Positions 1 to 47,083 of a stretch of 47,083 nucleotides of DNA are shown one piece after another. The position numbers and the translations under genes are program-made. The stretch comes from Candidatus Pacearchaeota archaeon (GTDB lineage: Archaea; Nanobdellota; Nanobdellia; Pacearchaeales; GW2011-AR1). The notes under the pieces are model-generated. The model made no database searches, was not told where the DNA came from, and saw only the letters and a program-made list of their open reading frames with translations. The stretch covers positions 1 to 47,083 of the forward strand of contig JAGLYK010000006.1 in NCBI GenBank assembly GCA_023132255.1, given 5' to 3'. Each line of letters opens with the position of its first letter. Positions within the stretch are counted from its first letter, which is position 1.

Positions 1-2
1 AA

Positions 3-383
3 GATGTTGAGGGAATTTTTGTGCAGAGGGGTGTGGAAAGATTGTTTTTATTTCAGGGAGATTTTTTGCCAAAGCAAATTTATAATTTAGAAAGAACAAT
101 TCCAATTGAAAGAGTTGGAATTTATTTTGGAAAAATCCAAAATGAAAAAGCAAGATTAAGTATTGAAGGAGTTCATATTTTGAAAAACCAGATAACAAAA
201 AATATTTTTGAACTTGATGAAAAACAGGCAGAACTTTGGATGAAAGGAAATGAACTTGAAATCCAGACAGGGAAAAATGATTTTTTAATTATGAAATATA
301 AAGACAATTTTCTTGGGTGTGGCAAGGCATCAGAATTGAAAATTGGAAATTATGTTCCTAAATCAAGAAGACTTAAAAAATAA
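3..383 (+). CDS. PUA-like / RsmF-NIP7-type RNA-binding domain protein (5'-truncated)
   Basis: Frame is open from the window edge; RLSIEG, W..G, LGCGK and NYVPKSRR motifs resemble the RsmF/NOL1 C-terminal PUA-like domain. Confidence 0.6.
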   Translation, partial: DVEGIFVQRGVERLFLFQGDFLPKQIYNLERTIPIERVGIYFGKIQNEKARLSIEGVHILKNQITKNIFELDEKQAELWMKGNELEIQTGKNDFLIMKYKDNFLGCGKASELKIGNYVPKSRRLKK

Positions 384-400
384 AGAATTCTACTAAAATA

Positions 401-1324
401 ATGAACACTAAAAAAATTCTGGTTGCAGGAAAAATTTCTTCACAAGTCAAAGAATATGCAAGAACATTTATAAAAAAAGATATGCCTCTTTTAGAAATCG
501 CTGAAAAAATAGAAGACAAAATAAAAGAACTTGGAGGGGAATTTGCTTTTCCAACAAATTTAAGCATTAATGAGATTGCTGCACATTATACTCCTTCTTA
601 CGACGACAAAACTCTTGCTCATGGTTTATTAAAAATTGATTTAGGAGTTCATGTTGATGGCTGGATTGCTGACACTGCTTTTTCTTTGGATTTAGAAGAT
701 AATGAGGAAGACTCTCACAAGTTCGGTCTGCATCCTGAAAACAAGTTTCAGAACACAAACAAAAAATTGATTCAGGCAAGTGAAAAAGCTTTAGAAAATG
801 CAATTGAAATTCTTAAAGAAGATATTTTAATAAGCAGTATCGGGGGAAAAATTCAGGAAACAATTGAATCTTATGGGGCTTTGCCAATAGTAAATTTATC
901 AGGGCATGAAATGAAAAAATATGAATTGCATGCAGGAGTTACAATTCCAAATATCAATGATAAAAAAAATATTATTTTAAAAAAAGGGCTTTATGCAATA
1001 GAACCTTTTGCAACTTTTGGAAATGGAAAAGTTCATGATGGAAAACCTTCTGGCATTTATATTTTAATAGACAGCAAAAATGTCAGAAGTCCTATTGCAA
1101 GAGAAGTTCTGGAATTTATTGAAGAAAAATACAAAACACTTCCTTTCTGCTCAAGATGGATTGTAAAAAAGTTTGGGACAAAAGCATTGTTTGGCTTAAG
1201 GCAGTTAGAAGAAAATGGAAATTTACACCAATTCCCGCAACTTGTAGAAACATCGGGAAAACCTGTCAGCCAGACAGAGCAAACTATTTTGATTGATGAT
1301 GAGAAAATTGTGACTACAGAATAA
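401..1324 (+). CDS. map: Methionine aminopeptidase type II
   Basis: AAHYTP, KIDLGVHVDGWIADTA, NLSGH, AIEPFAT motifs; carries an apparent 16-aa insert at 710-757. Confidence 0.95.
   Translation: MNTKKILVAGKISSQVKEYARTFIKKDMPLLEIAEKIEDKIKELGGEFAFPTNLSINEIAAHYTPSYDDKTLAHGLLKIDLGVHVDGWIADTAFSLDLEDNEEDSHKFGLHPENKFQNTNKKLIQASEKALENAIEILKEDILISSIGGKIQETIESYGALPIVNLSGHEMKKYELHAGVTIPNINDKKNIILKKGLYAIEPFATFGNGKVHDGKPSGIYILIDSKNVRSPIAREVLEFIEEKYKTLPFCSRWIVKKFGTKALFGLRQLEENGNLHQFPQLVETSGKPVSQTEQTILIDDEKIVTTE
710..757. repeat. 48-nt in-frame double-hairpin insert in map
   Basis: CTGAAA/TTTCAG and GAC/GTC inverted repeats; DSHKFGLHPENKFQNT interrupts NEE-NKKLI; 10-mer CTCTCACAAG recurs at 17267-17276. 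Confidence 0.55.
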
Positions 1325-1325
1325 A

Positions 1326-1718
1326 TTATTTTTTAGAACCGCCAAGAATTCTTTCAACCACTTTAGCAATATCTACATAAGAAACAGGTTTTATGAAATA
1401 AGCAGAAGCACCATTTCTTAAAGCTTCTTCTCCAATGTCCTCTGCTCCAGCATATATTAATATAAAAGGAATATTTTCAAACCCCTCTTTTCTAGAATAT
1501 CTTTTTATTATTTCATTTCCATTGATACCTGGCATCTCATTATCAGTAAGAACTATTCCAACATTTTTAACATCTTTTTCTAATCTTCCATCAAGAGAAG
1601 TTCCGTCTTCATAAAGTTCAATATCATAATCTGGAAGAAGTTCTTTAAAAAAATCTCCAGCCATATCTCTTAATGATTTTACATCTTCTGCATAAATTAT
1701 TAGTTTATTCTTTTCCAT
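1326..1718 (-). CDS. Stand-alone response-regulator receiver (CheY-like) protein
   Basis: AED acidic pair, LTDNEMPG phospho-Asp motif, GASAYFIKP. Confidence 0.85.
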   Translation of the reverse strand: MEKNKLIIYAEDVKSLRDMAGDFFKELLPDYDIELYEDGTSLDGRLEKDVKNVGIVLTDNEMPGINGNEIIKRYSRKEGFENIPFILIYAGAEDIGEEALRNGASAYFIKPVSYVDIAKVVERILGGSKK

Positions 1719-1773
1719 TGTATATTCATATAAGATTCCTTTTTAAATCTTTCCATTTGTTGTCATTAAGAAG

Positions 1774-4068
1774 TTACCCCAGATAGCTGGTTGCAACAGG
1801 AACAGCTGCCTTGGCAGATTTCAAAAAACTCTCTTCAACTTTCTTGTAAACATCCATTGTTGCTTTAGTCACACTTGGCTTAATTTTCTTTAATGCCTCT
1901 TCAAAATGTTTTTTATTTACCTCTTTGGAATCAATAGATTCTCTCAACGCAAGCATAGCTGCCTCACGAACAAGTGCTTCCAAGTCAGCACCTGTAAAAC
2001 CAACTGTTTTCCTGGCAATTTCCTTAATCTTAACATTTTTAGTCAAAGGCATGTTCTTAGTATGAATCTCTAAAATCATTTTTCTGCCTTCTTCTTCAGG
2101 AGCATTCACCAGCAAAATCCTGTCAAATCTGCCAGGTCTCAACAAAGCAGGGTCAAGCATGTCAGGACGGTTAGTTGCTCCAATAATAAGAATATCATTT
2201 AAATCTTCCAAACCATCTATTTCTGCAAGCATTTGATTTAAAACTCTTTCAGTAACTTTTGTTCCTGTTTCTGCTCCTCTTCGTCCAGCCAAAGAATCAA
2301 TCTCGTCAAAAAACACAACACACGGCGCAACCTGCCGAGCTCTCTCAAAAATCTTTCTCATGCCTTCTTCAGATTTACCAACCCACATGCTCAACAACGA
2401 CGGTCCTTTAACCTGAATAAAATTCGCCTCTGATTCTTTTGCAACTGCCTTTGCCAAAAGTGTCTTCCCTGTTCCAGGCGGCCCAAAAAGTAAAATACCT
2501 CTTGAAGGTCTAATCCCCATTCTCTTAAAACTATCAGGATATTTCATTGGCCATTCAACTGCTTCTTTTAACTCTCCTTTCACATTATCCAAGCCTCCAA
2601 CATCATCCCAATCAATATTCGGTGTCTCAACCAAAACCTCTCTCATTGCCGACGGCCGAACAACCCTAAGAGCATCTGTAAAATCATCTTTGGTCACAAC
2701 CAATTTGGACAAGACTTCTGGAGGAATCTGCTCTTCGCTATCAAGTTTCAACTTAGGAAGAAACTTTCTCAAGACACTCATAGCAGCTTCTTTTGACAAT
2801 GCTTCCAAATCAGCCCCGACAAAACCATGTGTAATAGAAGATATTTCATCTAGTTTAACGTCTTTAGTTAAAGGCATCCCCCGAGTATGAATTTTCAAAA
2901 CAGCGAGCCTCCCCTTTTTATCCGGAACATTAATTATAATTTCCCTGTCAAACCTGCCTGGCCGCCTTAATGCGGAGTCAAGAGCATTAACCCTGTTTGT
3001 CGCTCCAATAACCACAACATTGCCCCTTGACTTCAAACCATCCATCATTGTCAAAATTTGCGACACAACTCTTCTTTCAACCTCGCCGCCAACATCCTCT
3101 CTCTTCGGAGCAATCGCGTCTATCTCGTCAATAAAAATAATTGAAGGTGCGTTTTTCTCTGCCTCTTCAAAAATATCCCTGATTTTTTTCTCTGATTCTC
3201 CATAAAACTTTGACATAATTTCCGGACCGTTCAATAAAATAAAATGCGCCTCAGATTCATTCGCAACTGCCTTTGCCAAAAGTGTCTTCCCTGTTCCGGG
3301 CGGTCCGTGCAACAAAACACCCTTCGGCGGTGCAATTCCCAACTTCTGAAAAATTTCAGGATGCTTTATTGGAAGTTCAACCATTTCACGAATTTTCTTA
3401 ATCTCCTCTGAAAGCCCACCAATATCTTCATAATTAATTTCAGGTACACTATCTTCGCTAATTTCAACTGCCTTGGGATTCAAAATAACTTCTGTGTTCT
3501 CTGTGATGATAACCGGTTGATTAGGATTAGTTGACACAACCAAAAACTTAATCTGCGCAACACCCCCCCCTAAATTTCCAAAACCTAAATTCCCTAACAT
3601 GCCTCCAAGCATGTCGTTAAAGTCACCAAAATCATCTGACAATAAATCCTGTCTTCTTTGCACGCCTCCCAAAACAACAAGATCTCCTTTTAAAGTCGCC
3701 CGCCCCAAAAGTCCTCTTCTCAAACTTTCAGGATCTCCCTGAACCATAATTCCTTTCTGAGCAGGCGCAATCGTAACTTTTTTTGCCTCTTTAATATCGA
3801 CCTTGGAAACCTCAACAACATCTCCCAAACTTGTTTTTGCATTTCTTCTAAGAATACCATCAATCCTGATAATGCCCTCGCCAACATCAGCAGGATATGC
3901 CCTGTCAGCAATCGCAACAGTCGCACGATTACCATTAATTATAATCACATCCCCTCGCTGAACCCCTAACTCTTTCATTAACTCATAATCCAGCCGAGCA
4001 ATACCTTTGTAAACATCGTCCTGCTGAGCCTCAACAACTTTCAATTGAATTTTCTTTTTTTCTGCCAT
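1774..4068 (-). CDS. cdc48: CDC48/VCP-family AAA+ ATPase
   Basis: N-domain plus two AAA modules (GPPGTGKT twice, FIDEID/FFDEID, RPGRFDR). Confidence 0.97.
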
Positions 4069-4069
4069 T

Positions 4070-4615
4070 TTAATTTTTATTAGAGAATTGTGATTTCACA
4101 ATTGCGTCTCTTAATTGTTTATATTTTGATTTTTGTAATTCTAATGCTGCGTTTTTTCCTTGATATATCTTTAGGGGATTATTGAAATTAATTTTTAAAC
4201 TTTTCTCATTTTCATCAAAAACCTCTAAATGTAAATGTGGAGAGGATGTGTATCCAATCATTCCAATTCCTTTTGCAATTGGCTGTCCTTTTTTAACTTT
4301 ATCATTTTTTTTAACAAGAGAAGAATTTGGTAATAGATGGAAATATTGTGAATATTCGTCATTATCATGTTTAATTGTAATATAATTTTGATATTTTAAT
4401 GCACCAAATTTTTCATTATTGCCCCCAACTTTAGAATTGTCTTTTACATTATGGACTGTTCCTTTTGCAATCGCCAAAATTTTAGTATTTGGTTTAATTA
4501 AAAAGTCAATTGCATGTTCATTGTTTAATTTTTTTGAATGAACTTCTGGATTTGAAACTGCAAGAGTCAGAGTATCTTTCTTAAAAGGCAGTGAGTAAAT
4601 ATTTTTTGTTTTCAT
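4070..4615 (-). CDS. M23-family metallopeptidase
   Basis: HAID (HxxxD-type), YFHL, V..GQ.I, G..GYTSSPHLHLEV motifs. Confidence 0.85.
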   Translation of the reverse strand: MKTKNIYSLPFKKDTLTLAVSNPEVHSKKLNNEHAIDFLIKPNTKILAIAKGTVHNVKDNSKVGGNNEKFGALKYQNYITIKHDNDEYSQYFHLLPNSSLVKKNDKVKKGQPIAKGIGMIGYTSSPHLHLEVFDENEKSLKINFNNPLKIYQGKNAALELQKSKYKQLRDAIVKSQFSNKN

Positions 4616-4953
4616 AGTCTATTAAAATTTAAACTTAACCTCCCCATTTCTTCAAAACATAATTTTACCATATCATCCATTTCTCTTTCCTGCTGATTCA
4701 TAAACAAAACAATTTCCTTTGGAATAGACACGGCATAACTGTTTCCAACCAACCTCATCTTAACATTAAATTCTTTATTTTTTAAATTTATAAATTTATT
4801 GTACTCTTGTTCATCAACAGGATGAATAATTTTCTCGTCGCACTTTGGGCAAATCACAGCCCTGAACAAAAATCCTCTCTTTGCTATTTTTGCTTTTTTC
4901 ATTTTTGCATTGCATTTTTTGCAGAGGATTGTGTTGTCAAATATGTCTGCCAT
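4612..4953 (-). CDS. Zn-ribbon + AbrB/SpoVT-like DNA-binding protein
   Basis: CKKC...CPKC followed by KMRLVGNSYAVSIPKEI. Confidence 0.8.
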   Translation of the reverse strand: MADIFDNTILCKKCNAKMKKAKIAKRGFLFRAVICPKCDEKIIHPVDEQEYNKFINLKNKEFNVKMRLVGNSYAVSIPKEIVLFMNQQEREMDDMVKLCFEEMGRLSLNFNRL

Positions 4954-5058
4954 TCAAAAGACACCTCGCGGTTTCTTTTGTAAACTTCCCTTCCTGTTCT
5001 GGTGGGCGATTTCTTTACATATTTCGATGGAAATCACATGATTTAATTTATTTATCAT
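4954..5058 (-). CDS. Putative 34-aa upstream ORF coupled to the AbrB-like gene
   Basis: MINKLNHVISIEICKEIAHQNRKGSLQKKPRGVF; its TGA directly abuts the next ATG; not in the ORF track. Confidence 0.35.
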   Translation of the reverse strand: MINKLNHVISIEICKEIAHQNRKGSLQKKPRGVF

Positions 5059-5110
5059 TTTTCTTTATCAATATAAAACCACGCTTTTGGTGTGGCTGGG
5101 TTGAAAGAAG

Positions 5111-5166
5111 GTGTACAGAAATGTATACCTTACGTGTATACACAACAAGTGTATACTATTTAAAGT
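5111..5166 (-). promoter_or_regulatory. TATA box followed by tandem GTATAC palindromes (putative operator)
   Basis: GTATAC at 5123, 5136 and 5151 plus GTGTAC at 5111, just downstream of a minus-strand TTTAAATA. Confidence 0.5.
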
Positions 5167-5213
5167 TTTTGGTAATCATACATTTTAAAAACTATATTTT
5201 TCTAAACTATTTA

Positions 5214-5843
5214 ATGATTAAAAAGAGTGATTTGAAAAAATTTTGGGATAGATTTATTTTCATAGTCTGGAAAGACGACAGCCCAAAAGGTTGGCTTATT
5301 TCAGTAATTTTTATTTTCATTGTAATAAAATTTATATTTTTTCCAACCTTGAGTTTTGTAACAGGAACTTCTCTTCCTTTGGCAATTGTTGAATCCTGTA
5401 GCATGTACCATGATGGAAATTTATTGTCTAATTTTGACAACTGGTGGGGAAACCACGAATCAAAATACTCAGAGCAGATAATAAACAAATTAGATTTTCA
5501 GGATTTCATATTTAAAAATGGTTTTAATAAAGGAGATATTTTATTTATTGTAGAAGCAAAACCAGAAAAATTAGAAGTTGGTGATGTAATAATTTTTCAA
5601 TCAAACCAAAGAAATCCAATAATCCACAGAATAATTGAAATTAAAAAAGAAAACAATGAATATCTTTTTTCAACAATAGGGGATAATAATAACCAACAAT
5701 TAATTTTTGAGAAAAATATTGAAGAAGAACAATTAATAGGAAAAGCTGTTTTCAAAATTGCTCCTTATATTGGTTGGGGTAAATTAATATTTTACGAATA
5801 TGCAAAACCTAAATCAGAAAGAGGGTTATGTCAAGAGAATTAG
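5214..5843 (+). CDS. Signal peptidase I (S26, archaeal/ER type)
   Basis: TM helix, then VESCSMYH (Ser), KGDIL, GDVIIF, IIHRII (His); start reassigned from 4881 to the in-frame ATG at 5214. Confidence 0.85.
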   Translation: MIKKSDLKKFWDRFIFIVWKDDSPKGWLISVIFIFIVIKFIFFPTLSFVTGTSLPLAIVESCSMYHDGNLLSNFDNWWGNHESKYSEQIINKLDFQDFIFKNGFNKGDILFIVEAKPEKLEVGDVIIFQSNQRNPIIHRIIEIKKENNEYLFSTIGDNNNQQLIFEKNIEEEQLIGKAVFKIAPYIGWGKLIFYEYAKPKSERGLCQEN

Positions 5844-5877
5844 GAAAGTTTTTAAAGAGGTTTAATTAAAATATAAA

Positions 5878-6186
5878 ATGCAATTCTGTCCAAAGTGCGG
5901 CACAATTCTCATGCAAAAGAGAAAGAATTTCGGATGCCCGAGATGTAATTATTCTACTAAAGAAAAAATAAAAATAATTTCTTCTGAAAAAATAGACGAG
6001 AGAAAAGAAGTTGCAGTGATTAGGGAAAAAGACATTGATGTCAGACCAATCACAACAGAAAAATGCGTGAAGTGCCCAAATGATAAGGCATATTTCTGGA
6101 CTGTTCAGGCACGGGCAGCAGATGAAGCAGAAACAAAATTCTTTCAGTGCACAAAATGCGGGCACACTATTAAGGACACTACTTAA
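5878..6186 (+). CDS. tfs: Transcription factor S
   Basis: FCPKCG N-terminal ribbon; QARAADEAETKFFQCTKCGH C-terminal ribbon with acidic DE hairpin. Confidence 0.9.
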   Translation: MQFCPKCGTILMQKRKNFGCPRCNYSTKEKIKIISSEKIDERKEVAVIREKDIDVRPITTEKCVKCPNDKAYFWTVQARAADEAETKFFQCTKCGHTIKDTT

Positions 6187-6509
6187 GAATCTTTTCCGAC
6201 TCTTTCTGAAAACCCACACTTACCGCATTTAACTAAAAATAAATTATCTTCGTCAGAATAAGAAATTCCTAAATCTAAAACTTGTGCTTTGTCATAACCA
6301 CACTTTGAACATTTATGTTCATAAGTCGCAAAAATATTTTCGTCTTTAGAAATACCTTTTCCAACTTTTTCTTTTTTAGGAATATTTTCACGCGAAGTTA
6401 AATCTGTGTTTGACTCAAAACCGCACTTAGAACATTTCAAGAAAACTTCCCCATTTTTTTTCTGGGGGCTTAGTAAAGTTTTACATTTCTGGCAAAACTT
6501 TAATGTCAT
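6183..6509 (-). CDS. TFS/RpoM-like paralogue (two Zn ribbons)
   Basis: FCQKC...CSKCG and CSKCG...SYSDED...CGKCG. Confidence 0.75.
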   Translation of the reverse strand: MTLKFCQKCKTLLSPQKKNGEVFLKCSKCGFESNTDLTSRENIPKKEKVGKGISKDENIFATYEHKCSKCGYDKAQVLDLGISYSDEDNLFLVKCGKCGFSERVGKDS

Positions 6510-6556
6510 TGTTTTTCTAAAAAGAGATAATTTAAAAAAGTTTCTATAATTATTAA

Positions 6557-6873
6557 TGGCCCTGGAGGGATTTCTTTATCTCCCGACTTCACACGGGTTA
6601 TTTATTTTAAATTTACTCCCTACCACGAAATCGCTCGACCCCCGAGATTAAATCTATTTGAATTTACCTGACTTGAAATCCAAAAGAATAAAAGGGATTT
6701 GCAATCCCTTATATGGCCCTGGAGGGATTTCTTGCTCCCACACGCACTTGTTTATAACATTCGCTTTGCTCACAAATACATGCAAGTGCGAATGCTCGAC
6801 CCCCGAGAACTAAATATTAAAATTTACCTGACTTGAAATCCAAGAATTAAATGCTATCTGGCGATAGCATAAA
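6557..6873 (-). repeat. Two tandem tRNA-derived repeat units (157 and 160 bp)
   Basis: TGGCCCTGGAGGGATTT at 6557, 6714 and 6874 (tRNA 3' end); shared blocks GCTCGACCCCCGAGA and AATTTACCTGACTTGAAATCCAA; variable hairpins between blocks. Confidence 0.92.
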
Positions 6874-6948
6874 TGGCCCTGGAGGGATTTGAACCCCCGA
6901 CACCTAGATTAAGAGTCTAGTGCTCTAACCAAGCTGAGCTACAGAGCC
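6874..6948 (-). tRNA. tRNA-Lys (CUU)
   Basis: Acceptor GGCTCTG/CAGGGCC-A; anticodon arm CTAGA-CT CTT AA-TCTAG; T arm GGGGG-TTCAAAT-CCCTC; no encoded CCA. Confidence 0.95.
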
Positions 6949-6983
6949 ATAAATACTTAATCAAAATTAACTTTAAATATTTT

Positions 6984-8576
6984 TCATAAACCTTTTCTTT
7001 TCAAAGCAGCTTCAACTAAACCTTTAAACAAAGGAGCAGGTTTTAACAAACTACTTTTTAATTCAGGGTGTGCCTGGGTTGCAGCAAAATAAAGGTGCTC
7101 GTTTTTTGGCAATTCAATAAACTCTACAAGTTTTCCATCAGGGGACATTCCCGAAAAAATCATTCCCTTCTCCTGAAGAATTTCGTGATACTCTGGATTA
7201 ACTTCATATCTATGCCTGTGTCGTTCTGAAATTTCTTTAAAACCATATAAAGAATGCACCAATGAATCTTCTTTAATAATTGCGGGATAAGCACCAAGCC
7301 GCATTGTCCCACCTTTATTTATAATATTCTTCTGCTCTTCTAAAATTGTGATTACTGGATTAGAGCAATCTTTAACAATTTCTGTAGTGTTTGCTCCCTC
7401 TAAACCGCAAACATTTCTTGCAAATTCAATTACTGCCAACTGCAATCCCAGGCAAATTCCTAAAAAAGGGATTTTGTTTTCCCTGCAATGCTGGATAATT
7501 TTTATCTTGCCTTCTATCCCTCTTGAACCAAATCCCCCAGGAACAATAACTCCGGAAACTTTTTCCAAATCAAAATGATTTTCTTCTGTGTTAATCCATT
7601 TAATATTAATTTTAGTTGAAAAATGAGCCATGCAGTGCTTCAATGCTTCAACAATACTTGCATAAGAATCCTCAAGAGATGTATACTTTCCTGCAATTGC
7701 AATAGTTATTTCCTTATCTGCATTCTCGCGATTTCTGATAAATTCTTTCCATTTTTCCAAATTAGGATGCACTGCCAAATTTAATTTCCTGGCTAATAAT
7801 TGAGACAAACCCTGCTCTTCAAAAACAAGAGGAATTTTGTAAACATCATCCACATCAATTCCGGTAATTATTTCTTCTTCAATAAGATTACTTGTTGCAG
7901 CAATTTTTCTTTTTATATTAGGGCTTAACAGCTCACTGCATCTGGCAATAATAATATTTGGCTCAATCCCTTTCTGCCTTAATAATCCAAGACTTTGTTG
8001 AGTTGGTTTTGATTTTTGCTCGTCAACTCCTGAGGGAATTGGAACATAGGTTAAATGCACAAATAAAATATTATCTTTCCCGACATCTCTCCTGAGAGAC
8101 CTGACAGCATCAATATAAAGTTCATTTTCCATATCTCCGATTGTTCCTCCGATTTCTATTAACATAATGTCTGCTTTGTTTTCCTCGCCAATGCGGACAA
8201 AATAATTTTTAATAAAATCAGAAACATGGGGAATCATCTGAACAGTCTGCCCTAAATAATCTCCTCGTCTTTCTTTTTCTCTGACTTCCTTGAACACTTT
8301 TCCCATGGTTAAATTCCAGTCAGATTTACAACTCACTCCTAAATATCTTTCATAATGCCCGAAATCCATGTCCACTTCTCCCCCGTCATCTAAAACAAAA
8401 ACCTCTCCGTGTTCTATAGGGTTCATTGTTCCGGGGTCAACATTGAGGTATCCATCGCATTTGATTGGGACGACTTTGTATTTTGATGCGAGAAGACTTC
8501 CGATGCTTGCGATTGCAATACCCTTGCCAAGACCGCTCAAAACACCGCCGGTAATTACAATATATTTCCTCTTCAT
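6984..8576 (-). CDS. pyrG: CTP synthase
   Basis: GGVLSGLGKG, DGYLNVDPGTM, KSKPTQ, GICLG, RHRHRYE, HPE. Confidence 0.97.
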   Translation of the reverse strand: MKRKYIVITGGVLSGLGKGIAIASIGSLLASKYKVVPIKCDGYLNVDPGTMNPIEHGEVFVLDDGGEVDMDFGHYERYLGVSCKSDWNLTMGKVFKEVREKERRGDYLGQTVQMIPHVSDFIKNYFVRIGEENKADIMLIEIGGTIGDMENELYIDAVRSLRRDVGKDNILFVHLTYVPIPSGVDEQKSKPTQQSLGLLRQKGIEPNIIIARCSELLSPNIKRKIAATSNLIEEEIITGIDVDDVYKIPLVFEEQGLSQLLARKLNLAVHPNLEKWKEFIRNRENADKEITIAIAGKYTSLEDSYASIVEALKHCMAHFSTKINIKWINTEENHFDLEKVSGVIVPGGFGSRGIEGKIKIIQHCRENKIPFLGICLGLQLAVIEFARNVCGLEGANTTEIVKDCSNPVITILEEQKNIINKGGTMRLGAYPAIIKEDSLVHSLYGFKEISERHRHRYEVNPEYHEILQEKGMIFSGMSPDGKLVEFIELPKNEHLYFAATQAHPELKSSLLKPAPLFKGLVEAALKRKGL

Positions 8577-8681
8577 CAGATTTTCAAGAACAACCTGCTT
8601 TTAAATTATATTATACCAGAGAAGCTATTTCATACTGCATACTCTATTTTCAGAATTCTTCATATTCAGGGGCGGTAGATT

Positions 8682-8948
8682 TTATTTAATCAAATTTTGT
8701 ATATTTTCAATCGCGTCTGCAACTTCTCTGCCTTTCTTTGTCAGCTGTATAATTTTTATTCGCCCCTTTTTTTCGAATTCAACTAACTTCAGCAACTCGA
8801 GAGTCTGCAGAATTTTCACTGCATGGCTGTAAGTGCAATCCACTTCCTTAGCCAACACACTACCATACCTCATCCTTGTGTTCTTTCTCAAAGAAACCAG
8901 CATCATCGCCGGCTTTCTCCTAAAAAAGATATCTAAATTGTCTTTCAT
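8682..8948 (-). CDS. Winged-HTH transcriptional regulator
   Basis: LAKEVDCTYSHAVKIL helix-turn-helix plus KKGR..LT.KG wing. Confidence 0.8.
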   Translation of the reverse strand: MKDNLDIFFRRKPAMMLVSLRKNTRMRYGSVLAKEVDCTYSHAVKILQTLELLKLVEFEKKGRIKIIQLTKKGREVADAIENIQNLIK

Positions 8949-9136
8949 CTTAGGTATTCCAATGTATATATCCAGAAAGTGATATCCTTATAAATGTTTT
9001 GGAATATATATTTTCCACCACCATAGTAGTGAATTTCAGAAGTTTTATTAATTAAAAAAACATTTAATTATCATGAAAAAGAAAAGCAAATCAATACCTC
9101 AGGAGGCATAAAAGATTTTCATTTGCACTTTTTAAA

Positions 9137-9754
9137 ATGATAACTAAAAAACACAAAACAAAAATACTTGCAATAGGCGACATCCACGGCGATACAGGGT
9201 TAGTGAAAAAACTCGCTCAAAAAGCAAAAAAAGAACATGTTGATTTGGTAATTCTTGCAGGAGACATGACTTTTTTAGAATCGTCCATAGACAATCTAAT
9301 CGGTCCTTTCATAAAAGCAAGCAAACAAGTTTTATTAATCCCGGGAAATCATGAATCTGTTGCGACTGTGGATTTCCTGGTGCAAATGTATCCTAAAACA
9401 AAAAACATCCACGGCTATTCTTTTAAGAAAAACAATTTAGGAATATTTGGGGCAGGCGGAGGCGACGTCATAAACATCACACCAGACAAAGAAATATTTA
9501 ATGCACTTCAGCGAGGGCATGAAACTATTAAAAATATGGAAAAGAAAATCATGGTTACGCATATGCATCACAAAGGGAGTCAGGCGGAGTTCTCTGGTTT
9601 TGCAGGTTCAAAAGCAGTAACAAGGGCGATTAAAAAATTTTGTCCGGATATTTTAATCAGCGCGCATATTCACGAGGCAGGAGGATTACAGGAAAAAATT
9701 GGGAAAACAGAAATAATAAATGTGTCAAGAAATCCTGCAATTTTTGAGATATGA
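9137..9754 (+). CDS. Calcineurin-like metallophosphoesterase
   Basis: GDIHG, AGD, PGNHE, TH, HIHE motifs. Confidence 0.9.
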   Translation: MITKKHKTKILAIGDIHGDTGLVKKLAQKAKKEHVDLVILAGDMTFLESSIDNLIGPFIKASKQVLLIPGNHESVATVDFLVQMYPKTKNIHGYSFKKNNLGIFGAGGGDVINITPDKEIFNALQRGHETIKNMEKKIMVTHMHHKGSQAEFSGFAGSKAVTRAIKKFCPDILISAHIHEAGGLQEKIGKTEIINVSRNPAIFEI

Positions 9755-9855
9755 AATTTTTTCATTGCTATTAGTTTCTCCAAATAGGGATTGATTTTTA
9801 GTGCTATATTAAAAATGAAGTTCCTTTAATTTAAATAATCTATGATACAAAAAAA

Positions 9856-10158
9856 CTATTGTTCTATTTTTGAATGAGTTGGCAATAATGCTAATTCATA
9901 AACTTTTATTGCCTCTTCATAAATATGCCTTGCAGTTAAATCAACTGAATTCTGAACTCTTTCAGAAACATTCCATGGGTAATATTCTTCAGGAATTATT
10001 TGAGAAAAATATTTTGTGTACTTTTTACTAAATAATTTAGCTGATAAACCCATAAATTTCTCTTCTGTTTTTTGAAAACCATCTATTAAATCCATAGTAA
10101 TTTTATGAATTCTTCCCCCTTCTTCATGAATATATTTACACATTTCTTCGTATTCCAT
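9856..10158 (-). CDS. Hypothetical protein
   Basis: 100-aa ATG ORF filling an intergenic gap, AT-rich TATA-like sequence upstream. Confidence 0.6.
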   Translation of the reverse strand: MEYEEMCKYIHEEGGRIHKITMDLIDGFQKTEEKFMGLSAKLFSKKYTKYFSQIIPEEYYPWNVSERVQNSVDLTARHIYEEAIKVYELALLPTHSKIEQ

Positions 10159-10353
10159 ATAACAATAAACTACATTAGATTATTTAATACTTTTGTTTTT
10201 TTGTGGAGTCATTAAATATAACACTCTCTAATTGAACTTTTAACAAAACTATAAAAAACTCTTTTTCTACAAAGATTTAAAAGTAATATCTTACCATTTT
10301 TTAAAATGCCAACAAAAGAGAAGTAAACTTCTCATTCATTCGCCTAAAGCCAA

Positions 10354-12756
10354 ATGAAACCAAAAAAAACAAAAGAAGAAAAAACAGCTGAGAGTTATTT
10401 TCCTGTTGATGAAACTGACTTGAAATACACAACTGAAAAACAGGAAAAAGAAGCTCCTGAAAAAGAAGAACTTCTCAAAGGTTCAATTGAAAAACAATAC
10501 AAAAAACCAGAAAGAGCTTCTTTGGAAACAGTGCACCACGGGCGTACCCCGAAAAATTTTCGTGGAAAATTTTTACAAGGGGCAAAAAAATCAAAAAGAC
10601 CAAGGAAAAAAACTACTGCAAAAAAATTCATTCCGCAAAAAATAAAATTAAAAGAAAAAGGTTATGAATTAATTATCACAGAAAAACCTCAGGCTGCCTC
10701 AAAAATTGCCCAGGCACTTGGAAAAGCAACTCAGAGAGTTAATAACAAAATTTCTTATTATGATGTGAATCGGGATGGGACGCAGATAATTGTTGCGTGC
10801 GCTGTTGGGCATTTGCTGACTTTAAAACAAAATGTTCCTGGTTCTTCTGTCCCGATTTTTGACATTTCATGGACTCCAAATTATCTGGCAAACAAAAAAG
10901 CAGGTTTTACAAAAAGATATTTTGACACTTTGCTGAAACTCGCGAAAAACGCGGGGAGCCTGACAGTCGCAACAGATTATGATGTTGAAGGAGAGGTTAT
11001 AGGAATGAATGTTGTGAAATATATCTGCGGTCAAAAAGACGCGAATCGGATGAAGTTCTCAACTTTGACAGACAAGGAATTAAATGATGCTTATGAAAAA
11101 AAATTTTCTCATATTGATTGGGGGCAGGCAATTGCAGGTGAAACAAGGCATTATCTTGATTGGTTTTATGGAATAAATTTGTCACGGGCTTTAATGAATG
11201 CGATAAAAACAACAGGCAAGTTTCGGATAATGTCAATTGGCAGGGTTCAGGGTCCTGCTTTGAATTTGATTGTTCAAAGAGAGAGGAAGATTCAGGCTTT
11301 CAAATCAGAACTTTATTGGCAGGTTTTTATTAAGGTGAGAAATTCTCATAAATTAGAGCTTAAACATAATAAAGATATATTCAACAAAAATGATTTATCA
11401 AAATTTGAAAATCTAGTCGGAAAAACAGTTGAAGCAAAAACAAAAAAAACAGAACAAATTGTTTCTCCAAATCCTCCATTCAATCTGACAATTCTTCAAA
11501 CAGAAGCTTACAAGTTTTATGGTTTAACTCCGTCAAAAACTCTTCAAATTGCCCAATCACTTTATTTAGCAGGACTAATTTCTTACCCAAGAACTTCTTC
11601 TCAAAAACTTCCTGTTTCAATTGGCTACAAAGAAATTTTAAAAAAACTTGCAAAAGAATACAATGTTGAAAAACTGATTACAAAAGATAAACCAGTTGAA
11701 GGAAAAAAATCAGACCCTGCTCACCCCTCAATTTACCCAACAGGTAACAAACAAATTTTGTCTGGAGATGAAGAAAAAATTTACAATTTAATTGTCAAGA
11801 GATTTTTGTCCTTATTCTGCGATTCTGCAATAATTGACAACAAAACAGTTTCAGTAAATGTGGATAATTTATTATTCATCGCGCGAGGGTCGTCAATTAG
11901 AAAAAAAGCCTGGATGGAAATTTATCCGTCTAAATCTAAACATGTTGAGATTCCTGATTTAGAAGGTGAAGTAAAAATTGTGGATATGAGAACAGAAGAA
12001 AAAGAGACTCAGCCTCCAAGAAGATATTCTCCTGCTTCAATCCTCTCTGAACTTGAAAAAAGAAACCTCGGAACAAAAGCAACTCGTTCTGCAATTCTTG
12101 AAACACTCTACGACAGAAGTTACATAAAAGAAAAATCAATTGAAGCAACACCTTTGGGAATGTCTTTAATTTCAACTCTTGAAAAACATTCCCCAATAAT
12201 AATTGATGAAAAATTAACCCGAAGTTTTGAAGATCAAATGCAATCAATTATAGAAGCAAAGAAAGATTTTTTACAAAGACAAAATTCTGCGAATTTTAAC
12301 TTGTTCTTAAAAGAATTAAGAACAAAAGAAGAAAAAGTTCTTGATAATGCAAAAAAAACTTTGATTGATATTTCAAAAGATTTCAGCAAAAATGAAAAAG
12401 AAATTGGGAGAGAACTTCTTATTGCAAACTTGCAATTAAGAGAACAGCAAAAAATAGAGAACACATTATGTGTTTGTCCTGTCTGCAAGAAAGGAAACCT
12501 TGCGATAACTTATTCAAGAAAAACAAAAAGGCATTTTGTTGCCTGCGACGCTTACCCAAATTGCAAAACAACTTTTAGTCTTCCTCCGGGCACAATTAAA
12601 AAAACAGAAAAAACCTGTGAAAAATGCGGGTTTCCTTTAATGATGAGTTTAAAGAGGGGAAGAAAGCCGTGGATTTTTTGTTTTAACAGAGAGTGTGAAA
12701 GTAACAAAAAGAGAATTGAAGAGTATAGGAAGAAGCAGGAAAGTGTAGCACAATAA
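10354..12756 (+). CDS. topA: DNA topoisomerase I (type IA)
   Basis: TEKP, GHL, ATDYDVEGE, SIGRVQ, ISYPRT (catalytic Tyr), GTKATR, C-terminal Zn ribbons. Confidence 0.96.
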   Translation: MKPKKTKEEKTAESYFPVDETDLKYTTEKQEKEAPEKEELLKGSIEKQYKKPERASLETVHHGRTPKNFRGKFLQGAKKSKRPRKKTTAKKFIPQKIKLKEKGYELIITEKPQAASKIAQALGKATQRVNNKISYYDVNRDGTQIIVACAVGHLLTLKQNVPGSSVPIFDISWTPNYLANKKAGFTKRYFDTLLKLAKNAGSLTVATDYDVEGEVIGMNVVKYICGQKDANRMKFSTLTDKELNDAYEKKFSHIDWGQAIAGETRHYLDWFYGINLSRALMNAIKTTGKFRIMSIGRVQGPALNLIVQRERKIQAFKSELYWQVFIKVRNSHKLELKHNKDIFNKNDLSKFENLVGKTVEAKTKKTEQIVSPNPPFNLTILQTEAYKFYGLTPSKTLQIAQSLYLAGLISYPRTSSQKLPVSIGYKEILKKLAKEYNVEKLITKDKPVEGKKSDPAHPSIYPTGNKQILSGDEEKIYNLIVKRFLSLFCDSAIIDNKTVSVNVDNLLFIARGSSIRKKAWMEIYPSKSKHVEIPDLEGEVKIVDMRTEEKETQPPRRYSPASILSELEKRNLGTKATRSAILETLYDRSYIKEKSIEATPLGMSLISTLEKHSPIIIDEKLTRSFEDQMQSIIEAKKDFLQRQNSANFNLFLKELRTKEEKVLDNAKKTLIDISKDFSKNEKEIGRELLIANLQLREQQKIENTLCVCPVCKKGNLAITYSRKTKRHFVACDAYPNCKTTFSLPPGTIKKTEKTCEKCGFPLMMSLKRGRKPWIFCFNRECESNKKRIEEYRKKQESVAQ
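10533..10583 (+). mobile_element. Intragenic two-hairpin element, copy A (51 nt, in topA)
   Basis: GCACC-ACG-GGCGTA-CCCC-G-AAAAATTTTC-GTG-GAAAATTTTT-ACAA-GGGGC; shares termini with three other copies; mobility is inferred. Confidence 0.75.
12281..12325. repeat. Second double-hairpin segment in topA
   Basis: AAAATTC-TGC-GAATTTT (12281-12297) and perfect TTGTTCTTAA-AAGAA-TTAAGAACAA (12301-12325). Confidence 0.5.
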
Positions 12757-12787
12757 TTCTTAAAAACAGCCCCTATTTAAAACAAGC

Positions 12788-13108
12788 ATGGATTTAGAAG
12801 ATAAATTTTACCGTAATGTTGAAGGAATATTCTTCAAGAAATTAGGATCATATGGGTTTTCTCAAGAAGAGGCAGAAAAAATCGCCCCTCAACTAACAGA
12901 CTATGTTAAAGCATCTATACATCAAAACCAAAGTCAACATGTTCCAATCAAAGGATTAAAAAGAGAATATTTGGTTTATATAGATGGTAAAGGAACAGTC
13001 ACAAAATCTCTTCCAGCACTTTCTACTACACGTTCTCCAAGTTCAATTAAACCACCAATAACTTTAAACCCTAATAAAATATTAGATTACCGCCCCCCAC
13101 TTATATAA
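12788..13108 (+). CDS. Hypothetical protein
   Basis: 106-aa ATG ORF between topA and radB. Confidence 0.55.
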   Translation: MDLEDKFYRNVEGIFFKKLGSYGFSQEEAEKIAPQLTDYVKASIHQNQSQHVPIKGLKREYLVYIDGKGTVTKSLPALSTTRSPSSIKPPITLNPNKILDYRPPLI

Positions 13109-13121
13109 AAAATCCGAGTAA

Positions 13122-13853
13122 TCAAATCCAGCCCTTTTTTCTAATTCCCTGTTCAACAATCTCAAAACTAAATTCTTTTTCAGGCAAACTCCGATGCTTT
13201 AGCAAAATCGCCTTTCTCCTGCTTCCATTTTTCTTTAGTTCAATTATGCACTTGCTCCAGTATTTCATTAAATCCCCTCCAACAATATTAACTTCTCTTT
13301 CTTTGCCCTGTTTCCAATCTTCCTCACTTTGAAATCCTGAATAAACCTGATTTGTAATAATAACTGGAATCTTCTGTTTTCGCGCAATTTCAGCCAAAGT
13401 CCTCATCTGTTTTGCAATTTCACGATTTACTTTCTTGATGCTGTCAGATTTTTTCGATTTAATCGCATCCCCCAACTCCAATCTATACAACATTGCCATA
13501 CCATCAATAATAATCAAACTAACATGATTTTTCTTCACTTTATCCAGCAACTTCAAAAAACACTTTTTTTGCTCCTCAAAATTCACAGGCTCCAGCAAAA
13601 AAATATTTTCCAAAACCTTTTCACAATCGTCACCGACAATCTGCTTAATCCTGTCAATAGAAAATCCTCCTTCTGTATCAACAAAAATAATCTTGTTGGC
13701 TTTTTTCGCCTGACTGCAGCAAACTAAAAAACACAAATTCGTCTTCCCGCAACCAGGAGGCCCGGCAATCATTGTAATCACATCCTTCTCATAACCCTGG
13801 TCAAGCCATTTAGTAAAATCCAAACTTCCTGTAGAAATTTTATTCTCACTCAT
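13122..13853 (-). CDS. radB: DNA repair/recombination protein RadB
   Basis: GPPGCGKT, DTEGGFS.DR, TNQVY, VGG, KHR motif diagnostic of RadB. Confidence 0.92.
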   Translation of the reverse strand: MSENKISTGSLDFTKWLDQGYEKDVITMIAGPPGCGKTNLCFLVCCSQAKKANKIIFVDTEGGFSIDRIKQIVGDDCEKVLENIFLLEPVNFEEQKKCFLKLLDKVKKNHVSLIIIDGMAMLYRLELGDAIKSKKSDSIKKVNREIAKQMRTLAEIARKQKIPVIITNQVYSGFQSEEDWKQGKEREVNIVGGDLMKYWSKCIIELKKNGSRRKAILLKHRSLPEKEFSFEIVEQGIRKKGWI

Positions 13854-13911
13854 AAATAATAAAGAAGACTGATGTTAATAAGTATTATGATACTACTTTA
13901 ACTTGCAAATT

Positions 13912-14172
13912 TTACATTCTCTTAAAATCAGCTAAGGTTGTATCTAAATCTTTTGCAATAAAACTAACAGCATCAGTAATAGCTTTCTTTGCTGTTTTGG
14001 CTTTGGTCTTTACTTTCAAAATAGGTTTTTCTGTTGGGTGCTTTCTTTTCCACGCCGCAAAATCAACAGCAGAATCCTTGTTCAAATAAACCCTGAGAAT
14101 CTCCGCAATTGTCAAACTTTCAATTTCAACTTCAATTTCATCCTTTGAACTTTTTAAAATATTAATTTCCAT
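13912..14172 (-). CDS. rpoL: RNA polymerase subunit Rpo11 (L)
   Basis: Size and T.AEILR..L...V.FAA....HP motif. Confidence 0.85.
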   Translation of the reverse strand: MEINILKSSKDEIEVEIESLTIAEILRVYLNKDSAVDFAAWKRKHPTEKPILKVKTKAKTAKKAITDAVSFIAKDLDTTLADFKRM

Positions 14173-14206
14173 AATAAATTAGAATAAAAACAATTTAAAA
14201 AGCTTG

Positions 14207-15097
14207 TCATTTTCCAAAAATAATTTTATCAATATCTTCCTGAGAAAGATTCTCTTTATCTAAATCAATTTTCTTGCCCTTAGTAAACATTTCCTCGGGA
14301 AATGTTTCAGGGTACGCCTGAGGCCTCTGTCCTCGGAGGTCATCCCTGTGGGATGGTGCACCAACTTTCCCTTCAGGTTCACTAAAAATCTTTTCTTCCT
14401 TCTTTTTTTTCATCTCCTGCAAATCAGCAATTGTCAAGGTTTTTGTGGTTGTATCATCAAATTTAATTTTATCTTCCTCAACATTTTGTAAAAACTCTTC
14501 TTTAACTTGATTTACTTCTTCATCAAAAGACACAACCCTTGCTGATTCATTTTTAATTCTAATCCCCAAATAATTCTCAATTTTATTTACTAACACAAAA
14601 TCATTTTTAGGGAGAACACCTTTCTCGGCCATGTTGATTGCTTCTTCAGATTCTTCAATCGTTTCTGCAAATTGCTTTTGAGTCAGCTTCTTGGCCCTCC
14701 TCGCTCTCATAATAATCCAGTGAAAATTATCAACCATTCCAAAAGATTTTTCTCCAATGGAGCCCAAAACATTCTTGCTGAAATTTTTGCCCTCACCAGA
14801 GGGTACTTTGTTAGAGGTTCTCGCACCCTTTGGGTATACACCAAGGCCTTCATCTTCAGAGGTCATCCTTGTGGGAGGCGGTGTTTCTTTCTCACTTTTT
14901 ATTTCAATTCCGGATAAACGAGAGAGCCGTTCATAAACCGTGGGTCTCTTTTCAGTTTTCTCTTTCAAATATTTTATAATAGGAATATTCTCTTCAAAAG
15001 AACATTTCCGGCAAATTTTAACAATTCCTTTTTCAGAAACAGCGTCAAAAAGCAAAGCTCTGTCTCCTGAAACCCCGCACTTAAAACATTTATTCAT
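14207..15097 (-). CDS. MBF1-like Zn-ribbon + XRE HTH protein
   Basis: CFKCG...CRKC; IMRARRAKKLTQKQFAE...AEKG; contains two in-frame element copies. Confidence 0.8.
   Translation of the reverse strand: MNKCFKCGVSGDRALLFDAVSEKGIVKICRKCSFEENIPIIKYLKEKTEKRPTVYERLSRLSGIEIKSEKETPPPTRMTSEDEGLGVYPKGARTSNKVPSGEGKNFSKNVLGSIGEKSFGMVDNFHWIIMRARRAKKLTQKQFAETIEESEEAINMAEKGVLPKNDFVLVNKIENYLGIRIKNESARVVSFDEEVNQVKEEFLQNVEEDKIKFDDTTTKTLTIADLQEMKKKKEEKIFSEPEGKVGAPSHRDDLRGQRPQAYPETFPEEMFTKGKKIDLDKENLSQEDIDKIIFGK
14276..14359 (-). mobile_element. Intragenic two-hairpin element, copy B (84 nt)
   Basis: Sense strand GCACC-[36 nt]-GGCGTA-CCCT-G-AAACATTTCC-CGA-GGAAATGTTT-ACTA-AGGGC. Confidence 0.75.
14789..14884 (-). 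mobile_element. Intragenic element, copy C (96 nt, composite)
   Basis: Sense strand ACACC-[loop similar to copy B]-GGTGTA-TACCC-AAA-GGGTG...GTACCCTC-TGGT-GAGGGC. Confidence 0.7.
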
Positions 15098-15142
15098 TAT
15101 AAAAAAAGAAAAAGAGCATTTTTTAAGATTGTTGTGGTGGAG

Positions 15143-15796
15143 TTAATCAAGATGCTCCCTAATATCCTCAACACCCCCAATAGCTGTTAACTTAATTTTT
15201 TCATCAATCAAAATAGTAGGTAATTCAGTAATATTATATTTATCCAAAAGCAAATTAATTGAACCAATATTGTTGTCTGCTGCTATTGGGATTAGCATAA
15301 TTTCTGCTTTTTTCTCTTCCTTTATCTGAAAAAGTAAATTAGAAAAAACTTTTTGCTTTGCTTTTTTCTCAATTGAAACATCATTATATTGATAAAAATA
15401 AACTAAATTATGATAGTCTGAATTGCACTTTTCTTTTATCTTCATGCTGTTAATCCAGAATAAAGTTCTTAAAAGGTCATACCTTTTATGCTGCAAGATT
15501 ATATCATCATTAATTCTGTTTGCTTTTTCATATTTATTTATAATCATTGCTTCCTCATAAATTCTATCTGCAAAATTTATATTCTCTTCAACCATTGCGT
15601 CACAATTTAATTCAAGAAATTCAAACGCATCTTTTTGTATTCTTTGGTCTAAAAGTTCTATTTCAGATTGAAGATACCAATTATTTATCTTATCAATTCT
15701 GGAGGTTTCTAATTTATAACCGAGGAATATTCCAATATTAAAAATAACAAAAGCTATTATCAATGCCTGCAAAAATACATATTTTTGATTAGCCAT
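15143..15796 (-). CDS. Membrane-anchored protein with thioredoxin-like C-terminus
   Basis: N-terminal TM helix; C-terminal YNITELPTILID pattern. Confidence 0.6.
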   Translation of the reverse strand: MANQKYVFLQALIIAFVIFNIGIFLGYKLETSRIDKINNWYLQSEIELLDQRIQKDAFEFLELNCDAMVEENINFADRIYEEAMIINKYEKANRINDDIILQHKRYDLLRTLFWINSMKIKEKCNSDYHNLVYFYQYNDVSIEKKAKQKVFSNLLFQIKEEKKAEIMLIPIAADNNIGSINLLLDKYNITELPTILIDEKIKLTAIGGVEDIREHLD

Positions 15797-15905
15797 TTTA
15801 ATTTATTAAATTGGATAATGGAAATTTTATATTTACTTTAGTCATTTTTTCTTTTTGTATTTAAATAAATGAGTTATGCAAAATCTTTTGATTTTAGTTT
15901 AGTCA

Positions 15906-17135
15906 TTATCTCCACTTGCCTGTTCCCCTAAAAAAATGATAAAGAGCCACTATCATAATAAAAGGATATATTGCAAGATAAACCAATGAATAAAAGAAGA
16001 TATTAAAAAAGTTTTGTTTTTTCAAAATCCTCTCTTTCATGACAAATAAAGCCAAAAGAGTAAAAATAACCCCTGCAATAAATAAAATAATTCCTAAATA
16101 ATTCAGAAAACTTGGAGTTACAAAAAAATCATTCATAGTCAATAAAGGTGTTCCGACGCTAATTGAGTATTTTGCGAAAACATAATTTCTTAAAACTCTT
16201 GTTGTAATCAAATAAACGAAAATACTCAAACCTAATAAACCCAAGAAAAGCTGCAGCATAAAAAAAGGAAGTATAAAAAACCCTAACATGCCTTTTGTCA
16301 AAAAACACTTTTTATATTTTGATATGCATTGCAAACCTCCTATGTTCCATCTTTTTCTTTGGTTATACCATGCCTTAAATTTATTGGGAACAGTTGTTGT
16401 AGCATGAGTTGCCAGGCACATCCTCCTCGTATAACCTGCATAAGTCAGGTGCCAGGTGGCTTCAATATCCTCTGTCATGTTATTAGGATCAAAACCCCCA
16501 ATTTCCTTTAATGCAGATTTCCTGTACAGTGCCAAGGGTCCCGGAGTAACATAAATAGCGTCGACATAATCCAAAAGTTTTCTTGTAAAAGCAATTATGT
16601 TGTATTCAATCACCTGCAATTTCTCAAAAAATTTATTCCTGTTTCTCGGAGAAAAAACACAGGTTACAGCCCCGACTTTGTCATCATCAAAAAAACCAAT
16701 CATTTTTCCAAATGAACCTTTAGTAGGATAACTATCTGCGTCAACAACTGCCACAAGCTCGGCTTTTGCTTTTACCAGTCCAAAATTCAACGGGGCTGCT
16801 TTGCTGCCTTCATTTTTTTTTGTATAAACCTTAACCTTGCTATATTTTTTTTCTAACATCCTGGATATTTTCAAAGTATTATCTGTGCTTCCGTCATCAA
16901 TAACCAACACTTCTTCCAAGTTCTCATAACCTGCATTAAGAATCGCCAGAACAGTATTTTTAATTGTTTTTTCTTCATTAAACGCAGGAACTATTACAGA
17001 AATAGAATATTGTTTTTTAGATTCAGGATATTTAAATAATTCCTTCCTGTTTCTTCTATATAACAATAAAAATAAAGAAAGAAAATAAATTGACACAAAC
17101 ATATATGCCAGGTAAATTATCGGGAGTGTTTCCAT
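15906..17135 (-). CDS. Processive GT2 glycosyltransferase (PgaC/cellulose-synthase-like)
   Basis: VPAFNE, DDGSTD, DAD, TED, QRKRW motifs with flanking TM helices. Confidence 0.92.
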   Translation of the reverse strand: METLPIIYLAYMFVSIYFLSLFLLLYRRNRKELFKYPESKKQYSISVIVPAFNEEKTIKNTVLAILNAGYENLEEVLVIDDGSTDNTLKISRMLEKKYSKVKVYTKKNEGSKAAPLNFGLVKAKAELVAVVDADSYPTKGSFGKMIGFFDDDKVGAVTCVFSPRNRNKFFEKLQVIEYNIIAFTRKLLDYVDAIYVTPGPLALYRKSALKEIGGFDPNNMTEDIEATWHLTYAGYTRRMCLATHATTTVPNKFKAWYNQRKRWNIGGLQCISKYKKCFLTKGMLGFFILPFFMLQLFLGLLGLSIFVYLITTRVLRNYVFAKYSISVGTPLLTMNDFFVTPSFLNYLGIILFIAGVIFTLLALFVMKERILKKQNFFNIFFYSLVYLAIYPFIMIVALYHFFRGTGKWR

Positions 17136-17284
17136 GCTATTGTTTGGGAGATTGAGGTTTTAAAGATTTTTGTGATTTGATGAAGAAGCAAGAAATGAAT
17201 TGTGTAAGTTACATTTAGAACCTCCCGGGAATTCAACTTTCAAACATTTAAGATCCCTGATTTATGCTCTCACAAGCATGCCTT

Positions 17285-19081
17285 TTATTTCATTGGATGC
17301 CTTTCAAAAAATTCCCAAATCATATCATTTACATTAAAATCAGGAATAAGCGGACCTATGGCATTTTTCCATGCTGTACATATGAAACCATCTGGATTGA
17401 TTTTGCATGATTCAGCAGAATACTCGTCTTTTCCAGGCCAGACATGGCCCCCTCCATAACAAATGCATAAAACTATTTCAGCTCCATCTTGACAATTAGT
17501 ATAAGAAACACATGTAGTATTGTTTTCCTGATATATAATCTCCTGCTCTTCGGTGCAATTATTCAAATTCCTCCATTTATCAATATGTTCTTCTACACCA
17601 TCACAGCGATAAGTTTCATATTGAACAGGCACACCTATATTATTCCAAAAATCTGCAGCACATCCCCCACATATTTCTCCCCCTCCGTAAGGAGTGCACG
17701 GATCTTCAGTTCCACCAAAAGCAAATATCGGAACAGGTCTTGTTAAATCGCAATATTCAAAAGTACCCATAGAACCTCCTGGAGCAATAGCCGCAATTTT
17801 ATCTGATAATTCGCAAGCTATTCTATATGACATTTGGGCTCCATTTGAAAATCCTGTTGCGAAAATTCTTTTTGCGTCAATATTAAAATCTTTTTCCAGT
17901 TGTTTAATCATATTATCAATGAACCCAACATCATCAATATTATTTTCAAGCGCGCTCCCACAACATCTGCCGGCGTTCCAAGTGCCAAAGAACTTACCAA
18001 AAGCTTCTTTTCCAGTTCCCTCAGGATAGACAACTATAAAACCGGCTTCATCAGATTTATTATTTAACCCAAAATATTCAGGAGAGGAATTAGCATTTCC
18101 ACCCCCGCCATGAAAAGCCAAAACAATGGGCGTTTTAGTAATTTTGTCGTATAAATTTGGTACATGGACAATATATCTTCTTGTTAATCCATCATGAACT
18201 AATGAGAAATCATAGTCGCTAGGACCAAGAATGTAGCAAATCCCATCAACACAAATTCCTTCTGTACAAGTCCCACACTCATCAGAACCTCCACAACCAT
18301 TTGGTGCAGGACCACACACCCTGATTCCACAATCTGGTTCCAACATTCCATCACAACTCCCTCCGCAACCATCTGAACAAGTTTCTCCTACACAAATATC
18401 AGATGCGCACGAGCAATTATGGATGCATTCCCCCTTAACACAAATTCCATCAACACAACTCTCTCCACTACCACAACCAGGAGGGCAATTAACTCCTTCA
18501 CCACAATTATTTGTTTTAGTCCCGCACACCCATGTCCCGCAAGTAGTTTCAATAGGTTCAGAGATACATTCTTCTATATTAATTTCTCCAATGTCAATCT
18601 TGTATAATGAATCGCAAATCCCGCATTGTTTTCCATTTATAATTGCAGCAATTTGTATTGAATCTGGTTCTCCATCAAAACCAATCATATCATAAACATA
18701 AGTCAAATTACTATTTTTTTCAGGAAGTTTTATTCCCAAAGAACCGTTTGGATAATTCATAAGATTATTAATTGCAGATATTTCGTTGCTTATTGTAAAA
18801 CTCTTTTTTACTCCTCCTCCAGAAATTGTAACAAGAACTTTGTCAACATTTATATCTCTAATGCTTATTGAAAATTGAAGTTTATCTGAATCAGGGTCAT
18901 AATAAGTATGTAAATTATTCAGTGTTACTTTGTTAAGAGTTTTAGAACAGGATTCAATACTACTCATTTCATCTTTTATTATTTTATTTACAACTACCCA
19001 AACAATTGCAACAGCCACTAAAACTAATGCAATTAGAATTAATGTTGTAACAACTGTTGAAAGAGATCTTTTATTTTGCAT
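17285..19081 (-). CDS. Class III signal-peptide (pilin-like) protein with Cys-rich linker and PHB-depolymerase/LpqC-like esterase domain
   Basis: KRS|LSTVVTTLILIAL N-terminus; Cys/Gly repeats; FHGGGG, WNAG.CC, GFSNG, EDP, GGGHVWPG. Confidence 0.8.
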   Translation of the reverse strand: MQNKRSLSTVVTTLILIALVLVAVAIVWVVVNKIIKDEMSSIESCSKTLNKVTLNNLHTYYDPDSDKLQFSISIRDINVDKVLVTISGGGVKKSFTISNEISAINNLMNYPNGSLGIKLPEKNSNLTYVYDMIGFDGEPDSIQIAAIINGKQCGICDSLYKIDIGEINIEECISEPIETTCGTWVCGTKTNNCGEGVNCPPGCGSGESCVDGICVKGECIHNCSCASDICVGETCSDGCGGSCDGMLEPDCGIRVCGPAPNGCGGSDECGTCTEGICVDGICYILGPSDYDFSLVHDGLTRRYIVHVPNLYDKITKTPIVLAFHGGGGNANSSPEYFGLNNKSDEAGFIVVYPEGTGKEAFGKFFGTWNAGRCCGSALENNIDDVGFIDNMIKQLEKDFNIDAKRIFATGFSNGAQMSYRIACELSDKIAAIAPGGSMGTFEYCDLTRPVPIFAFGGTEDPCTPYGGGEICGGCAADFWNNIGVPVQYETYRCDGVEEHIDKWRNLNNCTEEQEIIYQENNTTCVSYTNCQDGAEIVLCICYGGGHVWPGKDEYSAESCKINPDGFICTAWKNAIGPLIPDFNVNDMIWEFFERHPMK

Positions 19082-19136
19082 AGGGGTAAAAGAAATAAGA
19101 AGTTTTTAAAATTATCTTAAGCATGCAAGTCTATTT

Positions 19137-19673
19137 TTAAACTTCCTCCTTAAACCTTTGCCCTAATTCAGAATCAGCAACATTAAAATAATCATAAAAA
19201 TCATCACTCAAATTTAATTCGTGAGTATGCCCTATTTTTTTCTTTTTAATTAACCCAAGTTCAGCAAATTTCTTCACATGCTCATATGCCTTGTTTCCAC
19301 GAATCTTAATCACAACTGACTGCTTTATGGGCTGCTTGAACGCAATTATTGCCAGAGTTTCCTGCTCTGCCTTTGAGAACTCAGCACTTCCTGTCGCCAA
19401 TTTATTTATTATCCCGGAATATTCCTGCCTCACATCCATTTTCCATAAACTATTTTTTTCTACAATTTCCATAGCTGACTCTTGTTTCTCATATTTATCT
19501 TTTAATTTATCAATCAGCTCATTAATTATTATCGGATTTAAATCACTAAGAGAAATTAATTCCTGCATATTCAAAAACCTGCCAGACACAAAAAAAACAG
19601 CCTCAAGTTTTTTCAAATCCTGTTTTTCTCTTGCTTCATCTATTTCCTTTAAGGTTTTGCTTGTCATCACCAT
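19137..19673 (-). CDS. scpB: SMC-Scp complex subunit ScpB
   Basis: LEAVFFVSG, ETLAIIAFKQPI, IRG motifs. Confidence 0.9.
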   Translation of the reverse strand: MVMTSKTLKEIDEAREKQDLKKLEAVFFVSGRFLNMQELISLSDLNPIIINELIDKLKDKYEKQESAMEIVEKNSLWKMDVRQEYSGIINKLATGSAEFSKAEQETLAIIAFKQPIKQSVVIKIRGNKAYEHVKKFAELGLIKKKKIGHTHELNLSDDFYDYFNVADSELGQRFKEEV

Positions 19674-19744
19674 GAATAAAATAATAAGAAGTTATTTATA
19701 AGCATTATCAATAATTATTTAATTACAAATTCCCTACCATCTTT

Positions 19745-20248
19745 ATGAAAAAGAAAATCCTAATCCCTCTTTTAATAATTCTCTTATTTGTCTTTACATT
19801 ATTTTTAATTCGTTTAACTTCTCCTCGGGAAATAGATGATGTTTCTCCTGAAATTCTTTGTGAACAGAAATATTTAGAAAAATCAGATATTCTTTGGATA
19901 ATCCCAAAATTTAATAACAAATCAATTTCAGAAAACAAAACATGGTGTCAAAAAATTTTAAGCTTAAACAAGACACTTGGCTTGCATGGAGTTTATCATG
20001 AGTTTGAAGAATTTAATACAAACAGAAATCAAAAATATTTGCAAGAGGGAATAAATATTTTTGAAGAGTGCTTTGGATTTAAACCAGAAATGTTTAAACC
20101 ACCGCAATTAAAAATTAGCAATGAGAATAAAAAATTAATAAAAGGAAATAATATGAAATTAAAATTAAATTTTAATCAATTAACTCATAAAGTTTATCAT
20201 TGTGATGATTCTGGAACTTTTCCAAATTGGGTTGTTGATTTGTTTTAA
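19745..20248 (+). CDS. Polysaccharide deacetylase-like (DUF2334-like) membrane-anchored protein
   Basis: N-terminal TM; IDDVSP, LHGVYH, FKPP motifs. Confidence 0.65.
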   Translation: MKKKILIPLLIILLFVFTLFLIRLTSPREIDDVSPEILCEQKYLEKSDILWIIPKFNNKSISENKTWCQKILSLNKTLGLHGVYHEFEEFNTNRNQKYLQEGINIFEECFGFKPEMFKPPQLKISNENKKLIKGNNMKLKLNFNQLTHKVYHCDDSGTFPNWVVDLF

Positions 20249-20847
20249 TTTTTTCCCAATTTCACAAGAACCCAATTTACAGGAATTACAAATAAAACAA
20301 AATAAGCCGTAGAAAATAAAACAGGATAAAGACTAAAATCAGGCATCCATGAAACACAGGGCTTCAAAAAACAATTCAAATTATGAGCTTCCCAAAAATA
20401 CAAAATAAAAGGCACAAGAATAAACACATGCAGCAAAGAACCTTTCCATGCATTTACTTTTTTTTCTTTTGGTTTTTGAATCAGGAAAAACCCTAAAACA
20501 GCCAAAGGTAAAACACCAAGATGCAGCAAAATTGAAATTGCTGACTCAGGAGAAATTGCTGTAAAAATATAATCTGTTGAACCTAAAAGATATTTGTCAA
20601 AAAACAACTTTGAGAGAAAATCCAAAGACCAATTAAGAGAGCCAACAGCCAGCAGGGAAATTTCTGCTGTTAGCCAAAAAAAACTTCTAAACAAAATAGC
20701 TAATCCAATCAGCAACGGGGCATGATTACACAACCAGAAAAAATCTACTAATGTTCCCTGCGTTGCCATTGAATAAATTCTTAAACTTGCAAGTAAAATC
20801 AACAACACCCCAATTGCATTTAACACACGCTCTTTTGTAATTTTCAT
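20245..20847 (-). CDS. Integral membrane protein
   Basis: Several hydrophobic helices; W.CNH and H...P motifs. Confidence 0.7.
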   Translation of the reverse strand: MKITKERVLNAIGVLLILLASLRIYSMATQGTLVDFFWLCNHAPLLIGLAILFRSFFWLTAEISLLAVGSLNWSLDFLSKLFFDKYLLGSTDYIFTAISPESAISILLHLGVLPLAVLGFFLIQKPKEKKVNAWKGSLLHVFILVPFILYFWEAHNLNCFLKPCVSWMPDFSLYPVLFSTAYFVLFVIPVNWVLVKLGKN

Positions 20848-20936
20848 TTTAAACTTGAAACAGGTTGCATAAAAAATTAAGAGAAGTTAGTTTAAATTAT
20901 TTTTTGATAATAGATTATTAAGGAAAGAGTTATTTT

Positions 20937-21683
20937 TTAAATTTTATTTTCTAATCTTAATATATATTTTTCTAATCTCTTAAGAAACTTTTGCCTGATT
21001 TTTTTATTTTTAGTTGGTCTCAATCTTAATTTTAAAGTTTCATGAACAATATGATTCTTATTTTTAATAGACCTTGCTAAATCTTTCCAAGAAGTTGAAA
21101 ACTCTTTTCCATTAAATCTTTGTTCGTCCTCAACAAGCCAAAATGTTCCTTTAACAATTTCAGAAAAACCAACTTTTTTATTTTTGTAAGAAGGGATAAA
21201 AATAGTTTTATAGAATCCAATTAATTTTTTTAAATCTTCTTTATTACTTCTAACTGGAAAATTAGAATGACCTAATCCTTTTCCATAAATCAGTTTATAG
21301 TTTGGGAGTTGTTTCACAATTCTACTAGTAGATTTTCCCTCTTTATCTCCACTCTTACAATGTACGCCCTTTTTTAATTCAAACAAGGAAACGCCAGCCA
21401 AATGAATGGGAAATCCTAAACTTATTTTATTTGCTTTTTCTATTTTCTTAAACTTTTTCAAAAATCTTGAATGTCTAATAATTATCATCAAATCAATATC
21501 GCTTTTTGCATTTATTTCTCTTCTTGGAAAACTGCCCTTGGAATAAATACCAATTATTTCTTCATTTGGTATATTTTTGAGAATTAAATTTCTCGCCTTT
21601 CTTACAACTTTAATCCCTTTTATTTCTATCTTGCTCTTGTTTTCCCAATCTGTCCAAAATTCTTTTTTCATTTTGTTTTCCAA
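20937..21683 (-). CDS. Pol-beta-superfamily nucleotidyltransferase domain protein
   Basis: IYSKGSF......SDIDL signature plus helical C-terminal domain. Confidence 0.75.
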   Translation of the reverse strand: MENKMKKEFWTDWENKSKIEIKGIKVVRKARNLILKNIPNEEIIGIYSKGSFPRREINAKSDIDLMIIIRHSRFLKKFKKIEKANKISLGFPIHLAGVSLFELKKGVHCKSGDKEGKSTSRIVKQLPNYKLIYGKGLGHSNFPVRSNKEDLKKLIGFYKTIFIPSYKNKKVGFSEIVKGTFWLVEDEQRFNGKEFSTSWKDLARSIKNKNHIVHETLKLRLRPTKNKKIRQKFLKRLEKYILRLENKI

Positions 21684-22288
21684 TATTTTTCTAAATTTTT
21701 TTCAGTCAGTGTTTTATCTAATTTTTTTATAAGATGATCAATTAATTTTGGAGGAAGATGTTTTTTGAATCTCTTTGTTTTAGCCCATTGCCTTTTTTTG
21801 ATTTGCTTTAGAACTTTCTTTTTGTTTGAGGTTAATTCAAAAACATCAATTAAAATTACCTTGTTTTTATCAATTCCTAAATTTGAAAAAAATTTAAATG
21901 TTTTTTCGTGTATTCCATATTTCCAAAGTTCTAACAAAAATTTTGTAATTTTATCAATTAATTTTAACTTCTCTACTTCCTTTAAATTTTGTAGTGCTTC
22001 TTCTAAAACCAAAACTTTTTTTTGTTTTATTTTCCCATGTCCAATAAATTCTAAATTTGCTAATAATTGTTTTGGGATTTTTGATTTTTTTACTATTTTT
22101 GTAGAGTTGTTTATATCAAAAATCATCTTGTCAGTTCTCTCATCCAATTCTTCAAGTTTATTCTTCCACGTCAAAAATTTTTCTACTTCCTGTTTTATTT
22201 CCGCACGATTTTTTGGAGTTTTGATAACATAAGAATTATGTAAGTCAACCCAACATTGCCAACCTCCCAATCTCTTTTTTTGTTCCAT
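21668..22288 (-). CDS. Atypical protein-kinase-like fold protein
   Basis: LGGWQ loop, VIK, GIHEKTFKFFSN (catalytic-loop-like), VILID. Confidence 0.5.
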   Translation of the reverse strand: MEQKKRLGGWQCWVDLHNSYVIKTPKNRAEIKQEVEKFLTWKNKLEELDERTDKMIFDINNSTKIVKKSKIPKQLLANLEFIGHGKIKQKKVLVLEEALQNLKEVEKLKLIDKITKFLLELWKYGIHEKTFKFFSNLGIDKNKVILIDVFELTSNKKKVLKQIKKRQWAKTKRFKKHLPPKLIDHLIKKLDKTLTEKNLEKYWKTK

Positions 22289-22330
22289 AATAAAAAATAG
22301 AGAATTATCTTTATAAAACTCCTTCTAATC

Positions 22331-23413
22331 TCAAATCCTAAACCTCAATATCCCTCCAATACCAGAGAGATTTAAGAATTGCTCTCCCTCAGGATTATCA
22401 ACAGAAATAATCTCAACTCCAGAGCCAGTATTCTTTGCAATATCAATTAACTCTTTGGAAATTTTTTTATTAATCTTCTTGGAAATCAACAAAGTTTCAA
22501 CAGCCCCGTAATTCAAGGCGTGTTTCGTATCCTTTTCTCCGCGCGTCGTTAAATCAGGTTTCTCCCCCAATGTTTCAAAAAACTTCTCCAAAACTTTTTT
22601 TTCACGAACAATCTCCTGCTCAGCCAAAACATCCTGACTTGCTGTAACCAAATCTTTCAACCCTGACTCGTCTGTGTTTCCAATGTCCTTCACCCCAATA
22701 ACTTTTTCCTGCAGCTGTGTCTTTAAATATTTCCCGTCAAGAAACTCATCTTTTGTCGGCACAGGCCCTCCAACCAAAATTCCCTTTAACTTTTTATTCT
22801 CAAAAAAAATCTTTTTCATTTCTTCAGCAACCCTCTTGTAAAAATCTCTTGTCAAGCCCTCTGTAATTCTGTGAAATCTTTGAGAACTTTGACCACCAGC
22901 CCGAATCTTACTTGGAATTCCCGAAGTCATTTTGTGTAGCATCTCAATTCTCTTTCCTTCCAGCATCCCAATAGTTGCTTCTTTTCTGTCCATTACAAGC
23001 AATCCAAAAACCTCATCAATCTCCAGCTGGTCCTGCAACGCATCCAAAACAAATTCTTTGTCACAACGGTAAAGCCTCATTTTCAACGGTTGCAGTGGCT
23101 CAACATCCCACAACTGCATATCACTTTGTCCTTCCTTCTTTGAAATATTCCCTGCAAAAACAGCCATCCCATTTTCAGGTGTCTTCTTGAAATCCTTCAA
23201 AAATCTCACAATCTTATCCAACGCCTCTGAAACATTTTTCCTCGTCGCAGTGGACTTAATATTTTTCGCAGTAGACTTCTCTGCCTCCAACTGCCTTTGC
23301 ACAGCATTCACATCATAACCCGCAGGAATATAAACACTAATCAATTCAGTTGCCCGACCCTTATGCTGAGAAAGTTCTTCTAAAACATTTTCTAATTCTT
23401 CTTTTGTTAACAT
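22331..23413 (-). CDS. prf1: Peptide chain release factor aRF1
   Basis: NIKS, YRCD, GGQS..RF motifs. Confidence 0.96.
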   Translation of the reverse strand: MLTKEELENVLEELSQHKGRATELISVYIPAGYDVNAVQRQLEAEKSTAKNIKSTATRKNVSEALDKIVRFLKDFKKTPENGMAVFAGNISKKEGQSDMQLWDVEPLQPLKMRLYRCDKEFVLDALQDQLEIDEVFGLLVMDRKEATIGMLEGKRIEMLHKMTSGIPSKIRAGGQSSQRFHRITEGLTRDFYKRVAEEMKKIFFENKKLKGILVGGPVPTKDEFLDGKYLKTQLQEKVIGVKDIGNTDESGLKDLVTASQDVLAEQEIVREKKVLEKFFETLGEKPDLTTRGEKDTKHALNYGAVETLLISKKINKKISKELIDIAKNTGSGVEIISVDNPEGEQFLNLSGIGGILRFRI

Positions 23414-23449
23414 AATCTAGGAAAAGAAATAGTGTTTATAAAATATTAG

Positions 23450-23875
23450 TTATCTTCCTTTAATTGTCTTCTGATTAAACAATTTTCCTATTCCTAAAAA
23501 ATCATTTGTTAATTTTCCTTTTCTTCCATAATTCTGTTTTAAAATTTCTTCAATTAAACTATAATCTTGTTTATCTGTACAAGCAATCCCTATAGGAATA
23601 AAAGTTCTCTCTTTAGATAAAACATAATTATAAAAAGTTTGAAGTTTTTTTGAATCTTCCTCAAGTTCACTAACAAAAACATGCCCAGTTATATTAGACT
23701 TATGGTTAGGTTTAAAATCATAAAAATCAACCCATAGGGAAGGTTTTGCAACATCTCTAAAATCCTCAAAATGTTCATATAACCAATTTACAACTTGCTC
23801 TTTGTAATCTATTGTATGATTTTGGTTAAGATACCAGAAATTTATTAAATCTCTTTTAGTAGAATCTTTTTCCAT
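23450..23875 (-). CDS. Hypothetical protein
   Basis: 141-aa ATG ORF between valS and aRF1. Confidence 0.6.
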   Translation of the reverse strand: MEKDSTKRDLINFWYLNQNHTIDYKEQVVNWLYEHFEDFRDVAKPSLWVDFYDFKPNHKSNITGHVFVSELEEDSKKLQTFYNYVLSKERTFIPIGIACTDKQDYSLIEEILKQNYGRKGKLTNDFLGIGKLFNQKTIKGR

Positions 23876-23943
23876 AAAAAATTCATATCTTTTATCTTTT
23901 TAAGAATTATTGTTCTACAAACTCCACTTTAAATTTTCTAGGT

Positions 23944-26313
23944 TCAAACCAACCCATGAGCAACAATCAAATCCTTTTCAAAATCTTTTAAACTCTTTGG
24001 AATCTTAATTCCAGATATTTCATTTCTTAAACTAATGCTTTTGTCTTTTTTCTTTTTCCAAACCTTGCTGTTGAAGTTTACAAGTTCGTCAATTAATTTT
24101 AAATTGCTTTTGGGTTTTTTTGCTTTTGGAAATTCTTGTTTAAGCAAATTAATTTTTTTCTCTTTGGCAATTGTTGTTGTAATTTGAGGGATAATTGGAT
24201 ATGCTAATGTTAAAAATCTTTCAAGCAAGAAATGAAGAGTGTATTTAGCAGAGTCGCTTTCCTTTTTTGTGAATTTTTTATTTTGGTTATAAGCTCTGCT
24301 CTTGACAAGTTCAATATAATGCGAGGCAAAAATTTCCCATAAAAAATTTCTGAGTTTCAAGGCAGGATGATGAAAATTATATTTTGCATATTTTTTGTCT
24401 GAAAATTCTGTAAGCTCCTCAATATAATTTATAAATAATTCATCAAATTTTTCAGTCTTTGGCTTTTGCTTTGGCTTGTCAAATAACATTACAAATTTTG
24501 AGACATTTAATATTTTATTAAGTGTCTTTTTTTCAGAATCAATTCTTTGTGGTGAAACACTTAAATCTTGCTTGGACAAATCTCCTTCTGTAGCCGCCCA
24601 GAACCTTATGGCTTCTGCACCAGATTGCTCAACGATTTTTTGAGGGTTAATAATATTCCCAAGAGATTTAGACATTTTTCTGGCTTTTTCATCTAATAAA
24701 TGCTGGTGGACCCAGACATCTTTAAAACAAGGTTGTCCTGTTTCCAAATATCCTCTTAAAAGAGTATAATAAAGCCAGGTTCTAACAATTTCTTTGCCCT
24801 GTGGTCTTAAAGTTGCAGGATAAGCTTTTTTGAAAAATTCATTATCCTGTTTATATTTTAAAATATATAATTCAGAAATTGATGAGTCCATCCATGTGTC
24901 AAAAATTCTTTCTTCTCCAGTCCATTTGTGTTTGAAATCTTTGACTTTTCCAATTATTTTTCCATTGTCCAGAACATCTGCATTTTCCGGAACTTTTTCT
25001 TTCCATGGTTTATAGTATTTTCCTTGCTGTGGAACAGCAACCAAACCATTTTCAGAATACCATAAAGGGATTTCAGTAGCATAAAATCTTCTTCTTGAAA
25101 TAGGCCAGTCAATTGAAATTGAATCAATCCAGTCTTCAAGAATTTTTCTGGAGCTTTCCGGATAAAAATTAATTTTTTTAGAAATCTTTCTGATTTCTTC
25201 TTTGAATTCTAATTGTTTTAAATAAAACTCAGGCATTTCAATGAATTCAATTTCTGCTCCAGACCTTTCAGAAATAGGGGTCCTGTGAGTTATTTTTTCC
25301 TGTTTAAATAATAAATTTTTTTCTTTCAGTTTTTCAATAATTTTTTTTCTTGCTTCCTTGATTTTTAATCCTTGCAAAAACCCGGCATTTTTATTCATGG
25401 TTCCATCTTGGTTAATTGCAATAACAGGTTTTAATTTTTGTTCTCTAAAAAATTGAATGTCAGATAAATCTCCTGCAGAACACATCATAACAATTCCTGT
25501 GGCTTTTTCAGGGTCTGCTAAAGGATGCGCCTTGATTGGAATTTCTTTTTTAAATAAAGGAGAGATGGCGGTTTTTCCTTTAAGATGTTTATGTTTTTCA
25601 TCTTTAGGATTAAAAATTATCATTCCGCAAGTGCAGATTAATTCCGGTCTTGTAGTGCCGATAATTATTTCTTTTCCAGTTTCTTTGATTTTCCATTTAA
25701 CATAAACAAATTCCGAGATTAGGTCTTTGTATTCTATTTCAGAATCTGCAATTGTTGTCTGGAGTTTAGAGTCCCAGTTATTGATTCTAACATCTTCGTA
25801 AATTAATCCTTTTTTGTATAATTCAATAAAAGTTGATTGTGTCAAGGTTCTGTATTCTGGAGAATCTGTTTTGTAAACAGCTCCAATGTGGCTTCCTTCT
25901 TTGTAAGAAGTAAATGAAATCCCCAACTTTGCAAAAGAGTCCTGTGTTTCTTTAGACCCGTCGCTGATTAGTTTCTTGCAATATTCAATGAATTTTTCTC
26001 TTCCAATTTTAAATGGAGAAACTTTGAATTTTTTTTCAGCGCCCATTTCAATAGGCAAACCATTTCTGTCCAGCCCTAAAGGGAACAAAACTTCAAATCC
26101 CTTCATTCTTTTGTATCGTGCAAACATGTCCATGAAACAATAAGTAATTGCCTGGGCAATATGGATTGGCGCATTAACATAAGGTGGGGGAGTGTCGATT
26201 GAATAAATTTCCTTTTTTGTTTTTGGATTAAAATTAAACATCTCAGACTTTTTCCATTTTTCAGTAATCTTTTTTTCTATTTCAGTATTCCAGTTTTTAG
26301 GTAACCCTTTCAT
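23944..26313 (-). CDS. valS: Valyl-tRNA synthetase
   Basis: IDTPPP, HIAQ (HIGH variant), TTRPE, DWPISR, DTWMDSS, KMSKS. Confidence 0.93.
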   Translation of the reverse strand: MKGLPKNWNTEIEKKITEKWKKSEMFNFNPKTKKEIYSIDTPPPYVNAPIHIAQAITYCFMDMFARYKRMKGFEVLFPLGLDRNGLPIEMGAEKKFKVSPFKIGREKFIEYCKKLISDGSKETQDSFAKLGISFTSYKEGSHIGAVYKTDSPEYRTLTQSTFIELYKKGLIYEDVRINNWDSKLQTTIADSEIEYKDLISEFVYVKWKIKETGKEIIIGTTRPELICTCGMIIFNPKDEKHKHLKGKTAISPLFKKEIPIKAHPLADPEKATGIVMMCSAGDLSDIQFFREQKLKPVIAINQDGTMNKNAGFLQGLKIKEARKKIIEKLKEKNLLFKQEKITHRTPISERSGAEIEFIEMPEFYLKQLEFKEEIRKISKKINFYPESSRKILEDWIDSISIDWPISRRRFYATEIPLWYSENGLVAVPQQGKYYKPWKEKVPENADVLDNGKIIGKVKDFKHKWTGEERIFDTWMDSSISELYILKYKQDNEFFKKAYPATLRPQGKEIVRTWLYYTLLRGYLETGQPCFKDVWVHQHLLDEKARKMSKSLGNIINPQKIVEQSGAEAIRFWAATEGDLSKQDLSVSPQRIDSEKKTLNKILNVSKFVMLFDKPKQKPKTEKFDELFINYIEELTEFSDKKYAKYNFHHPALKLRNFLWEIFASHYIELVKSRAYNQNKKFTKKESDSAKYTLHFLLERFLTLAYPIIPQITTTIAKEKKINLLKQEFPKAKKPKSNLKLIDELVNFNSKVWKKKKDKSISLRNEISGIKIPKSLKDFEKDLIVAHGLV

Positions 26314-26364
26314 ATATTTTTACCATCAAGAAACTTTTAAAAACTATCTATCTATAAAATAATC

Positions 26365-26526
26365 ATGGCTCAAGATACACAAGTCCAGATGCCCGGCGGA
26401 TTCGGCGGGTTAATGAGGTTCAGCGAAGAATACTCAAGCAGGTTCAGTTTAAAACCAACGCATGTAATTGTATTTATAATTTTGATAATTGTTTTTAGAT
26501 TTTCCTTGGGGGTGTTTTTTGGTTAA
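26365..26526 (+). CDS. secG: Preprotein translocase subunit Sec61beta (53 aa, missing from ORF track)
   Basis: MPGGFGGLMRFSEE...LKPTHV followed by one TM helix. Confidence 0.88.
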   Translation: MAQDTQVQMPGGFGGLMRFSEEYSSRFSLKPTHVIVFIILIIVFRFSLGVFFG

Positions 26527-26527
26527 A

Positions 26528-26857
26528 ATGTTTCCAGGAATGAACCCAAAAAAAATGCAGGCAGTTATGAAGCAAATGGGAATCTCGCAGGACGAGATTG
26601 ACGCTTCAAGAGTTATAATTGAAAAAACAGACAGCACCAGAATAATTATTGAACCTGTTTCTGTGACAAAAATAAAAATGCAGGGACAGGAAACTTTTCA
26701 GATTGCAGGGGAAATCAGGGAAGAAACTTCTGCTCCTGAAATTTCTGAGGAAGATATAAAAACAGTTATGGAAAAAACCAATAAATCTGAAGAAGAAGTG
26801 AGAGAGGTTTTGGAAAGAACAGGGGATTTGGCAGAGGCGATTTTGGAGTTGAGTTGA
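26528..26857 (+). CDS. nac: Nascent polypeptide-associated complex protein
   Basis: MNPKKMQAVMKQMGI, FQI.G, C-terminal GDLAEAILEL; start reassigned to ATG 26528. Confidence 0.92.
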   Translation: MFPGMNPKKMQAVMKQMGISQDEIDASRVIIEKTDSTRIIIEPVSVTKIKMQGQETFQIAGEIREETSAPEISEEDIKTVMEKTNKSEEEVREVLERTGDLAEAILELS

Positions 26858-26902
26858 AAGTTGTTTGTTTACTTTTTTTCTAAAAAAGAAGATGCTTTGT
26901 GA

Positions 26903-28180
26903 TTAAGATTCTCTTACTACAAATTCATTCATTGAACAAAAAGTAGTTCCAAAATCGTCTTTTGAAGTTGCGGAATAAAATACATTCCCTCCAGAATCTC
27001 TTGAAGTTGCATCAACATAATAATATTTTTTCCCGTTGTGAGTTACATAACGCTCTGAACCGCCTAAAGTAATTCCATCAACATAAAGAATCCCGACGAT
27101 TGCGTGATAAGAAGTATAATCATGACAAGGTCCAACTAAATAGTGGGCATCGTAGCCAATTTCTCTTAATAACGCTGTCGCCATAACTGCGCTATCTGCA
27201 CAAAGCCCTTCTTTTTTGACAATTGTTTCCATTGGGAAATTTGCCCAATCTGGTAAAGGTTTATCGAAATTTAGTTTTGTGTAATCATAATTAAAAGAAC
27301 GGGAAAATGCAATAGTCATCATTAATTTATCTGCATCATTATATCCTTCTGCATTTGCTAATTGATTCATTATTTGAGCAACTTCTTCTAATTGCGGGTC
27401 TTTTCGATTAATTAAATTTTCTTTGGGCATATTTTCATAAGATGAAATAACATCTTCACTAATTTTTATTTCAAAATTAAGGTTTTGTGGGAACGGACAA
27501 AATCCCCAAATACAATTTTTTCCATAGTACCAATCATAATTAATGTTGTCTGGCAAATATTCAAAAAGAGGGTGATTGTCATAACCATCTAAAACTGTAT
27601 CTCCATCTGTGTCTGGATTATATCTGTCTGTGCCTTTTTGTATTTCCTCATAATCAAAGAAAGCATCGTTGTCGCTGTCGTCTGGTTCGCAAGAATGCTC
27701 TTGGCTATTACAAGTATAATATTGGGGGCAAGATTTATCTTGATATTTTATATCATTTATACAACAATCAAAAGGACATTCAGGTTTAACACATTTGTTT
27801 AAATTTGCATCACAAACTAAACCATTTGAACAACCAGCATCTATACAACAAGTTTCGCTCGTTTCTCCTTCGTCTTTGTATCCATCTCCACAAACAATTG
27901 TATAACATCCTAAATTATCTGATTTTGTTCTATCAGGAAAACAAATTTGGTCAGATTTACAAACACATTTTGAAGGAGTATTTTGGCAATTTTCTCCTTT
28001 ATTATATTTACAAGAAGCATCCTCTTCAAATAAACTCCAAGAAGATTTTTTTGATTCTTCTCCACTTGTTGTAGAAGAAGAATTGCTTGGTTGATAAATA
28101 AAAAATAAAACAATAAGAAAAACAATAATAACAACACTTCCTGCAATATACCAAATATTATTCTTTTTCTTTTTAGCCAT
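26903..28180 (-). CDS. Membrane-anchored Cys-rich transglutaminase-like protein
   Basis: N-terminal TM, Cys-rich repeats, DSDND/DTDGD Ca-binding-like motifs, GLCAD...HA...VDAT triad. Confidence 0.75.
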   Translation of the reverse strand: MAKKKKNNIWYIAGSVVIIVFLIVLFFIYQPSNSSSTTSGEESKKSSWSLFEEDASCKYNKGENCQNTPSKCVCKSDQICFPDRTKSDNLGCYTIVCGDGYKDEGETSETCCIDAGCSNGLVCDANLNKCVKPECPFDCCINDIKYQDKSCPQYYTCNSQEHSCEPDDSDNDAFFDYEEIQKGTDRYNPDTDGDTVLDGYDNHPLFEYLPDNINYDWYYGKNCIWGFCPFPQNLNFEIKISEDVISSYENMPKENLINRKDPQLEEVAQIMNQLANAEGYNDADKLMMTIAFSRSFNYDYTKLNFDKPLPDWANFPMETIVKKEGLCADSAVMATALLREIGYDAHYLVGPCHDYTSYHAIVGILYVDGITLGGSERYVTHNGKKYYYVDATSRDSGGNVFYSATSKDDFGTTFCSMNEFVVRES

Positions 28181-28315
28181 CTTAAATTAATAGAGAACTA
28201 AAAGTTTAAAAGTTTATCTTTTTCTTTTCTTGGGTTTTCTAAAAATTGTATCTAACTAATTACCAAACTTGATGAGGGCAGTAATAAAATTAAAAGAACT
28301 TAAACCCAAAAATTA

Positions 28316-28891
28316 CTATCTCCAATTCCTTTTAAGACCTTGTCTTTCTTTTATTAAATCTAATAATTTAGAAGTAAACACAAAATCCAAATTATCTAAA
28401 TTTTTCGGATAAAGTGAAATAAACTCAACATCATTTGTTTTATATAATTTCTTTTTATAATCGTAACTTTTGTTTTTATACTCTTTATTGTCTATCATGC
28501 CCCAATATTCAACAAATACTTCAAATTCTGGCAAGAAAAAATCTGGTTCAACCTTGACTGAAAGAAAAGGGATTGTAATACCAAAAAAAGTTTTGTTTAA
28601 TTTAATAACAGGGTGATGACGATAAATTATGTTCTTTCTTTTAAAATAGTTCGCGATAATTTCTTCTTTTTGTGAATCATAATGATTTTTCTTATATGGT
28701 TTGATTATTTCATATTTTCTTTTTGTTTCTCCTATAAATACTAAAATTGAAAATATTATAAATAAGTAACCAAACCCTTTAATTGCTTCTATCAAATCTT
28801 TTTGTTTTGAAAAAACCATTAACAAACCTATAAGAAAAAAGAATATTGCTCCTTGCTGTCTTGTTGAAAGTATTTTAAGGAATTTTCCCAT
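28316..28891 (-). CDS. Two-TM protein with PD-(D/E)xK-like nuclease domain
   Basis: S..E..IA.Y, PDFFL...VEYWG, Y..K. Confidence 0.65.
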   Translation of the reverse strand: MGKFLKILSTRQQGAIFFFLIGLLMVFSKQKDLIEAIKGFGYLFIIFSILVFIGETKRKYEIIKPYKKNHYDSQKEEIIANYFKRKNIIYRHHPVIKLNKTFFGITIPFLSVKVEPDFFLPEFEVFVEYWGMIDNKEYKNKSYDYKKKLYKTNDVEFISLYPKNLDNLDFVFTSKLLDLIKERQGLKRNWR

Positions 28892-29020
28892 GTTATTTTG
28901 TTATATTTTTGATTATATAAATTTATTGAAATGAATTTCAATTTGTATTTACTTTAACCTCAAAATAATTTCTTCTTCCACCACCAACAAATATAATAAT
29001 TCTAAACACTTCTAAATAAT

Positions 29021-29203
29021 ATGGTAATTAAAAGAAAAACCTTAAATGCCTTTCATGCGACTTCCATGAGTGTTATAAAAAGTCGCACACCTGAACAAAA
29101 AGAGAAGGTTAAGCCGAGCGATTTCGTGGTAGGGACAAATGAAAATAAATCCCCCGTGCGAAGTCGGGAGTTAAGGAAACCGCAGGTGTCCTCGCATGGA
29201 TAA
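29021..29203 (+). CDS. Small upstream ORF carrying a copy of the tRNA-repeat hairpin cargo
   Basis: ATG ~22 nt after AATATATAA; overlaps next ATG; codons PSDFVV...RELR coincide with the repeat at 29115-29179. Confidence 0.45.
   Translation: MVIKRKTLNAFHATSMSVIKSRTPEQKEKVKPSDFVVGTNENKSPVRSRELRKPQVSSHG
29115..29179 (+). repeat. Dispersed copy of the hairpin cargo of the tRNA-linked unit (reverse complement of 6571-6637)
   Basis: First 21 nt identical (CGAGCGATTTCGTGGTAGGGA), then AAAATAAAT..CCCGTG.GAAGTCGGGAG.TAA.GAAA. Confidence 0.88.
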
Positions 29204-29654
29204 ATTCCTTGAAAATCTTGAAGAAGCACACAAGATAATCTCCATTGCTGACCACATGCTTTATGTAACCTTTCCTTTGATTCAAGACAAAAAACTTTTG
29301 TTAAAAATTCTACTAGACACAAAAATTGCAATTTCCAAGTGCATTAGTTCTGTCCTCCAATACGAATATCTTTACAAAAGAATAAAACTTTGCAATGACC
29401 CAAAAACAAATTTCAGGACATTTACAGAAAAATGTGCCAAGAGATATAATATTACAGAACAAGAAATTAGATTAATCGCGGAATTATTTGATGTTGTAGA
29501 AGAGCATAAAAAAAGTTCAATGGAATTTATGAAAAATGAAAAAATTGTAATTCTTTCCCAAAATTTACAGCAAAAAATAGTAACAATTGAAAAAGTCAAG
29601 GAATTTTTAATATTAGCAAAAAATATTTTGGAAAAAATTAAAAAAACAGTTTAA
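29196..29654 (+). CDS. Conserved hypothetical helical protein (ADHxLYV motif)
   Basis: IADHMLYVT; motif shared with the next gene. Confidence 0.75.
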   Translation: MDKFLENLEEAHKIISIADHMLYVTFPLIQDKKLLLKILLDTKIAISKCISSVLQYEYLYKRIKLCNDPKTNFRTFTEKCAKRYNITEQEIRLIAELFDVVEEHKKSSMEFMKNEKIVILSQNLQQKIVTIEKVKEFLILAKNILEKIKKTV

Positions 29655-29670
29655 AGAGAACTTTTTCCTG

Positions 29671-29781
29671 TAACTTTGCTCTTTTGTTTTTGTGAAGTTG
29701 CCTAGTAAACCTTTTGTGTTGTTGTTTATCCTGAATTCTTAGGAAATCAACTTTGCAAAAATAGAATAGCAAAGTTGCCTA
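29671..29781 (+). repeat. Pair of inverted 30-nt palindromes (REP/BIME-like or long RNA hairpin)
   Basis: 29671-29700 matches the reverse complement of 29748-29777 at 24/30; both are followed by CCTA. Confidence 0.7.
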
Positions 29782-29841
29782 AAGATAAATATAAAAAGCC
29801 TCTGTTCCTAATGGGGTATAGTTCTAATTCATTAGATTAAC

Positions 29842-30282
29842 ATGGAAGAAATAATTCAGGAAAAAATAAGTGCAGACCATCTCCTTTATGTTAGCTTAAA
29901 ATATACAAAAACCTGTGATGTGATACTAAACCTCATTCGAAGGTGGAGGAGAATGATTGAAGTGAGTATCAACGAAATATTAAAACACGCCGAGAAAAAA
30001 AAGAAAATATCTTCAGTTCCTTTGAATCCCATAGGAAAAATAGAAGAGGTAAAAAAATTATTCAAGAAGAATAAAGATTTCTTGCAAGTCATAGAAATGT
30101 ATGAGATGTTCAGAAAAATTGAAGAATTAAAAAAAGAACGAACAGGCGAGTTCAGGAAAAACGTTAACTTGAAAATATTTTACAGAGGGAAAGAAATAAA
30201 TGTAAATTTGGAACAACTAAAAATATATGCAGAAATGTTGGAAAAGTTTATAAGTACAACAAAGCAATTTCTTCTATTATAA
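29842..30282 (+). CDS. Conserved hypothetical helical protein (ADHxLYV motif)
   Basis: SADHLLYVSLKYTKTCDV...EFRK. Confidence 0.75.
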   Translation: MEEIIQEKISADHLLYVSLKYTKTCDVILNLIRRWRRMIEVSINEILKHAEKKKKISSVPLNPIGKIEEVKKLFKKNKDFLQVIEMYEMFRKIEELKKERTGEFRKNVNLKIFYRGKEINVNLEQLKIYAEMLEKFISTTKQFLLL

Positions 30283-30299
30283 AGATTATATTCTTTAAA

Positions 30300-31076
30300 A
30301 TGTCAAAAATAATTGTCATTACATCTGGTAAAGGGGGTGTTGGAAAAACTACCTCTGCAATAAATCTAGGAGCAGCCATAAATTATTTTGGTAAAGACTC
30401 ATTAATTATCGACGGAAATCTCTCCACACCAAACATTGGAATCCATTTAAATTCCCCAGAAGTCCCGATAAATCTAAACCATGTGTTGTTAAATAAAGCA
30501 GAACCTTTCGAGGCTGTTTATGAACATGAATCAGGAATAAAAATCATGCCCTCATCTTTATCAATAAAAGAACTGAAAAAAATACAGCCAAAAAAAATAA
30601 AAGATTTTAAAAAAGATTTTAAGGAACTTTCAGAATATATTATTATTGACAGTGCTGCAGGACTTGGCGATGAAGCAATATCTGCAATTGAAATAGCTGA
30701 TGAATTAATAGTAGTTACAAATCCTGAAATGCCTGCAATCACTGACGCATTAAAAACAATCAAGATTGCAGAGCAGTTAAAAAAACCAGTCAAAGGAGTG
30801 ATAATAACAAGAGTCAAAAAAAATAAAATAGAAATGCCCCCTGAAACAGTAAAAGAAATGCTGGAAACCCCTGTTCTTGGAATGGTTCCGGAAGACATAG
30901 ATATTCAAAAATCCTTAAGTCTGCGGGACACTGTTGTCCATACTTTTCCAAAAAGCAAGTCAGCAAGAGCATACAAGGAAATTGCAGCAAGAATTTTAGA
31001 TGTAGAATATGATTCTAAAAAAGACAGGGAAAAATTAATTAAAAGAGTTCTTCAAAAGCTGGGATTAAGTAGTTAA
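30300..31076 (+). CDS. minD: MinD/ParA-family ATPase
   Basis: SGKGGVGKTT, IDS.AG, TNPE..AITDA, amphipathic C-terminal tail. Confidence 0.9.
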   Translation: MSKIIVITSGKGGVGKTTSAINLGAAINYFGKDSLIIDGNLSTPNIGIHLNSPEVPINLNHVLLNKAEPFEAVYEHESGIKIMPSSLSIKELKKIQPKKIKDFKKDFKELSEYIIIDSAAGLGDEAISAIEIADELIVVTNPEMPAITDALKTIKIAEQLKKPVKGVIITRVKKNKIEMPPETVKEMLETPVLGMVPEDIDIQKSLSLRDTVVHTFPKSKSARAYKEIAARILDVEYDSKKDREKLIKRVLQKLGLSS

Positions 31077-31412
31077 TCACTTGATTTTACTACCAACTTC
31101 AACATCTTTATCTGGTTTAATTAATTTGACTTTTGATTCATCGTTGCTAACAGAAGCTAAAACCATTCCCTGACTTTCAATTCCCCGCAATTTCCGAGGA
31201 GCAAGATTTACAAACAAAATTATTTTTTTACCAACTAATTCTTCTTTTGAATAATAAGCTTTTAAACCAGCACAAACAGTTCTTTTTTCAGAACCAATAT
31301 CCACAAAAAGTTTGAAAAGTTTGTCAGCACCTTTAATGTTTTCAACTTCCAAAATTTTTCCAACTCTTAAGTCAAGTTTTTCCCAATCTTCAAAATTAAT
31401 TATGTTTTCCAT
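31077..31412 (-). CDS. Stand-alone tRNA-binding OB protein (MetRS C-domain/Trbp111-like)
   Basis: LDLRVGKI, ADKL, NLAPRKLRGIESQGM. Confidence 0.9.
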   Translation of the reverse strand: MENIINFEDWEKLDLRVGKILEVENIKGADKLFKLFVDIGSEKRTVCAGLKAYYSKEELVGKKIILFVNLAPRKLRGIESQGMVLASVSNDESKVKLIKPDKDVEVGSKIK

Positions 31413-31619
31413 TTAAACAAACACCCCATAATATTTAAGAGATATTAATGGCTCTAATCTCGGAACATGATCTCTTTGAATTTTTTGAAAACCATTATCT
31501 TGTGAATAAAGTCTTTTCAAATACCTTATTTCTATTCCCTCTTTATTAACTTCTTTTTCTAATTTTTTTAAGGATGAATTAAAATTCAGAGAATTTTCGC
31601 TTTCTAATTCTTTTTTCAT
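31413..31619 (-). CDS. Small hypothetical protein (68 aa)
   Basis: ATG at 31619 just after the metG stop; its stop abuts the OB-protein ATG. Confidence 0.45.
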   Translation of the reverse strand: MKKELESENSLNFNSSLKKLEKEVNKEGIEIRYLKRLYSQDNGFQKIQRDHVPRLEPLISLKYYGVFV

Positions 31620-31620
31620 T

Positions 31621-33078
31621 TCATATTTTCTTAAAAAGAATTTCACTCTTTTTAATCTTTGTTGCACTAAACTGCTTTTTAATTTTTTCGGCACTTTCCG
31701 GAATAAATGGCCAAAGCAAATCAGCAATTTTTAAGATTGACTCTTTTAATTCATAAAGAACTTTTTTATCTCTAGTTTCCCACGGCTTTTTATTCTGAAC
31801 ATATTCATTACAAATATCAATAAAACTAAAAATTTCATTTAATACTTTATCAAATTCATAATTCTCAAAAAGTTTTTCAATTTTTGCCTCATTTAATTTT
31901 TTTAATAATTTATTTTTGCCCCCGAATACTCCATCCTGCATATCAAGGGGTACACCCTTGGGTGCAGATTTACTAATTCCAAATTTTTCAATAAGTCCGG
32001 AAACCCTTGAAACCAAGTTCCCTAATTTATTCGCGAGTTCATTATTATGCCTATCAATCAAAGCTTGCTCTGAAAAATCTCCGTCATCCCCAAAAGGCGT
32101 TTCTCTTAAAAGAAAATACCTGATTGAATCAACATTTCCGGTAATAGATATTAATTCATTCACATTGATTACTTTCCCTCGCGACTTTGAAATTTTCTTT
32201 TTATTAAATGTCCAGTATCCGTGAACAAAAATAGTTTTAGGGAGTTTGATTCCAGCAGACATTAACATAGTTGGCCAGATAACAACATGAAACCACATGA
32301 TATCTTTAGCAACAATATGCAAATCAGCGGGCCAAAATTTTGAAAATTTTTTATCATCTTTTAAATAACCAACCCCAGTAAGATAATTCAAAAGTGCATC
32401 AAACCAAACATAAGAAATATGTTTGTTATCAAAAGGCAATTTAATCCCCCAATTAAAACTTGTTCTTGAAATACTTAAATCCTGCAAATCCTCTAAACGA
32501 TTAATAATTTCTTTAACCCGAAACTTAGGCAATATAAAGTTAGGATTATCTTTATACAATTTTAAAAGCTTCTTTTTATATTTTGATAATTTAAAAAAAT
32601 AACTTTTTTCTTTTAATTTTTCTGCTTTTGTTTTATGTATTGGGCAACATCCATCAACTAAATCTCTTTCAGTATAATATGCCTCGCAACCCGTGCAATA
32701 AAGTCCCTCATATTCTCCCAAATAAATATCTCCTTTATCAAAAACTTTCTGCAGAATTTTTAAAACAACTTTTTCATGATCTTTTTCTGTTGTTCGAATA
32801 AACCGGTCATAATCAATATTTAGTTTTTTCCACGCATTCTTGAACTCAGGAACTAATTCATCAACAAACTCCTTTGGATTTTTTGTTTTTTTCTTAGCAG
32901 CAGTTTCAATTTTTTTCCCATGCTCGTCAGTTCCTGTCAAATAAAAAACATCTTCTCCTTTGAGTTTATGCCCCCTGGCAATTACATCGCCAACTATGGT
33001 TGTGTATGCGTGGCCCACATGCGGGATATCATTTGGATAATATATCGGGGTTGTAACATAAAATTTTTTCCTTGCCAT
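31621..33078 (-). CDS. metG: Methionyl-tRNA synthetase (single-knuckle, bacterial-like core)
   Basis: TTPIYY..PHVGH, GTDEHG, C..CE...CPIH, YVWFDAL, KISKS. Confidence 0.95.
   Translation of the reverse strand: MARKKFYVTTPIYYPNDIPHVGHAYTTIVGDVIARGHKLKGEDVFYLTGTDEHGKKIETAAKKKTKNPKEFVDELVPEFKNAWKKLNIDYDRFIRTTEKDHEKVVLKILQKVFDKGDIYLGEYEGLYCTGCEAYYTERDLVDGCCPIHKTKAEKLKEKSYFFKLSKYKKKLLKLYKDNPNFILPKFRVKEIINRLEDLQDLSISRTSFNWGIKLPFDNKHISYVWFDALLNYLTGVGYLKDDKKFSKFWPADLHIVAKDIMWFHVVIWPTMLMSAGIKLPKTIFVHGYWTFNKKKISKSRGKVINVNELISITGNVDSIRYFLLRETPFGDDGDFSEQALIDRHNNELANKLGNLVSRVSGLIEKFGISKSAPKGVPLDMQDGVFGGKNKLLKKLNEAKIEKLFENYEFDKVLNEIFSFIDICNEYVQNKKPWETRDKKVLYELKESILKIADLLWPFIPESAEKIKKQFSATKIKKSEILFKKI
31918..31965 (-). 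mobile_element. Intragenic two-hairpin element, copy D (48 nt, in metG)
   Basis: Sense strand GCACC-CAAG-GGTGTA-CCCC-TTGATAT...GTATTC-GGGGGC. Confidence 0.75.
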
Positions 33079-33153
33079 AAATAAAATACAATTACAAGAT
33101 ATAAAAAACTAACTAAAAACATTTATTAACAATAATTACTGATTAAATTAAAG

Positions 33154-34530
33154 ATGGTGGGTAAAAAACAAGAGGAAAAATTAAAGAAAAAAGCAAGAAG
33201 GCACAGCATTGCAGAAGGGATTTTCGCTTCAGCTAAAAATTCATTTGGGCATTATTATGTTTCTCCATTTGCAATAGCAATTAATTCAAGTTCATCGTTT
33301 GTTGCCATGATAAGTGCTGTTAGCGGATTGCTTGGTCCTCTAAGCCAAATGTTTGGTTCAAGACTCCCTGAAAAATTTTCCAGGAAAAAAATACTTCTTA
33401 AAACAATTTTCATTGAATCATTAATGTGGCTGCCGTTTGTTGCAATCGCGGTTTTATTTTACAAAGGAATTTTATTAGAATCACTTCCAATTTTAGTTTT
33501 ATTTTCTTTTGCATTGTATATAATTGCAGGAAATCTCGGCTACCCTGCATGGTTCTCATGGATGGGCGACATTGTTGAAAAAAAACACCGAGGAAGATGG
33601 TTCTCAAAAAGAAATTTATTAACAGGTTTTGTTTCAGTAGTTTTAGCAATCTCTGCAGCACTTTTCTTGGATTATTTTGAAAAAAATAATTGGGTAATGT
33701 TTGGGTTTATGATTTTATTTTCATTGGCACTTTTAAGCAGACTAATCTCCTGGAAAATTTTTCACAAACAATACGAACCAAAAATGAAATTAAAAAAAGG
33801 CTACTACTTCTCACTCTGGGATTTTTTGATTAACTCTAATAAAAACAACTTTGGAAAACTTGCATTATTTAGATTTTTCTTCACTTTTACAGTTGCAATT
33901 TCAACTCCTCTTTTAGTAGTTTATTTATTAAGACATTTGAATTTTTCATACACTTTATATATGATAATAATTTTTTCCGGCACAACACTTTCATTAATTA
34001 CTTTAGAGCTGTGGGGGAAATTTGCAGACAGATATGGCAATTACAAAGCCCTCTGCATCGCAGCATCAATGACCCCTTTTGTCCCGATATTATGGATTTT
34101 AAATTCAAATCCCCTTTATCTGATTTTCATACCCTCTGCAATAAACGGAATTGCATGGGCGGGAATTTACCTCGCTGAAAAAAATTTTATATATGATAAT
34201 GTAAATAATGAAAAAAGAGGTCTTGCGATTTCTTATTACAATATTTTCTGGGGTGTTGGGACTTTTTTAGGGGCATTACTCGGAGCATTTTTAATAAAAA
34301 TTTTAAACACTGATTTCATACAGCCAATAACCTTAATTTTCATCATCGGTGCAGTCGCAAGAGGAATTTCTTTACTTTGGTGGCTTCCAAAAATGAGAGA
34401 AACAAGAAAAACAAAAAAATTCACAAATTCAAAAGCATTCAACGAAATTATCCTAAAAGAATCTGTTCCGACAATTAATAAAGAAGTCCATGAAATAATG
34501 CATATAAGAAAATATTTAGATTTCATATAA
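33154..34530 (+). CDS. MFS transporter
   Basis: About 12 hydrophobic helices; WGKFADRYG motif. Confidence 0.88.
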   Translation: MVGKKQEEKLKKKARRHSIAEGIFASAKNSFGHYYVSPFAIAINSSSSFVAMISAVSGLLGPLSQMFGSRLPEKFSRKKILLKTIFIESLMWLPFVAIAVLFYKGILLESLPILVLFSFALYIIAGNLGYPAWFSWMGDIVEKKHRGRWFSKRNLLTGFVSVVLAISAALFLDYFEKNNWVMFGFMILFSLALLSRLISWKIFHKQYEPKMKLKKGYYFSLWDFLINSNKNNFGKLALFRFFFTFTVAISTPLLVVYLLRHLNFSYTLYMIIIFSGTTLSLITLELWGKFADRYGNYKALCIAASMTPFVPILWILNSNPLYLIFIPSAINGIAWAGIYLAEKNFIYDNVNNEKRGLAISYYNIFWGVGTFLGALLGAFLIKILNTDFIQPITLIFIIGAVARGISLLWWLPKMRETRKTKKFTNSKAFNEIILKESVPTINKEVHEIMHIRKYLDFI

Positions 34531-34564
34531 AAAATTATTTAAACTACTAAAATTACATTTTAAT

Positions 34565-35212
34565 ATGTTCAAAAAAAAATTATGTAAAAACTGCGGAAAT
34601 AAAATAAGTAATAAGTATGAATTTTGTCCTTATTGCGGAAACTCTTTTAATGAAAACTCTGGAGATTGGGGCATGTTAGGAAAAACAGATACAATAAATG
34701 AATTTGAGCAATTTTCTAATTCTTTGCTTGGTGGAATTGGAGGAAAGATAATTGGAGGAATGTTGGGTAAAACACTTAAAATGTTAGAGCGGGAAATACA
34801 AAAAGAATTTCATCAAAATTCAGCACCAAGAACAAATTTTGAACTGATAATAAATGGCAAGAGAATTGACCCAAAGCATATTAAGGTGGCACAGCCAATG
34901 CAGGTTGTCAAAAAACCAAGAAAATTTCTTCCAAATATTTCAAATGAATCTCTCAAAAAAATTTCAGGATTGCCAAAAAAAGAACCTCTGACAAATATCA
35001 GGAGATTAGCAGACAGAGTGATTTATGAAATTAATATGCCTGGGGTAAATTCAGTAAATGACATTTCAATAATTAAACTTGAGAGCAGCATTGAGATAAA
35101 AGCCCTTGCAGATAAAAAAGCTTATTTCAAAGTAATCCCAATAAATCTTCCAATAGTAAATTATACATTCTTAGAAGGAAAATTAGTTCTTGAGTTTGGG
35201 ATTAGGAATTGA
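34565..35212 (+). CDS. Zn-ribbon + Hsp20-like domain protein
   Basis: CKNCG...FCPYCG; C-terminal EINMPGV..I.LP..F.EG.L.L alpha-crystallin-like pattern. Confidence 0.7.
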   Translation: MFKKKLCKNCGNKISNKYEFCPYCGNSFNENSGDWGMLGKTDTINEFEQFSNSLLGGIGGKIIGGMLGKTLKMLEREIQKEFHQNSAPRTNFELIINGKRIDPKHIKVAQPMQVVKKPRKFLPNISNESLKKISGLPKKEPLTNIRRLADRVIYEINMPGVNSVNDISIIKLESSIEIKALADKKAYFKVIPINLPIVNYTFLEGKLVLEFGIRN

Positions 35213-35254
35213 GCAACAAAACTTATAAATAACTTAATTCTTTGAATTTTATCT

Positions 35255-35328
35255 GAGCCTGTAGTTCAGTCTGGCAGAACGCTGCTCTGATAAGGCAGAG
35301 GTCCACGGTTCAAATCCGTGCAGGCTCA
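35255..35328 (+). tRNA. tRNA-Ile (GAU)
   Basis: Acceptor GAGCCTG/CAGGCTC-A; anticodon arm CTGCT-CT GAT AA-GGCAG; T arm CACGG-TTCAAAT-CCGTG. Confidence 0.95.
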
Positions 35329-35339
35329 TATGTTTTAAT

Positions 35340-35795
35340 ATGAAAATAAGAAAAGGAGAAATTAAAGATTTTAAAAAACTTTCTTGGGGTTGGCCTAATT
35401 CTAAAAAATTGTTGAAAAAATATATAAAAGGAATAAAGGAAAAAAAACAAGATTTTTTGGTTGTTGAAGAAGGAAAATTATTAATTGGTGAAATACATTT
35501 CTTTTGGGAAAACGAAGATAAACAAAAAGCAGATACAAAAAAGAGGGTTTATTTATGTGCTTTTCGAATACATAAAAAATTTCAAGGAAGGGGAATTGGG
35601 ACTAAATTGATTAATGACGCATTTGAGTATATTAAGAAAAAGGGGTTTAATGAAGTTACGATTGGTTCGTATAAAGAAGAAAAACGAACCCAAAGATATT
35701 ATAAAAAGTTGGGATTTAATAAAAAAGTTAAAATAGACTTAGATAATTCTGGAAAAATTCCTAAAGAGTTTATTCTTTTTCTAAAAAAATTATAA
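35340..35795 (+). CDS. GNAT-family N-acetyltransferase
   Basis: FQGRGIGTKLI acetyl-CoA motif, YKKLGF. Confidence 0.9.
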   Translation: MKIRKGEIKDFKKLSWGWPNSKKLLKKYIKGIKEKKQDFLVVEEGKLLIGEIHFFWENEDKQKADTKKRVYLCAFRIHKKFQGRGIGTKLINDAFEYIKKKGFNEVTIGSYKEEKRTQRYYKKLGFNKKVKIDLDNSGKIPKEFILFLKKL

Positions 35796-35850
35796 TTCAT
35801 TGAAAATTTTTTAACCAAACCTTTAAAAATTAAAATTCTCTCAATGTTTT

Positions 35851-36456
35851 ATGACAGAAAAAGAATCTAAAAAAAATCCAAAGAGTGCAAGAGGGCTTTA
35901 TTATTATTTAAGGCAGGCATGGAAAAAACCTGACAAGAAAACTCTTCGGGAAAGAATGATTGCGTGGAGGAAGTCGGGGGTGTTTACGAAAGTTGATAAA
36001 CCACTTAGATTAGACCGGGCACGAGCCCTGGGTTATAAAGATAAAAAAGGATTTGTCATAATTAGAATAAGAGTCAGAAGGGGCGGGCACAAAAGACCAA
36101 GGCCGAACAAAGGAAGAAGGTCAAAAAGACTTCACACAAGAAAAACTTTGAAGATGAATTACAGGTGGATTGCAGAACAAAGAGTTGCGAGGAAATACAA
36201 AAACCTTGAAGTGTTGAATTCTTATGAAATTGGAAAAGATGGAGTTCATTATTTTTATGAAGTGATTTGTGTTGACCCGAGCAAGCCGGAAATAAAAAAT
36301 GACAGAACAATAAACTGGATTTGCAATTTGAAAAACAAAAAACGCCCAATGAGAGGACTGACTTCTGCAGGAAAAAAATCAAGGGGATTAAGAAGCAAAC
36401 ATCCAACAAACAAATCAAGACCAAGTGTGAGAGCAGGGAAGAGGCGAGGGAAGTGA
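35851..36456 (+). CDS. rpl15e: 50S ribosomal protein L15e
   Basis: RLDRARALGYK, AEQRVARK, LEVLNSY, RGLTSAGKKSRGL. Confidence 0.97.
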   Translation: MTEKESKKNPKSARGLYYYLRQAWKKPDKKTLRERMIAWRKSGVFTKVDKPLRLDRARALGYKDKKGFVIIRIRVRRGGHKRPRPNKGRRSKRLHTRKTLKMNYRWIAEQRVARKYKNLEVLNSYEIGKDGVHYFYEVICVDPSKPEIKNDRTINWICNLKNKKRPMRGLTSAGKKSRGLRSKHPTNKSRPSVRAGKRRGK

Positions 36457-36457
36457 A

Positions 36458-36892
36458 ATGAGTTTAGGAAATCAATTTCGTTCAGAAGAAATCGCACAAG
36501 ATTTAGAAGAAGCATCCCTTATTGATATAAAAGATAAATTATTTGATTTAATCGATATTTTTCATGCAGAATTAAAAAAATTCCCACAAATAAGAGATTC
36601 TGGTGAAATATTTAAAAAAGGCGTAGAATTATTCGGGATTGAAAATCATTCTGCATTTCTTTATCGAAGTGCATTGATTCGAAAGCAAATTTTAGGATTG
36701 GGTTTAGAGAAGCAAATGCCTGAAATTATTGACGGGATGAATCAAACATGTAAAAGGGTTTTAGTTTCAGATTTAAAAGGCACTTATTCTATTGAACAAT
36801 ATCAACAAATTTCAAGAGCAAATTCTTATGCACTTTTCCAATTTGGACTTGATTATGTAAACAAGTGGAGCATGTATGATAATTTATTTTAA
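36458..36892 (+). CDS. Hypothetical protein
   Basis: 144-aa ORF starting 1 nt after the rpl15e stop. Confidence 0.6.
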   Translation: MSLGNQFRSEEIAQDLEEASLIDIKDKLFDLIDIFHAELKKFPQIRDSGEIFKKGVELFGIENHSAFLYRSALIRKQILGLGLEKQMPEIIDGMNQTCKRVLVSDLKGTYSIEQYQQISRANSYALFQFGLDYVNKWSMYDNLF

Positions 36893-37234
36893 TAGGAAAA
36901 AATAATCTTAATTTTTTTCTTTGTTTTATTAAAATTTGTTCTTTATTAACTACTGGCTAACAAATCGAAATTTTTTCATTTGACAAACATCCCACTAAAA
37001 GCATAACTAATCGTCACTCCTAAAATCATAAAGAGGTTTATAGCTATCTACATCAACACCAATGCGAGTGTAAATTGTTGCGACCTTCTTTTCACGAAAA
37101 TAATTTCTGCCATTTAATTCAGCAATCTTTCCTTCACCTGCCTTTTCTCTCCTTAATGCTTCTTCTATTGTTAAAATTCCTATATAAATTTTAAAGCACA
37201 AACTTATTTAAACTTTAGCATTTTTATTTCTTTT

Positions 37235-37516
37235 ATGAACCACGAGGAAAAACATTTCACAACAGAACAAGCAAAAGAAATTGGAGAAAAACTTGGGATA
37301 AAGTGGGACAAATTTAATGTTGGGCAATTTCGTATTGGAATGGATGTTGAACTTGAACACGGAACTATTGACTCTAACACAAATGTTACAGACGACAACC
37401 CATTAATCACAGGAAAAATTACTTTAGCTCATTTAAATGAATTTCCAGATTACTATACTCGACTTGAAAAAATGGAAGAAGATGCTGAAGCAGAATTAGT
37501 TAGCGAAAATGTTTAG
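37235..37516 (+). CDS. DUF5661-like protein
   Basis: GMDVELEHG...KITLAHLNEFPDYYTRL motif. Confidence 0.75.
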   Translation: MNHEEKHFTTEQAKEIGEKLGIKWDKFNVGQFRIGMDVELEHGTIDSNTNVTDDNPLITGKITLAHLNEFPDYYTRLEKMEEDAEAELVSENV

Positions 37517-37775
37517 ATAAAAAAGGATTTTCTGATATGGCATACCATCTATCTTCAAGACCTATAACATTGTCAGCGTTAGGAAATGGAGATTCTCCTT
37601 CATAACAAAGAGCTTTTAATTTACTAGGAGACGAATTTCCTAAAATCGTATAAAGTTTTTCCCCTTCAACCACCAATAAAAAATCTTCTACATTTCTTCC
37701 ATATCCATAAAAATCATAATACTCTTCCAATCCTTTTCCCCTTACTACTCTTATCTTTTTTGCTTCATCAATCAT
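37500..37775 (-). CDS. Hypothetical protein
   Basis: 91-aa ATG ORF with TATA-like sequence upstream. Confidence 0.55.
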   Translation of the reverse strand: MIDEAKKIRVVRGKGLEEYYDFYGYGRNVEDFLLVVEGEKLYTILGNSSPSKLKALCYEGESPFPNADNVIGLEDRWYAISENPFLSKHFR

Positions 37776-37864
37776 AAAATTATAAAATTTATAGTTTTAA
37801 ATAAATTTATATTCTAAAGTATACACATCCCAAATCTTAAAAACTCATTCTTCCTAATTTAATT

Positions 37865-38104
37865 ATGGTGATAAATCTATTTTATGTTATAGCAATTATC
37901 GGGCTATCCTTAATTATTCTCGGAACTTTTTTGCTGTCTCTAAAAAAGCGAATGAAAAAAATAATATTTATGTTGCTGTTAATTGGGGGAATCTGTTTGT
38001 TAATTTATAGCTTCTACATCCAGGACATAATATTTATAATTCTACAATCAGTTTATATTATCATAACAATTTACGGATTAATTAAACTCTATCATTTAAG
38101 ATGA
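37865..38104 (+). CDS. Small three-TM membrane protein
   Basis: Three hydrophobic segments; ATGA overlap with lig. Confidence 0.65.
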   Translation: MVINLFYVIAIIGLSLIILGTFLLSLKKRMKKIIFMLLLIGGICLLIYSFYIQDIIFIILQSVYIIITIYGLIKLYHLR

Positions 38105-39804
38105 ACTACAAAAAACTCGCACAGCTTTATGAAGATTTGTCTTCAACAACAAAAAGACTTGAAAAAATAAAAATACTTTCTAAATTTTTAAAACACCTTT
38201 CTGAATCAGACAGAGATGTTATGTATCTGTTACAAGGAGATATTTATCCAGAGTATGATGAAAGAAAAATTGGGATAAGTAATCAGCTCGCAATAAAAGC
38301 AATTTCAAAAGCAACAGGAACAGAGCCGAAAAAAATAATTCACGAATGGAAGATTGTCGGGGATTTAGGAAAGACTTCTGAAAAATTTACCCTCCACAAA
38401 AAACAAGCAACACTTCATTCACATGTTATAACCACTGAAAAAGTTTTGGAGAATTTAAGGAAACTTCCGGAATTAGAAGGCAAGGGAACAGTGAATAAAA
38501 AATTAGCATTAATCACAGAACTCCTGACATCTGCAGAACCTCTGGAAGCCAAATACTTGATTAGAACACTAATAGGAGATTTAAGAATTGGTGTTCAGGA
38601 AAGCACAATACGAGAGGCGCTTTCTTCTGCGTTTTTTGACAGAGACAAAGAAGCCTCAACAAAAATACAAGAAGCAATAGACAAGTCAAACGATGTTGCT
38701 CTGGTTTTTGATATTGCGAAAAAAGGGAAAATAAAAGACTTGGAAAAAGTGTCTTTAGAAGTTGGCAAGCCAATCAAAGCCATGCTCCCAAAAAAAGTAC
38801 CGACAATAAAAGAGGGTTTCAAGGAAGTTGGAAAACCCTGTATAATAGAATACAAATACGACGGATTTAGGTCCATTATTCACAGGCAGGGAAACAAAGT
38901 CATGATTTTCACGAGGAGCCTGGAAAATGTGACAAAACAATTTCCAGAGGTTGTTGAATACATAAAAAAATATGTAAAAGGAAATTCATTTATTCTTGAC
39001 TCAGAAGCAGTTGGTTATGACAAAAAAACAAAAGAGTATAAACCTTTTCAGGAAATAAGCCAGAGAATAAGAAGAAAATACAATATTGAAAAACTCCAGA
39101 GAGAACTGCCAGTAGAAGTAAATGTTTTTGATATTTTATTTTACAATGGAAAGTCTTTATTAAAAGAGCCTTTTGAAAAAAGAACAGCAATAGTAAAAAA
39201 GATAATTGAGAATCATCCTTACAAAATAATTTGCGCAAAACAAATTACAACCAGTGATGAAAAAAAGGCAAAAGAATTTTACAAGAAAGCATTAAAAAAT
39301 AATCAAGAAGGAGTTATGATGAAAAATATAAAGTCTTCGTACAGGCCAGGAAGGAGAGTGGGCAATATGGTGAAGATGAAACCTGAAGAAAAGGATTTGG
39401 ACTTGGTAATAACTGGTGCAGAATATGGAACAGGAAAAAGAAGTGGCTGGCTTTCGAGTTTTATACTTTCATGCAGGAACGAGGAAAAATATTTAGAGAT
39501 TGGGAAAGTTGGAACCGGAATCAAGGAGAAAAAAGAACAAGGAATTTCATTTGAAGAATTAACAAAACTGCTTAAACCATTAATCACAAAAGAAAAAGGA
39601 AGATATGTAAAAATAAAACCAAAAATTGTCGTCGCAGTAACCTACCAGGAAATACAAACCTCCCCGAACTATGATTCAGGTTTTGCATTGAGGTTTCCAA
39701 GGTTTACTGCACTCAGACCAGACAAACCACTTTCAGAAATAGCAAACCTAAATGAAGTCAAAAAAGATTTTAAAAAGCAAAAAAGAAATTATCATTACGG
39801 GTAG
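38101..39804 (+). CDS. lig: ATP-dependent DNA ligase
   Basis: EYKYDGFR adenylation motif, FDIL, EGVMMK, LRFPRF. Confidence 0.96.
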   Translation: MNYKKLAQLYEDLSSTTKRLEKIKILSKFLKHLSESDRDVMYLLQGDIYPEYDERKIGISNQLAIKAISKATGTEPKKIIHEWKIVGDLGKTSEKFTLHKKQATLHSHVITTEKVLENLRKLPELEGKGTVNKKLALITELLTSAEPLEAKYLIRTLIGDLRIGVQESTIREALSSAFFDRDKEASTKIQEAIDKSNDVALVFDIAKKGKIKDLEKVSLEVGKPIKAMLPKKVPTIKEGFKEVGKPCIIEYKYDGFRSIIHRQGNKVMIFTRSLENVTKQFPEVVEYIKKYVKGNSFILDSEAVGYDKKTKEYKPFQEISQRIRRKYNIEKLQRELPVEVNVFDILFYNGKSLLKEPFEKRTAIVKKIIENHPYKIICAKQITTSDEKKAKEFYKKALKNNQEGVMMKNIKSSYRPGRRVGNMVKMKPEEKDLDLVITGAEYGTGKRSGWLSSFILSCRNEEKYLEIGKVGTGIKEKKEQGISFEELTKLLKPLITKEKGRYVKIKPKIVVAVTYQEIQTSPNYDSGFALRFPRFTALRPDKPLSEIANLNEVKKDFKKQKRNYHYG

Positions 39805-39837
39805 GTTTATAAACTAATTTTTATATAATAAATCAAG

Positions 39838-40404
39838 ATGGCTGGAAAAAAATCTAAAAGCAACTATAAAATCCAAAACATTGTTGCTACCACTTCTTTA
39901 GGAAAGCCAATTCCCCTGACAAAATTGGCAAGAACACAGCCAAACACCGAATACAACCCGGAAACTTTTCCAGGTCTTGTTCTAAGAGTTAAAGAACCAA
40001 AATCAGCAGTTCTTGTTTTCTCTTCGGGAAATCTTGTTTGCACAGGAACAAAATCAGTTGCCCAAGTAAGACTGGTAATTAAAGCAGTAATAAAACAATT
40101 AAGAAAAATAAATGTCAACATCACAATAAAACCAGTCATAACTGTCCAGAACATTGTTGCTTCGGGAACAATCAATCTCAAACTTAATTTAAACTTTTTG
40201 GCGCTGGAAATGCAAAACACAGAATACGAGCCAGAGCAATTTCCAGGACTTGTTTACAAACTAATAGAACCAAACGCAACATTTTTGCTTTTCAGCAACG
40301 GAAAACTTGTTTGCACAGGAACAAAAAACAAGCAGCAATTAGAATTTAGTATGCAGCAACTTTTAAAAGATGTTAAGAAGGCGTTGAAGAATTATAAGAA
40401 GTAG
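39838..40404 (+). CDS. tbp: TATA-box binding protein
   Basis: Two repeats of QNIVA...EY.PE.FPGLV...F..G.LVCTG.K. Confidence 0.96.
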   Translation: MAGKKSKSNYKIQNIVATTSLGKPIPLTKLARTQPNTEYNPETFPGLVLRVKEPKSAVLVFSSGNLVCTGTKSVAQVRLVIKAVIKQLRKINVNITIKPVITVQNIVASGTINLKLNLNFLALEMQNTEYEPEQFPGLVYKLIEPNATFLLFSNGKLVCTGTKNKQQLEFSMQQLLKDVKKALKNYKK

Positions 40405-40416
40405 TGAGATTTTAAA

Positions 40417-42327
40417 CTACCCAAAAGAAATCTTAGTAACTCCTCTGACATGTTTTATTTTTTCAATTAATTTGACAATATTATCCAGTTTCTGGGGAAC
40501 AACTACAAAAAAACATTCAGCAACATCATGAGATAATAACTTTGCATTTACTTCTTTTATTATAAAACTTTCTCGTGAAATAGTGTTTAATATATCTGCT
40601 AAAATTCCTGACCGGTCTGATGCCTGCACAATAATTTTTATCAACATGTTAAACGATTCCTTCCAAAAAACAGGAATTGCCTTGTCCTGGATATTTTTTA
40701 TTTTTTCGCAGCTTTTTGAATGCACCAGTATTTTTTTCTGAGATTTTATGACCCCTGCAAGTTCTTCTTTTGGAAGAGGTGAACAGCATTTTGCAAGAAT
40801 AAAATTTGATGTGGGAAATTCTTTAGAAACAACAATATTCTCAAATGTCTTTTTTTCTTTAGGTTTTATAGAAAGACTTTTTGAAACAGGCAAATCTCCA
40901 TGTTTTCTGATTCCCTTGCAAATCCCTTTTTTTGCACGACTGGAAATAACAAATTTAAGCCAGTCTCTTCTTGGGCGTTGATGTTTATTTGTAATAATCT
41001 CAATGACATCCCCAGAATTTAATTCTTTTTTAAGAGGGGAAAAAACACTGTTGATTCTTCCTCCAGTTGCATGATTTCCTATTTCCTGATGGATATAGTA
41101 GGCAAAATCAAGAAGTGTGGATTTCTTTGGCAGTTCAATTGCTTTTCCTTCTGGAGTATAACAATAAAATGTGTCCTCAAAAAGATTCAACTCTATTGTT
41201 TTTAAAAATTCTTTGTCTCTTGAAATGTTTTGCAAATCTAAAACTGAACGCAGCCAGGCAGTTTTTTTCTCAAACTGAATATTTGATTTTGATGTTTTGG
41301 ATTTTTTATAACTCCAGTGGGAAGCCACACCTTCTTCTGCAATATCATCCATCTTTTGAGTGCGAATTTGAACTTCTATTTCTTTTTTATTTTTGGTTTG
41401 CAGTAAAGTATGCAGTGACTGGTATCTATTTGGTTTTGGCTGGGAAATATAATCATCTAAAGTCCCAGGCACAGAATCATAATACTGGTGCAGAATCCCC
41501 AGAACATTATAACAATCTTCATCAGAAGAAACAATAATCCTCGCAGCAAAATGGTCTTGTTGTTTGTGTAAACTTTTTTTTCTTGAAGTAATTTTTTTAT
41601 AAATATTATAAATAGATTTTTCTCTGCCCTTAATTTCGCAAACATGAACTTTTCCTTTTAACAAATCCTTAATTTCTTTAATAAAATTTTTAATAAATAA
41701 TTCCCGCTCTTCTTTTGACTCTTTTAAAAAATTAGAAATTTCTTTATATTTTCTCGGGTTGATTATCTTAAATGCCTCTTCTTCCAAGTGTTTTTTCAGG
41801 TATCTTAAATCAAAGCGATTTGCTATTGGCGCGTAAATTTCAAGCACTTCTCTGGCAATGTGATTTCTTTCAGCCAATGGAAAACTTTTGATATTTAAGA
41901 GGTTGTCTAATTTGTCTGCAAGTTTGATGAAGACAATTCTGACATCGCGTAAAGAAGTTAATAATATTTTTCTTAGTGTTTCTGCTTCAATAGTTTTATT
42001 TTTAGATTTTATGATTTTTAATTGAGTTTGTCCGGAAACCAAATCAAATATTTCTCTGCTGAATTTTTCTTTGATTTCTTCAGGCAGGGCTTTTTTTTCA
42101 AGACCATAAAGAAGTCCGGCTGTTACAACTTCAGGGAAAAGTTTGCTTTTAACTAAAATACTTCCCAAAGAAATATTGCGGTTAATTGCCGGCTCTCCTG
42201 ACAAAAGTTTTTTTTCTTTAAAATGAACTTTTGAAAAAGAAATGGCTTTTTTAAAAACAGCAAGATCTTTTTGTGAGTAATTATTTTTCCTGCAAAGTGT
42301 TAAAAAATTTAATTCTTTCTTAAGCAT
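40417..42327 (-). CDS. Long RelA/SpoT homologue (degenerate HD, synthetase, TGS, ZFD, ACT)
   Basis: YAPIANR, GREKSIY, DY..PK.N.YQSLHT, EVQIRT, HWSYK, TPEG..DFAY.IH, AKCC.P, DRSGILADI; ATG start at 42327 preferred. Confidence 0.92.
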   Translation of the reverse strand: MLKKELNFLTLCRKNNYSQKDLAVFKKAISFSKVHFKEKKLLSGEPAINRNISLGSILVKSKLFPEVVTAGLLYGLEKKALPEEIKEKFSREIFDLVSGQTQLKIIKSKNKTIEAETLRKILLTSLRDVRIVFIKLADKLDNLLNIKSFPLAERNHIAREVLEIYAPIANRFDLRYLKKHLEEEAFKIINPRKYKEISNFLKESKEERELFIKNFIKEIKDLLKGKVHVCEIKGREKSIYNIYKKITSRKKSLHKQQDHFAARIIVSSDEDCYNVLGILHQYYDSVPGTLDDYISQPKPNRYQSLHTLLQTKNKKEIEVQIRTQKMDDIAEEGVASHWSYKKSKTSKSNIQFEKKTAWLRSVLDLQNISRDKEFLKTIELNLFEDTFYCYTPEGKAIELPKKSTLLDFAYYIHQEIGNHATGGRINSVFSPLKKELNSGDVIEIITNKHQRPRRDWLKFVISSRAKKGICKGIRKHGDLPVSKSLSIKPKEKKTFENIVVSKEFPTSNFILAKCCSPLPKEELAGVIKSQKKILVHSKSCEKIKNIQDKAIPVFWKESFNMLIKIIVQASDRSGILADILNTISRESFIIKEVNAKLLSHDVAECFFVVVPQKLDNIVKLIEKIKHVRGVTKISFG

Positions 42328-42413
42328 GTTTTTATCAGATAATGCAAATTTAAAAATGTTCACAATTATCAAAAAAAAGATAAAGATTTATTTTTGAAAG
42401 ATGTTAAAAAAGT

Positions 42414-42953
42414 TTATTTTTTCTTTTTTGTTTTAAGTGGTTCAACACTTTGAACTAAATAGGTTGTATCTGCTCTCCATGGCCATGTTGCTAATGGTTG
42501 CTTGTAAGTTATTTTAACTCTTTGACCATTTTCCATTTGTTGTTCTATTTGAGAATATAATTCATCAACATTTTCACTATGTTTCGCTGATTTGTCAATA
42601 CTAAAATCCCAAACTCCCGCACCTGTATAATCCCCTGTGCTTGTTCTTCCCTCTAATGAAAGTTGCCCTTCTTTAGTTTTCCAGATTAAACCTTTTTCAG
42701 AAATTTTATTTACAACTCCAACTCTTTGACCTCCAGAATATTCTATGTTGTTTCCAATTCCTTGGTAACTTCCAAAAATTAATGTGCTTGCAAGGAAAAT
42801 ACTTCTTGCCCATCTTCCAAAGAAATCTACAGAGGGAAAACTACTATAACTAAATTTTTTGTCTTTTTTTTCATATCTTTCCTTTCGCAAGTCATCGGCA
42901 TCGTTAAAAGTTGGAAACCATTTTTGTCTGAATGTGAATTTTTTCTTTTCCAT
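42414..42953 (-). CDS. Single-TM hypothetical protein
   Basis: YS.G.RVG...K.S.KG..WKT.EG.L pattern after a hydrophobic segment. Confidence 0.65.
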   Translation of the reverse strand: MEKKKFTFRQKWFPTFNDADDLRKERYEKKDKKFSYSSFPSVDFFGRWARSIFLASTLIFGSYQGIGNNIEYSGGQRVGVVNKISEKGLIWKTKEGQLSLEGRTSTGDYTGAGVWDFSIDKSAKHSENVDELYSQIEQQMENGQRVKITYKQPLATWPWRADTTYLVQSVEPLKTKKKK

Positions 42954-43081
42954 GCTATTTATGGATAAAATGTTCTTTATAAACTTTCCTATCTGTAACC
43001 ACTTTCAAATTAATTCTTCATCCTCAAAACTACTTAATAATCTATATAAATCTATAAAAACTATCTCTGCTTTTTTTGGTT

Positions 43082-45106
43082 ATGGGTGAAGATAAACCAA
43101 AACCAAAAAACGAGGAATTAATAATTGAGGCAAAAAATTTTTTTGAGTCTTATAAAAAAGAATTAGGGGAATCCCTGAAAAAAGCAGATAATGTTATTTA
43201 TCTGGATTTTATGAAATTAACAGAATTCTCAAACAAGCTCGCAGATGAAATACTTTCAAATCCAGAGGAAACCCTGAGTCTTATTGAAGTGGCTGTTGAA
43301 GAATCAGGTCTTGTGAAAAACGCCAGAATAAGATTGAAAAATCTCCCGAAAGTCCAGGAGATGAAAATCCGGAATATTCGTTCAAAGCACTTGAATGAAT
43401 TAATTGTTATAGAGGGAATTATTCGTCAGGCTTCAGATGTTCTGCCTCAGGTTGTGAATGCGAAATTTGAGTGCCCAAGCTGCGGGACAATTATTTCGGT
43501 TTTGCAGATTGAAAAAAAATTCAGAGAACCTTCAAGATGCTCGTGTGGAAGAAGAGGCGGATTTAAATTAATCAGCAAGGAAATGGTTGACACTCAAAGA
43601 TTGGTAATTGAAGAATCGCCTGAATCTCTTGTGGGCGGGGAACAGCCAAAAAGAATTGACACTTTTGTGAAGGAGGATTTAGTTGAACCGCGAATGGAAG
43701 AAAAAACAACTCCTGGTGCAAGAGTCAAAATCATCGGCGTTTTAAAAGAAGTTCCTGTGCCGTTGTCAACAGGGGGCTTGTCAACAAGGTTCGCGCTCGC
43801 AATTGAAGTGAATAATATTATTCCTTTGGAAGAAACTTTTGAAGAATTAGATATAAGTGATGAAGATGAAAGACAAATTTTAGAATTATCAGAAGACCCA
43901 GAAGTATTTGAAAAATTCGCGCGAAGCATAACTCCAAGTGTCTGGGGTTATGAGGAAATAAAAAAGTCTTTAGTGTTGCAATTATTTTCAGGTGTGCAAA
44001 AAATTTATGCAGACGGACAAAAAAGCAGGGGAGATATCCACATTTTATTAGTAGGAGACCCTGGTGTGGCCAAATCTGTCACCCTGAATTTCATGGCAAA
44101 CATCTCTCCAAAAGGAAGATATGTTGTCGGTAAATCAACATCAGGTGCAGGGCTCACAGCAACAGTAGTAAGAGACGAGTATCTTAGAGGGTGGAGTCTG
44201 GAAGCAGGAGCAATGGTCTTGTCAAACAAGGGACTTGTCTGCATAGATGAGCTGGAGAAAATGGACCCAGGGGACAGAAGTGCCATGCATGAGGCAATGG
44301 AGCAGCAAACTGTGACAATTTCAAAAGCTAATGTGCAAGCTACATTGAGATCGGAAACTTCTGTGCTTGCAGCAGCAAATCCAAAATTTGGAAGATTTGA
44401 CCCTTACCAATCAATTGCCCAGCAAATTGACTTGCCTCCAACTTTGATTAACAGGTTTGATGTTATATTTACTTTGAGGGATTTGCCAGACAAAGATAAA
44501 GACCGAAGAATTGCAAGCCATGTTTTATCTGAACACAGAAAACAAGGGGAAGACATGTTAATCCCGAGGGACCTATTCAGAAAGTACATTGCTTATGCCA
44601 AACAAAGAATAAAACCAGAATTAAGTGAGGATGCAGTTGCAGAAATAAAAAAATTCTATGTTGACCTGAGGAACAAACCTGTTTCGTCGGATAGTGCAGT
44701 AAGGCCAATCCCGATTTCAGCAAGGCAGTTGCAAGCCCTGATAAGGATGTCTGAAGCCTCGGCAAAAGTAAGATTAAATAAAAAAGTCACAAAAGAAGAC
44801 GCTCAAAGAGCAATTGGAATTATAAAATATTATCTGACTCAGGTTGGTTATGATTACGAGTCAAAAACTTTTGACATTGACAAAATCACATTAGGAAGAA
44901 CTGCTTCGCAAAGAAACAAAGTGTTTATTGTAAGGGACTTGATAACTGAGCTTGAAGATAAAATGGGAAAATTAATTCCTGTTGAAGAAATTGAAAAAGA
45001 AATCGGGGACAAGCTGACAAAAACAGAATTAGACGACGCAATAACAGAACTTGTGAAAAACAGCATCATCTTCAAACCAAGACGAGGATATGTTCAGAAG
45101 ATGTGA
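43082..45106 (+). CDS. mcm: MCM replicative helicase
   Basis: Zn finger, GDPGVAKS, GLTA, IDELEKM, AANP..GRF, ISARQL. Confidence 0.97.
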   Translation: MGEDKPKPKNEELIIEAKNFFESYKKELGESLKKADNVIYLDFMKLTEFSNKLADEILSNPEETLSLIEVAVEESGLVKNARIRLKNLPKVQEMKIRNIRSKHLNELIVIEGIIRQASDVLPQVVNAKFECPSCGTIISVLQIEKKFREPSRCSCGRRGGFKLISKEMVDTQRLVIEESPESLVGGEQPKRIDTFVKEDLVEPRMEEKTTPGARVKIIGVLKEVPVPLSTGGLSTRFALAIEVNNIIPLEETFEELDISDEDERQILELSEDPEVFEKFARSITPSVWGYEEIKKSLVLQLFSGVQKIYADGQKSRGDIHILLVGDPGVAKSVTLNFMANISPKGRYVVGKSTSGAGLTATVVRDEYLRGWSLEAGAMVLSNKGLVCIDELEKMDPGDRSAMHEAMEQQTVTISKANVQATLRSETSVLAAANPKFGRFDPYQSIAQQIDLPPTLINRFDVIFTLRDLPDKDKDRRIASHVLSEHRKQGEDMLIPRDLFRKYIAYAKQRIKPELSEDAVAEIKKFYVDLRNKPVSSDSAVRPIPISARQLQALIRMSEASAKVRLNKKVTKEDAQRAIGIIKYYLTQVGYDYESKTFDIDKITLGRTASQRNKVFIVRDLITELEDKMGKLIPVEEIEKEIGDKLTKTELDDAITELVKNSIIFKPRRGYVQKM

Positions 45107-45122
45107 TTGGGGATTGAAAATT

Positions 45123-45842
45123 TTAAAGTAATCTTCTTAACTTTTCTCTCTCTTTTAAAAGTTTGTTAAACATTTTTTCAGAAATTTTTCCTATTTTACA
45201 TTTCTTAAATGGAATTTTCCCATAAATCCAAAATTCAGGAACTTCAAATTCCCCTTTTTTGTAATCTGAAACTCTTTTTATTGAAAGATAATATTTTCCA
45301 AAAACTTCTTTTACCATTTTAGGATGTTTTTCAATTTTAAATTTTGGATTCCAATTATTTAAGCCAAATTTCTTTTTAGAAAAAAGCGGACTCCAATATT
45401 TTTGGTCTAAAACAAAAGATTTTTTTGCAATTTCTTTTGTTACTTTAAATTTTAAAAATTGCCTGCCAATCTTATAAGATAATAAAGGAAGCATACCGCA
45501 TTTTATCCAACCTTGTGGGAGTTTTTCATCAAAACCAAGAACAAACTTATTTTGACTAAAAAATTCATTCAAAAGAGGATTTTTATATTTTAACTTTGCA
45601 CTTCTATATTTTGATTCATAAGAACCATTTTTTTGTTCTCTTTCATATTTCTTAATTGTTGATTTGTTTTCTTTTTTGTATTGCTTAAATTTTTTAATTT
45701 CCTTTTTGTCTAAAATTAATTCAGGGCATATTTCCAAAAGAATATCATAAGTATTTGTTTTAGCAAATGAAACATCTTTAATGTATCCACTTTTTTCAAT
45801 TTTGTTTATGTCTAGACTATAATGAAAAAATGTTTTAATCAT
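45123..45842 (-). CDS. Hypothetical protein
   Basis: 239-aa Lys-rich ORF; FFHYS and PEFWI motifs. Confidence 0.6.
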   Translation of the reverse strand: MIKTFFHYSLDINKIEKSGYIKDVSFAKTNTYDILLEICPELILDKKEIKKFKQYKKENKSTIKKYEREQKNGSYESKYRSAKLKYKNPLLNEFFSQNKFVLGFDEKLPQGWIKCGMLPLLSYKIGRQFLKFKVTKEIAKKSFVLDQKYWSPLFSKKKFGLNNWNPKFKIEKHPKMVKEVFGKYYLSIKRVSDYKKGEFEVPEFWIYGKIPFKKCKIGKISEKMFNKLLKEREKLRRLL

Positions 45843-46007
45843 AATTTATTAGAAACAACATATCTTTATTAATTTATCCTGCCCTAAAAATTAATTTTTA
45901 TTTTTTGTCAATCCTATGATTTTGTCTTCGTGGCTTTCCCCAACCCCATGCTAAATTCAAAAAAGTTCCACCAAAATGTTTTTAAAAGGACTTTTCTTGA
46001 AATTAAA

Positions 46008-46976
46008 ATGGATGAAGACAAACATATTCCTGAAAAAGAAGATGAGGAAACTCATTCTCATCAAGAGGGAAAGCTAACTAAAAAAATGAGGGAGAACCCG
46101 TGGATTCTTTCGACATTTGTTCTTGGGGTTTTGGGTTTGATATTATTAGTTGGAAATTTTTCTGGGGGGGTTACTGGGAATGTGGTTTCAGAAAATGATG
46201 CTGGAGAAGCTTTATTAAATTTTGCCAACAATCAAGGGGCAGAAGCAGAATTGGTTGATGTTGAAGATATTGGAGATTTTTATGAAGTTACTTTAATGGT
46301 GAAGGGGCAAAATCTTCCTTTGATGGTTACAAAAGATGGGGAATATTTTTTATCTGGAGGTTTAGTTTCCTTGAATGAAGTTCAACAACAAGATTCTCAA
46401 CAAGAAGAGTCTAAAGATATTATTAAATCTGATAAACCAGTTGTTGAGTTGTTTATTATGACTCATTGTCCTTATGGAACTCAGGCAGAAAAGGGAATGA
46501 TTCCTGTGATGGAAGCTTTGGGTGATAATGCAGATATTCAAATAAGATTTGTTCATTATTATATGCATGAACCAGAAGAAACAGAAACTCCAAGGCAAGT
46601 TTGTATAAGGGAAGAACAACCTGAGAAGTGGTTGACTTACTTAAGATGTTTCTTAGAAGATGGAGATGCAGATAGATGTTTGACAGAAGTAGGAATTAAT
46701 CAAGCTGAATTAAATGATTGTGTTAGTAATAATGCTGATGGATATTATGCAGAGGATTCTGATTTGAGTAATGATTATGGGGTTCAAGGAAGCCCGACTT
46801 TAGTTATTAATGGTGAAATCATAAGTAGTGCACGAAGTCCTGCAGCTTATTTAGAAACAATTTGTCAAGCGTTTAATGAAATGCCTTCAGAATGTGAATT
46901 AGAACTTGATACTAGTTCTCCAAGTCCAATGTGGGGATGGGATGCTTCTGGTTCTGATACAACTGCTCAATGCTGA
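46008..46976 (+). CDS. Membrane-anchored thioredoxin-fold (DsbA-like) protein
   Basis: TM helix, FIMTHCPYG, GVQGSPTLVING; start reassigned to ATG 46008. Confidence 0.75.
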   Translation: MDEDKHIPEKEDEETHSHQEGKLTKKMRENPWILSTFVLGVLGLILLVGNFSGGVTGNVVSENDAGEALLNFANNQGAEAELVDVEDIGDFYEVTLMVKGQNLPLMVTKDGEYFLSGGLVSLNEVQQQDSQQEESKDIIKSDKPVVELFIMTHCPYGTQAEKGMIPVMEALGDNADIQIRFVHYYMHEPEETETPRQVCIREEQPEKWLTYLRCFLEDGDADRCLTEVGINQAELNDCVSNNADGYYAEDSDLSNDYGVQGSPTLVINGEIISSARSPAAYLETICQAFNEMPSECELELDTSSPSPMWGWDASGSDTTAQC

Positions 46977-47030
46977 TTAATATATTTCCACTACATAAAT
47001 ATTTTTAAACTATTCTCTTAAATTTACTTT

Positions 47031-47083
47031 ATGAAAAGGGTGATAACATCAGAATCTGTAACAGAAGGACATCCTGATAAAAT
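47031..47083 (+). CDS. metK: S-adenosylmethionine synthetase, bacterial type (3'-truncated)
   Basis: MKRVITSESVTEGHPDK N-terminal signature. Confidence 0.85.
   Translation, partial: MKRVITSESVTEGHPDK

What the first reader, a model, noticed from the sequence alone, without database searches (positions are those of the whole stretch)
6557..6948. tRNA-Lys followed by tandem tRNA-derived units with variable hairpin cargo in the T-loop
Seen (tRNA sense, minus strand): each unit is a variable perfect hairpin (ATGCTATC/GATAGCAT vs AAGGGATT/AATCCCTT), an invariant 23-mer TTGGATTTCAAGTCAGGTAAATT loosely resembling the tRNA 5' end, an AT-rich remnant, TCTCGGGGGTCGAGC, a ~55-nt variable long hairpin, then GGAG..AAGAAATCCCTCCAGGGCCA (exact tRNA 3' end). 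The T-stem GGGGG/CCCTC is retained but its loop holds unrelated stems framed by CGAG...GGAG. The pattern is constant blocks with variable structured spacers. Known: tRNA-linked repeats occur in enterobacteria and tRNA 3' ends are integration targets. Inference: a co-transcribed array that tRNA-processing enzymes could cut into ~158-nt RNAs, or a tRNA-targeted cassette-capturing array.
Basis: partly seen in the sequence, partly recalled or inferred. Interest (0 to 1): 0.82.

Follow-up and report, generated by a model that had tools for sequence, protein, structure and literature searches.

The report
Hairpin insertion units behind tRNA-Lys
Behind a normal lysine tRNA gene of a tiny DPANN-type archaeon lie two gene-less 160-base insertion units, each ending in a leftover copy of the tRNA's tail that is split by a small, mobile, hairpin-forming repeat; many tRNA genes in this group carry the same kind of unit and I found no description of it.

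Summary
tRNA-Lys(CTT) (6874-6948, minus) is followed by two units of 160 and 157 nt. They share a 29-mer, a 15-mer and the tRNA's last 17 nt, and differ in a small hairpin and a 58-64-nt "cargo".

The units are not tRNA-like RNAs. They have no supported acceptor stem, and the 23-mer resembles the tRNA 5' end no better than shuffles do.

The cargoes are two related members of a dispersed hairpin-module family bounded by CGAGC...GGGAG. This 625-kb genome holds 16 copies. The fold is backed by covariation and exists on one strand only. Two orthologous filled/empty sites show insertion without target duplication.

The tRNA-derived parts are DNA-level duplicates of the T-arm-to-3'-end segment. At least nine tRNA genes here, and several in relatives, carry similar units. 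The same unit type follows tRNA-Thr in three genera, where it is 81% conserved against 50-59% at third codon positions.

Best reading (0.5): successive insertions of miniature non-coding elements at the tRNA T-loop/3' end, probably carried along in the tRNA trailer. A working trailer sRNA is not excluded. My literature searches found no description. Earlier notes of this scan report similar arrangements on other DPANN and Patescibacteria DNA.

The parts
6874..6948 (-). tRNA-Lys(CTT), intact, no intron
   Evidence: ARAGORN; Rfam RF00005 70.1 bits, E 1.1e-14
6714..6873 (-). Unit 1 (160 nt): hairpin, spacer, T-stem 5' copy, cargo-1 module, tRNA 3'-end copy
   Evidence: Sequence; repeats D1-D3; 88% copy behind tRNA-Thr on G000:C2; 92% copy in G002
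6851..6870 (-). Left-end hairpin 1 (8-bp stem, 4-nt loop), 3 nt after the tRNA end
   Evidence: MFE fold; compensatory A-T to G-C change in G002. The same hairpin follows tRNA-Thr in G000, G001, G017 and G180.
6821..6843 (-). Invariant 23-mer of unit 1 (spacer block, core AAGTCAGGTAAATT)
   Evidence: D2; also in the Thr units of G000:C2 and G180; no significant likeness to the tRNA 5' half
6794..6808 (-). 15-mer: copy of the T-stem 5' strand plus the start of the module
   Evidence: D3, 100%. The T-stem copy follows the local tRNA in the informative case G180 (GGGAG in both tRNA and unit).
6735..6798 (-). Cargo-1 module (64 nt, CGAGC...GGGAG)
   Evidence: 7 distinct copies aligned, mean column identity 92%; consensus fold with an 8-bp helix and G.U-only changes; also in a non-tRNA cassette loop in G002:C38
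6714..6730 (-). Displaced copy of the tRNA-Lys T-loop end, T-stem 3' strand, acceptor 3' strand and discriminator (unit 1)
   Evidence: Exact 17-nt match to 6874-6890
6557..6713 (-). Unit 2 (157 nt): same plan, different hairpin, module A as cargo
   Evidence: not present in G002, which has one unit
6692..6710 (-). Left-end hairpin 2; its arms are a direct and an inverted copy of the T-stem 3' region (AATCCCT)
   Evidence: (I9)
6661..6683 (-). Invariant 23-mer of unit 2
   Evidence: D2
6580..6637 (-). Module A (58 nt), best-scoring G000 member of covariance model R1
   Evidence: 81.5 bits; 14 R1 hits in G000; structure counts
6557..6573 (-). Displaced copy of the tRNA-Lys 3' end (unit 2)
   Evidence: Exact 17-nt match
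6534..6539 (-). First T-run of 5 or more after the tRNA (T6), 18 nt past unit 2; it overlaps the box-A-like stretch in front of the TFS gene
29115..29170 (+). Another module A copy in the same window, inside a gene-start cassette
   Evidence: 77.5 bits

Best explanation
The array is a normal tRNA-Lys gene followed by two tandem, gene-less insertion units. Each unit has four parts. (i) A short hairpin sits 3 nt after a tRNA or tRNA-like 3' end. (ii) A conserved spacer follows. (iii) Next comes a displaced DNA duplicate of the tRNA's own T-arm-to-3'-end segment; it runs one base past the discriminator and carries no CCA. (iv) That duplicate is split in its T-loop by one copy of a 58-64-nt structured module bounded by CGAGC...GGGAG.

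The 'cargo' is therefore not a payload of a tRNA-like RNA. It is a member of a dispersed, strand-specific hairpin repeat that inserts as a discrete block without target duplication. The tRNA-derived pieces are by-products of small elements recombining into the T-loop/3'-end core of tRNA genes. Such an event is tolerated because one intact tRNA copy is regenerated. Two units here reflect two successive insertions, or one insertion followed by unit duplication and module exchange.

Shown: the anatomy; the family membership of both cargoes; the strand-specific fold; TSD-less insertion at two orthologous sites; presence/absence differences between congeners; tracking of the local tRNA by the 3' copy; and recurrence at many tRNAs.

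Inferred: the order of events; the enzyme (candidates are the single intact IS200-type Y1 transposase acting on single-stranded hairpins, or a tyrosine recombinase of which only a 46-aa stub is assembled); and passive co-transcription of the array as the tRNA's 3' trailer.
For: Family membership. Unit 2's cargo matches 8 other places in the genome by BLAST. Covariance model R1 finds 14 copies in G000, 13 in G001, 21 in G002, 4 in G003, 5 in G008, 2 in G011 and 1 in G017, that is 7 of 41 genomes. Cargo-1 has 7 distinct copies among the loci fetched.

Fold. 94.6% of 574 cells are paired. 8 of 13 pairs change on both sides. 0 of 500 shuffles reach any of the five measures, and slid controls pair at 31-57%. 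About 28% of helix-2 cells are G.U, which would be A.C on the other strand.

Discrete insertion without TSD. G002:C37 compared with G000:C39, and G002:C12 compared with G000:C17, differ by exactly CGAGC...GGGAG(T).

Contexts of the 16 G000 copies. 10 lie in T-arm/acceptor duplicates beside tRNA genes (8 sense, 2 antisense). 6 lie in gene-start cassettes or directly before a start codon.

DNA-level duplication. The repeat includes 1-21 nt beyond the discriminator and never CCA. The 3' copy matches tRNA-Thr at Thr loci and tRNA-Lys at Lys loci, and in G180 both T-stem strands follow the tRNA.

Enrichment. 3 of 22 tRNAs have 3' duplicates and 2 of 22 have 5' duplicates, against 0.035 and 0.065 expected. 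Of 22 tRNA-Lys loci in relatives, 4 have 3' duplicates and 5 have 5' duplicates.

Variable spot. G002 has one unit and its tRNA-plus-unit block is inverted relative to TFS. G003 has a different element on each side of an intron-bearing tRNA-Lys. The remaining loci show no duplicate by that test.

Core extent. A T-arm-to-3'-end core is the extent of a known T-loop-class attP core (26 nt in phage Ms6; PMC1762012, abstract and passages read).

Enzyme candidate. An intact IS200-family TnpA is present. All 5 genomes with 4 or more modules carry a Y1_Tnp match.
Against: At the orthologous tRNA-Thr locus the unit is far better conserved than neutral sites. Cargo is 81% identical and spacer 81% (G000 vs G180), against 50-59% at third codon positions of the neighbouring gene. 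This speaks for a selected function rather than pure selfish DNA.

No recombinase is tied to the units. The tyrosine-recombinase hit is a 46-aa stub. The TnpA gene's flanks do not resemble the modules. TnpA also occurs in 10 of 34 genomes without modules and is missing from 2 of 7 with them. Two of the five Y1 matches in module-rich genomes carry an in-frame stop (G001 1 TAA, G003 1 TGA), and four of those five genomes are one genus.

The module splits the T-arm copy at different positions (after 54, 58 or 61), and no conserved target word flanks it. A classical attR would not be interrupted in its core. I saw no free or circular form and no transcription data. The two-unit state is seen in one assembly only.
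Confidence: 0.5

Rival explanations
1. The units are working small RNAs. They are transcribed with the tRNA as a polycistron, their 5' ends are made by RNase Z cutting at the tRNA 3' end, and the conserved hairpins (with tandem G.A motifs) are protein-binding or regulatory RNA modules. The tRNA-like tail is kept for processing or stability.
For: The units are on the same strand as the tRNA and start 1 nt after it. The longest T-run inside them is 4, and the first T6 lies 18 nt after unit 2. The fold exists only on the sense strand. Cargo and spacer are 81% conserved across genera against 50-59% at third codon positions. Long retention occurs although the flanking direct repeats would allow easy deletion. 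Dicistronic tRNA-sRNA precursors cut by RNase Z, and mobile sRNA genes, are reported for the DPANN archaeon Nanoarchaeum equitans (PMC3491384, abstract, passages and section 10 read).
Against: There is no acceptor stem to define each unit's 3' end. No C/D or H/ACA boxes were seen by eye, and nothing reaches Rfam's gathering score. Modules are present or absent at orthologous sites of congeners. 2 of 10 tRNA-linked copies are antisense. At tRNA-Glu(CTC) a T6 run lies between the tRNA and its unit. T-runs are a poor guide here anyway: only 6 of 22 tRNAs have a T-run of 5 or more within 20 nt. No expression data exist.
Confidence: 0.27
2. The units are decayed scars (attR-type junctions) of full-size viruses, plasmids or islands. 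These integrated at the tRNA T-loop by a tyrosine integrase and were later almost wholly deleted. The hairpin modules invaded the dead DNA afterwards.
For: The direct repeat runs from the T-arm to just past the tRNA end, as in T-loop-class sites. Tandem copies lie at one tRNA. The locus is a synteny breakpoint between congeners. An integrase remnant exists in the genome. Partial tRNA copies from integrated elements are well known in archaea (PMC9897764, passages read).
Against: The same ~140-nt content recurs at orthologous Thr loci of three genera and at tRNA-Lys. Independent decay would not give this result. The unit is conserved above neutral. No gene remnants lie between the repeats. 5'-end duplicates of only 13 nt also occur, which integrases do not explain.
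Confidence: 0.12
3. Each unit is part of a disrupted tRNA: a T-loop intron or a split-tRNA 3' half that is spliced or trans-spliced into a working tRNA-Lys.
For: Archaea, DPANN included, have non-canonical introns and split tRNAs. ARAGORN finds only 22 tRNAs here and misses at least three real ones.
Against: An intact intron-less tRNA-Lys(CTT) sits next door. Removing the module leaves T-loops of 9 and 11 nt. There is no 5' acceptor strand, D-arm or anticodon arm. The same modules lie in mRNA leaders and at non-RNA-gene sites.
Confidence: 0.03
4. An integron-like system: folded single-stranded hairpins (modules acting as attC analogues) recombine at the T-arm hairpin (acting as an attI analogue), building an array.
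For: Module size (55-64 nt, up to 93), conserved ends with a variable middle, a strand-specific imperfect hairpin, and array growth next to a fixed site.
Against: There are no ORF cassettes. No intact tyrosine recombinase is assembled. Modules also insert far from tRNAs. The insertion point in the T-arm varies.
Confidence: 0.04

Closest known systems
T-loop-class tRNA attachment sites of tyrosine integrases, with tandem accretion of elements at one tRNA gene (for example mycobacteriophage Ms6; PMC1762012, abstract and passages read). The sublocation scheme of Williams 2002 is recalled and appears in a reference list only; the paper is not held.
   Same: The duplicated segment runs from the T-arm to just beyond the tRNA 3' end. 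An intact tRNA is regenerated. Several copies stack behind one tRNA. The site varies between close relatives.
   Different: The 'element' is ~140 nt with no gene. The displaced core is interrupted by a repeat module. No integrase is linked. 5'-end duplicates also occur. The unit is conserved across genera.
REP/REPIN elements with RAYT, and IS200/IS605-derived miniature hairpin elements (PMC3733652, abstract and passages read; PMC3116915, search listing and start of abstract only)
   Same: Short imperfect hairpins in many copies, with structure kept by compensatory change and a single-strand-specific fold. No target duplication. A Y1 HUH transposase gene is in the genome. Copy number differs sharply between relatives.
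   Different: I found no GTAG or CGTC tag at the element end. The transposase scores as plain IS200 (85.4 bits) and not as RAYT (39.5 bits, cut-off 80), and it is not flanked by the modules. The preferred niches are tRNA T-arm copies and gene-start leaders. The host is an archaeon.
Dicistronic tRNA-sRNA genes and mobile C/D box sRNAs of Nanoarchaeum equitans (PMC3491384, abstract, passages and section 10 read)
   Same: A structured non-coding unit lies immediately downstream of a tRNA on the same strand in a DPANN archaeon. RNase Z would free its 5' end. The sRNA genes behave as mobile units.
   Different: I recognised no C/D or H/ACA boxes. The units end in a copy of the tRNA tail. Expression is unknown.
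Rickettsia palindromic elements
   Same: Tiny hairpin repeats spreading through a reduced genome of a host-dependent microbe.
   Different: RPEs are known for in-frame insertion in protein genes. The modules here were seen only in non-coding RNA-flanking positions.

Membership tests
tRNA-like RNA (acceptor/T-arm minihelix) cut by RNase Z or RNase P | A 5' strand that pairs with the 3' acceptor strand | tested here: not met
   The best contiguous stems between the unit's 5' region and its 3' end are 5-7 bp, reached by 35-650 of 1000 shuffles in 7 units. ARAGORN and Rfam call only the real tRNA.
tRNA-like RNA (acceptor/T-arm minihelix) cut by RNase Z or RNase P | T-arm with a 7-nt T-loop | tested here: not met
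   The loop holds a 58-64-nt module. Without it the loop would be 9 nt (unit 1) or 11 nt (unit 2).
Archaeal BHB intron or split tRNA | Bulge-helix-bulge motif at the exon-intron borders | tested here: inconclusive
   My strict BHB scan gave 13 hits in the array against 8.6 per random window of the same length. It did not recover the ARAGORN-predicted introns of 8 control tRNAs at their predicted sites. By eye the module base is a symmetric 3x3 loop, not offset bulges.
Archaeal BHB intron or split tRNA | Removal restores a complete tRNA | tested here: not met
   No D-arm, anticodon arm or 5' acceptor strand. The restored loop is not canonical.
Integrase attL/attR junction (T-loop class) | Direct repeat from the T-arm to just past the tRNA 3' end, with an intact tRNA on one side | tested here: met
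   core extent compared with the Ms6 26-nt core.
Integrase attL/attR junction (T-loop class) | An integrase-bearing element between the repeats | tested here: not met
   ~140 nt with no ORF. The only PF00589 match in the 78%-complete assembly is a 46-aa stub on another contig.
REP/RAYT or IS200/IS605-type miniature hairpin element (the module) | Multi-copy imperfect hairpin whose structure is conserved on one strand | tested here: met
REP/RAYT or IS200/IS605-type miniature hairpin element (the module) | Insertion without target-site duplication | tested here: met
   Two clean filled/empty orthologous pairs and one near-clean pair.
REP/RAYT or IS200/IS605-type miniature hairpin element (the module) | Cognate Y1 HUH transposase, flanked by or cleaving the repeat | tested here: inconclusive
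   An intact IS200-family TnpA is present, but its flanks lack the module. Co-occurrence is 5 of 7 module-bearing genomes against 10 of 34 without modules; four of the five are one genus and two carry an in-frame stop. Cleavage is not testable here.
REP/RAYT or IS200/IS605-type miniature hairpin element (the module) | Conserved GTAG or CGTC tag at one end, or a fixed target word | tested here: not met
   The ends are CGAGC and GGGAG. The 5' flanks of 46 copies show no common word.
Integron cassette array | IntI-type integrase with attI, and ORF-plus-attC cassettes | tested here: not met
   No ORFs in the units. No intact tyrosine recombinase found.
C/D or H/ACA box sRNA fused to a tRNA | Box motifs or a match to known models | tested here: not met
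   No Rfam match at E<=10 covers the units apart from chance-level miRNA and sRNA rows below gathering score. No RUGAUGA or CUGA boxes seen by eye.
C/D or H/ACA box sRNA fused to a tRNA | Stable processed transcript | not testable with these tools
   No RNA data available.

The most novel reading that the evidence does not exclude
The modules could be a previously unknown class of mobile, structured RNA 'handles'. They are hairpins with two tandem G.A motifs separated by a 9-bp helix, a layout that recalls the two K-turn-type sites of box C/D RNAs. Ultra-small archaea would attach them to the ends of transcription units: tRNA trailers, and tRNA and mRNA leaders. T-arm mimicry would be used for docking, and the modules would have been kept for a host function such as protein recruitment, processing or protection of transcripts. 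The tRNA-Thr unit conserved across three genera would be the domesticated prototype.
Probability: 0.15. Interest if true: 0.85.

Novelty: new variant of a known kind. Interest (0 to 1): 0.6.

Why it matters
If the reading holds, the tRNA genes of these reduced episymbiont genomes are landing pads for a family of gene-less mini-elements. Those elements mark points where gene order differs between close relatives, and they add structured RNA to tRNA trailers and gene leaders. This bears on three questions: how mobile DNA survives in 0.6-Mb genomes, why tRNA finders undercount tRNAs in DPANN assemblies, and whether such repeats have been co-opted. The across-genera conservation of the tRNA-Thr unit makes a function testable with ordinary small-RNA sequencing. 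Earlier notes of this scan report look-alike arrangements in other DPANN archaea and in Patescibacteria. The phenomenon may therefore be general to ultra-small symbionts of both domains.

Tried and rejected
1. Tandem Repeats Finder reports nothing over the units.
2. Rfam in E-value mode gives only the tRNA above threshold.
3. The BHB-intron scan was uninformative because its positive controls were not recovered and background is high.
4. 23-mer as a decayed tRNA 5' end: not above shuffles.
5. A closing or pseudo-acceptor helix between the unit's 5' block and 3' end: not above shuffles in 7 units. In G002 both changes in the 3' copy happen to keep a 7-bp pairing with TCTTGGA; I do not build on this.
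6. Single-sequence folds: z = -1.85 (unit 1) and -0.15 (unit 2), so not informative. The plus strand of both units together gave z = -3.1, driven by the same hairpins.
7. T-runs as a terminator test do not discriminate: only 6 of 22 tRNAs have a T-run of 5 or more within 20 nt.
8. The metagenome scan with a cargo-1 pattern gave 3 contigs, all the tRNA-Thr loci already seen in G017 and G001, so it added no new diversity.
9. Reverse transcriptase (PF00078): no match in the 78%-complete assembly. With no CCA in the copies, I dropped an origin from mature tRNA by reverse transcription.
10. K-turn reading of the module base: the tandem G.A / A.G / G.G layout fits an NC-stem, but there is no 3-nt bulge with an adjoining C-stem in the tRNA units. 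It remains a resemblance only (by eye).
11. G002:C13 as an 'empty/filled' pair for a whole tRNA-Glu unit turned out to be a rearranged locus, not a clean pair.
12. Literature searches for a prior description returned no paper describing such units. Supplementary files were not consulted.
Full report
WHAT IS THERE. The window comes from a 625-kb, 39-contig, 32% G+C genome that is 78% complete. It has archaeal housekeeping genes around the finding: CTP synthase at 6984-8576 and a TFS/RpoM-type zinc-ribbon protein at 6183-6509, both on the minus strand. Earlier notes of this scan call the organism a DPANN archaeon. I did not determine its taxonomy myself.

ARAGORN and Rfam agree on an intact, intron-less tRNA-Lys(CTT) at 6874-6948 on the minus strand. 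Reading that strand, two units follow head to tail: 6873->6714 (160 nt) and 6713->6557 (157 nt). Each unit has, in order:
- a perfect 8-bp hairpin starting 3 nt after the preceding tRNA or tRNA-like end;
- a block holding the invariant 23-mer;
- an AT-rich stretch;
- the 15-mer that copies the T-stem 5' strand;
- a 58-64-nt cargo;
- the last 17 nt of the tRNA plus one further base.

The repeat finder confirms the constant blocks: the 29-mer is 93% identical, the 15-mer 100%, and there are three copies of the 3' end at spacings of 157 and 160.

THE UNITS ARE NOT tRNA-LIKE RNAs. The 23-mer block is no more similar to the tRNA-Lys 5' half, or to any tRNA 5' half of the genome, than shuffled versions are: 362 and 354 of 500 shuffles score as well against tRNA-Lys, and 455 and 443 of 500 against the best of 21 tRNAs. 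No 5' strand pairs convincingly with the 3' acceptor copy; over 7 units the best stems of 5-7 bp are reached by 35-650 of 1000 shuffles. Taking the cargo out leaves T-loops of 9 and 11 nt. The copies never carry CCA, and they extend 1 nt (Lys), 3 nt (Thr, G000) or 21 nt (Thr, G017) beyond the discriminator. They are therefore duplicates of DNA or of a precursor, not of mature tRNA.

THE CARGO IS A DISPERSED REPEAT. Unit 2's cargo (module A) matched eight other places in the genome by BLAST. A covariance model built from 8 copies finds 14 copies in G000, 13, 21 and 4 in the three congeners G001-G003, 5 in G008, 2 in G011 and 1 in G017, and none in the other 34 of 41 relatives searched.

On 46 copies aligned to the model (45 distinct rows), 94.6% of 574 cells pair. 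8 of 13 pairs show changes on both sides. None of 500 column shuffles reaches the observed values, and slid structures pair at only 31-57%. The alignment is fitted to the model, which favours the structure. About 28% of the cells of the 9-bp helix are G.U, so the hairpin exists on the tRNA-sense strand only.

Unit 1's cargo (cargo-1) has the same termini (CGAGC ... GGGAG) and the same base: C-G, G.A, A.G, G.G, C-G. It has an 8-bp helix whose only changes are to G.U, and a small top hairpin with a second tandem G.A pair. Seven distinct copies are 92% identical on average. The two cargoes are thus sub-families of one kind of element, not unrelated stems.

THE MODULE INSERTS AS A BLOCK. Comparing G002 with G000 gave two clean orthologous filled/empty sites that differ by exactly CGAGC...GGGAG(T), with no target duplication: G002:C37 against G000:C39, and G002:C12 against G000:C17. 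A third near-clean site lies in the loop of a cassette hairpin. A larger cassette that carries a module is present in G000 but absent in G001 and G003, directly in front of one conserved gene.

WHERE THE MODULES SIT. Of the 16 G000 copies (14 model hits plus 2 cargo-1), 10 lie inside partial copies of a tRNA's T-arm/acceptor end next to that tRNA. Eight of these are in the tRNA's sense and two are antisense. The other six lie in a recurrent 'gene-start cassette' or directly before a start codon.

Units built like those of the window follow tRNA-Thr(TGT), Glu(CTC), Ser(UGA, two units), Gln(TTG), an unnamed tRNA on C7 and, less clearly, Gly and Cys. Each has a hairpin right after the tRNA, a spacer, a T-arm fragment, a module and an acceptor 3' copy that matches the local tRNA. 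tRNA-Gln(CTG) has two units with other contents. Three of these tRNAs were missed by ARAGORN.

The module splits the T-arm copy after position 54 (Lys, Thr), after 58, or after 61 (Glu, Ser, Gln). Stable hairpins right after the gene occur at unit-bearing tRNAs only, so they belong to the insert rather than to tRNA genes in general. In the whole genome 3 of 22 ARAGORN tRNAs have an 11-nt 3'-end copy downstream and 2 of 22 a 5'-end copy upstream, against 0.035 and 0.065 expected.

RELATIVES. The unit type of the window (hairpin 1, the AAGTCAGGTAAATT block, cargo-1) follows tRNA-Thr(TGT) in G000, G001, G017 and G180, which are three genera. It follows tRNA-Lys in G000 and G002. In a sample of 201 genomes of the family it was found in 3, G000 included. 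A pattern scan of public metagenome contigs gave 3 contigs, all of them the G017 and G001 Thr loci again.

The 3' copy and the remnant of the T-loop follow the local tRNA: Lys-like at Lys and Thr-like at Thr. In G180 both T-stem strands follow the tRNA's unusual GGGAG/CTCTC. Hairpin 1 shows a compensatory change in G002.

At the orthologous Thr locus the cargo is 81% identical in all three pairs of G000, G001 and G180, and the spacer is 81% identical between G000 and G180. The tRNA itself is 82-89% identical, and third codon positions of the adjacent conserved gene only 50-59%. Within G000 the Lys and Thr copies of cargo-1 differ at 3 of 63 positions. This points to recent copying inside the genus.

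THE LOCUS IS UNSTABLE. G002 has one unit, and its tRNA-plus-unit block is inverted relative to TFS and adjoins a different gene. G003, in the same genus, has a tRNA-Lys(CTT) with a 49-nt intron. A different 62-nt element there is flanked by a 13-nt duplicate of the tRNA 5' end, and a 52-nt element is flanked by an 18-nt duplicate of the 3' end. Of 22 tRNA-Lys loci from 22 relatives, 4 have a 3' duplicate and 5 a 5' duplicate by the 11-nt test. G002's copy, with two mismatches, is missed by that test. In G002 the unit behind tRNA-Glu(CTC) abuts the flank that in G000 follows tRNA-Glu(TTC).

ENZYMES. The assembly holds one intact Y1 HUH transposase of the IS200 type: 148 aa on G000:C18, NCBIfam IS200 85.4 bits, RAYT model 39.5 bits against a cut-off of 80. 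Its flanks carry other hairpins, not the modules. Y1_Tnp matches occur in 15 of 41 relatives, in 5 of the 7 genomes with modules, and in all 5 genomes with four or more copies. Two of those five (G001, G003) carry an in-frame stop, four of the five belong to one genus, and 10 of 34 genomes without modules have a match too. The only tyrosine-recombinase match is a 46-aa C-terminal stub. No reverse transcriptase was found. The assembly is 78% complete, so these absences are weak evidence.

HOW IT MOST LIKELY WORKS. Two things are superimposed.

First, small non-coding elements enter tRNA genes at the T-loop/3'-end core. They leave an intact gene plus a displaced copy of the segment from the T-arm to just past the gene end. 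This is the extent of the common core of a T-loop-class integrase site, 26 nt in phage Ms6 (PMC1762012). It is also what selection would let through for any insertion that duplicates a few dozen bases of target.

Second, the displaced T-arm copy carries a strand-specific hairpin module. The module is itself a discrete insertion unit that makes no target duplication. It is also found in hairpin loops of gene leaders and nested inside other modules.

Two units in the window then mean two rounds of insertion, or a unit duplication followed by module exchange. The mobiliser is unknown. A single-strand hairpin mechanism of the IS200/IS605 or REP-RAYT kind fits four observations: the strand-specific fold, the lack of target duplication, the patchy copy numbers and the presence of a TnpA gene (PMC3733652). 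It does not fit the lack of a tag or target word, nor the lack of modules around the TnpA gene.

The array has no T-run longer than 4, and the first T6 lies 18 nt past unit 2. The array is therefore probably transcribed as the tRNA's trailer, as with the tRNA-sRNA dicistrons of N. equitans (PMC3491384). That step is inferred.

WHAT SPEAKS AGAINST PURE SELFISH DNA. The Thr unit has been kept at one locus across three genera at tRNA-like conservation. This holds although recombination between its flanking repeats would delete it cleanly. I therefore give a working trailer RNA 0.27 and keep it compatible with a mobile origin.

NOVELTY. Six full-text searches found no description of gene-less units of this build or of this module family. 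The nearest published kinds are integrase att duplicates, REP/REPIN-type repeats and tRNA-sRNA dicistrons. Earlier AI notes of this scan describe similar tRNA-end duplicates split by hairpin repeats in other DPANN genomes and in Patescibacteria. I used them as leads and tested the shared claims on this genome only.

This window adds five points:
- the covariation-backed, one-strand fold of the module;
- the clean TSD-less insertion sites;
- the link between tRNA units and gene-start cassettes through the same modules;
- the above-neutral conservation of the Thr unit;
- the coincidence of the arrays with rearrangement points.

Noticed in passing
window 29030-29200 (+); also G000:C2:3031-3120, C17:5020-5190, C33, C34:20050-20250: A recurrent 'gene-start cassette' lies flush against start codons or tRNA 5' ends. 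It consists of a hairpin (GCGATTTC.../...GAAATCGC) and a tail with a second hairpin. The first hairpin shows two compensatory double changes in G002:C38. The loop and tail are common docking places for the same modules, and the loop flanks resemble the T-arm flanks of the Lys units.
   Followed up: partly
G000:C37:16990-17580 (minus strand): tRNA-Glu(CTC) has a 147-nt intron. Upstream lies a duplicate of its 5' half interrupted by an antisense module. Downstream lies a unit whose module splits the T-arm copy after position 61. A T6 run lies between the tRNA and that unit.
   Followed up: partly
L049 (G003:C1:20200-21000), L050-L053: tRNA-Lys(CTT) carries a 49-58-nt canonical intron in G003, G006, G007 and G023 but none in G000 and G002, although G003 is in the same genus. 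This is intron loss or gain between close relatives.
   Followed up: no
L010 (G002:C10:350-969) versus window 6183-6951: The tRNA-Lys-plus-unit block is inverted relative to the TFS gene in G002 and borders a different gene. In G002 the tRNA-Glu(CTC) unit borders the flank that follows tRNA-Glu(TTC) in G000. Rearrangement points coincide with tRNA-end copies.
   Followed up: partly
G000:C18:24362-24808 (L048:1438-1884): A single intact IS200-family Y1 transposase gene (148 aa) is preceded by two hairpins unrelated to the modules. Matches in G001 and G003 carry an in-frame stop.
   Followed up: partly
G000:C39:9377-9517 (L047:1459-1599, minus): A 46-aa ORF equals the C-terminal end of a tyrosine recombinase. 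It is the only PF00589 match in the assembly and is probably a gene remnant.
   Followed up: no
G000:C21:~3480-3560, C28:~2000-2080, C7:~47420-47500: Three apparent tRNA genes, Ser(UGA), Gln(TTG) and one unnamed, are not reported by ARAGORN. The 22 tRNAs it finds undercount the set.
   Followed up: no
G000:C7:30422-30514, C7:39865-39955, C34:20121-20208: Long variants of module A carry a nested ~34-nt insertion, itself a small hairpin bounded by CGAG...GGGA. So modules insert into modules.
   Followed up: no
G000:C19:1074-1153 and L049, L052: A second, GC-richer element family (core ...CCCACAGGGATGAC...) flanks tRNA-Lys(TTT) in G000 and G001 and tRNA-Lys(CTT) in G003, again with duplicates of the tRNA ends. 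It may be one of the GC-rich repeats that earlier notes describe inside protein genes of this genome.
   Followed up: no

Follow-up and report, generated by a model that had tools for sequence, protein, structure and literature searches.

The window analysed here, a 47,083-nucleotide stretch of contig JAGLYK010000006.1 from a Candidatus Pacearchaeota archaeon (GCA_023132255.1), carries topA, metG and a gene for a zinc-ribbon plus HTH_3 protein resembling MBF1, and within these three genes lie four short GC-rich, hairpin-forming islands. The host genes and islands are as follows.

10354..12756 (+), host gene topA (800 aa).
10534..10584 (+), element A, type T1 (51 nt), in topA at aa 61-77, upstream of the Toprim domain (Pfam, aa 105-236); head CACC ACG GGCGTA at 10534-10546, tail hairpin CCCC..GGGGCA at 10547-10584.
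14207..15097 (-), host gene for the zinc-ribbon plus HTH_3 protein (MBF1-like, 296 aa), carrying elements B and C.
14275..14358 (-), element B (84 nt), a head with module X in its loop (X about 14319-14352) plus a T1-type tail hairpin (14275-14312), in the C-terminal tail of the MBF1-like protein (aa 247-274).
14788..14883 (-), element C (96 nt), a head with module X (about 14842-14875), a Y-like module (14802-14827) and a short tail hairpin (14788-14803), between the zinc ribbon and the HTH of the MBF1-like protein (aa 72-103; HTH_3 at aa 129-179).
31621..33078 (-), host gene metG (485 aa).
31917..31964 (-), element D, type T2 (48 nt), in metG at aa 372-387, in the linker between the catalytic and anticodon-binding domains (Pfam tRNA-synt_1g ends at aa 359 and Anticodon_1 starts at aa 392); head 31951-31964, tail hairpin 31917-31950.

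A preliminary description had placed these islands at 10533-10583, 14276-14359, 14789-14884 and 31918-31965, and its observation is confirmed. On the mRNA strand each island contains the shared frame RCACC..GGYGTA..CCCY..RGGGC followed by AA, three of the four are preceded by T, and A and B carry different 10-bp stems with 3-nt loops, as had been described. The core GGYGTACCC occurs 3 times in the window against 0.09 expected from 100 shuffles. Two corrections are required. Gaps in orthologues place the inserted unit one base to the right, as CACC...GGGCA, with its length unchanged, and the two-hairpin architecture attributed to all four holds for D-type copies only, as the first hairpin is not predicted in A. 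Predicted folding energy is unremarkable for three of the four islands (z = -0.42, +0.24 and -0.91), with only B standing out at -2.98.

The islands belong to a dispersed family with at least 41 copies in this 625-kb, 32% GC genome (hereafter G000) of a Woesearchaeota-type archaeon. The core motif gives 39 hits in the genome, of which 38 lie in a long sense ORF, and a head pattern gives 41 element-like copies in 37 ORFs, all open through the element; hosts include uS2, uS3 and MetRS. The head pattern is carried by 7 of 41 relatives and by 38 of 401 genomes of the order, all in one taxonomic family labelled Woesearchaeota, Nanoarchaeota or Pacearchaeota, while a reversed-pattern control gives 1 hit. 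Near-identical copies occur in different genera with a patchy distribution, and 37 of 38 exact T1 matches in species-representative genomes carry archaeal labels (Woesearchaeota, Nanoarchaeota, Pacearchaeota, "uncultured archaeon" or "archaeon"), which fits the earlier suggestion of a DPANN origin.

Conservation is at the nucleic-acid level. Element A is read CAC CAC.., whereas B, C and D are read GCA CC.., and the 33-nt module shared by B and C (module X) is read in two different frames. Across the genome, frame use relative to CACC is 32, 7 and 2 copies in the three frames. In an alignment of 45 T1 copies, 92.2% of cells are paired and seven of 15 pairs change on both sides, giving a covariation score of 0.202 against 0.071 in shuffles (0 of 500 as high), with all slid controls scoring lower. 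Such compensatory stem changes could, however, arise from template switching within quasi-palindromes rather than from selection. The bases next to the stem are invariant (G11 T12 A13, then CCC).

Alignment to orthologues, which had been proposed as a test, shows that copies are clean presence/absence indels between sister genomes. Element D is a clean 48-nt gap in 4 of 4 orthologues aligned, from the related genomes G001, G002, G003 and G004. Element A is present in G002 together with an additional 33-nt module, but G003, G008 and G004 lack this copy. Element B is absent from G002 and G003, a larger composite sits at the same 3' boundary in G001, and a metagenome contig replaces 14276-14405 by the empty-site sequence. 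Element C is absent from the orthologues of G001, G002, G003, G008 and G004. Boundaries are unambiguous at four further copies (G000 C20, G002 C23, G002 C21 and G002 C15), filled/empty pairs show no duplicated bases, and the ends CACC.. and ..GGGCA are not inverted repeats, so that the terminal inverted repeats and target-site duplication of a MITE in the strict sense are both lacking. In 83 flank sites, position -1 is a purine in 80 and position +1 is A in 70.

Occupied sites often carry different element types, or extra 33-nt and 42-nt modules, in close relatives. The PheRS-beta site holds type T3 in G000 and T1 in G002 and is empty in G001, G003, G008 and G069, and the MBL-hydrolase site holds three forms and is empty in G004. 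The 42-nt module is flanked by GTACC direct repeats, a deletion between CAAGGG repeats leaves a 9-nt remnant (G002 C32 against G000), and one copy is nested inside the loop of another (G000 C5).

Of 117 simple copies with open flanks, 96 are divisible by three and open through the element and only 3 carry an in-frame stop, although 24% of sense frames of the elements contain one. These statistics, which are drawn from sequence alone, point to selection for translation through the element, so that the copies are most likely translated. Gene-breaking copies sit in accessory genes (Bro-N-like and HicA-like). Antisense copies are missing and intergenic copies nearly so, yet this is not explained by stop codons, since 117 antisense and 123 sense frames are open of 162 each, nor by flank preference, which predicts 14-23% antisense and 10-11% intergenic copies. 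Orientation follows transcription, not replication.

No HUH, GIY-YIG or other enzyme was found that tracks the elements, and no transposition event or intermediate was seen. The only HUH gene is an ordinary IS200-type transposase that fits the IS200 model (85.4 bits, cut-off 55) and not the RAYT model (39.5 bits, cut-off 80); no element lies next to it and its own end hairpins do not resemble the elements. A Y1 transposase was found in 7 of 10 element-bearing genomes against 10 of 36 others, in genomes that are 68-91% complete. TnpB was found in 0 of 5 genomes and reverse transcriptase in 0 of 1.

What, then, are these elements? The favoured reading (probability about 0.75) is a lineage-specific family of small (30-96 nt and longer composites), non-autonomous, hairpin-based DNA elements that insert into, and are exchanged within, protein-coding genes of Woesearchaeota-type archaea. 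The analysis itself establishes the unit CACC-(3-4 nt or module)-GGYGTA-CCCY-(variable hairpin)-RGGGCA between a purine and an A, its lack of terminal inverted repeats and target-site duplication, its presence or absence at orthologous sites, the maintenance of its hairpin through compensatory changes, its reading in three frames, and the near-universal restriction of surviving copies to stop-free, sense insertions divisible by three, which would add short Pro/Gly-rich segments that in the four window copies fall in tails and interdomain linkers. Translation of these segments is an inference, as is the route of insertion, which could be a structure-specific, single-strand (peel-and-paste-like) or site-specific recombination mechanism acting on one strand with fixed polarity and following the direction of transcription. 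In this view purifying selection would then remove copies that break the frame, and resident copies would be replaced or remodelled by gene conversion or by re-insertion at the same site. The preliminary interpretation, a non-autonomous mobile element or a segment removed or skipped at RNA level, is thus partly supported: its mobile half is well supported, although transposition is inferred rather than observed, while removal or skipping is disfavoured.

Removal or bypass at RNA level, as a new kind of small archaeal mRNA intervening sequence, would account for the sense-only orientation, since only sense copies could be processed, and IStrons offer a precedent for sense-only insertion made harmless by splicing (PMC4227781). 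Exact removal of CACC..GGGCA would also restore the frame of the few copies that break it, namely L193/L097 (stop in a Trbp111-like gene), L190 and L177 (stop, same site in a Bro-N-like gene), L217 (49 nt) and L251 (50 nt). An efficiently excised segment would, however, not be under the length and stop constraint observed, and the frame-breaking copies lie in accessory or toxin-like genes or on low-coverage contigs, with an in-frame ATG following the stop in L190. The flanks are not complementary, and 30-96 nt is too small for a ribozyme intron. No bulge-helix-bulge motif is present: the archaeal motif has two 3-nt bulges, each 3' of a central 4-bp helix, at the two junctions, whereas in the covariation-supported fold the unpaired bases lie 5' of the 4-bp CCCC/GGGG helix on both strands, the mirror image of that motif. 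This reading is therefore unlikely, but on present evidence it is not excluded, since no RNA run contains the stretch and a handful of copies would need removal to keep their host ORF intact. Also improbable is that the elements are not transposons, with growth of GC-rich quasi-palindromes in place by replication slippage or template switching, followed by spread among genes through ectopic gene conversion between shared heads and tails. The exchange of types and modules at one site, the GTACC repeats, the 9-nt remnant and the fact that no transposase was found are consistent with this, but gene conversion needs a resident homologous copy and cannot create the many clean first insertions at unrelated sites with identical ends, and the near-identical copies in different genera and the nested copy also argue against it.

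A role for the elements as RNA or DNA structures, for example in translational pausing at domain boundaries or as protein binding sites, is not exclusive of a mobile origin and draws on the covarying hairpin, the coding, sense positions and the location of the window copies in tails or linkers. It is doubtful, since presence varies between sister genomes for the same essential gene, content at a site is not conserved, hairpins would form in either orientation, predicted stability is not above shuffles for 3 of 4 window copies, and several copies lie inside Pfam domain envelopes (amidase aa 42, deoxyhypusine synthase aa 184 and GluRS aa 225). A selected peptide motif is the least likely reading. 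The majority frame does give Ala-Pro-x-Gly-Val-Pro or Ala-Pro-Gln-Ala-Tyr-Pro, but the other two frames are used in 9 of 41 G000 copies and 31 of 79 metagenome copies, stem changes are compensatory at the nucleotide level and alter the peptide, and module X is read in different frames in B and C.

The family is best read as an archaeal counterpart of the Rickettsia palindromic elements (RPE), which the preliminary description had also named as precedent, and of intragenic REPs, with an unusual link to the direction of transcription. The Rickettsia elements are dispersed palindromic repeats in a small AT-rich genome that sit in frame inside unrelated housekeeping ORFs and are taken to be translated (PMC10969869), and the tRNA pseudouridine synthase B gene is a host in both Rickettsia (PMC3733652) and the archaeal family (G000 C39 and G002 C23). 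Judged on features other than direct sequence comparison with RPEs, the present family differs in being archaeal, 30-96 nt rather than about 150 bp, modular with nested hairpin modules of 33 and 42 nt, read in three frames rather than giving one conserved peptide, and subject to rapid exchange of types at one site, with a YGTA rather than CGTC tag next to the stem. REP elements with a GTAG or CGTC tag share a short GC-rich stem-loop directly next to a conserved tetranucleotide, some lie inside genes, and CGTC-type REPs also lack a dedicated transposase (PMC3733652). Here, however, the tag is C/TGTA followed by CCCC, an extra CACC box lies upstream, almost all copies are intragenic and sense whereas REPs are mostly extragenic, and no RAYT was found.

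Non-autonomous elements derived from IS200/IS605 (palindrome-associated elements) likewise have no terminal inverted repeats or target duplication, subterminal hairpins, strand-specific, polar insertion next to a short target and seamless presence/absence. The purine|A target is much weaker than the fixed 4-5-nt targets of IS200/IS605, the ends do not resemble the resident IS200 copy, and, among genomes of the completeness given above, Y1 transposase was not found in 3 of 10 that bear the elements. GC clusters and byp elements of yeast mitochondria (PMC8811140) are GC-rich palindromic mobile clusters in a very AT-rich genome, some inside coding sequence, but they are organellar, and byp elements are skipped by the ribosome and need not be divisible by three, whereas here length and stop statistics point to ordinary translation. 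In Nematomorpha mitochondrial genes, strong inverted repeats are kept inside translated genes, but both arms encode conserved parts of the protein and the repeats are not dispersed insertions (PMC6649704).

No published description of the archaeal family was found, and it would be the first described archaeal (DPANN) counterpart of the Rickettsia palindromic elements, showing that extreme genome reduction in two domains of life led to the same outcome, in which selfish hairpin DNA takes refuge inside essential genes and adds peptide segments to them. The near-total restriction to the sense strand of genes points to an insertion mechanism tied to transcription. A more speculative possibility, considered unlikely but not excluded, is a new class of coding-strand-specific mobile elements whose insertion or survival is mechanistically coupled to transcription, either through a hairpin-recognising enzyme acting on the displaced non-template strand or through an RNA-level step that only sense copies can undergo; either way they would colonise only the sense strand of expressed genes, with occupied sites behaving as exchangeable cassettes. 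In practice these elements create lineage-specific insertions in ribosomal proteins, aminoacyl-tRNA synthetases and topoisomerases that could be mistaken for phylogenetic signature indels in DPANN, and they inflate divergence in alignments and disturb binning by composition. They also give a natural map of positions in essential proteins that tolerate 10-30-residue insertions.

The four GC-rich islands reported in the preliminary description are all present at the positions assigned to them and read on the mRNA strand as described, and this observation is confirmed. Their hosts are topA (800 aa), which carries element A, a zinc-ribbon plus HTH_3 protein (MBF1-like, 296 aa), which carries B and C, and metG (485 aa), which carries D. 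The core GGYGTACCC occurs three times in the window, against 0.09 expected from 100 shuffles. The window is contig C36 of a 625,210-base, 39-contig genome with 32.3% G+C (hereafter G000). Within this genome the motif GG[CT]GTA-N0-3-CCC gives 39 hits, of which 38 carry the whole frame (CACC .. GGYGTA .. CCCY .. RGGGC, then A) and lie in a long sense ORF, while the 39th, on contig C10, has none of the other features. A head pattern finds 41 element-like copies in 37 ORFs, and a BLAST sweep adds degenerate ones. A possible decayed fifth copy in the window lies at about 12256-12303 (+), corresponding to topA aa about 635-650, where TopA of G000 and of its sister genome G002 has a further 16-residue insertion that is absent from the related genomes G003, G008 and G004. 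This insertion is AT-rich, and 17 nt resemble the 3' arm of a T1 tail.

The family is modular. A head (CACC, 3-4 nt, GGYGTA) is followed by one of several tail hairpins closed by CCCY/RGGG and ending in CA. The types are T1 (51 nt, with an AT-rich 10-bp inner stem), T2 and T2b (48 nt), T3 (33 or 39 nt) and a short form (30 nt). Two further modules, X (33 nt) and Y (42 nt, flanked by GTACC on both sides), occur inside heads or loops, and one copy, on G000 contig C5, is nested in the loop of another. Of 54 simple copies in G000 and G002, 50 have lengths divisible by three. The other four read through in frame, so the search pattern probably cut them wrongly. Outside coding sequence, three intergenic copies of a conserved sequence of about 56 nt (loci L036, L037 and L038) were found in G000, each behind an AT-rich stretch and followed by variable sequence:

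Contig C7, about 30452-30470 (-), conserved intergenic sequence
Contig C7, about 39895-39913 (-), conserved intergenic sequence
Contig C34, about 20160-20178 (+), conserved intergenic sequence

Nineteen of its bases resemble module X, and it may be an unknown small RNA and a possible relative or source of that module. No Rfam family matches these X-like sequences at E <= 1, and within the window Rfam returns nothing at gathering score except two tRNAs. In L037 (224-308, contig C7) a weak tRNA-like match (19.6 bits) lies next to a real tRNA-Gly(GCC); it has D and anticodon arms and then an X-like stretch where the variable/T arm should be, and may be a decayed tRNA copy with an inserted module. 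In L038 (118-250, contig C34) a tRNA gene has a long variable arm and a 52-nt intron after the anticodon loop, and this intron is unlike the elements.

Conservation is at the nucleic-acid level. Relative to CACC, the 41 G000 copies use the three frames 32, 7 and 2 times, the 79 clearly placed metagenome copies use them 48, 27 and 4 times, and module X is read in different frames in B and C. The tail hairpin was examined in an alignment of 45 T1 copies (42 distinct) from G000, G002 and named MAG records. In this alignment 92.2% of cells form a standard pair, 7 of 15 pairs change on both sides (51 cells), and the covariation score is 0.202, against 0.071 +/- 0.008 in shuffles (0 of 500 as high), with all six slid controls lower. 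However, the sequences are related, and template switching within quasi-palindromes can also make both arms change together. Predicted folding energy is unremarkable for A, C and D, where stability is not above shuffles, and the first hairpin is not predicted in T1 copies. The structural claim therefore rests on covariation of the T1 tail only.

Comparison of orthologous sites reveals presence and absence of individual copies. D is a clean 48-nt gap in the related genomes G001, G002, G003 and G004, although MetRS of G008 (locus L024, contig C83) carries an unrelated insertion of about 60 residues at the same interdomain linker. B is absent from G002 and G003, whereas G001 has a composite several times longer that ends at the same 3' boundary. 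C is absent from all five orthologues examined. A is present in G002 with an extra 33-nt X module and is absent from G003 and G004, and G001 has another T1 copy elsewhere in the MBF1-like gene. A comparison of metagenome contigs with the window was noisy, and joints with short sides were ignored; the single usable item is a contig of a related population that replaces 14276-14405 by the sequence of the empty B site. Nearly the whole of G002 (TopA 94% identical) was then compared with G000 at all sites. An automatic gap search gave many meaningless long gaps, and only clean cases were used. Filled/empty pairs with unambiguous boundaries are found on G000 contig C20 and G002 contigs C23, C21 and C15, and metG and the G001 copy are consistent with them. 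Together they show that the unit is CACC...GGGCA, placed after a purine and before an A with no base duplicated, which is the segment of the preliminary description shifted by one base. One site, in PheRS-beta, fits either register. In 83 distinct flank sites, position -1 is a purine in 80 and position +1 is A in 70, and the following bases are A-rich.

Occupied sites also turn over. By inspection, 16 sites are occupied in both G000 and G002, of which about 4 carry the same element, 6 differ by a module or a loop segment, 5 carry different tail types and 1 differs by paired stem changes. Two sites show this over more genomes, including the relative G069. The PheRS-beta site holds T3 in G000 and T1 in G002, and is empty in G001, G003, G008 and G069. 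The MBL-hydrolase site holds the short form in G000, G069 and G008, T1 in G002 and G003 and a composite of about 170 nt in G001, and is empty in G004, a pattern that does not follow relatedness. Internal deletions between short direct repeats also occur, and one on G002 contig C32, compared with G000, leaves 9 nt.

The head pattern is found in 7 of 41 relatives (28 hits in G000, 27 in G002, 16 in G003, 9 in G001, 7 in G008, and two single hits), while the reversed control gives 0. Across the order it is found in 38 of 401 genomes, all in one taxonomic family, f1 (37 of 355 without G000), against 0 of 45 in eight other families. It occurs in 22 of 153 genera, and the control gives 1 hit in total. 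An exact 21-nt T1 pattern, searched in one genome per species, finds 38 stretches, of which 37 carry archaeal labels (Woesearchaeota, Nanoarchaeota, Pacearchaeota, ‘uncultured archaeon’ or ‘archaeon’) and one lies on a 2.1-kb contig labelled Omnitrophota. The same pattern finds 86 stretches in metagenome contigs, 80 of them retained as loci. In viral contigs neither a T1 pattern nor a T2 pattern gave any match.

Of 33 host proteins scanned, 27 have a Pfam family. These include proteins of aminoacyl-tRNA synthesis (LeuRS, MetRS, GluRS, CysRS, PheRS-beta, GatB and a GatA-like amidase), ribosomal proteins (uS2, uS3 and eS6), DNA enzymes (GyrA, TopA and a Toprim protein), RNA modification proteins (TruB/Cbf5, Trm5, a PP-loop ATPase and a radical-SAM protein) and others such as deoxyhypusine synthase, PEP-utilising enzyme and STT3. 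The four window copies lie in a tail or an interdomain linker, while others lie inside Pfam envelopes. The LeuRS (1027 aa; locus L145, G000 contig C3:37364-40444) carries two elements, near aa 820 and aa 957, and also has a Ser_hydrolase / alpha-beta-hydrolase match at aa 265-412, inside the synthetase between the catalytic core and the editing domain. A diphthamide-synthesis-like ORF that carries two elements (locus L163, G000 contig C13:8119-8499, and G002 contig C49) is only 127-134 codons long in both genomes and matches only the first 59 positions of the Pfam model, so that the gene may be split or truncated.

The orientation of the copies is strongly biased. In G000, 39 of 41 copies are clearly sense, 2 are ambiguous and none is flagged antisense. 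In G002, after four head matches that are not element-like were dropped (contigs C3 +5605, C24, C28 and C41 -7646), 31 of 34 are clearly sense, 1 is ambiguous and 2 are flagged antisense, although both of the latter proved on inspection to be sense, in a TruB-like ORF and in a 104-aa ORF. Of 89 copies on metagenome contigs, 79 are clearly sense, 9 are ambiguous and 1 is flagged antisense. Among those inspected, which leave out four ambiguous copies (L178, L194, L234 and L248), five are sense, three of them with an in-frame stop, and one (L203) is intergenic and lies opposite to both neighbouring genes. Orientation flips with the host gene within 1.3 kb (contig C3: +, -, +) and therefore follows transcription, not replication. 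The elements have as many stop-free frames in antisense (117 of 162) as in sense (123 of 162). A flank weight matrix predicts 14-23% antisense and 10-11% intergenic sites; it was built from sites that are themselves in coding sense context and is thus biased towards explaining the orientation, but it still does not explain it. About 11% of the genome is non-coding by the ORF calls used. The strand and location bias is therefore real and unexplained. Frame-breaking sense copies survive in accessory genes whereas no antisense copy was seen in any gene, which argues weakly for a mechanistic rather than a purely selective cause.

Given this placement, are the elements translated or removed? Of 117 simple copies with open flanks on both sides, a count that leaves out 39 copies with short flanks, 96 are divisible by three, open through the element and consistent with read-through, and 2 are divisible by three with an in-frame stop. 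A further 9 are divisible by three but the automatic choice of flanking frames did not fit read-through, and two of these were recognised as copies at gene ends (G000 contigs C11 +31855 and C13 -27323). Eight were not divisible by three by the search pattern but fitted read-through, and are taken as cases of wrongly set pattern boundaries, while 2 were not divisible by three and have a length that only exact removal would reconcile. In total 3 of the 117 have an in-frame stop, whereas 24% of sense frames of the elements contain one. The exceptions are a Trbp111-like gene (L193, the same sequence as L097), a Bro-N-like gene (L190 and L177), a HicA-like gene (L251) and one low-coverage contig (L217). 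In the Bro-N-like gene, two organisms carry different T1 variants at the same site (L190 about 2312-2359 (+), and L177 on the - strand, 279 nt from the contig end), each with a stop codon in the hairpin loop. In L190 an in-frame ATG follows directly, so the element may split the gene into two ORFs. This is what insertion followed by purifying selection predicts, and an efficiently removed segment would not predict it. No bulge-helix-bulge motif is present. A search of sequencing runs found four DNA runs of one study and no RNA run containing the stretch. Translation therefore remains an inference. The interpretation in the preliminary description, which offered either a mobile element or a segment removed or skipped at the RNA level, is partly supported.

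Searches for a responsible enzyme did not identify one that tracks the elements. G000 has one Y1 (HUH) transposase gene (148 aa; locus L029:1438-1884, contig C18:24425-24769), which is of the IS200 type and not a RAYT. It has two upstream hairpins, its end hairpins are unrelated to the elements and its flanks are unlike them, and part of its upstream region recurs at the start of G002 contigs C6 and C16. This transposase looked promising at first, as it occurs in 5 of 5 element genomes among the first 41 relatives against 10 of 36 others, but it was then found in only 2 of 5 further element-rich genomes. A TnpB/Cas12f-like domain was found in 0 of 5 genomes and reverse transcriptase (RVT_1) in 0 of 1. 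However, the genomes are 68-91% complete, so a miss is not proof of absence.

Full-text literature searches returned no description of such elements in Woesearchaeota or DPANN. The list of archaeal MITE hosts in one review has no DPANN member (PMC10969869), while a survey mentions a Woesearchaea genome with 105 conserved MITEs per Mb, without details in the main text, which may or may not include this family (PMC11602168). The closest precedent is the Rickettsia palindromic elements, with in-frame translated insertions in housekeeping genes (PMC10969869). Next are the tagged REP families, some of them intragenic, of which the CGTC type has no dedicated transposase (PMC3733652). The lack of inverted termini and of target duplication, together with the hairpins, recalls IS200/IS605-derived elements. 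Hairpin elements of this general kind are known, and what is described here is a real, abundant family that lives in archaeal coding sequence and is most likely translated, distinguished by near-exclusive sense-strand placement and by cassette-like turnover at occupied sites.

Follow-up and report, generated by a model that had tools for sequence, protein, structure and literature searches.

Rickettsia palindromic elements (RPEs) are short hairpin repeats that occur in intergenic DNA, in RNA genes and in housekeeping protein genes, while MITEs, BOX, Correia/NEMIS, ERIC and REP/REPIN sequences (the last associated with RAYT transposases) are small non-autonomous repeats with inverted-repeat arms. 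In Thermoproteales, families of BHB tRNA introns have been interpreted as cases of "intron transposition" (Fujishima et al. 2010, as summarised in PMC4090602), and in the accessible parts of two sources the route by which archaeal introns arrive is described as still open (10.64898/2026.10.13.758758; PMC4090602). The accessible portion of the full-text literature yielded no description of modules of the kind reported below in DPANN archaea. Here we analyse a window of 47,083 nt from such a genome and propose, with a probability of roughly 0.6, that the segment 29115-29170 is a copy of a portable hairpin module of ~56-60 nt, termed here module B, whose fate is set by the site at which it lands. 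At this site in the window, module B fails at least one defining feature of every known family with which we compared it.

The window is contig C36 of genome G000 (39 contigs, 625 kb, 78% complete, ~32% G+C), in which tRNAs and ribosomal-protein genes are, by inspection, of archaeal type. Comparison of this genome with itself yields 315 repeated stretches, many of which are 50-180 nt long and have up to 14 partners. An earlier note on this DNA had pointed to a match between 29115-29179 and the reverse complement of 6571-6637, and the match is real: in a self-BLAST of the 625 kb, 29115-29179 (+) aligns with 6637-6571 (-) in 67 columns that include a single gap, at 85.1% identity (E = 2e-12). 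The 21-nt start is exactly identical between the two copies, as had been stated, and with up to three mismatches this 21-mer is found at 6 places in G000, compared with 0 for the reversed pattern that served as control. Likewise present in the sequence are the hexamer GTTAAG on either side (29108-29113 and 29170-29175), the CGAG...GGAG frame and the stem CGATTTC/GAAGTCG, and the copy at 29115 indeed lacks any tRNA-derived flank. The suggested role as donor, reservoir or recipient cannot be assigned: the nearest match of copy 29115 is C34:20120-20163 (97.8% over 45 columns) and that of copy 6637 is C7:39910-39951 (92.9% over 42 columns), hence each window copy is closer to copies on other contigs, the two are not mutual nearest relatives, and no direction from donor to recipient can be read.

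Analysis of the copies reveals a common layout, in which a CGAG frame is followed by an 8-bp stem, a UGGUA/GUG internal loop, a 3-bp stem, an A-rich loop and a GGGAG frame, with a trailing TT common to many of them. The borders are sharp (CGAG on the 5' side, GGGAG on the 3' side), the flanks of the copies are unrelated, and the copy in question (29115..29172, + strand) is predicted to fold as an independent hairpin. A covariance model (R1), built from nine copies (alignment A3), matches 29115-29170 with 79.7 bits (E = 6.8e-20) and finds 12 matches at E<1e-4 in G000, in at least five kinds of setting, so that the cargo does recur independently of the tRNA repeat, as the earlier note had supposed. 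Far from being fixed at one locus without other dispersed copies, the module is thus dispersed in 12 copies, and the cassette that contains the 29115 copy is missing from five relatives (see below). All 12 strong G000 copies lie outside long protein-coding frames, as judged from their flanks and tRNA maps, and 10 of them are co-oriented with the neighbouring tRNA or downstream gene by hand count. Long forms with a further 33-nt two-hairpin insert are found on C34 and twice on C7, and one copy of 131 nt occupies C3:26667-26797. When each genus of the family is represented by a single genome (61 in total), 15 genomes possess between 1 and 16 copies of module B at E<=0.01; across a sample of the whole order, 14 of 151 genomes have it at E<=1e-6, all from family f1 (13 of the 105 f1 genomes besides G000, and none of the 45 genomes from eight other families).

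The hairpin is supported by covariation. Across 39 aligned copies (alignment A4, which was fitted to the model and so favours pairing) 97.5% of cells pair, versus 26-50% with slid partners, both partners vary in 8 of the 12 pairs, and the observed values were reached in 0 of 500 shuffles. All 9 sequences of alignment A3, and the majority of the stronger matches from relatives, retain the UGGUA/GUG internal loop, with the stems covarying around it. Many of the pairs are U-G, which become A-C mismatches on the other strand; the hairpin is therefore good on one strand only, and strand-specific pairing that tolerates G-U points to RNA rather than to a DNA cruciform. At the level of sequence, these comparisons establish module B as a discrete, structured and strand-specific unit of which copies have been placed in a wide range of contexts, a genuine intron site among them.

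At 29115 the unit is nested in another repeat, module A, a gene-start leader cassette of ~90 nt. It comprises hairpin 1, a box of the form CACCTGAAC...GAAGG (or GGAAG), and hairpin 2 with a Shine-Dalgarno-like GAGGTG, and its 3' end leads without a gap into either an ATG or a tRNA gene. An nhmmer profile built from four copies gives 29 matches at E<0.05 in G000, 21 of them at E<=1e-4; the copies precede genes read as S17e, L10e and RFC small subunit as well as tRNA-Val and tRNA-Thr genes, and AT-rich boxes are found 5' of module A copies. In the window the 5' part of the interrupted copy (hairpin 1 and the CACCTGAAC...GAAGG box) occupies 29054..29114 (+ strand; nhmmer 29054-29109, E = 4.6e-12) and has paralogs at C13, C17, C3 and C26. 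The 3' part at 29173..29199 (+ strand), with hairpin 2, the Shine-Dalgarno-like GCAGGTG and the start codon at 29196, matches the 3' ends of uninterrupted copies, which read GAGGTG...ATGG. One of these, at 4954..5040 (- strand; nhmmer E = 7.5e-13), provides a paralogous "empty site" within the window and abuts the ATG at 4953 of the ORF 4612-4953. Among the copies compared, module B is found inside module A at three distinct points: in the hairpin-1 loop (C17:5054 and C34:20121), in the linker between the box GAAGG and hairpin 2 (29115), and in the hairpin-2 loop (locus L016 of G002). At C32, C7:30422 and C7:39865 module B immediately precedes a start codon with no module A around it.

By eye, the region ~29085-29140 resembles the loop C region and the helix IV/V arm of 5S rRNA, and the Rfam model RF00001 yields no 5S gene in G000, which raises the question of whether the composite 29054-29199 could represent a 5S rRNA gene that has degenerated or been permuted, or else a repeat of 5S origin. 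Against this, RF00001 has no match at E<=10 anywhere in G000 despite 13 scored candidates and is also empty at the locus itself (E<=1), and a genome that is 78% complete may lack the gene. One 5S match is found in 29 of 31 genomes (G000 being within the 31), 27 of them above the family cut-off, and the 5S genes of relatives do not align with the stretch and lie in a different neighbourhood without synteny. A 5S identity is thus extremely improbable and was dropped. An Rfam search of six loci at E<=1 returned nothing relevant, and in the window two tRNAs alone reach threshold.

The earlier note had placed the 29115 copy inside a small gene, the 60-codon ORF 29021..29203 (+ strand). The frame is open as claimed and remains so in G002, with only three substitutions. 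If it were a genuine small protein gene, module B would be an in-frame insert. This can hardly be the case: no Pfam family matches the frame, it overlaps the conserved start codon at 29196, both repeats elsewhere abut tRNA genes or occupy other frames, the C32 copy has a stop in the equivalent frame (by eye), and in G001, G003, G008, G009 and G010 the orthologous gene is not preceded by any of this stretch. Since the stretch is composed of nested modules A and B, the 60-codon frame is a read-through of two repeats, i.e. an artefact of their nesting in a 5' leader, and the 29115 copy is consequently located in a leader and is not intragenic. The gene that follows this composite leader (29196..29654, + strand) encodes a conserved protein of 152 aa without a Pfam family; relatives are found in 19 of 21 genomes (G000 counted), 16 of the 19 matches begin within the first 5 residues, and the best relatives align from residue 1. 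Gene callers will convert nested repeats of this kind into false small ORFs, as at 29021-29203.

Comparison of the locus among relatives, which according to the earlier note could display an indel of ~62-63 nt, gave a result of a different shape. The A+B composite leader is likewise present in G002, the sister species (89% protein identity), and five other genomes (the congeners G001 and G003, 81%, and the three other genera G008, G009 and G010) have a short AT-rich spacer in place of the whole cassette. A form without module B alone was found in metagenome run X2, where a contig joins 29114 to 29173 with one base between them and 29115-29172 is missing; this joint is a single listed item, obtained with an 85% likeness setting, and the four runs compared, which consist of DNA contigs, come from the same study. 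No RNA run was found to contain the region 26000-34000. Its spacer is 21 nt by count, equal to that of the uninterrupted paralog at C13. The joint is suggestive of an empty site at 29115, and it could stem from a related strain or species. As the X2 form is without the module, the second TTAAG can be explained as the terminal TT of the insert followed by host bases, with no duplicated target. GTTAAG is therefore probably not a target-site duplication, a possibility that the earlier note had raised for testing, given also that the flanks of the other G000 copies share no direct repeat and reveal no consistent duplication. Some module B copies of relatives have G-rich near-repeats on both sides.

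The second window copy (6580..6637, - strand; R1 80.2 bits, E = 4.6e-20) lies in the T-loop of a partial tRNA 3' end, in the array linked to an intact tRNA-Lys(CUU) gene (6873..6949, - strand; ARAGORN; Rfam RF00005, 70.1 bits). It belongs to tRNA-linked unit 1 (6557..6713, - strand), which consists of a hairpin, an AT-rich box, a T-stem 5' copy, module B and the last ~18 nt of tRNA-Lys; unit 2 (6714..6872, - strand) has the same scaffold with another hairpin, cargo 2 (~6735-6798), in a CGAG...GGGAG frame. A unit with cargo 2 is also present in G002, and behind tRNA-Thr(UGU) both on contig C2 of G000 and in G017. At the tRNA-Lys/TFS locus G000 has two units (one of them, unit 1, with module B) in a block inverted relative to TFS, G002 has a single unit with cargo 2, and G007 and G010 have none, unit 1 being missing in all three relatives. 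Such units lie behind or before tRNA genes, with module B placed where the T-loop would be, and the same layout occurs in relatives at tRNA-Ser, Ile, Leu and Gln genes, often directly after GGTTCGA. In two sets of matches with loci, 13 of 38 and 7 of 22 module B copies are within 400 nt of a tRNA gene, and some copies have AT-rich TATA-like boxes 20-25 nt upstream.

An exact 11-mer screen detects partial tRNA-end copies at 6 of the 29 tRNA genes of G000, and partial 3'/5' ends flanking the units are a classic att signature. The units might on this basis be decayed scars of integrative plasmids or viruses, with the partial tRNA copies as attL/attR duplications and the 29115 copy as a secondary product of recombination between scars; a G002 stub that resembles a Thr/Lys hybrid would fit such an origin, as would the Caldiarchaeum tRNA-Thr fragment beside a recombinase-bearing element (reported in the accessible part of PMC3293823). 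However, the units are ~157-160 nt long and gene-free, the integrase of G000 is a 50-residue fragment only, and module B interrupts the partial tRNA copy in the T-loop rather than adjoining it. The same cargo is moreover found on stubs of Lys, Gln, Ser, Glu, Leu and Ile tRNAs, and module B occurs also where there is no tRNA sequence (29115, C32, C7 and the ORFs of relatives), and we consider an origin from integration scars improbable. We also rejected the units as split or permuted tRNA genes: their cargo forms a self-contained fold supported by covariation, G000 has an intact gene for tRNA-Lys(UUU), and the units have no 5' acceptor strand.

The intron site comes from two relatives, in which ARAGORN run without its intron option misses the intron-bearing tRNA-Gln genes. 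With introns allowed, tRNA-Gln(CUG) of G041 is found to have a 60-nt intron at the canonical site that is composed of one base, module B and two bases, and tRNA-Gln(UUG) of G071 has a 58-nt intron with a hairpin in the same CGAG...GGGAG frame. The junctions in G041 can be drawn by hand as a canonical BHB, in which tRNA positions 32-35 pair with the GGAG of module B; of the G041 motif RNAfold reproduces only the 4-bp central helix, and for G071 it predicts another register. Two registers derived from the tRNA-Gln introns, applied by hand to the flanks of copies 29115 and 6637, yielded no BHB, and RNAfold gives other pairings there; neither window copy is at an RNA-gene site that could be restored, one being in a leader and the other (6580-6637) in a partial tRNA copy. 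G000 encodes RtcB and one EndA (C3:36820-37074, in a 173-residue frame). With no BHB buildable from its flanks, the module at 29115 would be expected to stay in the 5' UTR.

Relatives also possess module B within protein genes, namely in Bud32 (G041), in an MnmA-like gene (G149) and in an aIF5B-like gene (G145), labels that were assigned by reading the protein sequences. All three copies are on the sense strand, keep the frame open and are read in two different reading frames; Bud32 of G000 is without the insert, and the alignment has a 24-residue gap there. The intragenic inserts of the window itself (10527-10590, 14274-14323 and 31909-31971) belong to a repeat family other than module B. The supposed link between the cargo and intragenic inserts thus holds for relatives (G041, G149 and G145) and fails for the inserts from which it had been drawn.

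The cassette at 29115 is strongly conserved between G000 and G002: 3 of 146 positions differ, and 0 of 80 in module B together with the 3' part of module A, versus 31 of 152 third codon positions in the adjacent gene (Fisher p = 2e-7 vs the cassette). As a comparison of two sequences this argues that the cassette is under constraint or that its copies have been homogenised, and either function or gene conversion, instead of selfish spread, may lie behind it. One possibility is that module B is not selfish DNA and instead is a recruited functional RNA domain, such as a site for an RNA-binding protein, which could be kept in leaders, tRNA-linked small RNAs and introns for processing, stability or translation control. 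The conserved UGGUA/GUG loop amid covarying stems would agree with this, as would the copies located 5-40 nt upstream of start codons (C32, C7:30422, C7:39865 and 29115), the TATA-like boxes, and the maintenance of the cargo-2 unit behind tRNA-Thr(UGU) across two genera. Kink-turns, which are bound by L7Ae, have a consensus of a canonical stem, a 3-nt bulge and tandem sheared G-A/A-G pairs, and the tandem G-A/A-G at the base of module B could form an L7Ae-type kink-turn if it stood next to such a bulge. In every copy the CGAG/GGAG frame brings G-A and A-G face to face, but the flanking stem and bulge can be drawn by hand only for the tRNA-Gln intron of G071 and not for 29115 or 6637. Furthermore, the distribution is patchy (15/61 family genomes), the copy number varies from 1 to 16, the cassette is missing in front of the same gene in two congeners, and the translated copies in Bud32, MnmA-like and aIF5B-like genes are hard to reconcile with a role as RNA, which makes a recruited domain unlikely.

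We infer the transcription, splicing behaviour and route of spread of module B. According to the reading that we prefer, module B would be portable at the DNA level and would have been copied into many unrelated places within one DPANN family, with selection acting on a form that is RNA or single strand and is oriented with the host transcript. Within the tRNA-Gln anticodon loop a BHB could be built from the exon bases on either side, and module B would there be a splicable intron of the ordinary kind; placed in the T-loop of a partial copy of a tRNA 3' end, it would form the "cargo" of a tRNA-linked unit (as at 6580-6637); inside protein genes it would persist only where the frame is kept open; and in 5' leaders it would simply be an extra hairpin, as presumably at 29115, where it is nested in module A a short distance 5' of the start codon at 29196 and its Shine-Dalgarno-like site. 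Candidate routes of spread are recombination at the conserved frame or a trans-acting enzyme. In the 78% of G000 that the assembly is estimated to represent, no transposase, integrase or reverse transcriptase could be attributed to module B: the search for RVT_1 found no match, the integrase is the 50-residue fragment mentioned above, and the single Y1_Tnp gene (C18:24425-24769) is flanked by hairpins unrelated to module B.

A stronger version of this explanation would regard module B as a currently active non-autonomous mobile element whose RNA form is an intron processed by EndA/RtcB and which seeds new tRNA introns on landing in an anticodon loop, the tRNA-end copies behind tRNA genes being footprints of its integration into T-loops. 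We hold this only tentatively and think it rather doubtful. If it is true, each T-loop insertion copies or duplicates the local tRNA end, and module B would be an archaeal mobile element of a new type that makes visible one way in which BHB introns arrive.

Comparison of module B with the described systems reveals a mixture of shared and discordant features. As in the archaeal BHB introns, alike intron sequences occupy different sites of one genome, EndA and RtcB are encoded, and module B is found as a canonical-position intron in the tRNA-Gln(CUG) of G041, with a frame-mate in the tRNA-Gln(UUG) of G071; in contrast to these introns, most copies, including 29115, are outside tRNA genes (in leaders, stubs and ORFs), and no BHB can be built from the flanks of the window copies. 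For the Thermoproteales families, the accessible part of PMC4090602 describes movement between tRNA genes and not into leaders or ORFs. Direct repeats of a tRNA end that bracket sequence beside an intact tRNA are shared with the tRNA fragments of archaeal integrative elements of the SSV and pNOB8 type, whereas the units described here are ~160 nt long, gene-free and tandem, with the tRNA copy interrupted in the T-loop. With MITEs and the small bacterial repeats module B has in common the modular nesting (B in A, and the 33-nt insert in long B), the location in leaders beside start codons, and the terminal inverted repeats, its 8-bp arms pairing in 97.5% of cells across 39 copies; it differs from MITEs in lacking a target-site duplication and a transposase with matching ends, and in a pairing that is strand-specific and tolerates G-U. 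The RPEs are similar with respect to hairpins within genes, where in relatives the frame is open and the sense strand preferred, but the host of module B is archaeal, G000 itself is without an intragenic copy, and module B is also a splicable tRNA intron and is tied to partial tRNA copies. A single sequence family is encountered in five states within one archaeal family, i.e. as a tRNA intron, as a T-loop insert in tRNA stubs, as a leader insert, as an open-frame insert in housekeeping genes and as a free-standing copy, which bears on how archaeal tRNA introns spread; because its presence differs among close relatives and in a natural population, the question of how such introns arrive becomes testable.

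The association of module B, the hairpin of ~56-60 nt with a CGAG...GGGAG frame, with tRNA genes in the source genome extends to a locus on another contig (C37:17135-17560), which contains a tRNA-Glu(CUC) gene with a 147-nt intron. A copy of module B lies upstream of this gene on the opposite strand, with a direct repeat of the tRNA 5' end, 33 nt in length, on both sides of it, and downstream of the gene there is another CGAG-framed hairpin, which terminates in a copy of the tRNA 3' end.

At the tRNA-Lys locus, the block comprising the tRNA gene and its tRNA-linked units (window 6557-6949) is inverted with respect to the neighboring TFS gene (6186-6509), relative to the sister species G002 and two further relatives, G007 and G010. 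The stub found at this locus in G002 resembles a hybrid of tRNA-Thr and tRNA-Lys 3' ends. The tRNA-Lys(CUU) of G007 (locus L064, upstream of the TFS gene of that genome) carries an insert of ~45 nt in the anticodon region, which is absent from its counterparts in G002, G010 and the source genome.

Analysis of the source genome reveals further repeat families. A third module has copies at C28:1810-1915, C37:3794-3945 and C21:3330-3420, of which the first starts with GCGAGTTTATTGGGAAGCG and the other two are similar to it, though not identical; its settings include fusion to module B in a tRNA-Gln unit, a position within a copy of module A (the dispersed gene-start leader cassette of ~90 nt), and the cargo of a tRNA-Ser unit. 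Module A itself also forms tandems, with three copies at C34:36444-36701 and two to three at C3:1547-1905, the last of which adjoins tRNA-Val(GAC). Long ORFs of the window contain GC-rich hairpin repeats of a family other than module B (10527-10590, 14274-14323, 14784-14843 and 31909-31971), with cores of the GGGTACGCC and GGTGTACC types and partners on several contigs. The single Y1 (IS200/IS605-type) transposase gene of the genome (C18:24425-24769) has its own hairpins upstream, and we saw no sequence link between this locus, hairpins included, and modules A or B.

A second presence/absence difference was observed 450 nt away from the module B site at 29115: in one contig form from the metagenome run X2, the 141 nt of window 29637-29777 are replaced by 13 different letters. 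This stretch is overlapped by a dispersed repeat (29674-29797) with partners on C7 and C34.

A 5S rRNA match was present in 29 genomes of the 31 in the relatives search, among which the source genome is counted; the whole source genome gave no match at E<=10. As this genome is 78% complete, its 5S rRNA gene is probably unassembled.

In the relatives, many copies of module B lie between two near-repeats of a G-rich word, of which the upstream one reads GGGTGGG and the downstream one is GGGYGGG-like (e.g. G041:C10:1931, G041:C12:13886, G149:C2:13235, G149:C49:13268, G188:C23:39788 and G008:C26:7564). These near-repeats could represent either a preferred target that undergoes duplication or part of a longer subfamily.
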